Made by a program: the position numbers and the translations under genes
The notes under the pieces: model-generated
The model's database searches: none
Told to the model about the DNA's origin: nothing
Seen by the model: the letters and a program-made list of their open reading frames with translations, nothing else
DNA from: Thecamonas trahens ATCC 50062
Taxonomy: Eukaryota; Protista; Apusomonadida
Direction of reading: 5' to 3'
NCBI RefSeq assembly: GCF_000142905.1
Contig: NW_013657658.1
Coordinates: 372,001-436,000, forward strand
DNA: 64,000 nucleotides
Part shown: positions 1 through 64,000 of the stretch, piece by piece
Numbering within the stretch: the stretch's first letter is position 1
Layout of the letters: each line of letters begins with the position of its first letter

Positions 1-3000
1 AGCACGGGGCCGAAGTCCTTGTGCTGTTTGGCCTCGGCATCGCTGATGCGCCCGAGGCGCTCCTCCTCACCCTCTGCGCCATCCACAATTCGCGGCTGGC
101 CTCGCTCTCGGACCTGATTTCGGACGCAAGTGCGTCGAGTGTCTCTTCGCCTACGTCTGTGACCGAGGTCTCGATCAACTCGCCGTCGCTCGCCGTGTCA
201 CTCACTTTCAACTCGGCGCTGCTTGACGTGACCGCAGCGCTGCTGCCGCGGTTCCTGGCAGCGTTTCCGGCGTCGGCGCTGCTCCTCCGCGCCCTTTGGG
301 CAGCCGCGCCGCAGGTCATGGTCCACGGCATGGCCGCCATGTACGCGCGCTCGCCGGGCTCGCTCACCGTCATCCTCGACATTGTGCAGGACAACAAGGG
401 CATTGCCGTTCTCCTCGATCAGGCCGAGCCTGACTTTGCCTTTGCCCTCGACATTGCCGCCCTCGCCGCCCGGCGCGACTACCTCAACCTCGACAAGTGG
501 CTGCTGGACTCGATCTCGCGGCACGGGCCGGCCTTTATGGCGGCCTGCATCGCCTTTCTCCGCTCGCGCGCCTTTGGCGAGACGCCCGGCACCGAGCCCG
601 GGCCCGACGGCGCGCCGCCGGCGCCTGCGCTTGTGGCCCACACCCTTGGCGACACGAGCGCGCCGGAAAAGTCGGCGCGAGCCTCGCCCGATGCCCCGCT
701 CCCGCTTGTTCTTGCCACCGTCTCGTCGCTGTTCAAGACGCTCCAGGCCTCAGCCGCGCTCCTCCCGCCGGTCCTTGTCTCGGAGCTGCGTGTCCTCTAC
801 ACGGCGTGCGTGCAGGCGAACCCGGCGCTGCTGCAAATGACGCCCGACCCGGTCGAGTCGTTTTCGCGTGAGATTGAGGCCGAGGTCAACGCCACCTTTC
901 AGCGCATCTACAAGGGCCAACTCTCGATCGACGCCGTCGTTGCCATGCTGCAAAACTACAAGACGTCGGGCGTGACGCGCGAGCACGAGATCTTTGCCTG
1001 CATGATCCACTCGCTCTTTGACGAGTATCGCTTCTTCCCGCGCTACCCGGACAAGGAGCTGCAGACTACAGGCATTCTCTTTGGCGCCCTCATCCAGAAC
1101 AAGCTGGTCTCAAACATCCCGCTCGGCTACGCGCTCCGGTACGTTCTCGAAGCGCTGCGCAAGCCCGACGGGTCCAAGATGTTCTCGTTTGGCTACTGTG
1201 CCCTCACTCAGTTTACCGCCCGCCTCCACGAGTGGCCGCAGTACTGCTCGCGCATTCTCCAGATTGCTGACATTCAGGCCAACCACCCGCAGATTGTCAA
1301 CTTTATCTCGGAGATCCTTGCCAACTCGACACTGCCGGGCGCAGGATCGGACCTCGCGTCGGCAACGACCGACGCCTCGTTCTCGCTCCCGCCGGGCATG
1401 CCGCACCTCGGCGACTCGGGCGCCTCGCCCGACGACATCGAGTCGCTAGCGTCGGGCCTCGGCCCCGCGCCTGGGCCTGATGCGCTCGCCGGAGCTGGGT
1501 CCGGCGGCGCAGAGCCGCCAGCCACCCCCTCGTTGCCCAAAATGACCAACATTGACACCCTGCTCGCTGGCCAGGCCAAGGCCGCCGCCGAGGGCGCCGA
1601 GCTTGACCAAGAGTCCAAGGACAAGATCCGGTTCATTTTCAACAACCTCTCGCGGTCGATGCTCCGCGGCAAGGCGCGCGAGCTCGAGGCCTTTCTCGAG
1701 GCCAAGCACTACACGTACCTCTGCCAGTACCTGGTGGTCAAGCGGGCTTCGATCGAGCCCAACTTTCACGACCTCTACCTCTCGCTTCTCGACTTTCTGG
1801 ACCTCCCGCAGCTGACAGCTGCCATTCTGCAGTGCACCTTTGACAACATTGCCATTCTCCTCCAGTCGGAGCTTATCAAGACCTCGAGCTCAGAGCGGAG
1901 CCTGCTGAAGAACCTCGGCTCGTGGCTCGGCCAGCTGACGCTCGCCCGTAACCGCCCGATCCTGCACAGGAACCTTGCGCTCAAGGCTCTTGTCCTCGAC
2001 GCGTACTCGTCGGGCCGCCTCATTGCTGTTGTTCCGTTTGTGGCCAAGATCCTCAACGCCTCGGTCGACTCCAAGGTCTTCCGCCCGCCCAACCCGTGGC
2101 TCATGGGCATCATCCGCCTCCTGGTCGAGCTCTACCACGTCGAGGGCCTCAAGCTCAACCTCAAGTTCCAGGTCGAGGTCCTGTGCAAGAACCTCGGCCT
2201 GGACCTGGGCTCAATCCAGCCGGCGACGCTGCTGCGGCGGCATGTGCTCGAGCTGCAGGCGGCGGCGGCCGAGTCGGGCCGCGCCGTCGCACCGCCGCCG
2301 GTGGTCCAGCCTGCCGGCGGTGCGACCAGCCCCGAGGGCGGCGCGGCCGCTGACGACAGCGCCACCTACGAGGCGCTTGGCCCGGTGGCGCTGGCGGCGG
2401 CACAGGCCGCGTCGGGCACCGACGGTGCCGAGGCCATCATCCCCAACCTTGCGCAGTACGTCAAGGTCAACCGCGGCATCTTCCTCTTCCAGCAGCAGCC
2501 GCAGCTCAAGGGCTGCGTCCTCCTCGCCATCAACCGCGGCATCAAGGAGATGCTCGGTCCGGTAGTCAAGCGCTCGGTGACCATTGCGTGCATCTCGGCC
2601 CGCGAGATCCTGCTCAAGGACTTTGCCATGGAGCCCGAGGAGAGCAAGATGGTGACCGCGGCCCACAACATGGTGCGGTACCTCTCGGGCTCGCTGGCGC
2701 TGGTGACGTGCAAGGAGCCGCTGCGGGTCTCGATCTCCAACCACCTGCGGTCGCTGCTGCAGGCAAACTTGCCCGAGGCACAGCACTCGAACCTTGACAC
2801 GCTGGTGGCCCTGGTGGCGCAAGACAACCTCGACCTGGCGTGTCACGTGGTGGAGCAGGCTGCGACCGAAAAGTCGATTGCCGAGATCGACGTCTCGCTC
2901 GTGCCGGCCATTTCCGTCCGGCGCAAGCACCGCGAACGGACGGGTCAGCCATACTACGACACGTCGATCTTCAACGCGGGGCGGTACCCTAGCGCGCTGC

Positions 3001-5791
3001 CGGACCCGCTCCGGCCGCGGCCGGGCGGGCTGGCCGGCGACGCCTCGCGGGTGTACGCCGACTTTTCCAAGGCGCCGGCCGGCTCGTTTGCCGACTCGAT
3101 CATGGCTATGGCGTTGCCGGGCGATGCGAGCGGGAGCGAGCGCGGGACGCTCGGCGTCGGCGCCGACGACGGCGGGCTCGAGGCCGCCGACGACGAGTAC
3201 GCTGCCGAGCGCGAGCGGCTAGACTCGGCCGCGTGGGTGCCGTCGCCGCTGGACTCGCCGCGGGCGCTGATGGACAAGTTTGTGCAGTACGTGGAGGAAG
3301 TGGAGCGGCTGGTCAACGCGTGCGTGGCAGCGGAGATCACGAGCGCGGCGGCGGTGCCTGCCGAGCATCCTCTGAGTCACATCATGTCTCGGCTCCTGCT
3401 GTTCTTCCACTCGACCGAGGAGCTGGCGGTGCGGACTGAGCTGCTGTTTGGCGCGGCGCGGCGGCTGTACAACAAGCTGTGGGAGCCGTCATCGGCTGAG
3501 GCCGCCTCGCTGCACCTGGACATTTTCGTGGCGCAGCTCCAGTCGCTGGTCATGTCGTCAGGCGTCAAGTCGTCGAACGCGCTGGCGACGGAAATCACGC
3601 GACTGCTGCTCTCGATGGAGGTCCGGCAACCGTTGTACGATACTGTGGCGAAACGCTGATTGTGGCGCGGCTGCTGGCGTTCAAGGAGCTCGATGCGCAC
3701 CTCGCGCAGCAGCTGCACAAGGCGGCGAACCCGCCGCCGGGAACGTCGATTCCGCTGGCGAACGTGCTCGAGTCTGTGGTCCGGCTTCTCCACCGCTTTG
3801 CGCTCGACGAGCCGGTCATGTTCCGGGCCGACTTTCCGACGACCATCAAGGCGCTGGTGTACATCACGAGCCTTGCGCCGGGCCAGTTTGGCAACATTGA
3901 GGGCGCCTTTGCGCTCTTTGACGTGGCCAACGGTGGAACGGGAGGAGCGCCAGGCCTGGCGGCGTCGACGCGGCTGCCGGCGCATCTCTCGTCGATGTCG
4001 GGCGTGCTTGTGGTCAACTCGTTTGCGTCGAGCTCTGCCGACCACAACGATCCGCCTGACGCGCGCGAGCGTGTGGCGTACGTGCTCGAGGAGTGGGCAC
4101 GGCTCTCGTCGGACGCTGGTCTTGTGGGGACGGGCGCCGAGGTGGCGTGCATCATTGCCGGCCCGCTGGGGGTGGGCGAGACGCTGCACTCGCCAGACGG
4201 CGGCGAGACGCCTGCGCAGAACGCGCTGGACACCATCTTTGCGCGATACGTCCACTACCTGCAGGTGCAGAAGCTGATGGACGACGACGGCGTGGCGCCG
4301 CTCTTCTTCCGAATCGCCACCGAGATGGCGGTGGAGGCGTGGCTGGTCAAGGAGGCCGAAGGCGAGGTGGCGTGCGATGGCGTGGACGCGCTCTCGAACC
4401 TCATTCTCGGCCTCGTCAAGTGGTTCAACCGGGTGGACGGTCCGCCGCCGGCCAACTCGCCGTCCAAGGTTAATTTGCTCCGGCAAGTCCTCGCTATGGT
4501 GGTCAAGGTCCTTCTCTACGACTACGAGCGGCAGCCGATGGCGTTTAACCAAAAGCCGTACTTCCGGCTCCTCACGAACCTGCTCAACGACCTGACGACC
4601 AAATCACCGCTGCTGGACATGCTCTCGTTCCCGATTCTGTCGACCTTTTCGTCGGCGTTCCTCCAGCTGCGGCCGGAGCGAGTTCCGGGCTTTGCCTTTG
4701 CGTGGCTCGGCCTCATTTCGCACCGGTGCTTCATGCCCAAGCTCCTGTTGGCCAAGAAGGGGCTCCAGCTCCAGGGCTGGCATGTGTACCAGCACCTTGT
4801 GGTTGCCCTCCTCCGGTTCCTCAACCCGCTGCTCCGCGTAGAGGCGGGCAGCGGCGACGAGGCCGGCGACGACGGAGACGGCGGCGACAACGACGACCCG
4901 AGTGCCAGCTTTGCGCCGGCGGTCCAGCTGCTGTACCGTGGGACGCTGCGGCTGCTGCTGGTCCTCCTGCACGACTTTCCCGAGTTCCTCTGCCAGTACC
5001 ACTTTTCGTTCTGCGACGGCATTCCGCCGTCGTGCGTGCAGATGCGCAACCTGCTGCTCTCGGCCTACCCGCGCAGCGTGCGGTTGCCGGATCCGTTTGC
5101 GCCGAACCTCAAGGTGGAGCACCTGCCTGCGCCGCGGGTCCTCTCGCAGTTCCGGGTCATTCTCACGTCGGGCGGGCTCGGCGTCGAGCTCGACAACTAC
5201 CTCCACGAGCGGTCGCCGGCGTCGTTCCTCGGCTCACTCCCGTCCAAGCTCCTGCTGCCGACCAACGACATCGACGACACGCCGTACGACGTGCGGCTGC
5301 TCAACGCGCTCGTCCTCCATCTGGGCATCTTTGCCACGTCGGCGCTGCCTGCTGGGGCGGCGATGACGACCAACATCATTGCGCGGTCGCCGTCGATGGA
5401 CGTCTTTGCCTCGCTCGCGGCAAACCTCGATCCCGAGGGCCGGTACCATCTGTTCAACGCCATTGCCAACCAGCTGCGGTACCCCAACTCGCACACGCAC
5501 TACTTTTCGTGCGTCCTTCTCCACCTCTTTGCCGAGGCGAGCTCGGACCAGATCCGCGAGCAAATCACTCGGGTCCTCCTCGAGCGGCTCATTGTCTCGC
5601 GTCCGCACCCGTGGGGCCTCCTGGTCACCTTTAAGAAGCTGGTCAAGAACGCGAGCTACGACTTTTGGTCGTTTGGCTTTACCTCGTGCGACGCCAAGGT
5701 CGAGCAGCTGCTCGAGTCAGTCGCGCGCTCGTGCCGGGCATCAGCGCCCGGTGCCGAGATGGCGGGCGCCGACGGCGCGCCTGCTCAGTAG
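1..5791 (+). CDS. CNOT1: CCR4-NOT transcription complex subunit 1 (Not1), 5'-partial, one -1 frameshift at ~3651-3653
   Basis: ORFs 21..3659 and 3662..5791 carry Not1 motifs: LFDEYRFFPRYPDKEL, KRASIEPNFHDLY, LLKNLGSWLG, FRPPNPW, LLKDFAMEPEE, VTCKEPLR, LLHDFPEFLC, NAIANQLRYPNSHTHYFS, ITRVLLERLIVSRPHPWGLL. The frame is open back to position 3. One extra A in GCG-AAA-CG gives VAKTLIVARLL and ~1929 aa within the window. Confidence 0.96.
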
Positions 5792-5818
5792 TAAAAACCT
5801 ACATCTCCCTTGTTGCGC

Positions 5819-7288
5819 TCACCGCCATGCCGCGCGCTTGCGCCGCCGCACGCTCGCAGCGCCGGGCCGGCGCTGTGGCACGCCCGTGTGCGGAATGGCG
5901 TCTATCGGCGCCGGAATGACCAGCGTTGGCGCCGGAGGAGATGGAGGTGCGGGAAGCCGCGGGCACTCGCTCGCGTCGACAGAGGCCGAGTCCGAGGCCG
6001 AGAGAAGCGCATCGAGGGCGCCTGACGAGAGATCCGAGAGCGAGTCGTTTTGGGGCAGTGGTGACGGAGCCAGGGCCGGGCGCGGCGAAGGCGGCGGAGA
6101 CGGCGAGAGGGCGACACGGGCGATGCGAGCAGTGCCGGGCAGTGAGTCGTCCCTCGGGAGCGGCGGGGCTGGGCGTGGGCGGGCGGTGATCGACGACCGG
6201 CGCGGGAGGCGCGGCAGCGGGCCGGCCGGCGTCGACGAGACCGAGCGAAGAAGGTGGCGGAGCGAGTCCGAGGTGATGTGCGAGGCACCACGGGAGCGCG
6301 GCTTGCGGCGGCGACGGCGGCGGCGGCGCGAGCTGGATGCCGAGACCGACACCGAGTCTGACCTTCCGTCGACGAGCAAGTCCGACGGGAGCGCGGCGGT
6401 GGTGGCGAGGAGAAGCAGGCGGGTACGGTCGAGCGCCGCAACAATGGCGGCAACCGCGGGTGTGTCGTCGACGTCGCCGGCGGGAAACTGGGTGAGATGA
6501 GCAAAGGTCCGCCAGAGTGCAGCAGCGTGTGGGAGCGGATCGCCGCCACCGGAAGCAGCCCAAGCGAGCAGTTCGGTGCCTGCGTCGGCGTAGAGATACA
6601 GCGCAATGTCGTCCCACGGCAGGAGCGGGTATGAGGTGGCAGCGAGTGCGATCGACTCGGCCACTGCAAGCGTCCACGGTGTCGCCGGCATACCATCAGG
6701 CAGGACAGCCAGCGGCGCGGCAGCACAGAGGGCCTCAGTAGCAACATCCAGCGCCTCGACAGTCAGCCCGTCAAGAGGAGTGACGCCGCCGGCTTGGAGG
6801 GCAGCAACAAGGTCCGGAAAGGTGACCACGGCGCGCGGAGCAAGGCGAGTCAGTGCCGCCAGCGCCTCGGCCAGATCCGAGCCTGACGGAGCAGCAGCCG
6901 TGGCTAGAGCAGCCACCAGCAGCAGCTGATCAAACAGCAGCGCGAGCGGCGGAGCGACAGAGGCCAGAGCCGCAAAGAGCGGCCAGGCGTGGCGGGCGAG
7001 GTCGGGATCTTCGACGTGTTGGGCAAAGGGCAGATCCGCGAGGCCCTGTGCAAGACAAGCAGCAGCCGCAAGCAGATCATGCGGAGAAAGAGTGGTGGCC
7101 AGTGCCGCCGTGGCAGCAGCATCCGACGATGAGGTGCATGACGGTGGCGGGAGAGCTAGGTCGACGACATGGTGCGGCGCGAGCTGTCCCTCGCCAGCAG
7201 CAGCCAGCACAGGCGCTAGAGCAGAGAGGGTGGAGCAAGAGAGTCCAGTGGTGGCGGCGAGAGTGGCAGAGAGGCGAATATGGTGCAT
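5819..7288 (-). CDS. Hypothetical Ala/Leu-rich helical protein with basic, Pro/Ser-rich disordered C-terminus
   Basis: 489-aa ATG-initiated ORF filling the gap between CNOT1 and the divergent TRM8 promoter. No family recognised. The true stop may be at 5799 if there is another -1 shift near the end. Confidence 0.65.
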   Translation of the reverse strand: MHHIRLSATLAATTGLSCSTLSALAPVLAAAGEGQLAPHHVVDLALPPPSCTSSSDAAATAALATTLSPHDLLAAAACLAQGLADLPFAQHVEDPDLARHAWPLFAALASVAPPLALLFDQLLLVAALATAAAPSGSDLAEALAALTRLAPRAVVTFPDLVAALQAGGVTPLDGLTVEALDVATEALCAAAPLAVLPDGMPATPWTLAVAESIALAATSYPLLPWDDIALYLYADAGTELLAWAASGGGDPLPHAAALWRTFAHLTQFPAGDVDDTPAVAAIVAALDRTRLLLLATTAALPSDLLVDGRSDSVSVSASSSRRRRRRRRKPRSRGASHITSDSLRHLLRSVSSTPAGPLPRLPRRSSITARPRPAPPLPRDDSLPGTARIARVALSPSPPPSPRPALAPSPLPQNDSLSDLSSGALDALLSASDSASVDASECPRLPAPPSPPAPTLVIPAPIDAIPHTGVPQRRPGAASVRRRKRAAWR

Positions 7289-7294
7289 GAGGTG

Positions 7295-7536
7295 AGGAGG
7301 GGGGGGGAGGGGGGGGGAGGGGGGGGGGGGGAGGAGGGAGGTGATAGTGGCACAACAGTGGGAGGGGGGAGGGGCAGGGGCAGGGGCAGGGGCAGGGGCA
7401 GGGGCAGGGGCAGGCCTCTCCCACCCTCACCACACACACCCCACTCCCATACACACACACACCCCACTCCCATACACACACACACGCACACACACACACA
7501 CACACACACGCACCACTCCCAGACCCAGACCCAGAA
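7295..7536. promoter_or_regulatory. Divergent promoter region: G-runs, (GGGGCA)7 at 7371-7412, then CA microsatellite/C-rich tract
   Basis: Lies between divergent ATGs at 7288(-) and 7539(+). The plus strand switches from G-rich to C/A-rich at ~7413. Confidence 0.65.
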
Positions 7537-7538
7537 CC

Positions 7539-8720
7539 ATGTCCACTGCCCCCATGGACGACGGGGCTGCCTCCTCCGCCACCACCACCGCCACCACCGG
7601 CACCACCGCCACAGCCACGGCCACCACACACATGGTGGTTGCCCCCCCGCAGAAGAGGGACTACCGTCAGCGGGCACACTCTAACCCGTTCTCTGTCCAC
7701 ACCATGAAGTAGTACGTCCTGTATGGGGAGAAGGAGGAGGGGGGAAGGGGGGGGAGGGGGGAGGGGGGAGGGGAGGGGGTGGGATGGTCTCCGCCCTCTG
7801 TCGTCCTGGGCGCTGGGAGGGGGCTGGAGGGGGCTGGAAGGGGGCTGGAGGGGGCTGGAGGGGGCTGGAGGGGACTGGGACTGGAGGGGGGAGGGGGGCA
7901 TGACTTACTGTTGTGATGGATTTGTTGGTGGTGGTCTGGTCTGGGCTGGGCTGGGCTGGACATGGCGTGGTGCTGGGGGGGGGGGGCGATGGCGGGTTTG
8001 GCGCGGCTACTCTGCGCTATACTGGGCAATGGACTCTCCTGGTCGACGCCATACTTGCATGCTCCTGCGGCTTGTTCTCTTGCAGTCCGGTCAAGCCGGA
8101 CTTGTACCCGTGGCATGAGGTGTACCCGGCGTTTGTCAAGCCCGAGATGAGCTACGCAGAGATGCCCAAGGTCGAGATCGCTGACATTGGCTGTGGATTC
8201 GGTGGTCTCCTCATGGCCCTCTCGCCACTCTTCCCTGACACCCTCATCATGGGCATGGAAATCCGCCTCAAGGTCTCGGCCTACGTCCACGAGCGCATCG
8301 TCGCCGCCCGTGCCAACGGCAACGGCTGCCAGAACCTTGCAGTTACTCGGACCAACTCGATGAAGCACCTCGTCAACTTTTCTCAAAGGGCCAGCTCTCC
8401 AAGATGTTCTTCCTCTTCCCGGACCCCACTTTAAGGCCAAGAACCACCGCCGCCGCATCATCTCCCAGGCCCTCCTCGCCGAGTACGCATACACCCTCAG
8501 GGTCGGCGGTATGCTCTACACCGTCACCGACGTCCTTGACCTCCATCAGTGGATGGTCGAGCACCTCGACGCCCATCCGCTCTTTGAGCGCATCCCGGAC
8601 GCCGACGTCGCCGACGACCCGTGCCTCGTTGCCGCAATGACCAAGACTGAGGAGGGCATCAAGGTGGCCCGCAACAGCGGCGACAAGTACCCCGCCGTCT
8701 ACCGCCGCATCGACGCGTAG
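7539..8720 (+). CDS. TRM8: tRNA (guanine-N7)-methyltransferase catalytic subunit; exons 7539-7711 and 8086-8720; two -1 shifts (~8378-8387, 8424-8427)
   Basis: Exon 1 has PQKRDYRQRAHSNPFS. Exon 2 has EIADIGCGFGGLL, GMEIR, KMFFLFPDP[H]FKAKNHRRRIIS, LYTVTDV, TEEGIKVARN. Splicing GTACGT..TTGCAG restores MKYPVKP. About 269 aa after correction. Confidence 0.95.
7712..8085 (+). other. Spliceosomal GT-AG intron in TRM8 (374 bp), G-run rich
   Basis: Donor GTACGT and acceptor TTCTCTTGCAG. Removal restores the conserved frame. Contains (GGGGGCTGGA)n at ~7819-7890. Confidence 0.88.
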
Positions 8721-9370
8721 CCATTCCGCATCAACGTCCGTGAAAGTCTCCCCCTACCACTCCATAGTGTCGATTTGTCAGTCAGCTGCGGTTTGAGGGA
8801 CGTGATCTTCCCCATATACCCGCCACAGTCGTGGAGGAACAACGGCGAGAAAACAAAGATCACAACTTTGTTTCATGCCGGCTGTGCGTCGCCACTTTTA
8901 CAACATCACGATCTGTCAATCCTCATCTCAGGTCATTGCAGCCGTATATGTGTACAGTACACATGTATATCTATATATACTACGTGTGTGTCACATATCA
9001 CTTTGAATACAACAAGATGCCTTCTTCCCTTCCCCTCCCACACGGACCGCTCACACCACTCAAGAGCACAGCTTAAATCACCCCTCAGAGTACCTGGACT
9101 AGGGACGAACGAGCGCCTCCCCCCCTTTCTCCCCACTCCCCCATCTCACTCATCTACTACACTCCTTTTACTTGTACCTGCCTCTGATATTGACATCCAC
9201 CACGACGTATCGGACACGTTAGCCGCGCCTGCCCTGGCCCCCCCATCCCCCATCTCACCCTCTCACCGATCGATCAGACGGGAGATTGCTCAGACGGCGA
9301 TCGATCAAACAGCCGAGACAAGGCGGGCAAGACACGGGCCCACCCCACGTCACGACGTCGAGGCGGCAGG

Positions 9371-12300
9371 ATGGACTCTACGCAGAGGTTCCCTGCAGCA
9401 TTGGCGAGAAGGAGACGGGTGCATGGCGAGGGTATGCCTGGGCCGTCGCTTGCTGACCAGGTCATGTCCATGTACAGCCACTCGTCCGGAAGGCACCTGG
9501 CCGACGCCGACCTGGTGGCTTCGCTCTCGGCCACCCTCGCTGCTGGGGCGGATGTCTCGCATTTGGAGCTCGGGGCTGGGTCGGGCAGTGGAGGAGGGCG
9601 CGGAAAAGGTGGCAAAGCCAATAGAGGCGGAAGTGTTGGCAATGGCCTGCCGGCGTCGAAAATCCCAAAGTCGGACTACGTGGTGACCTCGTCGCCTCTG
9701 CCGGGCAAGGGCCCGGACTCGGTGTACTCGGCTGCCGATGGGCTCTGGCACACCACTGTCTTCCCCAGAGCTGTTCCGTCGTCGCGGCGGGATGTTGACT
9801 TGCTCAACGAGTGGATCGAAGCAAAGACGTCACAGCTCGCTGCAGAGGCCGACGACCCACTCAAGCTCATCGCGGCCACCAACTCGATCTACTCCATCGC
9901 CATCCACGAAGTCACCCGCCAGGTCACCGTCCAGTGCGCGCCGCGTGGCAAGCTCCTCACCAAGCTCTTTCGCAAGTATGTGGCTCTCTTTCAGCGTATT
10001 CTCAAGCTTGTCCAGCGCGACAAGTCCGGTGAGGACGTGGAGGCCCAACGGGCACTCACCGACCAGCTGCAGACCCAGCGGATCAAGTACAACGACATCA
10101 TCGACGCACTTCGTCTCGAGTTTGACCACGCTGTTCGCGACGTCCTCGCTCAGAAGAAGGAGCTCGAGTCGCAGAACGCAACACTGACCGGGAAGCTGCA
10201 GCACGCCGAGCAGCGGATCGAGCGCTTCTCCATCGGCCGCGTTGCCGCAGAGGCTAAGATCGAGGAGCTGACGGACCAATGCGCCCAGCAGTCGCGGGCG
10301 CTTGACCGTCTGCTCGCTGAGAATAGGCAGCTCCGCCGCTCGGCGGCCGCCAGCGAAGCGGCCGCCGTTGCCGCCGTTGCCTCTGCGCCGGGCGCATTGG
10401 ATCGCGCCTACTCGTTTGGCACCCAGACGCCGTCCGCGTGGTGGACAACCTCGCTCGGCGAGCTCTCTGCGGCCCTTAGCGGAAAGTCGAAGTCGACGAC
10501 TGCCACTCGCGCCGCAGCAGAGATTGAGAACATTGTTGCTGCCCGCGTTGCCACCGAGCTCGATCGAAGGCGCCATGACGCCGACGCCCACCTCGCCGAC
10601 CGAGCGACCCAGACCGACGGCAGCTTATTCGCCGTTGCCGAGTCTGCCAGACAGGCTGCTGCCAGGAGCGCAGTTGCAGCCAGCGTTCAGACCGAGCCGG
10701 TCGCCTTCCGCGAGTCGTACGACTCGGACGAGAGCGAGTTTGACTCAACTGTGCCTATGGTTGGCCTCCGCGAGTTCTACCACGAGCTCAATGCCGATAC
10801 ATTGCTCAATCCCACAGTTTGGGCCGTCATCGAGGAACGGACCAACCGCGAGCTCGAGACCCGTGCTGCGCCGCAGCATGCTCCGCCGCAGCACTGGAGC
10901 GGCGCTGTCGCAGAGGTCTCGATCGAGGTGCCGACTGCGGTGGTCGCCACTGAGGCGGCTGCTGCTGCATGCAGCGCCAGCGAGTCGGCGTCGGCCATAT
11001 CGGCAGATGGGAGCACTAAGTCGGGATCAGGCTCCGAGTCTGCAGCAGAATTGCGAACTGGTTCGGCATCCGACTCGTCGTCTGCATCGTCGGCATCGTC
11101 GGCATCGTCAACAGCATCGTCGGCAGCATCGTCGGCAGCATCGTCCTCGCTGGACATGACCGAGTTCAAGGCCAAGCTAGCCTCGGCATCGTCGGCAGCG
11201 ATTGCTGCGGTTGGCGTCAAGGTGAGTGATAGCGAGGTGTCCCCGGCTGCGTCACCGACGACAGTATCTGCGGCAGCTGGGCCGGCTCCGCCGCCGCCGC
11301 TCCCGCACCTGCCGTCTTTCTGGGCCCAGCCCGATTCTGCGGTCAAGGACATCGACACCACGCTGGCAGCGATTGTCGAGCCGACGCATGTGCCACTGGT
11401 GGCCGGCTCGGTGCCCGGCGTGGACGTGCCGCTCTCGCCGTCGTCGCCGCTGGCCCCGTCGCCGACATCGCTGCCGGTGCGGCCGCCTAGCGGTCTGGGA
11501 GTGGTGAGCAGCGGGGGCTCAGAGGCGGCCAAGGTGCTCAACCGAGCGCGCGACATTCTCATGTCGGTCCTCACAGTGGCCGACGACCCGCTGCTGCAGT
11601 CGATGGCGACTTCGGACATGACCTCGCTCGACAAGTTTGAGCGAGTCCTCAACCGGATGGCCGTTCGGCTAGAGGCCATCACCAATGAGCACAAGGCGTT
11701 CCGGACCATGCAGGAGCTGCTGTTGCAGCGGGCGAGTGGCGCTGGCTCGAAACAAGGCATTCCGATGGCCCAGCGGGCACCAATGCTGAGCGAGACGCGG
11801 CGTACGTCGTCGTCCGACAAGTTGCGGTCGGCTGCCAACTCTATCATTGCTGCCAACCGGCTCCGCGCGTTCTCGACCCAGGGTGCAGAGCGACGCTCAC
11901 AGCGTTCGCGCTCGCACTCGTTTTCTCAGTTTATGCCCTCGGCCTCGTCGCGTCGAATTTTCGACAAGCCTGCAGCGGCGCTGGAAGGCATGCCGGCCAT
12001 GGACGAGGTTGCTGAGGCAAGTCTGAAAGAGAGAAGCGGGAGCAAGAGCGAGAGCGGGAGCGGAAGCATGAGCGGAAGCGAGAGTGCAAGCAAGTGCGGA
12101 AGTGAGACCGGGGACGACGATGACATGGAAACGTCTGATACGGAGTCGGCTGTGGCCAGAGATGATGAGGCGTTGATGCAAAGCTTGCCGTCGGCGTCGT
12201 CGACGCTGCTCTCCGAGTCGGGAAGCCTCAACCGGTCATTCTCGATTGCCGGAGCCATGACGCCGTCGGAGCAGATTGTGCGGAATCAGCTGTCAAAGGC

Positions 12301-14922
12301 CAACGCGCGGCTTCGTGCGATGGAGCAGCAGGTCAGGATCCTGCGCAAGGCGCTGCTCTCTGCACGGGCCAAGCTGCGTGCGGCCGGGCTGGAGGCCGCA
12401 GCCGAAAAGGCGACCGCGGCTGCTCGACGCGGTGGGGTGTCGGCGTCCGAGCTGGCGGCGGAGCCGCCCACGGATGTGGCGCTCAAGGTCAAGAGCGAGA
12501 TTGACAGCGACATCAAGGCGCTGCTGCGGAGCCGCGGGCTCTTGGGAAGATTACCCGAGTCAGGCAGCGACGACGACGATGGCGACGAGCTGGTGTGTAT
12601 GGTGGCGGTGGCGACGCAAACCGAGGGTGTCGGAACGGCGGTAGCCGCGACGCAAACAGCGGGAGACGGCGTAACGTTGACAGTGAGCATGCAGGCTGCA
12701 CGTGGGCTGCCTGTTCAGGCATCGGCCGACAACATGCTGCTGGCGCTGCGGTCGCGGCTCAAGGACCAAATCGAACAGCTGGCTCAGACGCAACAGCGTC
12801 TGGTACGGACTGCGTCGTCGGCGTCGATGCAGCGCTCCGACTCGGCGTCGATGCGGCGGTCCGACTCGATGTCTGTGGCATCACGTGAGAGCCCACCGCT
12901 TGACGGCCAAAGCCTGGCTGCAGCGGCAGCGATTTCCGCGTCAACGCCACATGTGGTGGCGCCGTTTGCCTCGCGTTCGCTCCCACATACACCGCGTCGC
13001 AGCACGCTGGATTCAGAGACAGCACTAGCGGTGAAGGTGCTCGAGCTCGAGGACCGGCTGCGGGAGCAGACAGAGGCGCACCGGGCGGAGTTGGCGCAGG
13101 CTACTGCTGCAGCGCAGCATGGGCCGCGGCCGCCGACCGGTGAAGCGCCGTCGGCTCCGGCGGCTGTGCGAGCGGTGCGTGAGCGGGCGTTGCGGAGCCG
13201 GCGGGAAGCGGCGCGCGGGGCGTCCGAGACGAGCGAGGTGCGTGCAGCAGCTGTCAAGCTTGCGGCAGCGTCGACGGAAGGTGGCAGCGGCTTGGAGGAG
13301 GGCGCCGACGAGGTGCCCATAGCAGCAAGGGGGATGCGGAACTCTGTGTCTGAGGCCATGATGGCGGTCGGCGGAGGGGTTGGCTCGTCGCATGCTGTAC
13401 TGCCGCCGATTGGAGCGGTGGGCAGAACGGGCGAGCTCGGGCTGCGGAGTGGTGGCGCGCAGTCACTGGTCATCACCACAGCAGGTGGAGGCAGTGGAGT
13501 GCTCCGGGTGGCGCGGAGTGTGGAGCGGCTGGCAGGAACTCGGGGAACCTCGGGCGGGGGCTCGGGCTCGCGGTCGCGGTCGCGGTCGCTGACGCGGTCG
13601 CGGTCGGGCTCGCACTCGCGGTCGCCGTCACAGGAAGGAACGTCAAGCGAGCAAGCCGGCGAGCTCTCGCCGAGCACAATGGTGAGCGCGATGCGGAACC
13701 GGCTGACGAGCACGGTGCAGCTGGACACGTTCGAGCGGGCGAAGCAGCGGCAGGCGAAGAAGGGGTGGCGCGCGCGTGGAAGAACATGGTTGGCAAGCTG
13801 GCGAACGAGAGCAAGACCGGGCGGGCGCCAAGGCCAAAGCCGCTGCGGTGGGTGCTGCAGCGGGTGTGGCAGCTTTACTCGGACAAGATGTCGGCGGACA
13901 GCTCTGACGACCGGGTTGGCATGCCGCACATCCCGTTCCAGATCTTTGTTTACGAATGGTTTGTGCACGAGTACGGGCTGCGGTCGCTAGCGGAGGCGAA
14001 CCTCAAGGCGCTATTGCACACGGTGAGTGTCCGTGCGGATGGGTCGCCACGAATGGCGATGTTTGCGCGGTTCTGCGGGCTTGCGTGCGCTGACCAAGTA
14101 TACTCGCTGGACGTGCTGGACGTGTTTCTGGCGACACTGCGGCAGGTTGTGGGCCATGCGGGGGTGACGCTCGAGGCCGAACCTGTGCGTGTCGGGGTGA
14201 CAGCGGCGCTGGATGGAGTGCACAAGGCGCTGAGCGCGGAGCGCGGGATTGCGGCCGCGCAGCTCGAAAAGGCGATGGCACAGTTGGCAGCCGTACTGAT
14301 TCGAGAGGCTGAGGGTGTAGACGGCGAGCAGATTGTGGACGTGGACACGGTGCTGGGCGAGACGGTTGGGGTCTGGCTGCAGGTGTTTGACCCGACGTAT
14401 GCGCGGATGCAGGCGCTGTACCGGGCGGCGGACATGAACGGCGACGGCGAGCTCGACTGCCAAGAGTTTGTGCACACGGTCCTGCATGCGGCGCCGTCGT
14501 TTTCTGCGGCGGAGGCGCGTGCGCTGTTTGTGGCCCAAGCCGGGTCGGAGGAGGCGACGATGGCGCCGGGCGGGTTTGTGGCTGCCGCGCAGGCCGGACA
14601 TCTGCCGTCGTGGCAGCCCGGCGGCGACATGCGCGGGACCGACCTGGTGGAGCGGCTGGAGCGGCTGTGGGGCTCGACGCGCGAAGCGGTGATGGACGAG
14701 ATTGAGGTGCTCAACCGCAAGCTGGCAGGCACATCCGAAGTGGATCTTGCCACCGAGCGGCTGTCGAACTTTGTGCGGCTGTACTCGGAGGAGGCGCGCG
14801 ATGTGCTCGCGACGTGGTACGCGTACCACCTGCTGATGCTGGACCTTGCACTTGCACGTGAGGTCTTCCGGGCGTCGCTGCCGTCACCGGGTGAGCGGTT
14901 GCATCTCGGGCGGCGGACGTAG
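9371..14922 (+). CDS. Axonemal dynein light chain domain (p28/DNALI1/AXDND1-like) coiled-coil protein with C-terminal EF-hand; one -1 shift at 13762-13765
   Basis: PSSRRDVDLLNEWIE...IYSIAIHEVTRQVTVQCAPRGKLL resembles the Ax_dynein_light consensus (ELIRQVTxxCxERGxLL). Long coiled-coil and Ser-rich linkers follow. EF-hand DMNGDGELDCQEF at ~14431. One added G joins ORFs 9371 and 13765 (~1850 aa). Confidence 0.75.
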
Positions 14923-14929
14923 TAAAGAC

Positions 14930-15886
14930 CTACATGATGGGAGAGGAGAGGTTCGAGTCTGGGCGCGGCTGGGTGAGCGGTTCCTCAGCGGCGTCGTCAA
15001 AGAAGTCGATGGTGGATGCGGGCTCGAGAGCGGGCGTGTCGTGGTGCTCTGTCTGCAACTGAGCAGGGCCAATGCGGGCAGCAACGTTGGCCAGCTGCTG
15101 CTCAAACTGCGCCAGGCGGAGGTCCTGAGCCTCAATCTTGGTCTTCATAATCTTGATGATCTGCAGAAGGGTGGCCAGGCGCGAGTTGGCAATGTCCTGG
15201 CCTTGACGGACAATGTTCCGCTCCTTCCGCTGGCGCTCAAACTCGATACGCATCTTGTGACGCATATCTCTCAGCTGCTCCAGCGCCGTCGCCTCTGATC
15301 GCGGCTTAGAGGCGTGAGGAGCTGCCGCCCGTTGCCGAGCCCGAGCCCGACCTCGCGACGGCGACACTCTCGCACTCTGGCCACGATTCGCAGTACGACC
15401 ACCATCAGCACCAAACTGACTCGGGCCTGTGTTTGCCCGCTTGCACGGGCGGAGAGAAGCGTTATCATCATCATCATCATCATCATTATCATCATCATCA
15501 TCATCATCATGGTCGTCGTCATGGCCAGACCCAGGAGCCGAGCGAGGACGCGAACGAGGCCGGGAACGAGAATGAGAATGAGGATAATCGCCATGAGGCG
15601 GAGGCTCAGCTTTTCTCTTGCGAACGGCTGCTTGCCAAGCCGACCGAGCAGCTTTCAGTTCTGCGGCAGAGGCAGGCTGCCCGCGTGGCCGCAGGCTCTG
15701 CAGCAAGGCGGGCGGAGGGGCGAGGGGAGCGACCTCGCAGGCGGGGCAGGACCATGTGCCAGGCGGGGCGGCCGAGAGTGGAGGTATGAGGCAGCCAGAG
15801 TGGAAAGAGAGCGTGCATGTGTCGCAGCAGAGAACATCACCCCCACCCTGACATGTGTAGCAGTAGTCGCTGTGCTGGTCAGTCAT
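14930..15886 (-). CDS. PHD-finger protein with acidic tract and C-terminal coiled coil (PHF21A/AIRE/CHD4-type PHD)
   Basis: HSDYCYTCQGGGDVLCCDTCTLSFHSGCLIPPLSAAPPGTWSCPAC is a C4HC3 PHD finger. The likely start is ATG at 15886; the ORF extension to 15958 only reads promoter repeats. Confidence 0.85.
   Translation of the reverse strand: MTDQHSDYCYTCQGGGDVLCCDTCTLSFHSGCLIPPLSAAPPGTWSCPACEVAPLAPPPALLQSLRPRGQPASAAELKAARSAWQAAVRKRKAEPPPHGDYPHSHSRSRPRSRPRSAPGSGHDDDHDDDDDDDNDDDDDDDNASLRPCKRANTGPSQFGADGGRTANRGQSARVSPSRGRARARQRAAAPHASKPRSEATALEQLRDMRHKMRIEFERQRKERNIVRQGQDIANSRLATLLQIIKIMKTKIEAQDLRLAQFEQQLANVAARIGPAQLQTEHHDTPALEPASTIDFFDDAAEEPLTQPRPDSNLSSPIM
15463..15510. repeat. (ATC)n microsatellite encoding poly-Asp in the PHD gene
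   Basis: About 16 near-perfect ATC units; reads as a poly-Asp run with an Asn interruption on the minus strand. Confidence 0.9.
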
Positions 15887-16134
15887 GGGTGTGGGGTGTG
15901 GGGGGGGAGGGGGTGTGGGGTGGGGTGGTGGGGTGATCGTGATCGTGATCGTGATCATGATCGTGATCGTGATTGTGGGATCTGATCTGATGTGTGATTG
16001 TGGGATCTGATCTGATGTGATCTGGGTGATGGGGGGAGGAATGGGGATGTGGGTGGTGGCAGGCAGTGGTGGGTGTGTATGCGAGGGTGTGGGGTGGGGG
16101 GTGGGGGTGGTGTGGGGTGATCGTGATCGTGATC
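15887..16134. repeat. G/GT-rich tracts, (GTGATC)n arrays and a 25-bp tandem duplication in a divergent promoter
   Basis: (GTGATC)~6 at 15933-15968; GTGATTGTGGGATCTGATCTGATGT x2 at 15969-16018; (GTGATC)3 at 16117-16134. Confidence 0.85.
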
Positions 16135-16233
16135 AGGGAATGCGGTGTCTGTACTGATCAATCGGTGGGATCGGCGTGGGTGCCACCACAGCCGCCTGAC
16201 GTCACCACCTCACTTTCGGGGACAGGTACAGAG

Positions 16234-17182
16234 ATGGGCAAGAAGACAGGGACAGGCAAGAAGACCAAGAGGAAGACAAGTGGGAGTACGACTACTACAG
16301 CCGCAAGTACTTCTTCTACTTCTTCTCCAGACTCGAACGTGACCGTCGTCCTCCTCGCTGCCCTCCTGCTCGCCCTCGCCGCCGTCGCCTACGTGGTCAC
16401 CACCGATGACGGCACTGGCGTCCTGCCGTCTTGCTGGCTCGGCAACGCTGGCTGATGACACTCGTGATGGGAACCATGGTGGAAATGGGGTTGGGCACGA
16501 GGTTGGCATGGTCAACTTCGATGATTTGGATGAGGCTGAGCTGGGCGGCAGTGAGCCCAAGCTCTCGGCCAAGGAGGAGATGGATCCGGTCAAGTCGCTA
16601 CCGTACAAGGTCAACGACGCGCTGAAGCAGGTCGAGGCGCTGCAGAAGGGCTTTGCCGGCTTGAGCAACACGTATCAGCAGAGAAGACTGATGGAGAAGG
16701 GCTCGCTGCCGCTCATGCCGCTCCCGGCCGGCATGCTCGAGATCAGAGACAATCTGAGGATCGTGGTCGAGCTTGTGGTGGGTCAAGTCAGCCGGTACAT
16801 CGGCCACAAGCTGCCTGGCTACTCGGCGTTTCAGGACAAGAACTTTGTGGCCAAGCTGGAGATGCTCAAGCAGAGCATGGCCCACCTCGACCGCAGCCTC
16901 TACCGGGTCGTCGCCGCCATGGCCAGCGACGCCGACATATACGTCGGCGCAAACGCAGAGGCCTGCGGCCATGCAGACTTTGCCAATGTTCTTGTCGGTG
17001 AGGACTACGACATCAAAGTCCGCAAGGAGCACGACGACGTCGACGCCCTCGTCGCCATTGCCATCGACAAGGTCGAACGCGGCCAGGCCTGCCGCGGCAT
17101 CGTCTCAAAGCAGAAGCCTGCCGCCGCGGCCGACATTCCCGCCGTCTCGCGCCTGGGCCGGCGCCGTGTCGCTGGCCAGTAG
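16234..17182 (+). CDS. Hypothetical type II membrane protein; join between N-terminal anchor and main ORF unresolved
   Basis: ATG at 16234 gives a basic N-terminus and TM helix VVLLAALLLALAAVAYVV. The downstream ORF 16406..17182 has typical codon usage but lies in the +1 frame. A possible intron is 16420-16501, with weak splice signals. Confidence 0.55.
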
Positions 17183-17190
17183 CAGCCGCC

Positions 17191-19095
17191 TCATTCCAGT
17201 CCGGCATAGAGCGAGCCCATTCCAGAAGGCCCAGCGCCAGTCGTCTGTCGGCGCCCTCGCGCCCCGCGTCCCCGTCCTCGCGCCCCGCGTCCGCGCCCTC
17301 GCGCCCTGTGTCCGCGCCCCCCCGATCTATAGCTGGTCGACATGCCGCGGACCACTGCTGCCGCCGCCGCCAGCGCCCCGCCCCCACCACCCGCTCCGCC
17401 GCCGGCACCTGCCCGGCCATGGTCGATGAACGCGTCGAGAAGCTCCAGCTCAACGCCTGCGACCTTGGAGCAGAGATGCAGAGTGAACTTGCCGGCGACG
17501 TGCGCGCCCATCACCCGCGGCACAACCACGTACGAGCCTGCAGCTAGCATCACCGTCGTCGCAACCGTCCTGGCGTTGGTAAACGTAGTTGCAACTAGTG
17601 ACTCGCTCAAGCACGCCGCCCCTGACGGCACCGTCCTGCCTGGCAGGATGGCAATCGCCGACGCCTTGCGTGGCACCGCAGCCTTCTTCTTCGCCTTGTA
17701 CTCGATCGGATGGAGGCCAAGGTGGACGACGGCTCCATCAGCTGGGATGTCGAGAGCAAAGCAGGGAGTGCAGACGGCGCCGGACGCTCCCGGCTTCCAC
17801 GCTCCATCAATCGCGGCGCGTGATGGCCAGTCGTCGTGAAGAGGATGGTCGACGACAGTCATGGTCACCGGCGCGACGCCGTCGTCGTCACCATCACCCA
17901 CTGTTGCCACCGTGAGCGCGTAGCTGCCGCTCAGTTGCCCATCGTACATCGCTGGCTGAAGAAAGACCGGGCTGGAGGCAGGCATCGAAAAGACGAGACT
18001 GGCTTCGCGCGAGTTGCTGTACGGCGAGACTGCCAGCCGCTGGTACGCCAGCGCTGCACCAAGCCACGGCGAGGCCTCGCCACAAGCGGCATCTCGCTCG
18101 GCCGTTGCGCCTGCCGTCGGCACCAGCGCCTCTATCCCAATCGGCGGATAGCTGGCCGATGGCGAGTGTGGGACGGTGAGCGAGGCGATGACACGGAGCT
18201 TTGCTCCTTCGCGGCTTGTGCGAGCCAGCTGGTAGGCTCGCAGCGTCGAGCGCCGCTGGGATGGCATCCGTGTCGTGCTGACGCCGTCTGCTCTTTCAAA
18301 CTCGCCCGTGACAACATCGTGGACGCGCGCATCAGCGCGAGCGATGACCATGCGAGTGAAGCTGCGGATGACGGTCTTGAGCGTGATCCACGACGCGCCG
18401 GGCGGTGCAGGACGGGCCGACGACGTCTTGCGCTTGGGCGGGCGGTCGACGTGTGGATTGAGGACGCACACGGCGTTGTCGGCCACGGCAATGACCGCGT
18501 ACGCGTGGTCGTCAAGCACATCCATCCCACGAGGCAGCGGTGAGAGCTTCTCTTCGGTCACGTTGCGCGAGGATCGGTAGAGGCCGATGGGGCAGCCGGC
18601 GGCAAACAGGGCGGCGGCGGCGGCGATGGAGGCGAGCTTGGACGCCGGCGAGAGCCGGATGGTGACGACAGGAAGACCGAGCATGTCCGCGAAAGCCTCG
18701 GAGATCTTTCCGCCCTGAAGTGCGTTGTACGATCCATACCGCGCGGCCAAGGCCTTTTCTAGCAGCGGCAGCATGGGCGAAGAGGAGGAGGACATGAACC
18801 GCAGTGCGCCCGAGTCGTCGACAGGCAGCGTGTCGTCGACGACCACTCGAGTGGGCATCATCTCCTCGCCGATGTGCAGAACAAAGGCGATTGTTCCTTC
18901 ATGATCATCGACATGAGCCTTTGGCACGAGATCAGGCGCAGCAGCAGCAATGGCGTGGATGGCAGCAACGACAAAGCAGTTGGCGAGGCGTCCTTGCCGG
19001 CACCCGAGCACCTCTTCGCGGCAGACGGTGACCTCGTCTTCTCGCAGCGGAAAGTGAGCAAACGGCCCAGGAGCGAGATCGCCGGCAGAGGTCAT
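17191..19095 (-). CDS. Calpain-family cysteine peptidase (CysPc plus probably two calpain III/C2-like domains, RG-rich tail)
   Basis: QGRLANCFVVAA (Cys), VVVDDTLP, LLEKALAARYGSYNALQGG, HAYAVI (His), LNPH (Asn). Domain-III-like segments YSNSREAS, FTNARTVA and AGSYVVVP..GKFTLHL. Confidence 0.85.
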   Translation of the reverse strand: MTSAGDLAPGPFAHFPLREDEVTVCREEVLGCRQGRLANCFVVAAIHAIAAAAPDLVPKAHVDDHEGTIAFVLHIGEEMMPTRVVVDDTLPVDDSGALRFMSSSSSPMLPLLEKALAARYGSYNALQGGKISEAFADMLGLPVVTIRLSPASKLASIAAAAALFAAGCPIGLYRSSRNVTEEKLSPLPRGMDVLDDHAYAVIAVADNAVCVLNPHVDRPPKRKTSSARPAPPGASWITLKTVIRSFTRMVIARADARVHDVVTGEFERADGVSTTRMPSQRRSTLRAYQLARTSREGAKLRVIASLTVPHSPSASYPPIGIEALVPTAGATAERDAACGEASPWLGAALAYQRLAVSPYSNSREASLVFSMPASSPVFLQPAMYDGQLSGSYALTVATVGDGDDDGVAPVTMTVVDHPLHDDWPSRAAIDGAWKPGASGAVCTPCFALDIPADGAVVHLGLHPIEYKAKKKAAVPRKASAIAILPGRTVPSGAACLSESLVATTFTNARTVATTVMLAAGSYVVVPRVMGAHVAGKFTLHLCSKVAGVELELLDAFIDHGRAGAGGGAGGGGGALAAAAAVVRGMSTSYRSGGRGHRARGRGRGARGRGRGARGRRQTTGAGPSGMGSLYAGLE

Positions 19096-19804
19096 TCTCG
19101 ACCGAGTCGCAAGACGGTAAGAGTCAGGTGATGGCTCGGCGCTTGGCTCGGGTTGTCGTTCTGTTCGGTGGCGCGAGGAAGGGGATTAAGAAGGAATTCG
19201 AGAAGGAATGGCTGGGAACGCGCTCCTCTTGCCGCAGGCCGATCGAGCTTGAAGCCATGATCGCGAGCCTCCTCACCCTCTTCTCAGCCATCTGCAACTT
19301 CTGCACCCTCTGCAACCTCTTGCATTGTGCGCTTTCCATGTGTTCTGTGTTCGCAACCAGACGATGCCGCCTCATGCCGACGCTCGCTAGCCGCTGCTCG
19401 GCTCATCGATCTGGAAGGCATGATTGCGAGGCACTACCTCCCCCCCCCCCCCTCCATCGCCTGTGGTTTCTTATGCTTTCCAACGTCTACTTGACGTTGT
19501 TGTAGAGCCATGAGTGCTCGCAATCAGCAGATGCTACGGGAGGGTGGCTCGGCTAGCCACGCAACCTTTTTTTTCGTGCCTTTGACCGGCAAATTATCTC
19601 CGCACCGTTTCTCCGCTGTGTTGGTTGTCATCTGTTCGAGGTCCGGCTGACGGCCCGCACCGCCACACCGCACGAGCGTGTGCCCAAGGCGGCGACATTC
19701 CACTCCCCGCACCACGGAATCTTTGCTGTTGTTGTCTCTGCCCCTGCCAATACAACGACTAGTGCCGTCTTGCATAACTCTGTTGTTGCTTTTTCGTCCT
19801 GTCC

Positions 19805-22800
19805 ATGCCCTGCCCAAGGCTACCGTGCTCCGTCCGGCCATGGTGTTTGTCGCTGGCTTTTGTGGTCTTTTTTTCAGTGGCCTTTTCCGATGCTGCACCG
19901 CCGCTCTACGAACGTAGCTTTGACAATGGTGTTGATGGACGAGTTCAAGACAATGGTTCTGGTGACACAAGTGCTCCTGGGGCTGTTGTCTCTCTCAAGG
20001 AATCCTTCTTGGCGCTGAGGGTGATCGACATTCCGTCATCCTCCACTGGCCTGTACTTTGCGTCGTCGCGGACCAAAATCGGCTTTAAGGGCCTGCACGA
20101 GGCGGATGATGCTGCTACCATGAGGATGACTGCGTACGACTCCAACGAGTACCGTGGCGAGGCCCTATTAGAGACGCCATGGTCCGACAATGATGGCCTC
20201 AATGCCCTGCCATTATCCTCGTTATCATGGGAGTATTCCCATCCCGGAGGCGAGGTTAGCGAGTTTGACATCAACGACGAGCGCAAAGCTGGCTTCTCCA
20301 AGTTTGTGACTGATGTGCTCAACAGCGATGGATTCTCTGGAGCTTTGCTGTTCCGTCTGGAGCTGACGACCGCACCTGACCACAGCTATCTACTTGAGCT
20401 CGGAAACGGAGACTCGTTCTTCTCGCTCGAGTTTTGGCCGGTCTGCGGGGAGTACCCATCGGTGCCTTCGGGCACGCTCTCGACGTCAGGGGTCACGAGC
20501 TCGACATCGCACATAGTTGGCGACTCTATCACGATCACGTGCTCGGGCGGCTTGATGCTCTACGGTGGCTCGACTGCGAATACTGTGCTGTGTGAGGCAG
20601 GCGGATGGGCAGCTTTGCCGCCGGCGGTCAAGTGTGCTCCCCCGCCACCACCTCCGCCGCCGCCTTCGCCGCCGCCATCTCCGCCGCCGCCATCTCCGCC
20701 GCCGCCGTCGCCGCCGCCATCTCCGCCGCCGCCATCTCCGCCGCCGCCTTCGCCGCCGCCGTCGCCGCCGCCTTCGCCGCCGCCTTCACCTCCGCCGCCA
20801 TCGCCGCCGCCGCCTTCACCTCCGCCGCCATCGCCGCCGCCGCCTTCACCTCCGCCGCCACCGTCACCTCCGCCGCCATCGCCGCCGCCGCCGTCGCCGC
20901 CGCCGTCGCCGCCACCGCCACCATCGCCACCTCCGCCATACGCGTGTGAGCTGATACAGCCTCCGCCTAACGGCACCATATCGTTTTCTGACTATGGATA
21001 CGCCGGCTCTGTGGCGGTGACAACCTGCATCGACGGCACGGATTTTGTGGCCGGTGATGCGGTGCGAACGTGCACCGGGTTAACCTGGACTGGATTGCCG
21101 GCCGTGTGCGTCAGGGTGGCGTGCCCGGGCCTTGCGCCGCCGGCGTTTGGCTCTGTCAGCTGCACCAACGGATCGAGTACAGCCACGCCGGGCATCTTTG
21201 GCGAGATCTGCACCTTCGAGTGCTTGAACGGGCTGACCAAGGTCGGAGCCGACGCACTCGAGTGTCTTGGAAGTTCAATGTGGTCGGCACCGGCCCCATT
21301 CTGCTCGGCGGTCAATGTCTCGCAGTCAACGGGTGCGCCTATTGGCATGCCGCTCAAGATCACGGCCGGTGACACGTGGGAGCTGCGTGTCTCGCTCCGT
21401 GACTCGGAGGGCAACGCTGCCGGAAGCGGCAACGATCTGCCGCTGGCAGTTGTGCGGGGTGGTGATGGGGCCAACGCGGTGGCAGAGACGACGTACATCT
21501 CGACCGGCGAGTACAGCGCGAGAGTGGCGGTGCCGACTACGGTGGGCAGCTACATGTACGACATCGGGGCCAATGGTGAGCTCTTTACCCGCGGAGTCAC
21601 GAATGTTGCGGTCGAGGTGGTGCCCGGCGCGCCGGACGGGCGATCGAGCACGCTCGTTGATCTGCCGACCTCGGGCGTGCTTCAGATCGAGACGTCTGCA
21701 ACGACCGAGTACAATGTGGTGGTGACCGACGAGTTTGGCAATGTGCTGACGCAAGCGCTGGCCGCGTCCGAGGTGAGCATCGCGCTTCAACGCGGAGCTG
21801 ACACCTTTGCTGTGACGGGCGTAGAACTGGGGCCGGGCTCGATCAAGTTTGGCATTGTGGTGGTCGAGGGCGGCTCGTACACGCTTGCGGTCAAGATCGG
21901 TGGCGAGGACATTGTGGGCTCGCCGTTTGTGGTTTCAGCGTCTGCCACTTGTGTGCCTGGCACGCGGGTCATCGATGGCGTCCGCTGCACGAGCTGCTCT
22001 GCGGGCACGTTCTCGGAGACCGTGAACGCGGTGGCGTGCAGCATCTGCCCCGAGTTTACCACCTCGCCCGAGCAGTCGTCATCGTTCCTCAACTGCACCT
22101 GCCTGCCGACGTTTTGGTTTGGGACTGGCGAGCGTGTGCGCGGCAAGCGATGTGAGCTGTGTCCGGTGGGCGCGATCTGTGCCGGCGGGACGACGCCGCC
22201 GCGAGCTGCGCCTGGACATGAGCCCTCGGACGATGGGCAAGCGTTTGTGACGTGTCCACAGCCTGCAGCGTGTATGGGCGATGGCAAGTGCGCTGCCGGA
22301 TACCGCGGGCGGCTGTGCGCGCAGTGCTCGTCGGGCTACTACCGACTCGGTGATGTGTGCCGCGAGTGCAAGGGCTCGAACGTGGCGATCATTGTCGTGC
22401 TTGTTGTGCTTGTCTTTGCCTACGTCACCGGAGTGGTGTGGATCAACACGCGGAACACCAAGGTGTACGGGTACGCTGCGTTTGTCATTGCGCTCAACAC
22501 GCTCCAGGCGGTGGCGATCTACGGGACGATCCAGCTCGACTGGCATCCTGTGGCGGAAGCGATCTTTGACGCGGTCTCGATGGTCAACCTCAACCTCGAT
22601 CTTGCGTCGCCCGAGTGCGGGCTGGACGTGGGCGATGTGTGGATGTTCAAGTGGGGCATGACGATGGCGCTGCCGGTTCTGTTCCTCCTTCCGTTTGTGG
22701 TTGTGACTGCCATCCTCTGCGTGGTTTTCAATTTCCGCGAGTCCAAGAGTGCCATGTTTGCTGCCAACGGGCGAGTGGTTGGAGCCGCCGGACGTGGGTA

Positions 22801-23635
22801 TCTGCAGACAATCCTGCTGTTGTACCTGCCTCTGATGTACGCGGCGCTGCGGTACTTTGACTGCACCGATGTCGGCGGTGGGATCGTGGTGATGACGACC
22901 AACCCTCAGCGGCGGTGCTACACAAGCGCGTGGTACGGGCTGCTCCCGTTGATTGTGACTGTGGCGGCTGTGTACGGGCTCTCGATTCCTGCGGGGCTGG
23001 CGGTCTTCCTCCGGCGCCAGGCTGCAGCGCTGGATGAGGTGACGTTCAGCAGCCGGTACGCGTTCCTTGTGGCCAAGTACAAGGCGGAGCTGTATTGGTA
23101 TGAGCTGGCGATCATGGGGCGGAAGCTCGTGGTGGTGGTGGCGGTCTGCGCTTTTGCATCGCCGGTGGTCAAGGCCAGCGTGGTAGCGCTTGTGCTGTTT
23201 GTGGTTGCCATGGCCGGGATGGTCGGCAACCACAAACCATACACTGCCGAGTACCACAACCAGCTGGAGACGTTCACCTTGGCGTGCAGCATTGCGGTGC
23301 TCTGGTTCGGAACCATCGATTCTGTTCCGCTTCTTCGCGACATGATTGTCGTTGCTGCGCTTTTGGTGCTTGTGGTTGGCCTTGCTGTGGCCGTAGGGTA
23401 CGAGGTGTCGCAGATCCGTGCCCACGATAAGGCGGAGGTTGAGGCCGTATTTGCAGAGCATGGTGTGCGCGAGTTTGAGGTCTGCGACAACGTCTCGGAC
23501 TTTGAAATGCGGACGTTTTCCACGAATGCTCAGCTTGGCATGGGTCAGGAGGAAGGCGAGGAGGTCATGCCCTCGACGCTCGCCATTGTTGACGACGAGC
23601 CGCTGTCGTTAATGACCTCGGTGTCGAGCGTGTAG
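19805..23635 (+). CDS. Cell-surface multi-pass receptor-like protein: signal peptide, 3 sushi/CCP, extensin-like SPPP stalk, 2 filamin/Ig-like, GCC2/GCC3 Cys-rich, multi-TM domain
   Basis: Hydrophobic N-terminus; CCP patterns (ITITCSGG..LCEAGGW, CTFECLNG..ECLGSSMWSAPAPFC); filamin-like GSYTLAVKIGGEDIVGSPFVV; CSAGTFS..CSICPEFTTS; CAAGYRGRLCAQCSSGYY; TM region with RYAFLVAKYKAELYWYELAIMGRK. Confidence 0.85.
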   Translation: MPCPRLPCSVRPWCLSLAFVVFFSVAFSDAAPPLYERSFDNGVDGRVQDNGSGDTSAPGAVVSLKESFLALRVIDIPSSSTGLYFASSRTKIGFKGLHEADDAATMRMTAYDSNEYRGEALLETPWSDNDGLNALPLSSLSWEYSHPGGEVSEFDINDERKAGFSKFVTDVLNSDGFSGALLFRLELTTAPDHSYLLELGNGDSFFSLEFWPVCGEYPSVPSGTLSTSGVTSSTSHIVGDSITITCSGGLMLYGGSTANTVLCEAGGWAALPPAVKCAPPPPPPPPPSPPPSPPPPSPPPPSPPPSPPPPSPPPPSPPPSPPPSPPPSPPPPSPPPPSPPPPSPPPPSPPPPPSPPPPSPPPPSPPPSPPPPPSPPPPYACELIQPPPNGTISFSDYGYAGSVAVTTCIDGTDFVAGDAVRTCTGLTWTGLPAVCVRVACPGLAPPAFGSVSCTNGSSTATPGIFGEICTFECLNGLTKVGADALECLGSSMWSAPAPFCSAVNVSQSTGAPIGMPLKITAGDTWELRVSLRDSEGNAAGSGNDLPLAVVRGGDGANAVAETTYISTGEYSARVAVPTTVGSYMYDIGANGELFTRGVTNVAVEVVPGAPDGRSSTLVDLPTSGVLQIETSATTEYNVVVTDEFGNVLTQALAASEVSIALQRGADTFAVTGVELGPGSIKFGIVVVEGGSYTLAVKIGGEDIVGSPFVVSASATCVPGTRVIDGVRCTSCSAGTFSETVNAVACSICPEFTTSPEQSSSFLNCTCLPTFWFGTGERVRGKRCELCPVGAICAGGTTPPRAAPGHEPSDDGQAFVTCPQPAACMGDGKCAAGYRGRLCAQCSSGYYRLGDVCRECKGSNVAIIVVLVVLVFAYVTGVVWINTRNTKVYGYAAFVIALNTLQAVAIYGTIQLDWHPVAEAIFDAVSMVNLNLDLASPECGLDVGDVWMFKWGMTMALPVLFLLPFVVVTAILCVVFNFRESKSAMFAANGRVVGAAGRGYLQTILLLYLPLMYAALRYFDCTDVGGGIVVMTTNPQRRCYTSAWYGLLPLIVTVAAVYGLSIPAGLAVFLRRQAAALDEVTFSSRYAFLVAKYKAELYWYELAIMGRKLVVVVAVCAFASPVVKASVVALVLFVVAMAGMVGNHKPYTAEYHNQLETFTLACSIAVLWFGTIDSVPLLRDMIVVAALLVLVVGLAVAVGYEVSQIRAHDKAEVEAVFAEHGVREFEVCDNVSDFEMRTFSTNAQLGMGQEEGEEVMPSTLAIVDDEPLSLMTSVSSV
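20639..20937 (+). repeat. CCG-rich coding repeat encoding (Ser-Pro3-5)n
   Basis: About 100 codons of SPPP(P) units. Confidence 0.92.
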
Positions 23636-24200
23636 TCGTGCGTAAGTTGGACAATTTTGCTTTTTTTTTTTTTTTTGGACAACCGGGTAAGGTCGGGTCA
23701 TCGGTCCCGTACCCAACGTCCAAAATTCAAAACCAAGAGCCGTAAAGTGGCTGACTAGATGAAGTAGAGTAGGGGTTGTGATCGTGTGCAGAGTATTATG
23801 CTGCTTGTGATGCGAGTGTCGCAAGGGGAGGTCTGCAGTGGTGGAGGAGGCGCGTGGGGAGAATTTTGGAACCATGACCCTGAGCCAGTCTGCGTGAAAT
23901 TTGTCGATTTAGCGGCATGATGCCGCGTTGTCCCCTTCTTTTGTGATTAGCATACCTTCTCTGAGCTGTCCTTGTTGTTTGATGTGAGTGGTTGTAAAGC
24001 AGAAGGTGTTGTGGGTGAGCTGCGGGAGGTTGACGCGGTGGCGGTGTATGCGATGGTGGCAAAAAAAAAGCGCCAGTTTGGCGTGTTTGGGCGGTGATTG
24101 TCAGCAAGGGTATTGATGAGGGGGAAAACGATTTCGTTTGCCGAGGACAGTAGCGGTGGCGGGCACAACGGCACCTCTCCCCCCCTCGGCACGTTCGACA

Positions 24201-26068
24201 ATGCTGAACACATTGCTGACGCTTGCGTCCAACCCGTATGTGGTCATTGGGGTTGTTGCGGCCATTCTTCTCTTTGTCCTCTTCATTGGCTTTACCGTAT
24301 GTTAAGCATGCCCGGCTTGTCGCCATTCTCACTTGCTCCCGTTTCCCCCCACGTGGCGGTGTCGAGCGGCCAAACCAGCGGCGAGCCATCCACGGCATCC
24401 ACCTGCAGAGTGACGAGAGAGCGAGGGGGGGGGGGAAGGGAATGGAGGGCAGGAAGGAGGGAGCGGGAGGGAGTGGGGGAGGTGGTTGCGGTAGGGAATG
24501 GGGGTGGTGGGTGGAGGAGGAGGTGGTGGTGGTTGGGGGCAGGGTGTGTGTGTGTGTGTGTGTGTGTGTGAGGAGCGCGCCCTACCTTTACGACCTTTTT
24601 CGTTGAAGTGGCGGTGATCGCGGGCGTGTGATCAAGAAGGCCGAGGCGGTGATGGGGAGGGGGGGGGGGGGGGGGCAGGGTGTGTGTGCGCGGAAACTCA
24701 CAAGGGAGGGGACAGCCTGCCAATGCGCCGCCGATTGTGTCTACAGGGCTCCCTATTGTGGGCCCTATTCTTGCGTTTATGAAGAACCCGTACCAGCTTG
24801 CGCTCGACTCGTACCGGCGGTACGGCGAGGTGTTTACCATCAAGGTTGCGAACCAGCGGCTGACGTTCCTTGTGGGACCGGAGGCATCTGAGCCGTTTTT
24901 CAAGGGCAAGGATGCGGACATGTCGCAGAACGAGGTGTACAAGTTCTCTGTGTCGATTTTCGGCAAGGGTGTTGTGTACGATGTGCCGACGCCGATCCGG
25001 ATTGAGCAGATCAAGTTCATGTCGTCTGCGCTGCGGTCTGACGTGCTGCGGTCGTACGTGGACGACATGGTGCTGGAGGCGCGGCAGTACTTTGGCAAGT
25101 GGGGCGAGTCCGGGACTGTGGACCTGGCCCAGGTCTTCTCTGAGCTTATTATCCTGACTGCGTCGCGGTGCCTGATGGGCCCCGAGGTGCGCGAGCACAT
25201 GTTTGAGCAGGTTGCGGAGCTGTTCCGGGCACTTGACGAGGGCCTCCTCCCGATCACGTTCTTCTTCCCTGAGCTCCCGATTCCTGCGCACCGTGCGCGG
25301 AACGCGGCGCGCGAGGAGATGGTCAAGCTGTTTGCGGGGATCATGGAGGAGCGGCGGGCGAACCCGGACAAGATCTACACGGACATGCTCGACCAGTTTA
25401 TGAACGCGCAGTACAAGGACGGGCGGACGCTGACGGACCGCGAGGTGACCGGGCTCATGATCTCGCTGCTCTTTGCCGGACAGCACACGTCGTCCAACTC
25501 GTCGGCGTCGACGCTGCTGCACCTGCTGCGGTCGGACTCGACGGTGGACAACACGGAGCACCTGCAGGCTGTGCTCGACGAGCAGCAGGCCATGATTGCC
25601 GAGTTTGGCGACGAGCTCAACTATGACGTGCTCGAGAAGATGGACCGGCTCCATGTGTCGATCAAGGAGGGCATCCGGCTCTGCCCGCCGCTCATCTTTG
25701 TCATGCGCAAGGTGAAGAAGGCGTTCAGCGTCAAGGGCTACACCGTGCCGGTGGGCGACCTTGCCTTTGTCTCGCCGCCGGTCTCGCACCGGGTGGAGTC
25801 GATCTTCACCAACGCCGAGACGTACGACCCGACGCGGTTCCTCCCGCCGCGCGAGGAGGACAAGAAGGCCCGGTTTGCCTTTGCCGGCTTTGGCGGCGGG
25901 CGCCACGGGTGCCTCGGCGAGAACTTTGCCTACCTCCAGATCAAGACCATCTTCTCGGTCCTGCTCCGGTCGTACAAGCTCAAGCTCGTCGATCCCTTCC
26001 CTGAGCAGGACTACACCGGCCTTGTTGTCGGGCCCAAGCCGTGCCAGGTTGCCTACGAGCGGATCTGA
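24201..26068 (+). CDS. CYP51: Sterol 14-alpha-demethylase; exons 24201-24296 and 24716-26068
   Basis: FGKGVVYD, LLFAGQHTSS (I helix), EGIRL (ExxR), YDPTRF, FGGGRHGCLG (heme Cys). Exon 1 supplies the ER anchor MLNTLLTLASNPYVVIGVVAAILLFVLFIGFT and splices in phase 0, giving 482 aa. Confidence 0.96.
24297..24715 (+). other. Spliceosomal GT-AG intron in CYP51 (419 bp) with G-runs and (GT)n
   Basis: Donor GTATGT, branch-like ACTCAC at 24696-24701, acceptor ACAG. The in-frame join reads GFT|PANAPP. (GT)n at 24544-24570. Confidence 0.8.
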
Positions 26069-26309
26069 GTTTTTAACAGCCCAGCGTTTGCACGGTGTTG
26101 TGTGTGAGGTGAGGGAAGTGTTGTGGGATGTGTGTGCGGTAGTTTGGTGGGTGGGAGGATGGATGTCTTGGTGACGGACGACAAGGCGAGCCTTGGTCGT
26201 TGGTCGCCCAGGCGAGAGTCGGCCGGCTAGCCACCAACCAGGCGAGAGTCGGCCAACTCGCTGACGCCCGTCTCCTGTCTTGTGACGACCACCAAGCCAC
26301 CTCACTCGC

Positions 26310-26378
26310 CCTCCCCCCCCTCCTCCCCCCCCCCCTTCCTCCCCCCCCCCCCCACCCCCCCCCCCCACCCCACCCCCC
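26310..26378 (+). repeat. Poly-C tract immediately upstream of the FIG4 start
   Basis: About 69 bp of almost pure C abutting ATG at 26379. Confidence 0.9.
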
Positions 26379-29054
26379 ATGCGACGCCCTCGGCCCAGCA
26401 GTCGGTACCGGCTCCCGCCGGTGTGTGGTGGGCTCACTCAGTTCGAGGTGTATGAGACACGGTCGCGGTACTATGTTGTTGGGCGGGATGAAGAAGGAAG
26501 TGAACATCGAGTGCTCAAGATCGAACGTATGGAAGCAAGGGAACTGGTACTGGCTGAAGATGAGACGGGATATGGTGGAGAAGAAGTGGAAGAGTTGCTG
26601 GCAATGGTGGCGGATGGAAATAAGGCTTCCGGCGGACTTACTCATGTGGTTTCCGGTGTGGGTATTTTGGGCTTTGTGAGGTTTCTGGAGGGTTATTACA
26701 TGGTGGTGGTGACAGAGAGGGAAGTGGTGGGCTACATCGGTCCGCATCGCATCTACAAAATCGCCGCTACTCAACTCGTCTACCTTCCGCATCCCTCGGT
26801 CCGCATCCACTCGCTCGACGAGGGCAGGTACACCTCCATCTTCTCCAAGATCGAGCTCGTCCACGACTTTTTCTTCTCTTACACCTACGACCTCTCGCAC
26901 TCGCTGCAGTACAACATGAAGCATCCGTACTCGCGGACGGCGCTGCTCAACGCCGGCGTGGTGCAGCCGCGGACGACGTCATCGGACGGGTACGCAGCGT
27001 CGGAGCCGTCGTTTCCGCACCCTTTTGCGTCGATGCCCGACGAGCGGACGTGGATTTGGAACCTGTACCTGCTCAAGGACGTGTGGCCAGCCCTCACTCG
27101 CAAGGACTGGGTCCTGCCTGTGGTGCACGGCTTCTTCCGGCAGCGGATTGTGACGGTCTTTGACGCGCCGCTGGTGCTGACGCTCATTGCGCGGCGGTCA
27201 CGGTTCTTTGCTGGGACGCGGTACCTCAAGCGCGGAGTCTCTGACCGCGGCAAGGTGGCCAACGAGGTGGAGACGGAGCAGATTGTGGCCAACATGGCGA
27301 GCGCGCACTTTGACTCGGGCTCGTTCGCGTCGTACGTCACGCTCCGCGGCTCGATTCCGCTCCACTGGTCGCAGGAGCAGTCGATTGTGACGCCCAAGCC
27401 GCCGATTGTGCTCCACGCGCCGGATCCTGCGTACTCGGCCACAGCGCTGCACTTTGAGGATTTGTATCGGCGGTACGGCTCGCCGCTGCTGGTGCTCAAC
27501 TTGGTGAAACAGCGCGAGAAGGTGCCGCGCGAGCAGATCATTGGCATCGAGTTTGCGCACGCAGTGGCCAAGCTCAACAAGGCTATTCCTCCGGAGCACC
27601 GGATCCGGTTCCATGCGTTTGACATGCACCGGTCGGCCAAGACTAAGGACTCGGACGTGATTGCCGAGCTCACGGCGCGGGCCAAGGCCATTGTGGCCAC
27701 GACCGGGTTCTTCCACGCCGGCTACCGGCCGGCGCGGGTGGAGGCTGAGCTCGCGCGCAACCCTGTGATGGCGGCCGAGCTCGAGTACGAGGCCACGGCG
27801 TACGGGCGGGACAGGCTCGGGCTGGAGCAAGTTGGTGTGGCGCGGCAGAACTGCATCGACTCGCTGGACCGGACTAACGCGGCGCAGTTTGTGCTCGGCA
27901 AGGTGGTGCTCGGGCACCAGCTGTTTGCGCTCGGCCTGGCTGACTCGCCGGACCTTGAGTTTGACACGCTGCTGATGGACGCGGTGACGCTGATGTACGA
28001 GGAGATGGGCGACCACATTGCGCTGCAGTACGGCGGCTCGCAACTGAACCATCGGGTGGCGACGTACCGCAACAACACATGGTCGTCGTACTCGCGCGAC
28101 ATGATGACCGCCATCCGGCGGTACTACTCCAACTCGTTCACCGATGCCGAGAAGCAGGAGGCGACGAACCTGTTCCTTGGGCTCTACGTCCCGCTGCCGG
28201 AGAAGAAGCACTTGTGGGCGCTCGAAACCGACTTTTATCTGCACAACGAGGTCATTCCGCGGTTTGTGGCGCCGCGGCTCAAGCTGCATCCGACGTCTGA
28301 CGCGGCGCACCTCTCGAGCCTCCCGTCGCTCCTCGAGTGCATCCGGCACGAGGCCGCGTTTTGGTCACGCGGGCTGGCGGCGCACGACCAGGTTGCGGCA
28401 CAGGTCGACGCGGTCGGGGCGAGTCTGCAGCTCGAGCCGGCGGCGGCCGACTCGTTCTATCATGCGTATGAGTGCTACAAGCTGACGCAGCTCACCGAGC
28501 ACCTGCAGACGTACGCCAAGCTGGTGGTGTACAACGAGTCGGACTTTGGGTCGTCAGCGGTCGGTGAGGAGCCTGATGCGGGCAAGCGGCGGAGCGGCCT
28601 GTTCCGGCGCAAGCGCAAGGCCGCCGAGCCGGATAAGCGCTCGATCTACGTCTCGCCGTTTATGCGGTCCAAGGGCGCCATCTCGTCGGGCGGCAAGTCG
28701 ACGATCGAGCGGCTTGGCGGTGTCTCGCGGTGGATGCGGGTCAATGCCTCGATCTCGTCGCGGAGCGCAAAGTACACGGCACGGTCGCGGATCGACGCGC
28801 CCGAGCCGTTCCCGGAGCCCGATGCGGAGCTCCGGCCGCTCCCGGAGGCGGATGCCGAGCTGTATGCTACGTACGCCTCGCTCGCCGAGACGGTGCTCAC
28901 CCCGGCGACGGCGCTCGCGCCATGTGCGAGCTACGCGTGGGATGCGGCGTCGACGGCAGGCGTGGTGCTTGACGTCGGCCATCGCGGCGACGAGTACGAG
29001 GCGTATGTGGGCTCGGCTGCCGAGCTAGGCGGCATCCACGACGTTTACCGGTGA
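26379..29054 (+). CDS. FIG4: PI(3,5)P2 5-phosphatase, SAC domain
   Basis: YETRSRYYVVG, GILGFVRFLEGYY, FFFSYTYDLSHSLQYN, ARRSRFFAGTRYLKRG, VANEVETEQIV, RGSIPLHWSQ, CX5RT motif CIDSLDRT, ALQYGGSQL, RYYSNSFTDAEKQ, LWALETDFYLHN. Confidence 0.96.
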   Translation: MRRPRPSSRYRLPPVCGGLTQFEVYETRSRYYVVGRDEEGSEHRVLKIERMEARELVLAEDETGYGGEEVEELLAMVADGNKASGGLTHVVSGVGILGFVRFLEGYYMVVVTEREVVGYIGPHRIYKIAATQLVYLPHPSVRIHSLDEGRYTSIFSKIELVHDFFFSYTYDLSHSLQYNMKHPYSRTALLNAGVVQPRTTSSDGYAASEPSFPHPFASMPDERTWIWNLYLLKDVWPALTRKDWVLPVVHGFFRQRIVTVFDAPLVLTLIARRSRFFAGTRYLKRGVSDRGKVANEVETEQIVANMASAHFDSGSFASYVTLRGSIPLHWSQEQSIVTPKPPIVLHAPDPAYSATALHFEDLYRRYGSPLLVLNLVKQREKVPREQIIGIEFAHAVAKLNKAIPPEHRIRFHAFDMHRSAKTKDSDVIAELTARAKAIVATTGFFHAGYRPARVEAELARNPVMAAELEYEATAYGRDRLGLEQVGVARQNCIDSLDRTNAAQFVLGKVVLGHQLFALGLADSPDLEFDTLLMDAVTLMYEEMGDHIALQYGGSQLNHRVATYRNNTWSSYSRDMMTAIRRYYSNSFTDAEKQEATNLFLGLYVPLPEKKHLWALETDFYLHNEVIPRFVAPRLKLHPTSDAAHLSSLPSLLECIRHEAAFWSRGLAAHDQVAAQVDAVGASLQLEPAAADSFYHAYECYKLTQLTEHLQTYAKLVVYNESDFGSSAVGEEPDAGKRRSGLFRRKRKAAEPDKRSIYVSPFMRSKGAISSGGKSTIERLGGVSRWMRVNASISSRSAKYTARSRIDAPEPFPEPDAELRPLPEADAELYATYASLAETVLTPATALAPCASYAWDAASTAGVVLDVGHRGDEYEAYVGSAAELGGIHDVYR

Positions 29055-30025
29055 GGAGGCGAGTAAAGGCGCGCGTTGTTGGTCGACCCGCCCGGGCCGA
29101 TCGGGTGGACGGCGAGGCGCGGCGAGGAGAAGCGCGAAAAGAGCTCGGCACGGCGAGCGTCGACCGGCGATGCCGGCGGCGGCGACGGAGAAGGTCGCGA
29201 CGGCGGCGTCGGCTCGGTCCGGGGCTGCGGCGACGGCGTGGGTGGCAGCCGCTCAACAATCGGTGGAGACCATGACGGGACACGGGTGGCTTGGGTAGCG
29301 TGCGGCGGTGAGACGTGGACCAGGAGGCGATGGTCTGAGGTCGGAAGCCTGCCGACCGAGGCTGCTGCTTGGGTCCGGGCCGGAGCGTATGGCGACGATG
29401 GAGTGGCAGCGGTGTGCTGGATGCGGAGCGGGGAGTGGGAGGGCGGGGCGGGGTGTGACGGAGAGGGGTGTGACGGGGTGGGTGCACTGATGGGAACGGC
29501 GGTGAGGCGGAAGGCCTGCGGTTCGTCGAGAGTGCGGTGCTCGAGGCGAGTAACAGTGCGAGTGACCGGAATCTGGTCGACGACGAGGCGTGAGACTGGG
29601 ATGGAGACCTGTGCAGTCTCGTGAACCTCCTTGACTCGCTTGACCGGGCGGGAGACACGGCGGGTCTTCTTGACCGGGACCGACTCGACGATTGTCTCGA
29701 TGACTTCCTTGGGCACCCACTCGATGCGTGTCACGGTCCTTGTCACCTCCTCCATCTCGATGTACTCTTCGTCCTCCTCGATCATCTCCTCCACCTCGAC
29801 CAGCCTCGTGTACGGCACGCTCCTCACCTCGACCGAGTCCTCGACTCTTGGCACGGCCTGTACCTCTGTCACAGCCTCCTCCACCGGCACCACCACATTC
29901 CTCTGCACCACCCGAGTCACAATCTCCCCGTCATGCGGCAGCAGAGGCAGAGATTGAGCGCTTTGAGCCGATTGCCGGGAGTAAGCATCCCCTCCCAAAT
30001 TCAAGTTGCCCGACGTGAAATTCAT
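29045..30025 (-). CDS. Val/Glu/Pro/Arg/Thr-rich epiplastin (articulin/alveolin)-like protein with Pro/Ser-rich tail
   Basis: The central ~130 aa are dominated by V, E, T, R, I, P and K, with VPV/VP motifs and GC3-biased codons. First ATG at 30025. The family call rests on composition only. Confidence 0.65.
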   Translation of the reverse strand: MNFTSGNLNLGGDAYSRQSAQSAQSLPLLPHDGEIVTRVVQRNVVVPVEEAVTEVQAVPRVEDSVEVRSVPYTRLVEVEEMIEEDEEYIEMEEVTRTVTRIEWVPKEVIETIVESVPVKKTRRVSRPVKRVKEVHETAQVSIPVSRLVVDQIPVTRTVTRLEHRTLDEPQAFRLTAVPISAPTPSHPSPSHPAPPSHSPLRIQHTAATPSSPYAPARTQAAASVGRLPTSDHRLLVHVSPPHATQATRVPSWSPPIVERLPPTPSPQPRTEPTPPSRPSPSPPPASPVDARRAELFSRFSSPRLAVHPIGPGGSTNNARLYSPPHR

Positions 30026-30489
30026 GTTCACCTCTCAACGGACTCGGCCCACCAAGCGCAGCCAGGTGAACAAGCAGCAGCGGAGAGGGGAGGGGGGGGG
30101 GGTGAAGACGGGAGGTGTGTGTGTGTGTGCGGTCGAACGGGGGTACGGGGAAGAGGTGAGGTGTGGGCCGGAGGTGAGGAGAGCAGCAAGGACCGAGGTG
30201 CTGGTGGCGAGGCGGTCGGTCGGGTCGGTTGGTCGGCGGGTTGGTCGGCGGGTTGGTCGGCGGGTGATGGTGGTGATCTGGCCAATGTGGCTTGAGGGCG
30301 TAGATGAAGACGAGATGGCGGATGGTGGGCATACTGTGGACTCACGGTGGCCGCTTGTTCTCAACCACAACGATGATGGTGTCGTGGCCCTTCCCCGGGA
30401 GCAGCGTCGAGCTCGCACACTCCCGCGCCGTCGCCCGCGCCTCACCCATCATCCCATCCATTACCACCAACCAATGCATCGCCACCAGC

Positions 30490-30690
30490 AATGTCGAGAA
30501 GATGCAGCAGGTGGTGCGCGCGCGGGTGGACGAGGTGACGCGGCTCGGGCGGCGACTGCTCGTCGTGGTGGATGATGTGTGGCCGACCAAGAGCAGTTTA
30601 AGACGATCGAAGGCGTCGTCGCCGCACCGGCGCGCTTCGACATAGCGTGTACTTTCTGTGTGGTAGCTGGTGCTGATGACCACAACATTA
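30490..30690 (+). pseudogene. Possible relic of an NB-ARC/STAND NTPase (Walker B region)
   Basis: RRLLVVVDDVW at 30550-30582 matches the kinase-2 motif LLVLDDVW. LVLMTTT (RNBS-B-like) lies in the same frame after two stops. No convincing Walker A. Confidence 0.4.
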
Positions 30691-30929
30691 TGGCTGGATC
30701 CGTAGTCGACTGCCCATGTCGGCTGTAATCGCCATCCCCAACACTCTGGTGTCGCGTCGGACGGCAGTCGACGCAAGATCACTTGTTTTTCGCAGGCATG
30801 GGGAAACCGCGAAGGGATGCCTGACGGCAGACTCGACATCGCACGCGCTATTGTCATGGGATTGGCTACCGACAATGCTCCCACACCCGTACGTGGTATG
30901 ACACTTGGCCTTTACAGGTAGCTAGCTAC

Positions 30930-33900
30930 TCAGTCCAGCCGCGAGTCAATCGAGACGATCGACGCCGACGACAACTGTGCCGTGTTGTCGGTGGTCTCGT
31001 CGGCGGTCTCGTCGACGGTGGCGGTCGAGTACACGGTCGTGTCTTGGTCTCGCCCGCCGCCGGCGACGGCGCGGGCATGATGGCTGCGCGAGATGGCCGA
31101 GCTGGCCGACGTTGACCACGGATCCGAGTCGTTTGCGGTGTCAACGAGCGCCGAGGTCTGGTCTGACGATGACGACGCTGACGAGCTGCCGACGTGCCGC
31201 ACTGCAGCACGCTCGGCTTCGCTCCGCGAGCCAACTGACGACATGGTCGAGTGCAGATGGCCGACGCGATTGGCAAGTGCGGCGCCCGACGATACTGAGT
31301 CCGAGTCCGATCCCGAGTCCGAGCAGGCACCGCGGCCAAGCTGGCCGTGCCCGCGGTGGATCTCCGACCGCGAGTCGGCCGATGCAGTCGACGACCAGGC
31401 GTGTGAGTCCGAGCTCGAGCCCGAGCCCGAGCCCGAGCCCGAGCTGGTGTCGTCGATGTTGCGTCGAGCCCGGCCGGCACTCATGTTGCGCGACCAGCGC
31501 GGGAGGCCCTTGCCAACCTCGGACTCTCGCGACATGATCGATGTCACCGAGGCTGAGACCGAGGCCGAGCTCTCTGGATCGTCAGCTTCGGTTGTTCCTG
31601 ACGGCGCAGGCGCAACCGCGGGTGAGGTGGCGTTCTTGCCGGCGACTGTCCCAACACCGGCACCCGAAGCCGAGTCTGAGCTCGAGGCCGAGGCCGAGTC
31701 TGAGCTCGAGGCCGAGGTCGAGCTGGCACTGCTACCGCTCGAGCTTTCGGCGCTGCTCGACTCGAGTGCGCTCGTCCTGCTCGAGCTGTAGTCGATACTT
31801 GACATGGACTCGCTGATGCGGAGGCCTGAGGCCGAGCCAGCGACGTACCAGTGCGGCTTGCGCTCGCCGGCCATCTCTTCGAGGAGGAACTCGGCCTCGA
31901 CTTCGTCGAGAGCGCCGGCAAACTTGGCGAGCACGTCGACGTCCGAGTGGTACGACGAGTAGCCTTCGTCATCGGCCCGACGCAGGGCCTTCTTGATGGC
32001 AGCGAGCTTTGCGGCTGCAAACTCGCGGAAGGTGAGGTCCGAGAGCTTGAGCGCGCGGCGGAGGACGCCGATGTAGACAAAGACAAAGAAGCCGATGAAC
32101 GACATGATAACAAACGACTGGATGAAGAACACGTCCTCGGTCTCCGACTCGGGCTCGCCGAGAGCGGCGAGGAGGGTGAGGACGAGCAGCGAGAAGAGCT
32201 CCAGCCGGTTTGACGCCGTGTCCACAAACGGCATGTACACCATGTGGATAATAACAAGGAACGAGCACGCGATCATGAGCACCAGCTGGCGGTTCTGGCC
32301 ATCCTGGAAGAACGCCACGTACAGCGCAGTCATCAGCGTTCGTCGACCGATGACGACGGCCTCGAAAAAGTAGGCCGACGGCCGGTAGGCGCCAAAGAGC
32401 GCACCGAAGCGGCGGGTGACAACGGCGTCGCGGAGGCCGTTGGCCTCGAGCGGCCGCAGCGGGTCGCGGATCCGGTTGCGGTAGTACCGCAGCAGGCCGG
32501 CGAGCATCGGCGGGAGCGGGAGGACAAGCAGCACAATAATGACAATGGCGAGAACCATCGGCACAATGTGCGCGCCACGGTAGCACGGCACGTCCGGCGC
32601 CACCTGCAGCCGCTGCTCGCCGTCGACTTGGAAGCAGTTGAGGAGCTGCAGCGAGGTCTTGGCCAGCGTCGAGTACGAAAAGCCGGCAATGGCTAGCGCG
32701 CCCGCCACGTACATGTCCAGCCGCATCCGCTTAAAGTACTTGACGCCGGCGATCCGGAGCACTAGGTGGACGAGCAAGTTGGCACCGAGGAGTGCAAAGA
32801 GGACAAGCGGAATGACCAGGCTCGCCATCTGCTTCTCCAGCGGGGAGAGCGGGGCCAGACACGACGACGACGACGAGTTCTCGTCCGGCTCGCCCACCAC
32901 CAGCCGCTCGAGCACCTCGGGCGAGAGGAGAAGGACCGAGAAAATGTTGAAGAACGGCGAGATGGGCCCGATGAGGAGTGGGCACGTCTGCGCCATGTAC
33001 AGCACAATCTTGATGAGTCCACCGCCCTTGCCGGGCTTCTTGGCTAGGGTCATGATGACAAAGGCCTGCGCAGGCAGGAGCAGCAGCATGATGAGCGGCC
33101 AGTTGTACCCGTCGCACTTGACGCACTTGTTGGAGACCAGGAAGAAGCCCTCGGCGCAGTCGGCACAGAGCACGCCGGCTCGGTTGCGCCCACAGACCCG
33201 GGCCGAGCCGGCGGCGCAAAAGCCGAGCCCCGACGGGGTCGGACAGCACGCGCCCGGAATGCCGCAGCGCTTAAAGACCGGGACCTCTTCGTTCGGGTCG
33301 GTGATCTCGTAGAAGCCCGGCGTCGAGCCTACGTCGTCACCACCGGCGCAGAGGCCACCGATCGGGCACGGCAAGCAGGTGATACTGCCTGCCCGCCGGT
33401 TAAAGGTTCCGTACGGACAGCGGATGCAGATGATAAAGCCGGCAATGTCGCGGTCGACGATAAAGCCTGGCCCGCACGTGCTCCGCACCGTCTCGTTGAC
33501 CAGCGTCGTCGTCTCGGGAATCGAGGTCCACTGCAGCGTGTACGGCTGCGAGAGGTCGAGTACCTTGAGGAGCAAGTTCTCAAAGGTGGCGAGGCCCTCG
33601 ATGACCGGCACCGAGACCGTGCCCTGCAGAACGGCTGGCGGAGTGCCGAGGCCCTCAAACTCCGAGTAGGTGCCGTCGCCGTCAAAGTCAAAGACGACCT
33701 TGATGATGACCTGGATTGGCCGGTCGCCTTCGGTTGTCCGCGTCACGGTGTTCTCAAAGTAGTCCTGCAGCGCAATGACCGACCCGAACCGCTCGTTGGC
33801 TTCCTTCAGCTGCGGCCACTGCGAGATCATCGACATCTTGGAGACAACAGAGGCCTGGACCGGACCGTAACCTTCGGCCACGTTGCCGGTGTAGGAGCAC

Positions 33901-36900
33901 TCGACGCACCACGGGTCGACCACCGGGAAGGCTGACTCAAAGTAGACGCAGCCGCCAGCGATGTCCACCGAGTTGGAGTCGAACCGGCCTTCGGTGACCA
34001 GCGCCGCCGACGGGCCGGTCGAGTTGGGCAGAAAGTAGATGGCACCGCCAAAGGCGGCCACGTTGTCGCGGAACTCGGTGCCACCGCTCACTGCAATTTG
34101 GCCCGGGTTCGACGCAGTCGTCAGGGCGCCGCCGTTGTTGCCCTTGTTTGAGGCGAACACGCCGCCGACGACCGAGGTTGAGCAGAGCGAGTACACTCCG
34201 CCACCGTCCGAGGCCTGGCACGACTCGATTGTCGCGCCCTCTAGCCGGATCTGCCCGCCCGAATGCCGGCAGTAGATGCCTGCGCCCTGGCCGGCCACAA
34301 AGTGGTCGGCGATGCGGGTGCCGCGGACCACAAGCAAAGAGTCGAACCGCATGTACACGCCGCCGCCGTCGAGCGCGTCGTTGCGCGAAACGACGCCGCG
34401 TTCGATGACCACAGTCCCGCCCTGGTCGATTGACACCGCACCGCCGCCCTGGTCGAGCGTCTGCCGCGCCGAGTTGAGGGTGAGGAGCGAGTCGACAATG
34501 CTGACGGACGAGGTCGAGGTGGCATAGACCGCGCCGCCGGTGTCGGCCACGTTCCGAGTCAGCGTCGTCCGCACAATTTCCACCGTCGACGAGATGGTGG
34601 CGAAAACAACGCCGCCTTGTCCGGCGTCGTCGACCGAGTTGGCCTCGATGACGCAGTCCAGAATGTGGACGCCCGACGCGCCAAACGAGTAGGTGACGCC
34701 ACCGGCTTCGGCTGTGTTTCGCGAGAGCCGCAGTACGCTCTGCAGCGTGACCTGGCCGGCGTCCTTGGTGTACACCACGCCGCCAAAGGCGCCGACGTTG
34801 TCGACAATCTCGCCGCCGACCACAAAGGCGTGGCCGCTCTGGTCCGACGAGACGACGCCACCCTGCGGCGCCGAGTTGAGCCGGAAGACGCAGTCCTCCA
34901 GCCGCGGGCTCGCGGTCCGTGACGTGGCCACCACGCCGCCGAGGTCGCCTCCGACGTTGCTCTCGAACAGCGAGTTGGTCACCTTGAGCACTGAGCTTCC
35001 ACCGGCAAAGAGCGCGCCGCCGACCTGGGCCGAGTTGACGAGGAAGACCGAGTCGGTGACCAGGTTTGTGCCGACGATCGAGGCCCGCGCCGAGATGGCG
35101 CCGCCGATGGAGAGCGCCCGGTTGGAGGCGAACCTGCACCGCGACCAGCGAGTGTTGGCGTAGCGGAGCGAGACCGCACCGCCTTCGCCGGCCACATTGC
35201 GCTCAAAGGCACAAGAGGTGAAGAGGACTGTCGGCAGGTTGTCACCTGCCAGGGCCTCGGCCGTGGCTGCCCGCGACGCCGATGGCGGTGTGTCGTCGAC
35301 CATCACCGCGGCGCCGACCACCACCGTGTTGATGTCGGTGACGTTGAGCCGGGTAAACTCGACGCCTGTGCTGTCACGGACGTAGACCGCCGGCCGCTCA
35401 CCGCCGGTCACCTGGGTCACGATCAGGTCGTGGATGCTCGCACCAGTGGAGGAACTCACACTCAGCGAGCCCTCCAGGTTACCGGAGAGGACCGAGTGTG
35501 CGAGAACAAAGTCAAACGAGGACTCGATGTGGACGGCAGCGAGCGCGGCCGTGTTGCCGGTCACGCTCACATTGACCACCTGGAGCCGGCGCGAGTTGAG
35601 CGTGGAGAAGAGCGCCGAGCCCGAACCGGCGATGGCGGTGTTGCCCTCAAGCACACAGTTCGAGATGGTGACATCGGTGACCTGCTCAAACGCCATGCCG
35701 CCGCCGTTGTTGGCGGCCGAGTTGCGGAGCGCGGTGACGTCGTGGACACTGACGTTGGAGCAGCCCGAGAGCTGGAGGCCGGCGCCGGTCGACGGGAGGA
35801 CAGCCACCAAGTTGTCCTCGGCAGTGACCCGGAGAATGCTCGCCGACACCACGCTCTGCCAAAAGACGCCACCACCGGACGCACCCGAGTTGCCGCGGAG
35901 GATCACATCGGTGACATGAAGATCTTCGTCGCGCTCAGCGTAGAGCGCGCCGCCGCGTGCAGTGTCAGGCGAGACGACGGCGTTGGCCTCAAAGAGCGAG
36001 TTGGAAAAGTGCGTTGAGCGCCCGTTAAAGGTGTACATGCACCCGCCAGAGCGGGCGACGTTCCTGGAGTAGACCGAGTCCTTGAAGGTCGAGTTGTGCA
36101 GTGTCTCGCCAAAGAGGCAGCCGCCAAACTGCGAGGCACGGTTGGCGTTAAAGGTGGCGTCAGCAAGGGAGATCTGCGAGGCGTAGGCAGCGATGCCGCC
36201 GCCGACCCCGCCGGCCGAGTTGGCCACAAAGGCCGAGTCGGAGCCGTCAAAGACCGAGCTGGTCATCCACAGGCCGCCGCCGTTGGTCACGGCGGCGTTG
36301 GCCGAAAAGTTGGACCACCTCAGCGTGAGCTTCGAGTCCTCCATGTACACACCGCCACCGAGCGTTGTCGCGGTGTTGGCCTCGACGGTCGAGTTGAGGA
36401 GGAGGGACTCGGCGGAGCGGATGGTGACACCTGCTGCACGCTGGGCGATGTTCCGCGAGAGCGTACACGAGACAAAGGTCGAGACGGCGCCAGCGATGGT
36501 CGACACCGCCCCGCCGTCCTGCCCGGCGCTGTTTCCGCTCACCACCGAGTCCTCGAACCGGACCTGGGCCTGGGTCTCGAAGCTTAGCGCGCCGCCGTTG
36601 GCCAACGCTACGTTGTCTTCGACGGTGACTGCGGTAAAGACGGCAAACGACTTGCCGGCGACCACGACAGCGCCGCCCGATCCAGCGCGTGCGGTGTTGG
36701 CGGTGAGCTGACTGCGGAGTACCACCAGGGCGCGGCCGTTCACAAAGATGCCGCCAGCGCCGTCGGCGGTGTTGCCGGTCATGGTGACCGCGTCGAGCTC
36801 GACGTCGGTGACGTTGAAGGCCATGATGGCACCGCCGAGGCCGGTGGCCGCCTCGTTGCCCGAGAGAACGGTGCGGAGGACACGGGCGTTGCTCGACGAG

Positions 36901-39900
36901 TTAAGGAAGACCGCACCGCCGTGGTAGCCAGCAGAGTTGCCGTCAAAGACAAGGTCGACCAGCTGCGAGTAAATCATGCCGAGGGCCGAGACGGCGCCAC
37001 CGCGATCGCCGGCCGAGTTGCCGACAAAGATTGAGCGCGACATGTTGAGCGAGCCGTCGACGACGTGGAGGCCACCGCCCGAGGCGCCGGCCTTGTTGTA
37101 CTCGATCCTGGTGTCGTCGAGGACAAGGTTGGAGCCGGTGGCGACGACGATGCCGCCGCCGCTGCCGGCCACCGCGGTGTTGTTGGCAAAGGTGGAGAAG
37201 GGGAACTCGGCGATGCCTGCGTCCGAGACGTACGCGCCGCCGCCGTCGATGAGACCGACGTTGAGGACGACGGTGGTGCGGACAAGGATTGGATGAGCCT
37301 CGTCTGAGATGCCGAAGCCGCCGCCGTACGCCGCCGTGTTCCGTGCGAGCACCGCATCCTGGACTACCGGGTCCGATCCGCCGGTGAGCACAATGCCGCC
37401 ACCGATGCCGATGGCGGTGTTGGCCTCGACAACCGTGGCCACCAGCTGGGTCTCAGCCTCGTCGTAGTAGAGGCCACCACCCGAGGCCGCTGCGATGTTG
37501 TCGCGGATGACCGAAAAGCCAAGGACCGACGCAGTCGAGTTGAGCGCGTACACCCCACCACCGGCGTGGGCCGAGTTGCCGGCGATAATTGTGGTGTTGA
37601 GCGCGGTGTAGACATCGGTGGCGAGGAAGACACCGCCGCCGCTCGCGCTGGCAGTGTTGAGCGTGACCTCAGAGTCGAGAACGACCAGGCGCGACGAGAC
37701 GACGTGGACGCCGCCACCGCTGCCGGCCGCGGCGCCGTTCCGAGTGACGACCGAGGCGTGGACGGCAACGACTGAGATGCGGCCGACAAGCCCACCGCCG
37801 TAGGTTGCAGCGGTGTTGCCAATGACCGAAACGTCGCTCAGCGAGAGATAGCCGTCGTCGACGATACCTCCACCGCCATAGCTCGCAGCAGCGTTGCCGA
37901 CAATCTGCGACGAGACAAGGACAACCGAGGCGTTGGTCTCGGCCATAAAGCCGGCGCCAAAAGCAGACGCGGTGTTGTTGCCGATCTCGACAAGCGAGGC
38001 CGAGAGGACCGACGAGGCGGCGAGGAAGACGCCGCCGCCGGCGACAGCCGCGTTGGCCGCAACCACGTTCCGCCCGCTCAGCACCGGAGCACTGGCGCTC
38101 AGCAGTGCCCAGCCGCCACCGTTCAGCTCCGCCGAGTTGCCCGAGGTAGTCAAGTCGACAAAGACAGCCGCCGAGCCGAAACCGGCAAAGCCGCCACCGT
38201 AGCCCGACGCATTGTTGCTGGCGATGAGGGTGCGCTCTACCCGGGGCGACGAGGCGTTGGCGTAGAGCCCACCGCCGTCACCGCTAACTACGTTTGTCCG
38301 CACGATCGAGTCGGCAAAGGTGGCAACAACGTCGGCGGCAACGTAGGCTCCGCCGCCCGAGCCGGCGGCGACAGCGTTGGCCTCCAGCGTCGAGCGAGAG
38401 ACATGGTAGCTGCCCGCCACACCCGAGGCGAGGAACGCGCCGCCGCCGCTCATATAAGCGGCGTTGGCAGCGAGGTGCGAGTCGAGCATGTCCAGCGTCG
38501 ACGAGATGGCGTACAGACCGCCGCCCGAGCCGGCGACCGCCAGGTTGTGGGTGGCGGTCAGGTTGGTGCCCCGAAGAGTGCGCTCGCAGCATATAGACCG
38601 CCGCCCGAGTCTAGCGCGGTGTTGGCATCGAGGCTACTGGCATCGACGGTCACTACCACAGCAGAGTCGCGGAACGCCAGACCACCGCCGGAGAGGGCCA
38701 CATTGGCGTCGACAGTGCAGCCGACAAGAGTGTACGGAGCAGGGCCTGCCGAGAAATGGGCGCCGCCGCCAAAGCCGACCCGGGCCTCGTTGGCTCGGAG
38801 GGTGGTCGAGATGACCATCGGCAGAGCGTCGTCGACCGCGAGGCCGCCGCCTGAGCCGGTCACCGCCGTGTTGCTCTCAAGGCGCGAGTTGGCGACGCGC
38901 ACCACACCGGGGCCACTGACCTGCAGCCCGCCACCGGAGCGACCGGCCACGTTGTGCCAGGCCCGGAGCGTGCGGAAAGAGCCATCGAGAGAGGCGCCGG
39001 TCGCGATGCCACCGCCGCCGTCAAGCGCGGCAGAGTTGTTGGCGAGCAGTAGATCAGCACCGTCAAGAGTGCCATTGGCGACAAAGATGCCTCCGGCCGA
39101 CGCGGCGAGTGCGTCGTTGCCGAGGGCGACAAGGTGGCGGATAACCGAGGCAGACCGGACGGCACAAATGCCACCGCCGTTGCCGACGTTGGCGACGTTG
39201 AAGCCGACGATGGTCTCGTCCCAAACTCCGACCGGCCCGCCCACGTTGCCGTCGACGAGTGATGCGGCCTCGACGGCAGCCAGCGCGTTGGGCGACGCAC
39301 CGTGAAGCGCAGCAGAGAGTTCATCTGCGAGGAGGGCACGAGTAGCGAGGCCGGAGGCGTCGGGCAGGGCATGGAGCTCGAGGACGCTGTCGACGACCTC
39401 CAGGCCGCCGCAGGCATCGCGGCCCAGGTTGCCCCACAGGTAGGAGCCGTTGACAACAGCCTTGGCGCCATCGACGGCGACACCCGCGCCGAGAGACGCG
39501 TTGTTGCCGACAGCGATGGAGCCAACGAGCTCAACAAGCGCACCCGAGTCGGCGTAGACGCCACCACCAGAGCCACCAGCGTCGGTCACAACGTTGGAGG
39601 AGACGATCGAGGACCTGAGGAGGGTCGAGGCCGAGCTGACGACAGCAATACCGGCGCCTCGGGTGGCGGCTGTGTTGGCCGCCACCCGTGAGGTGTGGAC
39701 TTCAAGCACCGCCGAGGCCTCGCACATGACGCCACCGCCACGGGCGCCACCAGTGTTGGAAACGATGGAAGCGGCGATGATGCGCGAGACCGAGAGCGAG
39801 GAGAGGAAGACGCCGCCACCCTCGGAGCCAGCGGCATTGTCGTGGAGCTCGACCGAGTCCATGACCAGCTCGCCGCCGTCGCGGAGGTAGATGCCGCCGC

Positions 39901-42900
39901 CGCGATCGCCGGCGGTGTTGCGGACCACCGTCGAGTTGGTGACAAGCGCGTTGGACGAGCCAACGTAGCCGCCACCACCGAGGCTGCCAGCCGAGTTGTC
40001 AGCGACGACAAAGCCGGTGATGGCCGAAAAGGCGACGTCGGCAAAATAAAAGCCACCGCCGGCGTAGCCAGCAGTGTTGGTCCCGAGCTCGACGTCTGCG
40101 AGAACGACCCGGTCTGCGGCAGCGATCGAGAGCCCACCACCGGTCGAGTTGGCCTCGTTGGACGAGGCGACGACCTGGTTGACGTCAAATGTGACCATAG
40201 CCTCGAGGCCGATGCCGCCGCCCGAGCCGGTGGTGGCGACATTGCGGACCACTGCCAGTCCGGAAGCGTTGAAGACCGCGTTTTGACCAAAGACGCCTCC
40301 GCCCGAGCCGGCACCCGCAGTGTTGGCCTCGACCACACAGACCGAGACCACCATTTGCGCGCCCGACTGCGAGGCGAGCCCGCCGCCCGAGCGGCCGGCG
40401 ATGTTGGCGATGGCGCTCACGTTGGCCAGGACGACCTGGGCGCCCGAGCCAGCCAGCAGCCCGCCACCGTCGACTGCTGCGTCCGAGGCTTCAATCCGGA
40501 GGTCTTGGGCGGTGAGCCGGGCACCGGTGACGACGCTGGCGCCACCGCCCGAGGCGGTAGCAGCTGAGCAGTTGAAGACGACCAGCTCGTCGCTCTCAAC
40601 CACAGAGCCAAGCGCGACGCTTAGGCCACCACCGTTCCCGGCCACTGCGCGGTTTGCGACAAGCCGGCCGGAGGCGAGGACCAGCTGTGCGGATCGGTCA
40701 CCGCAGAGTCCGCCGCCGGAGCGGGCAGCCTCACACTTTTCAAAGAGATAGTCCGAGGCGACGAGAACGCCAGAGTCGCGGACTGCGGCGCAGCCACCGT
40801 CGCGCGCGGCGACCGAGTCGCGGACCACAACGTCGACCGCGGCGAAGCGGCCGGCGTCAACAGAGGCAAGGCCGCCACCGTCACCAGCCGAGACGCAAGA
40901 AGAGACGACTGCGGCTGTGAGATTGAGCTGCGAGGCCAGGCCAGAGACTGCGAGCCCACCTCCGTCCGACGCTGCGGTGCAGCCCGTGATGACAGTGTCG
41001 CGCACGACGACCGAGCCAGCGGCGCGTACACACACACCGCCACCGAGCCGGCCAGCGCGGCAGCTGTCGATGACCGAGTCCGAGTCGAGGCGGGTGAGCG
41101 ACGAAAGGACAGCGGCGAGGCCGCCACCGTCGAGACCGGCCTCGCATGCCGAGATGAGCAGACTCGAGAAGACTGGAGCTGCGTTCTCGCCCAAAACAAA
41201 GAGCCCACCGCCGTCGCGGGCAGCGATGCAGTCGGCGAGCTTGGACGAGGCAATGCGCGGCGAGGCGTGCCAGACGCCCAGCGCACCACCCGAGAGACCA
41301 GCGTACGAGGCCGAGATGTTGGTGCGGGTGAGAGAGACTTGAGTGCCGTGAGCAACAAAGACACCACCACCATAGGCATCGGCGAGACCAGCGACGCAGG
41401 ACGAGTCGGAGATGTCGAGCGAGGTGGCAGCGCCGATAGCGGCGAGCCCACCACCCGAGCCAATCCACGGCTCTGCAGCCCACTCGCCGGCGCACGACGC
41501 CGAGCCATTGGCCGTGTTAAACTCCCAGAGACTGGTGTCGAGGACGGCCGAGCCGTTGGTAACGAGCCAGGCACCGCCGACGCCGCAGCTGACGACGTTG
41601 CGAGCGGCTCTGCCACCAACAGCGCGGACCGACGCGTCGCGGCCGACAAACACGCCGCCACCACCCGAGAGCGCCGAGTTGGCGGTGAGGAGGACGCGGG
41701 TCATGTCGACGAGAGCGAGCTCGCCGAGGCCAACGGCTCCGCCACGGCCACTTGGCGCGGAGCAAGCATCAAAGTGGACATCCTCGAGGGTGAGGTTGGC
41801 AAACGCGGCGTAGATGCAGCCACCGTCGCCGCTGGTCGCCTCGCACTCGGCGAGGAGAGTGCCTGCGAGCGCGAGCGATCCACCGACGTTGGCGACGCAT
41901 CCACCGCCGTCACTAGCAGAGCAACCAACGAGCGACGAGTTGGTGGTGAGCAAGGAGCCAGGAGCGCCAATGTAGACACAGCCGCCATGACCAGAGAGGG
42001 CGACGCAGTGTGCGATGCGGGCGCTGCGGTCGAGGCGGAGCTCGCCAAAGACGGCGGCACCGCCACCACGGGCGCTGGCGGTATCAGCAGTGATGGTCGA
42101 GTCGTGGACGAGCGCGTGCGCGTTCGCCGAGACGTAGAGCCCTCCACCGTCGCCAGACGCCGAGTTGCCGACGACCGACGAGCTCGCGGCCAGCGTGAGG
42201 TTACCGAGCGGGCCGAGGCCAATGCCTCCGCCGTAGCCCAGAGCAAGCGACGAACCGGCGGAGTTGTCGAGCCATGCGACGCCCGAGGCCACCAGCTCGG
42301 CGCCTGCACCCTCAATCCATGCACCGGCACCGAGGCCGATTCCGCGAAGATCCGGGCTGGAGGCCGGACCGGCAACCGAGACAGAATTGTTGGCAACGAT
42401 GAGGTTGCTGAGGATGGCGACCGAGCCGTTGAAGACAGCAAAACCGCCTCCAGCAGCGCCGGCGGAGCAATTGCCCTCGGCAACATTGCCACGGACATCG
42501 ACAGCCGCCATGATCAGCCTCGCCTGCTCGGACATCCAGACACCGGCGCCAGCACCCGCACCGGCACCAGCGACGCCGCCGACGCGATTGGCGTCAAAGG
42601 CACTCGCACCGGCAATGGTGACGTCGGCGCCGCGCCACAGCGCAAGGCCGCCGCCGCAGAGCGCAAGGTTGGCACGGAAGGTGACGGCTGTGAGCGTCGG
42701 GACGGCTGCATCGAAGATGAGCGCGCCTCCGCCACAGCCTGATGCGACGTTGCGCTCGAGAACGGTGTCGGCGATAACGACGCCGGCAGAGACGCCACCG
42801 AGCCAGAGCCCACCGCCACCGCCAACCGTGTCGCTAGCGCGCGCCGCGGCTGCGGCGGCCGTGGCCTCGACGGCGGTGATGCTTACAGCGGTACTGCCGC

Positions 42901-45900
42901 AAGCGACCGGACCGGCGGCGATGTTGGCGGCGACGGTGCAGCCGGCCAGCCGCAACTTGGTGGCATGACGAGCAAAGAGACCGCCGCCGCGATCGGCCGT
43001 GTTGGCCTCGAGACTCGAGGCTGTGACAACGACGTCGGCCTCAGCGCCTGCAGCCGAGGCCAGCAGGCCGCCACCCGAGCCACCTAGGGCACGGTTGCGC
43101 GCAATGACTGCGGCGTCGAGCGAGACAAGCGAGGCCTCGACCCAAACACCGCCGCCTCCAGCGGCGAGGCCTGCACCAATGCAGCTGGCGACATTGTCCG
43201 CAATCGTCGAGTTGGTCAGCGAGATGTTGCCGTTTGAGGCGGCAAGCCCGCCACCCGAGAGGGTGGCGTTGGAAAAGACGACCGTGACGTTGGCGCCGAC
43301 CAGCATGCCACCGGTGGCAGCAGCAGCACCACCGCCGATCCGGCCTGCGGTTCCGTGGGAGACGATGACCGAGTCGAACGCACAGTGGGCATCACCAAGG
43401 CAGCCGAGCCCACCGCCATCGAGTGCGGCAAAGCAGTGCGAGAGGTGCGCGCGGCGAACGTCCACGACGCCGGATGAGCCAGCGCCGAGCCCGCCGCCGG
43501 AGCCTGCGGCAGAGCACGAGACAACCGTAAGGTCTGCGGCCGCGAGACGACCAGAGTTGGCAGCCCAGAGCCCACCACCGTCAGCGGCCGAGGCGGCGCA
43601 TGACTCGACGAGAACACGGGCGAGCTGGACGCTCGCAGCCGAGCCCGAGACAAGCAGGCCGCCACCTGCGCCACCACCTGCGGCGGTGCACGACTCGATG
43701 TGGAGATCCGAAGCCACCAAGGCGGCGTCCCACACACCGATGCCACCGGCGCCGGCCGAGGCGGCGACCAAGTGACGGAGGACGAGACCGGCCGAGAGCG
43801 AGACGTTTGCGGCGGCGGTGGCGGCGAGGCCACCCGCGCCGTTCGCGGCGGAGCACGAGGCGATGGAGCCGGACACGACTGAGGCTGCGCCACTGGAGCC
43901 CGTGCGGGTAAAGAGCATGCCGCCACCATCGCGGCCTGCGGTGGCGTTGGCCACAGAGACGCGGACAAGGACAACCGAGGCGTCGCACTGGGCACACCAC
44001 AAGCCGCCGCCATCCCGCAACGCAAAGCCGGCAACCAGCTGCGAGTCTATGAGCGTAAACGAGCCCGGGGAGACCGCTGAGGCATCAACGCCGATGCAAC
44101 CACCGTCGATTGCCGAGTTGTCAGCGAGGAGCGAACTTGTGACCACAGCCGAAGAGCCTGGCCCAGCGAGACCGAGGCCGCCACCAAAGGCCGAGGCGGG
44201 AGCGATTGCCGAGTTGTTGAGGAGCTCCGAGGCATGGAGGGCCAGTCTGCCGTCGCTGCCGAGCCCGATGCCACCGCCATACAGCCATGCAGTGTTGTTG
44301 GCGAGGAGGCAGTCGTCGAGGTCACAGCGCGAGGCGTTGGCGGCAAAGACACCGCCGCCTGCGCCCGACGCTGCGACGTTGGCGGCAAACTGAAGCCGGG
44401 TGCCGTTGAACTGGCCACCGGCATCGGCAGCAGCGCCGCCGCCGGAGCCGAGCACCGCCATGTTGCCGTCCCAGTACGAGTCCAGACCAACCAGGCCGGC
44501 ACTCGCGCCCGAGACCATGCTCCCGCCGCCGTGAATGAAGGCTGTGCAATGGGCAATCCGGCTTGCCTGGAGGCTACCAAGCGAGGCCGGGCCAAGCCAG
44601 AGTCCACCACCAGAGGCCGCGGCCTCACAGTGCGAGACGAGCGAGGCGATGAGGGTAAGCCGAGCGTCAGCATCTGCCACAGCGAGTCCACCGCCGTCGA
44701 CAGCAGTGCACGAGTTAATGTGCGAGCTGGTTAGGGTGACGGTCGCGGCCGAGGTAACCGAGAGTCCTCCGCCATGGGCGGCGGCAGAGCAATTGGTGGC
44801 TGTGGTGGCGAGGAGCGAGGCGATGGCTGCGGAACCAGTGATGCTCAACCCACCGCCATGTCGTGCGGCGGAGCATCGGTCGAGAGTAACACTGACGAGC
44901 TTGGCGTCGCCGCCGGCGGCCGCGGCGAGCCCACCACCATCGCGAGCGGCGGTGTTCTCGGCGAGCGCAGCCGCTGCCATGACCAAGCGGCCGGAAGCGC
45001 CAACCCAGAAGCCTCCGCCGTCGTTGGCAGCATAGTTTGCGGTGACACTCGAGTCGTTGGCGTCAAGCCACCCGGCATCGACACCGAGGCCACCACCGTC
45101 GTTCGCGGCGTTGCCGGTAACCACAGAGCCGTTCACAACGTGGGCGATGGCCGAGCCGTTGACGTAAAGGCCACCACCGACTGCCGTCGCGTTGTTGGCC
45201 GCGAGGCTGGCGGCGGTGACGACGCACAGCGAGTCGGAGCTGATCCACAGCCCGCCACCATTGGTGGCCATGTTGCGGGTAAGCTGCGAGCCGTCCTCGA
45301 GCCGAAGGCTACCAGCGGTGACAACAGCGGCGCCACCACCGGCGCCGCCAGCGGTGTTGCCAGCGACCGCAACACGGGCCAGGGTAACCGACGCCGCGTT
45401 GGCCAGGTGCAAGCCACCACCAGCAGAGCTGGCTGTGCTCGACGTGATCACGGTGTCGATGACGTAGACGACGACCGAGTCGTGGGCGGCGATGCCGCCG
45501 CCGACGCCGGCCGCAGTGCAGCTGTCGACCAGAACCCGAGTAAGGAGGTTGTCGCTCGACGGAAGCGTGTATGCGAGGCCGCCACCAGCCTTTGCGGCAG
45601 AGCAGGCGACAAAGGTCGAGCGCTCAAAGACCGAGCTTGCGTTGGTGGCCCACACGCCGCCACCGTCACCGTTGCTGGCGACAGAGAGCGAGACGTTGAG
45701 GCCGAGCGCGCGCACACTGCCGGAGACGATGCTGAGGCCACCACCGTTACTGGCAGGCCCAGCAGCAGTGCAAGCAGCGATCGATGACGAGACGAGGTCG
45801 AGCTCGCCACCTGCGCCAACGCCGATGCCTCCACCATGGCCGGTAAGCGCGACTGAAGTGATTACCCGTAGCTGGGTCGCGACTGCTGATGCAGCCGGCA

Positions 45901-48900
45901 TGACGTACCCGCCACCACCATGGCGGGCGGCGGTCGAGTCGCTAACAAGCGTGTCGAGCAGGTTGACGGCGGCAACGGCCGAGGCGACAAATCCACCCCC
46001 ATCGCGGCCAGCTGAGCAACGCGTCAGCTGCGAGGAGTCAAGCCAGAGGCCAGCTTGCGAAGCGCTGGAGACGCAACCGCCGTCGAGGCCCGCGAGCCCG
46101 GCGTCAATGATCGAGTGGGTGACAGTGACGTTACCGACAGGCGCAACGTGAACCGCACCGCCATAGCTCGACGCGGTATGGTTGGAGAGGAGACAGGTGA
46201 TGAGATGCAGATTGCCGCCGTGTGCGACGTACACGCCACCACCCGAGCTCGCCGCAGTATCCAGCGCCATGGCGACGTCGGTAAAGACAGCGCGGGCGCC
46301 GGCACCGTGCGCGCTGGCGCCACCGCCATCACCTGCGCAAGCGTTCGAGTCAAAGACCGAGTCTGAGACAAGCGCGTCGCAGGTAGCGTTTGCCGCAGCC
46401 CAGACCGCAAGGCCTGCGCCGCGGCGGACAGCTTGGTTGGCGATCAGCCGCGAGGTGGCGACAGACAGGCGCGCCACCGACGACAGGCCGTCACCGCTGA
46501 CAAGCATACCGCCACCGTCGCGACCTGCGATACAGCTGGTGACGTTGGTAGCGGTGACGACCACGTCGGCGCCCGCACCGACGCCGATGCCACCGGCATC
46601 CTGGGCGGCGGTGCAGGTGTCGACGAGGGTGTCGTTGACAACGAGCTTAGCGGCCGGACCGCTGGCCCAGAGAGCACCGCCGTCGCCAGCGGAGCATCCG
46701 CGGAGAACAGCAGCAACGAGGGTGAGACTTCCGTTCTCGACGCGGCCACAGCCACCGGCCCCAGAGCCGACGACTGACGCATCGACGAGCGATGACCGCT
46801 GGACAAGACCGCTTCCACCTCCACGAACGTAGAGGCTCCCGCCCGTGACGAGCGCAACATCGGCGAGGGCGGTGACATCGGTCAAGGTAAAGACACCATC
46901 GTAGTCAGCCGAGACACCGCCACCATAGCTAGCGGTGTTGCTCGTCAGTTGCACAGCTTTGAGGAAGAGCGAGGCTGAGAGGCCGTGGGCAGCGGCAGCG
47001 CCGCCGTCGTTGCTCGCGGAGCAACCACGGATGTGGGCATTGGATACGAAAAGTGTGGCACCAAGGGCAGCGACGCCGCCTCCGGAACCACCGGCGGTAC
47101 AGTTGACGAGCTCGGTCGCAGCCGAGAGAGTGACAGCCGAGCCTGCAACAGCAGCAAGGCCACCGCCCGAGTCGGCAGCGACGCAGCGGACAAGGTCCGA
47201 GTCGGCGAGATCGGCCACGCCGGCATCAGCAATCCAGCCACCACCGCCACTTCCGGATGCAAGGCAGTCCGAAGCGACGAGGCGGAGCCCATCCAGGCGG
47301 CCTGCGGTACCAACCCAGAAGCCGCCACCGGCACTTGACGCCAAACACTCCGATAGAGTCGAGTCAGAGGCCGAGACGTTGGCCGCGGCGAGACCGATGC
47401 ACCCGCCGTTGACGGCGCGCGAGGTGACGATGGATGTCGCGGAAGTGAGCGCGACTCGACCGCCGTCGCCGGCACCAAGACCGCCACCGTAACCGGCAGC
47501 GACGTTGTTCTCGAGCAGCGCCGCGTCGAGGATTGGCTGAACACCCGAGGCGGCGTCCTCGATCCAGACGCCACCACCATGCAAAGTAGCGGCACAGGAT
47601 GAGACGTTGGCGCGGACGATGACGGCGCGCGAGTGAGACCAAGCCATGCCGCCGCCGAGTGCCGCCGAGCTGGAGACAACGGTGACGTCGGTCCAGGCCG
47701 AGGACGTCTCGCGGAGGCCAAAGAGACCGCCTCCGCGAGCGGCTGCGTCGCAGTGCGAGACAAACAGGTCCAAGGCAGTGACGTGGGCGTCAACGACAGC
47801 GATGCCGCCGCCATCGGTGCTCGCGACACACGAGAGGACCTGGCTGCTGGTAAGCGTCGCATTGGCAGCCGACGCCAGGTACAGACCACCGCCAGTGGCG
47901 GCAGCCGAGCAGTCGTTGGCCTGAGAGGCCGAGAAAACGAGGACCGAGCCGTTGACCGCAGCCAATGCACCGCCATTGTGCGCCGCAGAGCAGTTGCGGA
48001 CGGTGATTTGCGAGATGTACGCCGAGGCGCAACCATCGAGACCGACGCCGCCGCCCGAGCCAGCCGCGACCGAGTCGGCGACGACCGCCCCGGCGGCAAC
48101 GAGCACACCCGAGTCGGAGCAGGCCAGCGAGCCGCCAAAGGAGGCGCGGCCGACCAGGAGCGACGCACCAAGGAGATCAAGGCGCGAGCCAGCGTCGGTG
48201 ACAGCGACGTTGCCGCCAATGTCAGCCTCGTTGTCGGAGAGGACGACCGAGGCGTGTAGGACAGCGACGGCACCGGCGGCGACACTAACGCCACCCCCGG
48301 AGCTTCCGCGACCAACGTTGTTGGCGCGGATGAGCGTGTTGTCGGCCTCGACCAGCGAGCTGGTGTCGGCGACACGGATGCCGTGGGCGGCATTGGCGAG
48401 GACCTGAGCGCCTTCGTCGAGGCGGAGACTCGCCCCAGCCTCGACGAGCACACCAGACTCGTGGTTGGACGAGACGACGGTGGCATTGAGGATGGCGGTC
48501 GTCACCGGGCCGACAATCCGGATACCGGCAAGCGCATTATCGGTCACCACGGTGGCGGCGGTGGACGTCAGGCGCGCGCCGCCGCTGACATGCACGCCCT
48601 CGGCGGCGGAGCGTGCGACCGAGCCGCGAACTAAGGAGGCAGCAGCGGTATCAGCAACGCACACACCGCGTTCGGCCGCGTCGAGCACATCGAGATCGGC
48701 AAAGTCCAGACTGCCCGAGCCACCCAGCCAGACAGCACAGCTGCCGTTGTTCCGGACAACTGTGGTCCGGTCAAGGTTGCACGAGCCGGCATCTGCGCAG
48801 AGCAGACCACCGGCGGTAATGTAGCCGATGCCGTCGTCAAGCTCCAGGGCGCTGCCAACAAGGAGACCGCGGCTGGTGGCGGCGACGCCACCGCCGCGCG

Positions 48901-51900
48901 GGGCGGCACAGCGCGAAAAGCGCGAAGCATGGAGCTCCAGCCGCGATCCGGCTCCCGAGACCGCGGCACCGCCTCCCGCACCAGCGCCGGAAACGGTGTT
49001 GTGGACAAAGCTGGCGTTGGTGGCAAGGGCAAGGCCGCCGGCACCGACGCCGAGGCCAGCACCGAACACATCAGACGACGAGGCCGATGCGGAGCTCACA
49101 AGCACGTTACCCACCACTGTGCAATGGGTCATGTTGGCGCTTGCAGCCGATGAGTTGACACCGACGCCGGCACCGAAAGCAGTGGCGACGCCGAGGATGT
49201 CGGCGGCGATGATGTTGTCGGCGACGGTGACGCCGCTCAGCTCAAGGGCACCGGCGACAATGCCGATGCCCGCGCCGTAGGCGGCCGGAGGCGCGCCAGC
49301 GCACGGCAGGCCGTTTGCATCGCCGATCCACGAGCCACGCCATGCGCCGCCATAGGCGGCCAGGCTGCCATCGACGACGCCCGAACCGCCGCCCCACTCG
49401 CAGGCGGCAGACTCGGAAATGGTTGCGCCGTAGAGGTCGACGCGAGTGGCAGACGACGAGACGCCGATGCCACCACCAAACGAGGCTGCGGTGCAGTGAG
49501 AGAGCTCCACGCCGACAGCGAGGACATGGCAGCCGTCATCGACGGCCAGACCACCACCAAAGCTTGCGTCGGCGACTGAGTGGAGGACTCGGGTGAGCCG
49601 GAGCTGAAGAGTGGTGCCTGGCGCGGCACAGCCGATACCGCCACCGTGGGCGGCAGTACATGCGTGGACGACACCAGAAGAAGTGCCGATGGCGGCGGTA
49701 GCGGAAGCGTAGAGGCCACCTCCGCGGCCGACTGGGCCGAGCAGAACGAGATGTTCGAGGCGGCGGTCATGTTGAGGACGGCGCCGGCGCCAGCGGCGTA
49801 GAGACCGCCCCCGTTGCCGACACTTGCCGAGCAGCGTGTGACAGCGACCGAGTCGAGCTCGACCAACGAGTTGTTGAGAGCGGCAAAGCCGCCACCGCCA
49901 GCAGCGGTGGCCACACAGTCCGAGATGAGCGAGTCGAGCGCCAAGACGCGGCCGCCCGAGGTGGCGACTGCACCACCGCCGGTCTCGGCCACACACTCGG
50001 TGAGTGAACTGCCGCGTATCTCGAGGATGCCGCCTGCTTCGGCGGCGACGCATCCGCCCAGCGGTGCCGTCGTGCGCGAGACGGCCAGGCCATCGACGAC
50101 GACCGACGATCCAGTCGAGGCCACCAGGCCGCCACCCACAATGACAGCGGTCGCATCGGCACAAGTCGAGTCGGCGAGGACAATCGACGAGGCGCCGTAG
50201 CCAAAGCCGGCGCATCCTCCCGACGCCGCCGATCCGCGAAGAAGTTGCGAGCGGGTGACCGAAACAGCGGCAAAGCTGCCGTAGAGGCAGCCGCCGAGAC
50301 CGCCGCGGGCGTGGTTGTCCTCGCAACGTGAGTTGACCATAATTAGGGTTGCCGGAGTGCCAGCCGAGCCGACAGCAGCAAGACCGCCACCGCCGCGCCC
50401 GGCGGCGAGCGTCTCGCTCACGTTGTTGCGGGCGATGATGGCGGACGAGAGACTGAGCGTACCGCCAGGCCCCACAGCCGCGCCGCCGCCGGTGGAGGAA
50501 GCAACGCACATGGCAATGGTAGAGTTGCCCGTGACGTTAAAGGAGCAACCTGACGCACACCAGCTCCCACCACCAGAGACGCCAGCGACGCAGTTGGTGA
50601 CGAGCGAGCTGTCCGAGAGCACGACGGTGGCATCGGTCTCGGCGCCGATTCCGCCTCCGACTGTAGTGGCGTTACAGTCTGCAAGGCGCGAGGCTGCCAG
50701 CGTGAGGGAGGCGCCACCTTCGACCCAGCCGGCAGCACCCGCGTCGGCGCGTGCATTGGTGAGCGCGAGGCCAGTCGCCGACGCCGCCGCCGCGGTCCCG
50801 ATGTAGAGGCCGCCGCCGCGGGCAGCAGCGTCACATCCGGTGACAGTGCCGTTGGCGAGCAGGAGCGAAGCGCCTTGCTCCGCACAACCACAGCCGCCCA
50901 TGGCGGCTGCGGCAGACGCGACGACAAAGCCGTCGGCAAACTCGAGCCGGCCTGCGCGGGAGACGGCAAATGCACCGCCGCAGCCGGAAGCGACCGATGA
51001 GATGATGCGGCCGCCCGAAACGACAGCGAGGCCGTCAACACCATCGACCAAGAGCCCTGCACCAGTCGTTGCCGAGTTGTTGCGGGCAAGGACGGAGGTC
51101 CAGCGGAGGGTTCCGTTGGCGGCGAGGCCGCAGCCAGCGACAACGTTCAACTCACAGACCGAGTCAAGCGCAACGAGCTCCCCAGCATCGACTGCGGCGA
51201 GAGCGCGGCCACCGGAGCGAGAGACAGTCGAGAGCGTCAGCTGGATGCGCGCGCCAACACCAACAGCCTGCGCGCCACCGGCAGTGTTGGCGTCGACAAG
51301 CGATGCGTTGACCAGAATGCTGCCGTTGACGGCAGAGACGAGACCCCACCCGCCGGAGCGGGCCACCAAAGTGGAGCTCTGGAGGTGGGCCACGCCACCG
51401 GAGCGAACCAAGATGCCACTGTCGACGTTGTCGGTGATGGCAGCGGCGAGGCCGAGCCAGACCGCGTCGACACCGTCAACCTGGACGCCAATGCCGTTGC
51501 GGGCGATGGTGGCGTTGTGGACCTGGGCGAGGCCGCCAGCCGCGAGCCGAACGCCGGCAAGAGTTTGGTTCTCGACCCGGGTGCTCGCGTCAGCGATGTA
51601 CACGAGACCGCCCGTGGCGGCGACCAAGCCGGAGCCGGAGGCGCCAGCAACGACGGCGCCATCGAGGAGGTCGATGCGGCCACCGGTCTCGGCGTAGCCA
51701 GCGTCGCCATCGCCATCACGAAGCGCGGTGCCAACATGGTGGACTATGATACGGCCGCCGTCGACAGCGTGGACAGCTACGCCACCGCGGCCGCGCTCAA
51801 CAACGGTTGCGTTCTCGAGGCGAGCGATGGAGCCTGCGCCCGAGACCAGCACACCGTCACCGCCGTCGGTGGCAGTAATGTGCGCGCCGGCGGCGACGGC

Positions 51901-54900
51901 GAGGCCACCGTCCGAGACGGCAATGGCCGAGCCTTGCGAACCGGTGAGGGCGACGTCGGCAGCGAGGACGACGACGGCGCGTGAGCCGACGACGGTGAGC
52001 GCGGCGCCGGTGTTTGAAGTGACGTTGGCGAGGGTGACGTTGCGGAGCTGGAGTGAGCCGTTGGCGACGACGAGTCCGGCCGGCGAGCCGGTAAGGGTGC
52101 CGCGCTCCAGGACGGCATCGACGCCGCTGCCGATCCAGACGCTCGAGTGCTGGGCGGTAAAGTCGACCATGGTGGCATTGAGGACGCCGTCAGCGACGCC
52201 GACACCGCCACCGGTACCCGCGCCAGCGGAGCACGAGGTAAAGGTGACGTCTGCGACAGAGAGCTGGCCAGCGCTGCCGACCCAGACGGCGCCACCGCCT
52301 GTGGTGGCGGAGCACGAATCAAAGACGACGTTGTCGAGATGCGGCGCGCCGTCACTGATAAGGATGGCACCGCCGTAGTCGACAGACGGCCCACCGCAGT
52401 TGCGGTAGGTAAAGCCACTGATCCTGATGGTGGCCTCGCCGTTCTCAAAGGTGAGCGCACGGCCGGCGAGGCCGCAGTCGATGATGGTGTTTGCGGGCGA
52501 GCCGACGGCCTCTAGGTCGAAGGCCTTGCCGCCAAAGCTGAGGCCGCGGTTGAGCGGGCCGGTGTAAGTGCCGGGGCGGACGAGGACGCGCGAGCCAAAG
52601 CAGGTCACACCCTGGATGCCGCAGTGGAGCGACTTGCACTCACCGACGCACTGGCAGTCGATGCCGTCGTCACCGTTGACGTCGTCGACGACGATGTCGC
52701 TCAGGCAGGTGAGGTCACCGTCGATGCCGCAGAGCGCACAGCGGTTCGGCGGCGAGTTGCCCGAGTACACGTTGCCCGAGCCCAAGACGGTGCCGAAGCG
52801 GTTGCAGTAGATGGCACCACCGAGGGCACCGGCAGTGTTGTCATGGATGGAGGTGTTGGAGATGCTGAGGGTGGCAAACTCAAAGAGGTAGAGGCCACCG
52901 CCCGAGATGCCGGTGTAGCCGCCGGCGATCTCGGCAAAGTCAACTAGGACCTGACCGTAGTTGACTGCGTACCCGTTTCCACCGTAGACCAGCGCCGAGT
53001 TATAACGGAGGACCGAGGATGCATTAAAGGCGACGATGCCGCCAGCCGAGCCGTTGACGGCAAAGCCGCCACCGACGGTGGCGTGGTTGAGCTCGACGAT
53101 GCCGCCAGCGACGACATCGACGCGCCCGCTGTCAGAGACAGCGACACCGCCGCCGATGGTGGCATTGTTGCCGGCGAGTCTTGTCTCGCCCACTACCAGA
53201 AGCGAGCCCGCGCCGGTGACCGAAGCGGCACCGCCCGAGCCGCCTGGAGCAAGACTCTGCAGGATTTCAGAGCCGGACGCCAGCTCGACGACGGCGCCGC
53301 CGCGGACGGCGATGCCGCCGCCGTCGCCGCCGGCGCTGACGACGCAGCTGGCCAGCGCCACGTCTTGGAGCCGCACGCTTGTGGCGGCCCCCGTGACGTA
53401 GACGCATCCGCCTGCTGCAGTGGCAACCGAGCTGGTGATGTTGACGCCGGCAATGAACGAGCCCTCGAGGCCGTCTATCCAGAGCGCACCACCGGCCGAC
53501 GCCGAGGTGTCGCGGATGGCGAGGTCGACGAGCGAAACGTTCACCCGCTCACCGAGGGCGAGGGCGCCACCAACAGAACCAGCTGAGCAGCGGGAGACGA
53601 CGACCGAGTTGATCGAGACCGCCGGGCTGGGGTCTGCGGCTGAGCCCGGGGCGGCGTACACGGCGCCGCCGTCGCCGGAGGTGGTGCAGTCTTCGACGAC
53701 AACGTTGGCGAGGACCGGGCCCGAGGTTGGGCCGATCCAGAACGCACCGCCGTCGCCGGTCACATCGGCGCCGCGGACGGTGAGGGCGGCTACGATGACG
53801 TCGCGGCCGACGCCAGTCAGGTTGAACGCGCGGTGGCCAGACGCGACCGAGAGGTCGAGGACGACGCCGGCGGCGTTCTCTGAGTGGGAGACGATGCGCA
53901 TCGGCTTGCCGTCCGGCACAAACAGGTCGCGGTTGCCGTCACCGGTGTAGACGCCGTCGCGGATGCGGACCTCGAGGCCAGGCGCGACCAGGTTGAGCGC
54001 GCACTGGATGGTGCGGCAGTCGCCCAGACACTTACAGTCTTCGCCGTCGTTGCCGTACACGTTGTCAACGTAGACACGGTCCTGCGAGAACACACATGGC
54101 GAGTCGCCAGACTCGGAGACACACCCAGAGCACACGGCGTCGCCGCCCAAGTTGCCGGTGTGAACGATGGAGGCTGTGGTGAGGTACGACTGCCAGCAGA
54201 AGATGCCGCCGCCCTCGAGCGCCGCCGAGTTGTGTGAGAAGCTGGAAGCGGTGAGGGTGAGAGTGGCGAGGTGGATGTGGATGCCACCACCAAAGTAGGC
54301 GGCTGCGGTGTTGTTGTCGAACGAGATGCCCGAGGCGCCGAGCGAGACGTCATCGCGGATGTACCAGCCACCGCCAGACTCGGCTGAGTTGTGGGCAAAG
54401 TGTGAGTCGGCCACGTAGCCGGTGCTCCCGTTGTAGAAAGCGAGGCCACCGCCGACTGATGCCGCGTTGCGCGACACGTTGACCGACGTGGCAATGACGG
54501 TTGCGTTGTCAAAGAGCGCACCGCCGCCAGCAAGCACGTTGCCGGGGTTGAGCTCGCGACGAGTCGGCTCGAGCGCAAAGGAGTTGGTAGAACCCGAGCC
54601 GCCGTCGTTGCCGACAAGGGTGACGGCGTCGAGCGTGACGGCACCGGCGTTCTGGCCGCCGAATGCCCACACCCCGCCACCACCAGCGCCGCCGATGCAG
54701 TCGACGACGAGCGTCGTGTTGAGCGTCGCGCCCGCCGCCGACTCGATGCCAATGCCGCCGCCGCGTCCTGTCGCGACGCAGGCGACGACGGAGACAGCGT
54801 CGGTGGCAAGGAGCGCACCAGGGCCGACCCACAGACCACCGCCGTCGCCAGCAGTGGCCGAGCAGCTATTAACAACAGAGTCTGCGCCCAACGAGAGCAG

Positions 54901-57900
54901 CGAGGCGCTACCGCTACTGGCCAAACCGCCACCGGAGCTGGCGCTGCACGAGGTGACGTGCAGCCCGAGGCCATCAAGCCGTGCGCCGTCGCCGACAAAG
55001 GCACAGCCACCTGAACCGGATGCGGTAGCGCCTGAGGCAAGGTGCGCGTCGACGAGCGTGAGCAGAGAAGCACTGCCCGAGACACTGACGACGCCACCGG
55101 CTCCGCCTGCGCTTGCCAGCGTACCGTTGAGCCGAGTAGCTGAAACAGTGGCGTTGACGACAGCGAGTGCGCCGCCGTACGCGGTTGCCGAGCAGTTGAA
55201 GAGCGAGACGTCCGTAAAAACGACCGAGCCCGGAGCGGCAACGTGCGAGACCAGGATAGCACCACCCGAGCCGATGACATGCGCGTTGGAGAACGCAACC
55301 GAGTCGAGGGTGGCGTAGCCAGCGTCGACGACGAGGCCACCACGAGCAACGGTGATCTGGGTGAGGAGGAGCGAGCCATGCGCGAGGGCAGCAAAGGCGC
55401 GGCCGCCCATGTCGGTGACTACCACATCGCAGGAATGGGCGTCAACGACCGAATCGGTTCCAACAACCGCCACGGCTCCCTCGGAGCCGGCGGGGTTTGC
55501 AATGACGACATCGACAAGCTCGAGTCGACCAGCGTCAATGGCGAGCAGAGCATGCCCCGGATCGCTTGCGGAGCAGGCCACGACGCGTGTACCGACAAGG
55601 CGGAGAACCGAGGCCGACCCGCCAACGGCAGCGGCGCCGCCGCCACCACCACTGGTAGCAGTGCTCGACTCGATGGCACCGCCAATGAGAATCAGCGGCG
55701 CCGGCGTCACACCTAGTGATGCCCACACACCGCCGCCAAAGAGCGCGGAGCAGCTGGTGGCGGTGAGGTCAGTGATGTTGGTGGCCGAGCCGGCGAGGGC
55801 GCCTCCACGGACCGCGACAGAGCCGGAGACGTCGAGGGCTGCGATGGAGCCGGCGTAGCCGTCGAGGATGACGACGCCGCCACCCGAGTCTGCGGCGGTG
55901 GTGTTGACAAGAGTGGTGTTGACGAGCGCACCGGATGTATCTGCGAGCGCGATGCCGCCCCCGTGGCGGCCGGCCGACGACGCGACGACGACGAGAGCGT
56001 CGACATTTGCCGCAGCTGCGCCTCCAAGCCACATGCCGCCGCCATCGCCTGCGGTGGCGGTCGAGGATGCGATGCTGAGACCGGTGACGTTAAAGGCGCC
56101 ACCCGAGGCCCACACACCGCCGCCGTTGCCGGCAGCAGTACAGTGGGAGATGGTGGCTCCCGACGAGATGACAGAGGAGATGGAGACGGTGGCAAGCAGC
56201 GCAATGCCACCACCGTTTGTGGAAGCAGAGCAGCCGGTGATGGCCACACCCGAGCCCAGGTCAAAGTCGAGGAGGCCTTCCAGGCTCACGCCGCCACCGT
56301 AGGAGGCGGTCGATTCAGAGATGGTGACGTCGTTAGCAGAGCCGCGAGCGCCGGCAGCGATGGCGAGACCACCGCCGCTACCGGCAGCGGCGGCTCCACC
56401 ACGGATAGCAGCGCCCGAGGTGAGGATGATCGATCCAGCGGCCCAGATGCCGCCGCCATTGCCGGCGGCAACGCAAGACGGGCCGACAACAGCACCGTCG
56501 CGGAGAGTGGCCGAGCCGGAAGCGGAGATGGCGATGCAGCCGCCATGGCCAGCCGAGGCCGACCACGAGATGTTGGCCCCGTGGGCGAGGTCAACGAGCG
56601 CGTTGTCGATCCATATCCCGCCGCCGTCACTTGCGGCATCACCCGAGACAAGCACCGAGCCATTGAGCAAGGCGTATCCACCCGAGGTGACGGCGAGAGC
56701 GCCACCGAGACCGTCACTCACACAGCCACGAAGCGTAGCCGAGGTGAGGAGCAGCGTCGAGCTTTCGCCATCGACGAGGACGCAGCCGCCGGCGCTGGAC
56801 GCGCCGCGGGCGCGGCCGTCGAGCAGCGACGAGCCGCCGGAGACAGTGGCGGCAGCGCCAGCACGCACAGCAAGACAGGCGCCGGCGGCCTCGCCGCCCT
56901 GAACGACCGAGGCGTGAAGGACCACGGTGGCGGACGGACCGTAAGCGAGGATGCCTGCACCGTACGCGACCGGACCGTTGTTCACGATGTACGCACCGCG
57001 GACGTCGGCGGAGCCGTTGACGGCGATGCCCGAGCCGGCGTTGGCCTCGAGGCGGCCGCCGGTCATGATGAGCGAGGCGTTGATGGCGACCTCGATGCCA
57101 TGGAGAGCCGAGCCAGCAATGTAGCCACCAGCGGCGACAGTGACGGTTGCGCCTGGGTTAATGACGAGCCCGCTAGAGGTAGAGCGGATGAGCGCACCTG
57201 CAATGGTGGCATTGGCCGACTCGCCGAGCCAGAGGTTGGTGTGAGCCGAGTCGGCGACCTCGCCGCCATTCCCCAGGACGACAATCGACGCGTTCTCGCC
57301 GCGGATGCCGTAGCGCGCCGAGAAGAGAACGCGGCCGCCGGCGGCGACGGTTGCATCGGCACAGCCGTCGGCGACGAGGCCGTCACGGCCCGAGTCGACA
57401 ACAGCCGCCGAGCCGCGGACGGCGACGGCGGCGGCAGAGTAGCAGACGATGCCGTCACTACCGCTGGCTGTCACGTTGCCGCCGTAGAGCGTGATGCGCC
57501 CGGCGGTCCCAGCCCAGATGCCATGCCGAAGGTTGGCAGCAATGGCGGCGTCGTCGTGCACCTCGAGCGCACCGCTGGCCAGGACGACAACGCCGTCGAG
57601 CCCGTTTCGCGTGATGAAGCTGCTCGGGCCGGCGACAAGTGTGGGCGTGCCGGAGGGACCTTCGACCACCAGCCCGTTGCGGGCATTGGCTTCGATGGTG
57701 CCCGCGGTCATGTTGAGGAGCGCACCGACGCCGACAACGTAGAGTCCGTCGCCAGTAGCGCCAGAAACACGGCCGCCAGCCAAGTCAAAGACACTGACAA
57801 GACCAGCGGTGCCATCGACGGTGACAGCGGCGCCGCGGACGGATCCAGACGAGGCCGAGACGCTGCCGAGTAGGCCGAGGACGGCGCGCCCGCCGCGGAC

Positions 57901-60900
57901 GGCGACGCCACCACCCAGACCCCCAGCAGTGGCGTTGGTGAGCGCAGAGTTGATGACTGCATAGCCGTCGGGACCGACGGCCACACTTCCGCCGTCGGCG
58001 CCGGCGACGTTGGCGTGGATGGCAGCACTACCGGACGAGCCAAAGGTGGCGTCGGCGATAAAGACGGCACCGCCATGTCGGCCGGCAGTGTTGGCCGTGA
58101 CCGAAGCAGAGGCTTGGACGGATATCGCGCCACGGCCGATGGCGCAAAGGCCGCCGCCGTCCTGTCCGGCGGTGTTGGTCTCGATCGCGACCGAGTCGGT
58201 AACGAGCACGGCACCGGCGGCAAGGACTGCGATGCCGCCGCCGTCGGCGGTTGCGGAGCAGTTGGTGACCAGAGCGTTGTCGCGGAGCTCAAGCATGCCA
58301 CCGGCAGCGGCGACCGCGAGGCACCCACCACTGGCGGCAGAGCAGTGAGCGACAACGACGTCAGTGCCGAGGACAATGAGGCCCGAGGCCGCCGCGAGGC
58401 CGCCTCCAGCCACCGCAGCCGACGAGTGAGTGACTGTTGATGAGACCAGCTCCATTCTCTGGCCAGCTTCGGTCGAGGCGTTGGCCCAGAGGCCACCACC
58501 AGCACCGTTGCTGGAACAGTGAGTGACAAGCGAGTGCGAGAGGCTGACGAGGCCTGGCCCGTTCTGGGCCACTCCACCGCCACCCAGACCGGCGGAACAT
58601 GCCGAGATGTTGGTGGCGGCAGCGACCGAGATCGAGGCACCAGAGTCAGCGTAGAGTCCACCGCCATGGCCTCCAGCCGAGCAGGAGACCACGGTGGCGC
58701 TGACGAGCTCAATGAGCGCCGACGAGCCAGAAGCAGCACCGCCACCACCGACAGTGGCAGAGCAGGCAGTTATGGTGCCGTTAAAGGCGACGGAGCCGCC
58801 GGCGGCGGCAAAGAGGCCACCACCGGTGCTCGAGGCGGAGCACGACTCGATGCGGGTCGACGAGGGTGCCAAGATGGAGCCGGAGGTACTGGCACCGATG
58901 CCGCCGCCGCGGACAGCCGAGCAAGCATCGATGGCGCCTGCGACGTTGATGATACCGGATGACTGAGCCCAGGCGGCGCCTCCGGCGTCCGAGGCATGGC
59001 AGTTTGTGACGCGGGTTGTCGCGACGAGGTGGACGACGCCAGCGTCCGTGGCGCCGGCACCACCGCCGCGCGCGGCAGAGCAGTCTGAGATGACGACGCC
59101 AGCTGCGAGATGGACAGAGCCGGTAGATGCGGCGGCGACGCCACCGCCGAGGCCAGTTGCAGCAGAGCAGTTGTGGACAGGTCCAACAGAGAGAACGACC
59201 GAGGCGGACAGTTCAGCGTAGGCTCCGCCGCCGGCATACACGGCCACGTTGGCTTCCAGCGATGCGTCCGGATGACCGGCAAGCCACAGCAGGGTCGAGC
59301 CCGAGCCCGAGGCATAGAGACCGCCGCCATAGTCTGCGACATTCCGGATGACACGAGTGGCGTTGGTGGCGCGGACGAGACCACCGCTGAGGGCCTGCAG
59401 ACCGGAGCCGGCGTTGTCCATGATCCACGACGAGCCTCGGAGCTCGACCGAGGCGCCATCGGCGGCGACGATGCCGCCACCGGCGACCGAGTCGCGGACG
59501 ACGACGTCGACGAGGACGACTGAGGCGGCATTGCCTGCGGCGAGGCCTGCGCCGGCGGTGGCGTTGTTGGCGGCAAAGGTGAGCGCGGTGGCGTTGAGCT
59601 CGCCGGCAACGTAGACGCCGCCGCCGAACGACGCGTTGCGGGCCTCGTTGGCAGAAAAGGTCATGTGAGTCATGACGACGGCTGCACCTGGGGCGATGAC
59701 CAGCCCGCCGCCGTGGCTCTCACTCACGCAACGGGTGATGGTGAAGCCACTGACGTCCTCGCGGCCAACAAGGGTGAGGAACGGACCATCGGCACCAGTA
59801 CAGTCGACGACAACGTCGGCGACGTCTGGCTCGACGGAGCGGAGGACAACGTCCAGGCTTGCTGGCGATGAGAGACGAGCATTGCGCGGGCCCGAGTAGG
59901 AGCCAGCTCTGGCAAAGATGCGATGGTGCTCAAAGTATGCGTTAGCGAGCGCGCAGCCAAAGGAGGCACAGCCCGGCGACGAGGGCGAGTAGGGCGGCGA
60001 CTGGTTGCAGACGCACGAGCCGTCCTCTGAGCCGGCAGCGGCGTCGACCCAGATCGGCTCGACAAATTTGAAGATACAGTCTGCGGCGGCATCGTCAATG
60101 CACTCACTGGTGGCAGCGAGGCCGTTGACGTCGACGACGGTGACGACGACCGGGTGCGACGCGTTGCCGCCGGCGACGTCGCACAGGATATGGGTCTCGT
60201 TGGCCGAGGCGACGATGCACGGGTGCGGGCCGAGGTCAACGGTGGTGTTGACAGGGGCGGCAGAGAAGCCCCGCCCGGCGATGGTGAGGCGGGTGGTGAG
60301 GTCGTAGAGTGCGGCGCGTGGCTGGATGGAGTGAATCTCGGGGACACGTGCGAGGCCGCAACCAGAAGGGTTGATGCACTCGGCGGTGATGCCCTGGACG
60401 ATGACGATGACGCTGCCGACGACAATGGTGGCATCGGCCTGCGGCGGAAGGCAGACGAGCGTCGTGGCGTTCGCCTCTTGCACGGGGCACGGCACGCCGC
60501 CGAGCCAGGCCTCGAGCTCGGAGAGCGGGGCATCAAAGCCGGCGCCGTCGACCACAACGACCACACCCGGGCCGGAGCCAACCGGGACGCGGGCGGTGAC
60601 GCTTGCGATCTCGGGCACGACGGTGATGTTGCAGGCGAGCGAGGTGTTGCAGACCCAGGGAAGCGAGTCCATGCCGCCGGCGAGAACGTACTCACCGCCG
60701 GTCACATAGCGGGTGGCGGCAACGAGGACGGCGATTGAGTCGGCGCCATCACGGAGGTCCCAGGCGACGCCGCCGACGGAGACCAGGGTCGGCACATCGG
60801 TGAGGTTGGCGGCAAAGCCGTAGCCTGCAAGGGTGACGTTGTCGCGACCAGAGGCGTAGACACGGGACGGCGCGACTGACGAGACGGTCGGGTGCGCGTT

Positions 60901-63900
60901 AAAGCCACACCCCAAGGCCGAGGCGTCGCACACGTACGGGCGGCCATGGGTCTCAAGCTGTAGGGTGCGGACGCGGGCGAGGCCCGGTGGAGTAAGACAG
61001 AGCAGAGAGGTAAAGTTGACCGAGATGATAGCGCACGACAGGTTGGGGCGAGGACGACCGAGTGGCGGCTTGGATCGCTGGCAAAGCCGGTGCCGCGGAT
61101 GTCGATGGTGACACCGCCCGAAGCGAGGCCGACAGCCGGAGTCATGGATGTGACGCGGGCGAGGACCTCGTAGCTGCAGACCCCGGGAGGGCAGGCCCAG
61201 GTGGCGTTGCGACCGGTGATGCGGACATCGTACGCGCCAGCCACGGCGGCGTCCGGCACGCAGGTGAGGTGGGTAAAGTTGGCGGCAGCGACGATGCAGG
61301 CGACCGATTCGGGCCCAGGGCCGCCGAGGAGGTCAAACCAGACTGCAAAGTCGGGTGCAAAGCCGCGGCCGGTAAAGACGACCGGGTCGCCGCCGGGCGC
61401 CTCGCCGACGCGCGGGGCCTGGGCATCGACGACGAGCGCGATGGTGAGGTTGCAGCCACCGGGGCAGGCGTCGACGGCGGCGATGCCATGGACCTCGACC
61501 GCAACCATGTAGTGGCCAGCTGGCCACTGGGGGTGACGCAGCTTGCGTTGACGAGCGAGGACGGGGGCGCGAGCGGCAGACAGGCGACAGCGTCTACAGC
61601 GGCAACACCGCCACTCGAGTCGAGGCCGTGGAAGGCAAACGCGTTCGGAGAGACGAGCGTGGGGTCAAAGCCGGTGCCGAGGAGTGTGACCAGTTCGCCG
61701 CCGGCCGGGTCGATGGCGGCCGGCGTGACAGCCGTGAGCGAGGGAACGACAACAAAGGCACAAGCGGCGTCCGAGACGCAGCGCGCGGGGTAGTCGGCGG
61801 CGACAACGACCGAGGCGTTGGTGGCGACACCGCGGGCCGGAGGCCGGATGCAGACGATGGTGGTCTCGTTGGCAGAGACGAGGCTGCACGGCAGCCCGTC
61901 GAGGCTCACGGCGTTGTCGCCGACGGAAGGGACAAAGCCGGCGCCGTCGACGACCAGCGCGTCCGAGCCTACAGCGGGCCCAGAGACCGGCAGCAGTTTG
62001 TCGACGAGAGCGACGACAACGATGGTGCAGTCGGCGCCGACTGAACACTCGGCCTCGGCGCCGACTAGGTTCATGTAGACCTTGACGACATAGTGGCCGA
62101 CGACCAGGGGCGGCGAGGTGCAGTTGAGCTGAGTCTCAGAGGCGGCGACAACGGTGCAGTTGCCGGTGGCCGACGGGACAGCGGCAGCGGCCGGACCAGC
62201 CAGCGGCTCGAATGCGACATAGGCGACACCGGAGCCGGAAGCGCCAAAGCCGCGACCAGTGATGCGGACGAGCTCGCCGGCGCGGACACCGACGTCGGCC
62301 GGAGCAACGTCGTCGATGACAGCCACTGCGGTCCAGGTGACTGGCAGCGCGGCGGGGGTGAGGTAGGCAAAGGGCGGCGCGTTTGTAGCCGGCAGCGAGA
62401 CCGAGACGTTGTAGACGGCCGGCTCGACGGTCCCGACAATGTCGCAGGTGAGGGCGCCGAGGGTGATGTCGCTCGTGTTGGCGACGACGCACGAGACGTT
62501 GGCCAGAGTGTTGGCGTGTGGGACCAGCCAGATCTCGACGCCTGGTGCAAAGCCATGGCCGGCGAGCGAGAGTGTGAGGTTGGCGTTGGCAGACGAGATG
62601 GCAGGGACAACGCTCGCGACGCCGCCGATGCGCTGGTAGCTACAGGCTGGAGTGATGGCGCACGGAACGCGCGTGCCGCCGTTCCACATCTGCAGCTCGA
62701 AAACGCCTGCGCGGCCGGGCGGGACGATGCAGGAGACTTCGTCTGGCGAGGCGTTGCCGTATCCGTCGAGGGCGGAAAAAGCAAGGTAGTCAACGGCGAC
62801 GACGCAACGGGAAGCGTTGCCGACCACCCGCACTTCTAGCAGCTCACCACCTGTGACGAGCACTGAGCTTGCGGTGGCGAGAAGGTTAGCGGTGTCGAGC
62901 CAGGCGCCGGCAAAGTCGGCACTGAGGACGACGTTGCCGCCGATGGCCAGGCTGACGCTGCAGCTTGCGTCAGTCTCATTGCCTGCGGCGGTGACCGAGT
63001 AGCCGAAGGAGATGTTGTGGGTGCCGTAGTAGAGGTCGGCGTCGAGGTACTCGGACCATGCGGCGTCGGCGACGAGGATGTTGTCTGCGTACGAGGTGTT
63101 GCGGACAGTGGCGGAAGAGGCTGCGGTCGGGAGCGGAGCGCATACCTCGCCGTCGATAACAATCTGCGACCGCGGGCCCGAGGTCATGAGCGGCTGGAGG
63201 CCGTCGCCATGGACAACAAGGGTGTTGCCGCCCGAGGCAGGCGCGGCTTGAGGCAGGAGCGCGGTGATGTTGTGGGTAAAGTCAAAGACGGCGGCGGACG
63301 AGTCAACGACAAAGCTGAGCGCGTCGGGCCAGGAGACGGCGAGGTTGAGCGGGCCCGAGTTGGGAAGCCCTGGGCCAACAACGACACACTGCATCGGGCC
63401 GGTGAGGCCTCCCGAGACAACCGGGCGACAGGTGAGCGAGCCAAGAGCAATGACCACGTCTGCGTAGGCCGCCGACGAGATGTTTGTCGGCCAGCCGATG
63501 CCGTCGAGGGTGACGAGAGTGCCGACACCGCCAGAGGAGGGAGTGAGGGCCGAGATGGCACCCGAGTACACAAAATCGCAGGAGGCGGCGTTGCAAGTTG
63601 CGGCGGCGCCGTAAGCGACGGTGAGTGAGACGCCCGAAAACGGGCCGGCCTGGTGGTGAGCGAGCTCGCACTCGAGGGTGGTGGCTGCCGAGGCGATGAC
63701 GGTGCACGGCAGGCCGTGGGCGACGACCGCCAGCTCGGAAATGACAGGTGAAAAGCCTGAGCCAACGAGGGTGAGGATCGCGCCGCCTGCCGACGATCCG
63801 ACTTGCGGGATGATCGAGTCAATGCGCGGGAGGGTGACAAAGGCACATGCGTAGCTCGAGGAGACGTTGCAGGTGGCGTTGGCGCCAAATGCCGCGCCGT

Positions 63901-64000
63901 GACCAAAGGCCTGGACCTCTACGGCCCGCACACGGCCGTCGAGGCCGGGTGGGAGAGTGACGTTGAGGGAGGCGTCAGCGGTGGCGGTGATGACGAGGTT
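30930..64000 (-). CDS. Giant (>11,000 aa) surface protein: IPT/TIG repeats, polymorphic-membrane-protein-like right-handed beta-helix (GGG/GGA repeats), Cys-rich linker, multi-TM domain, Ser-rich tail; 5'-partial; four -1 shifts
   Basis: Five consecutive minus-strand ORFs join by single-base additions at 61529-61533, 61045-61048, 49734-49736 and 38569-38572. 33071+4 nt = 11025 codons, and the frame is open at 64000. IPT motifs (PRIDSIIPQVGSSAGGAILTLVGSGF) at ~60070-64000; beta-helix at ~33900-59870; Cys-rich at ~33110-33480; TM at ~32050-33100. Confidence 0.88.

Follow-up and report, generated by a model that had tools for sequence, protein, structure and literature searches.

A giant gene of Thecamonas trahens, interrupted in the assembly, with a predicted TIG and beta-helix ectodomain on a TRP-like membrane domain

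Fibrocystin, which is associated with polycystin biology, and PKHD1L1 combine an array of IPT/TIG domains with a following parallel beta-helix in a very large glycosylated ectodomain, held by a single-pass type I (or GPI) anchor. Their further features are G8 followed by PbH1 repeats, with homology to TMEM2, together with PA14 and SEA (PMC13424714). In Chlamydia, Pmp proteins are built from coils of ~27 residues, whose turns follow Gly-Gly-x-hydrophobic and hydrophobic-x-x-Asn patterns, and end in a C-terminal autotransporter barrel. On the membrane side, Schizosaccharomyces pombe Pkd2 carries the Pfam TRP-like domain (PMC6727746) and, once reconstituted, is Ca2+-permeable upon membrane stretch (PMC9727806). 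In Chlamydomonas, MST3 links an extracellular filament with a PKD2-like membrane domain (PMC11015965), and MST3 and polycystin-1 (PC1) follow the logic that the present locus also suggests, a long filament or Ig-rich ectodomain carried covalently on a TRP-related domain (PMC11015965, PMC7265326).

We analyzed a window of 64,000 nucleotides from T. trahens ATCC 50062, in which positions 30930-64000 make up the 3′-terminal three quarters of a single protein-coding gene. The whole locus (G000:C22, ~402,930-447,464, minus strand) likely represents a single gene whose breaks are assembly errors, encoding a surface protein of ~14,610 aa for which we infer a role in adhesion or mechanosensing.

Architecture of the predicted protein

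The gene is still open at position 64000 and extends a further 10.7 kb, to ~74669 or 75464 in window-equivalent numbering. It probably begins with an ATG at 75464, in a 28-codon signal-peptide exon, followed by a probable 5′ intron with a GTACGT donor, ~710 nt of pyrimidine/CA-rich sequence, and a CAG acceptor at 74671-74670 in the correct phase. This putative intron contains a 315-N gap (74777-75091), across which the start codon and intron were placed from sequence signals alone. The preliminary description called the gene intronless, which is almost right: there is no intron at the breaks, and the probable 5′ intron lies beyond the window. An upstream VWA open reading frame (ORF; window-equivalent 77791-76023) was rejected as the N-terminus, as it has its own tail anchor and stop. 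The product would be about 14,610 aa long, with the predicted order of a signal peptide, 48 IPT/TIG domains, a beta-helix in about six runs, an Ig-like sandwich, a Cys-rich stalk, a nine-helix membrane domain, and a Ser-rich tail. The features within the window are as follows:

60135..64000, minus strand: C-terminal part of the IPT/TIG array, comprising domains 38-48 of 48 in full (11 in all) and part of a further domain at the window edge; the rest lie upstream
33822..59712, minus strand: right-handed beta-helix, ~8,500 aa, ~300 coils of 27 residues, consensus GGGL...N.A
57534-56937, 54222-53751 (8 Cys), 52830-52374 (11 Cys), 39496-39178, and 35546-35231, minus strand: non-coil inserts in the beta-helix
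33489..33791, minus strand: juxtamembrane Ig-like/IPT-like beta-sandwich (AF2 model m4a9006a8c9b8, mean pLDDT 84, strands at residues 176-276)
33099..33479, minus strand: Cys-rich stalk of ephrin-receptor-like/TNFR-like repeats (PF07699, 23.5 bits, cut-off 23.1)
32049..33098, minus strand: putative nine-helix Flc/Pkd2 "TRP-like" membrane domain (PF06011, hydropathy, AF2 model m47fac7707f1c with pLDDT 71, alignment)
30933..32048, minus strand: cytoplasmic tail, 372 aa, 25% Ser; stop codon at 30930-30932

Pfam matched the TIG array with E-values of 5.7e-42 and 1.8e-17, and a self-built TIG HMM counted 48 domains in the entire gene, so that the roughly ten repeats first reported come close for the window (11 complete) and fall far short for the protein. 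The beta-helix spans protein residues ~4,990 to 13,600, and its ~8,500 aa agree with the ~8,600 aa originally claimed. It was matched by Pfam Beta_helix (E 1.4e-38, 1.8e-72, and 3.4e-40) and by NosD; motif spacing peaked at 26-28 residues, a coil HMM detected ~270 coils plus gaps, and the longest uninterrupted run covers ~4,300 aa. The ectodomain holds 208 N-x-S/T sequons, against 89 ± 8 in shuffled sequences, bearing out the earlier remark on their abundance, and it is predicted to be heavily N-glycosylatable.

The fibrocystin/PKHD1L1 layout proposed at the outset holds in part. The TIG array followed by a beta-helix is there, but family membership is not: Pfam gave no match to G8, PA14, or SEA at E ≤ 0.01 in any piece, nine membrane helices replace the single-pass or GPI anchor, and the ~8,500-aa helix compares with about ten PbH1 repeats in fibrocystin. 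The proposed GGA/FxxN repeats of the Chlamydia Pmp type were not borne out either. Neither PF02415 (E ≤ 0.01) nor any NCBIfam model matched the giant, and the prevailing motifs are different ones, with 33 GGA[ILV] against 162 GGG[ILVFMA] and 28 FxxN against 185 [ILVF]xxN. The best HMMER matches to the helix part are Chlam_PMP-repeat proteins that do carry PF02415; these bacterial-type proteins were rejected as whole-protein relatives, being helix-only matches. In place of an autotransporter barrel, the giant ends in a Cys-rich stalk, a helical membrane domain, and a tail, as a eukaryotic membrane protein. Judged by its domain content, it is neither a fibrocystin nor a Pmp.

The membrane module, its family, and possible function

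In the juxtamembrane AF2 model, beta-helix coils run to residue ~165 and give way to the Ig-like sandwich, the Cys-rich stalk, and TM1. Foldseek matched this model to Ig-like s-type sandwiches (STAT, Runt) and to the mastigoneme protein Mst1, the nearest counterpart of the Ig/Cys-rich part. The stalk superposes on the EphA2 Cys-rich domain (CRD; Z 7.7, rmsd 2.0 over 67 residues, 22% identity) and also matches TNFR CRDs in Foldseek. Unlike in the MST3 and PC1 systems, we saw no hydroxyproline-rich helices; nor did the juxtamembrane model or the Pfam scan contain a GAIN/GPS or REJ module before TM1.

For the membrane domain, hydropathy indicates seven strong and two weaker hydrophobic helices, and the AF2 model has nine. 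PF06011 scored 30.1 bits against the 540-aa module by itself and 27.1 bits within a 2,567-aa piece (cut-off 28.5), with the match covering only profile positions 228-357 of 426 (130 positions, the central third). The same profile matched four of 16 aligned homologues, with a best E-value of 1.2e-9. Across these 16, the Cys columns of the Cys-rich/membrane module are invariant, making up 10 of the 12 invariant columns. The predicted topology places the N-terminus outside and a long C-terminus in the cytoplasm, with the conserved Cys in predicted outer loops and an RYG..L...Y....YW.E motif in a cytosolic loop. The Cys-rich linker, multi-pass module, and Ser-rich tail of the preliminary description were thus all recovered, the tail at 372 aa instead of ~300.

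The giant shares with Flc proteins and S. pombe Pkd2 a large N-terminal ectodomain outside the cell and a long cytoplasmic tail, alongside the PF06011 match of the module scanned by itself, but the Pkd2 ectodomain is ML-like and a few hundred residues long, whereas that of the giant is unrelated and comprises 13,900 residues. Foldseek and VIA-align found no solved channel or membrane fold matching the membrane-domain model (pLDDT 71), with generic helical bundles as the only hits. The modeled fold could not be linked to any solved TRP or PKD2 channel, in contrast to the true PKD2-fold domains of MST3 and PC1.

The module is not confined to this gene. The Cys-rich/TRP-like module has 73 matches in the T. 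trahens genome (G000), and the giant is by sequence the largest in a family of at least 70 loci that set varied ectodomains on one Cys-rich/TRP-like chassis. As in its relatives, its Ephrin_rec_like stalk immediately precedes the PF06011-like domain and carries the family's invariant Cys; identity to other members is 20-30%, with invariant cysteines. DUF7630 matches 14 of 16 family members and is not listed for the giant. Proteins of the AMSG_11742/KNC46606.1 type (AMSG_11742 mapping to G000:C11 at 100% identity) have the same Pmp-like beta-helix, Ig-like sandwich, stalk, and PF06011-type domain. The T. trahens paralogues bear propellers, Sushi, Big_5, or short helices as ectodomains; the giant, with 48 TIG domains and ~300 coils, is 4-13 times longer. 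Other large TIG loci of the genome (C15 and C31) were rejected as equivalents, having different ectodomains. Beyond T. trahens, the beta-helix/Ig-like/Cys-rich/TRP-like chassis also occurs in Gefionella, Rhodelphis, and Catenaria, and a contig from another organism (53% GC, short introns) carries a homologue that is collinear with the C-terminal module at 48-63% identity. To our knowledge, no member of this receptor family has been studied.

The claim that the giant is hidden from annotation found support. The locus is absent from public protein sets, and the paralogue AMSG_11742 is truncated by the same type of break. A collection of 15 billion proteins held none covering the parts tested, while other T. 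trahens proteins were present there. Exact look-up of six window ORFs, a word-index search, and a full HMMER scan gave no self match; word-index protein searches returned one weak match each, and a protein atlas yielded only clusters that were unnamed or labeled Ephrin_rec_like/TRP. A literature search found no report of the gene, nor any that names run SRR23274481, the source of the collinear homologue.

Apusomonads are gliding bacterivores (10.1101/2022.11.09.515670), and we propose the following mechanism on this background. A rod length of at least 100 nm follows by arithmetic from domain counts; assuming a fully extended chain, the ectodomain could extend to 150-350 nm and would contact the substrate or bacterial prey. 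Load or binding would be transmitted by the rigid stalk to the membrane domain, which may pass Ca2+ under strain, by analogy with its yeast relative Pkd2, the one member of the Flc/Pkd2 family known to have a Ca2+-permeable, stretch-activated conductance. In such a gliding bacterivore, the protein would serve as a tethered receptor for adhesion and mechanosensing. In its strongest form, in which one polypeptide unites a fibrocystin-like ectodomain with a Pkd2/Flc-type channel domain and acts in gliding or prey contact as a self-contained mechanosensory Ca2+ channel gated by its tether, we regard this proposal as speculative and give it a low probability.

A less ambitious alternative fares somewhat better, though we still consider it unlikely: the same single gene could encode a passive coat or adhesin, with a rod that is structural, as glycocalyx or glue, and a multi-pass domain that only anchors or sorts it and neither conducts ions nor signals. 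Giant repetitive Ig-like/beta-helix proteins are typically adhesins, the 208 sequons would suit such a role, the membrane domain combines partial PF06011 coverage with the lack of a solved channel fold match, and Flc proteins have also been described as flavin carriers or Ca2+ homeostasis factors, not proven channels (PMC9600462). An anchor, however, would hardly need nine helices, loop cysteines, and a cytosolic motif that are kept in at least 70 paralogues and in distant eukaryotes; the yeast relative is stretch-activated (PMC9727806), and the long Ser-rich tail suggests regulation. A catalytic or carbohydrate-binding beta-helix, acting as a surface polysaccharide lyase, hydrolase, or lectin on prey or matrix, is distinctly improbable. 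The Beta_helix and NosD matches do indicate a pectin-lyase-like fold, and the G8-PbH1 regions of TMEM2 and of fibrocystin have been suggested to act in this way (PMC13424714), but the ~300 coils are uniform and Pmp-like, there is no G8 or recognizable active-site insert, and the nearest sequence relatives, the Chlam_PMP-repeat proteins, are adhesins.

Frame switches and the case for one gene

Within the window, the gene consists of five minus-strand open stretches, read stop to stop, at 64000-61145 (mod 1), 61664-60705 (mod 2), 61332-49240 (mod 0), 50536-38561 (mod 1), and 38633-30933 (mod 2), where the frame is given by codon starts modulo 3. They occupy three frames, each shifted by +1 relative to its predecessor, so joining them requires four single-base corrections and yields (33,068 nt + 4)/3 = 11,024 codons. 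The five ORFs of the preliminary description and its 11,024 aa were thereby reproduced, but not its single frame. The tblastn self-homology and three-frame reading placed the switch zones at ~61524-61533, 61041-61048, 49736-49747, and 38571:

61515..61535, minus strand: frame switch 1 (mod 1 to mod 2), missing base probably in the C5 run at 61533 (self-homology, three-frame reading, homopolymer positions)
61040..61050, minus strand: frame switch 2 (mod 2 to mod 0), missing base in the C4 run at 61048; one TIG domain straddles it
49735..49750, minus strand: frame switch 3 (mod 0 to mod 1), missing base probably in the C3 run at 49736
38568..38575, minus strand: frame switch 4 (mod 1 to mod 2), missing base in the G4 run at 38572

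Four more one-base breaks lie upstream of the window, at window-equivalent ~66271, 67724, 68115-68121, and 68294. Self-homology settled five of the eight junctions, and the three at 67.7-68.3 kb were read by eye; GC3 frame tracking could not locate switches, given its noise in the Gly/Ala-rich repeats. In joined translations, the scripts read the breaks as X.

All eight frame changes in the gene have the same sign, one base missing. At five of the eight sites, a run of at least four bases falls inside the permitted zone (P ~6 × 10−5, given the run density of the gene itself); the other three have a 3-base run only, and such runs are common in this DNA (27 per kb). HMMs match across the breaks in three TIG domains and one beta-helix coil. 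At switch 2, the TIG match at 4508-4575 bridges the break at residue 4546; at switch 3, coil register is preserved to within a few residues; and at switch 4, a single coil bridges the break (HMM positions 1-24). No additional stop occurs in ~14,580 codons and no opposite-sign indel in 43.7 kb, all of which upholds the claim of one giant gene. Introns at the breaks were rejected, as domains and coils span them without missing residues and all shifts have one sign. No DNA-level tandem repeat was found in the gene and TIG copies average only 24% identity, so the TIG array is not an assembly artifact.

Similar lesions occur elsewhere. CNOT1, an essential gene at window positions 21-5791, is broken by one missing A in an AAA run, and the public paralogue AMSG_11742 stops at a TTTT run, with its membrane domain carrying on in the next frame. 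Because the same one-base loss recurs in these genes, we infer that the missing bases at short homopolymers are assembly errors and not biology. That the frameshifts are genuine, leaving a decaying pseudogene or several separate proteins, is very improbable: the breaks are present in the assembly as given and no public protein covers the locus, but eight indels share one sign with no stop or opposite indel in 43.7 kb, the same lesion affects essential CNOT1 and a paralogue, the C-terminal module is conserved in another organism, and, since domains continue across the breaks, the downstream pieces would lack a signal peptide and start partway through a domain.

Consequences for Thecamonas and its receptor family

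T. trahens has the reference genome of the apusomonads, which are sister to animals plus fungi, and this genome has been used to date the origin of adhesion and signaling machinery. The public proteome appears to lack the largest gene of the species. Homopolymer errors of the same kind cut at least one paralogue and CNOT1; therefore, comparative studies based on the proteome under-count and truncate a large receptor family, and the assembly needs polishing before its gene models can be trusted. If the single-gene reading is true, a product of ~14,600 aa would be among the largest proteins known in any eukaryote. The giant couples a long, stiff ectodomain to a TRP-like membrane domain in an extreme, naturally occurring form, which makes tether-gated sensing testable in a simple gliding cell. 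Should the fusion reading also be true, the protein would represent a natural fusion, in the sister lineage of opisthokonts, of two halves that stay apart as partners in animals, namely fibrocystin and polycystins.

Reading frames of the giant gene

The window has a G+C content of 64-69%, and the part of its minus strand that carries the giant gene consists of five overlapping open stretches, each shifted by +1 relative to the preceding one (codon-start classes 1, 2, 0, 1, 2 modulo 3).

Stop-free open stretches of the giant gene in the window
64000-61145, minus strand: open stretch 1, class 1
61664-60705, minus strand: open stretch 2, class 2
61332-49240, minus strand: open stretch 3, class 0
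50536-38561, minus strand: open stretch 4, class 1
38633-30933, minus strand: open stretch 5, class 2

Because Pfam TIG and Beta_helix models match in the window with E values of 1e-17 to 1e-72, these frames are not the random ORFs that GC-rich DNA yields by chance. The preliminary description had merged five ORFs into one frame of 11,024 amino acids; inserting a single base at four sites reproduces this count exactly ((33,068 + 4)/3 = 11,024 codons in the window), although the stretches themselves lie in three frames.

Since GC3 tracking was too noisy in the Gly/Ala-rich repeats, we placed the breaks by comparing each junction with the remainder of the gene in tblastn, thereby using the protein's own repeats. 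The switches fell at ~61.56-61.60 kb (class 1 to 2), at ~61.03 kb (2 to 0), within 49.78-49.93 kb (0 to 1), and at ~38.57 kb (1 to 2). In a three-frame reading, a TIG strand reaches a C4 run at 61048 and resumes directly after it in the next frame, as does a beta-helix coil at a G4 run at 38572; the breaks at 61533 and 49736 have C5 and C3 runs, respectively. Four further +1 switches lie upstream, beyond the window edge, where we give window-equivalent coordinates (position on contig C22 minus 372000, the window being G000:C22:372001-436000).

Upstream +1 switches, window-equivalent coordinates
~66271, minus strand: G5 run
~67724, minus strand: C3 run
68115-68121, minus strand: C4/C5 runs
~68294, minus strand: C3 run

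A self-built TIG HMM aligned one whole domain across the break at 61041 and another two across breaks lying upstream, and a coil HMM aligned positions 1-24 of a single coil across the 38571 break. The stretches belong to one gene, whose domain order and topology are established.

Judging from the sequence, we consider it very likely that the breaks are assembly errors. All eight have the same sign, with one base missing; runs of at least 4 bases occur in the permitted zone at five of them (P ~6e-5, given the run density of the giant gene itself, 3.3 such runs per kb); and the gene contains no further stop in ~14,580 codons. The same lesion is also found in two other genes, which carry weight because one cannot be dispensable and the other is already public. 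The first encodes CNOT1 (CCR4-NOT subunit 1; window 21-5791, plus strand), which is divided into ORFs 21-3659, with the CAF1/TTP-binding domains, and 3662-5791, with the Not1 domain; an AAA run near 3650 lacks one A, beyond which the protein continues seamlessly in the next frame. The second, recovered as an HMMER match, is the paralogue AMSG_11742 (KNC46606.1, 1,105 aa), a Thecamonas trahens ATCC 50062 protein that is 100% identical over all 1,105 residues to contig C11, which identifies the genome as that of T. trahens. A few codons past a TTTT run (G000:C11 ~298,775) it stops, its TRP-like membrane domain resumes in the next frame as a 464-aa ORF, and the database entry is truncated. Separate genes for the pieces are ruled out, since the downstream pieces would begin mid-domain, and introns at the breaks are excluded because the spanning domains and coils lose no residues.

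Elsewhere in the window, ORFs 9371-13990 and 13765-14922 (plus strand, frames 2 and 1) overlap by 226 nt. With a shift of the same sign, they may be a further gene broken by the loss of one base.

Upstream end and full length

The analysis took in 20 kb of further DNA upstream. TIG-bearing frames extend to ~74.7 kb, above which C-rich and CA-repeat DNA surrounds a gap.

Runs of N upstream, window-equivalent coordinates
74777-75091: 315 N, CA-repeat and poly-C flanks, inside the proposed 5' intron
77840-78085: 246 N, CA-repeat and poly-C flanks

From sequence signals, we infer a start at 75464 and a single 5' intron: the ATG at this position starts 28 codons whose hydrophobic core is like that of a typical signal peptide, a GTACGT donor at 75379 ends this candidate exon 1, and a CAG acceptor at 74671-74670 brings back the TIG frame in the correct phase. 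The conceptual product of exon 2 has 14,584 residues, with X at each break, which together with exon 1 yields ~14,610 residues in all. The giant gene noted in the preliminary description is real, and larger than was noted.

The next upstream ORF (77791-76023, i.e. G000:C22:448023-449791, minus strand) encodes a VWA-domain protein with a MIDAS-like DSSGS motif. It was rejected as the N-terminus of the giant and is a separate gene, as it has its own C-terminal membrane anchor and stop. The VWA gene shows one frame change (class 1 to 2) near 76800. Further along, G000:C22:451712-455998 (minus strand) holds a gene of at least 1,400 aa with an NB-ARC domain and WD40 repeats in an Apaf-1-like layout, open at the end of the 20 kb.

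Architecture of the protein

Across the whole gene, the self-built HMM detected 48 TIG domains, one about every 93 residues. Their mean pairwise identity is 24% and is higher at even lags, which suggests a two- or four-domain super-repeat. No DNA tandem repeats are present, so the TIG array must be old rather than a product of the assembly. The beta-helix runs from residue ~4,990 to ~13,600, with 177 GG[AG]-hydrophobic turns whose spacing peaks at 26-28 residues; a coil HMM recovered ~270 coils against ~315 expected from the length of the helix. The coils fall into about six runs, the longest of ~4,300 residues, separated by inserts of 100-200 residues, two of them Cys-rich. At the textbook values of 0.48 nm per coil and ~4 nm per TIG, arithmetic from domain counts indicates that the fully extended ectodomain would be ~150 + 190 nm long. 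It carries 208 N-glycosylation sequons, against 89 ± 8 expected.

An AF2 model of the juxtamembrane region (pLDDT 84) leads from the last coils through an Ig-like sandwich and a Cys-rich stalk to the first membrane helix and contains no GAIN/GPS-like module. The stalk resembles the EphA2 Cys-rich domain (Z 7.7, rmsd 2.0 over 67 residues) and also TNFR repeats. Seven strongly and two moderately hydrophobic helices make up the membrane domain; nine helices would place the ectodomain outside and the tail (372 residues, 25% Ser) inside, and under this predicted topology all conserved cysteines lie in outer loops. The domain may belong to the Flc/Pkd2 family, at the edge of the threshold: PF06011 scores 30.1 bits (cut-off 28.5) for the 540-aa membrane module alone and 27.1 bits within a larger piece. 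Structure comparison of the membrane-domain model returned no match to the PKD2 fold.

Relatives and possible role

In the T. trahens genome, 73 matches to the Cys-rich and TRP-like module lie within open frames of 400-3,750 aa. Other large loci have different ectodomains, as in the Big_5/Sushi/TIG locus on contig C15.

Related or comparable loci in T. trahens
Window 19805-23635, plus strand: neighbour gene, one of the 73 matches, 1,276 aa, with Sushi, Ephrin_rec_like, DUF7630 and the same multi-pass chassis; matches the giant's module at E 5e-7
G000:C31:233055-254065, plus strand: TIG-poor locus with a few TIG matches and two ORFs (4,015 and 3,112 aa) that overlap in different frames; probably a further ~7,000-aa gene interrupted by a single-base error

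With the last 1,101 residues of the giant's extracellular and membrane parts as query, a full HMMER scan returned 11,756 matches. The top-scoring ones cover the helix only and are Chlam_PMP-repeat proteins, and matches from Gefionella, Rhodelphis, and Catenaria have the same chassis. None exceeds 33% identity except two fragments, both on one 5.1-kb Logan contig from another organism (SRR23274481_20079, 53% GC). Positions 75-2249 (plus strand) of this contig encode a collinear homologue of the Ig-like/Cys-rich/membrane module, 48-63% identical and broken by gaps of ~35-75 nt that resemble short introns; the contig stops before the ectodomain.

The scan of the protein collection found no protein of any length covering the C-terminal 1,101 residues. 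Nor did the collection, in which other T. trahens proteins are present, hold a protein of 1,412-4,492 aa covering the module, one of 2,217-7,054 aa covering the start of the 4,031-aa piece, or the ATG-to-stop ORF of 2,519 aa. As far as these pieces show, the locus appears unannotated.

Two likenesses drawn earlier hold in part. The TIG-then-beta-helix layout is common to the giant and fibrocystin, but the absence of fibrocystin's G8, PA14, and SEA domains (Pfam; PMC13424714) and the multiple membrane passes exclude the giant from the fibrocystins. Its coils resemble Chlamydia Pmp repeats, and the helix's nearest relatives carry PF02415, whereas the giant itself falls below that model and lacks an autotransporter barrel. 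In design, its closest precedent is MST3 of Chlamydomonas, a filament protein of the mastigoneme that carries a PKD2-like membrane domain (PMC11015965). Fission-yeast Pkd2, of the Flc/Pkd2 family, is a stretch-activated, Ca2+-permeable protein (PMC6727746, PMC9727806).

Apusomonads, the sister group of opisthokonts, are biflagellates that glide and feed on bacteria (10.1101/2022.11.09.515670). We tentatively propose that the giant could act as a tethered sensor: at the cell surface, its long glycosylated ectodomain would contact substrate or prey, the stiff stalk would relay force or binding to a membrane domain that may conduct ions, and the Ser-rich tail would be a regulatory target. A passive adhesin or coat seems to us unlikely, somewhat more so than the tethered sensor. 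The giant adds a new and extreme variant, apparently lacking annotation, to an unstudied receptor family.
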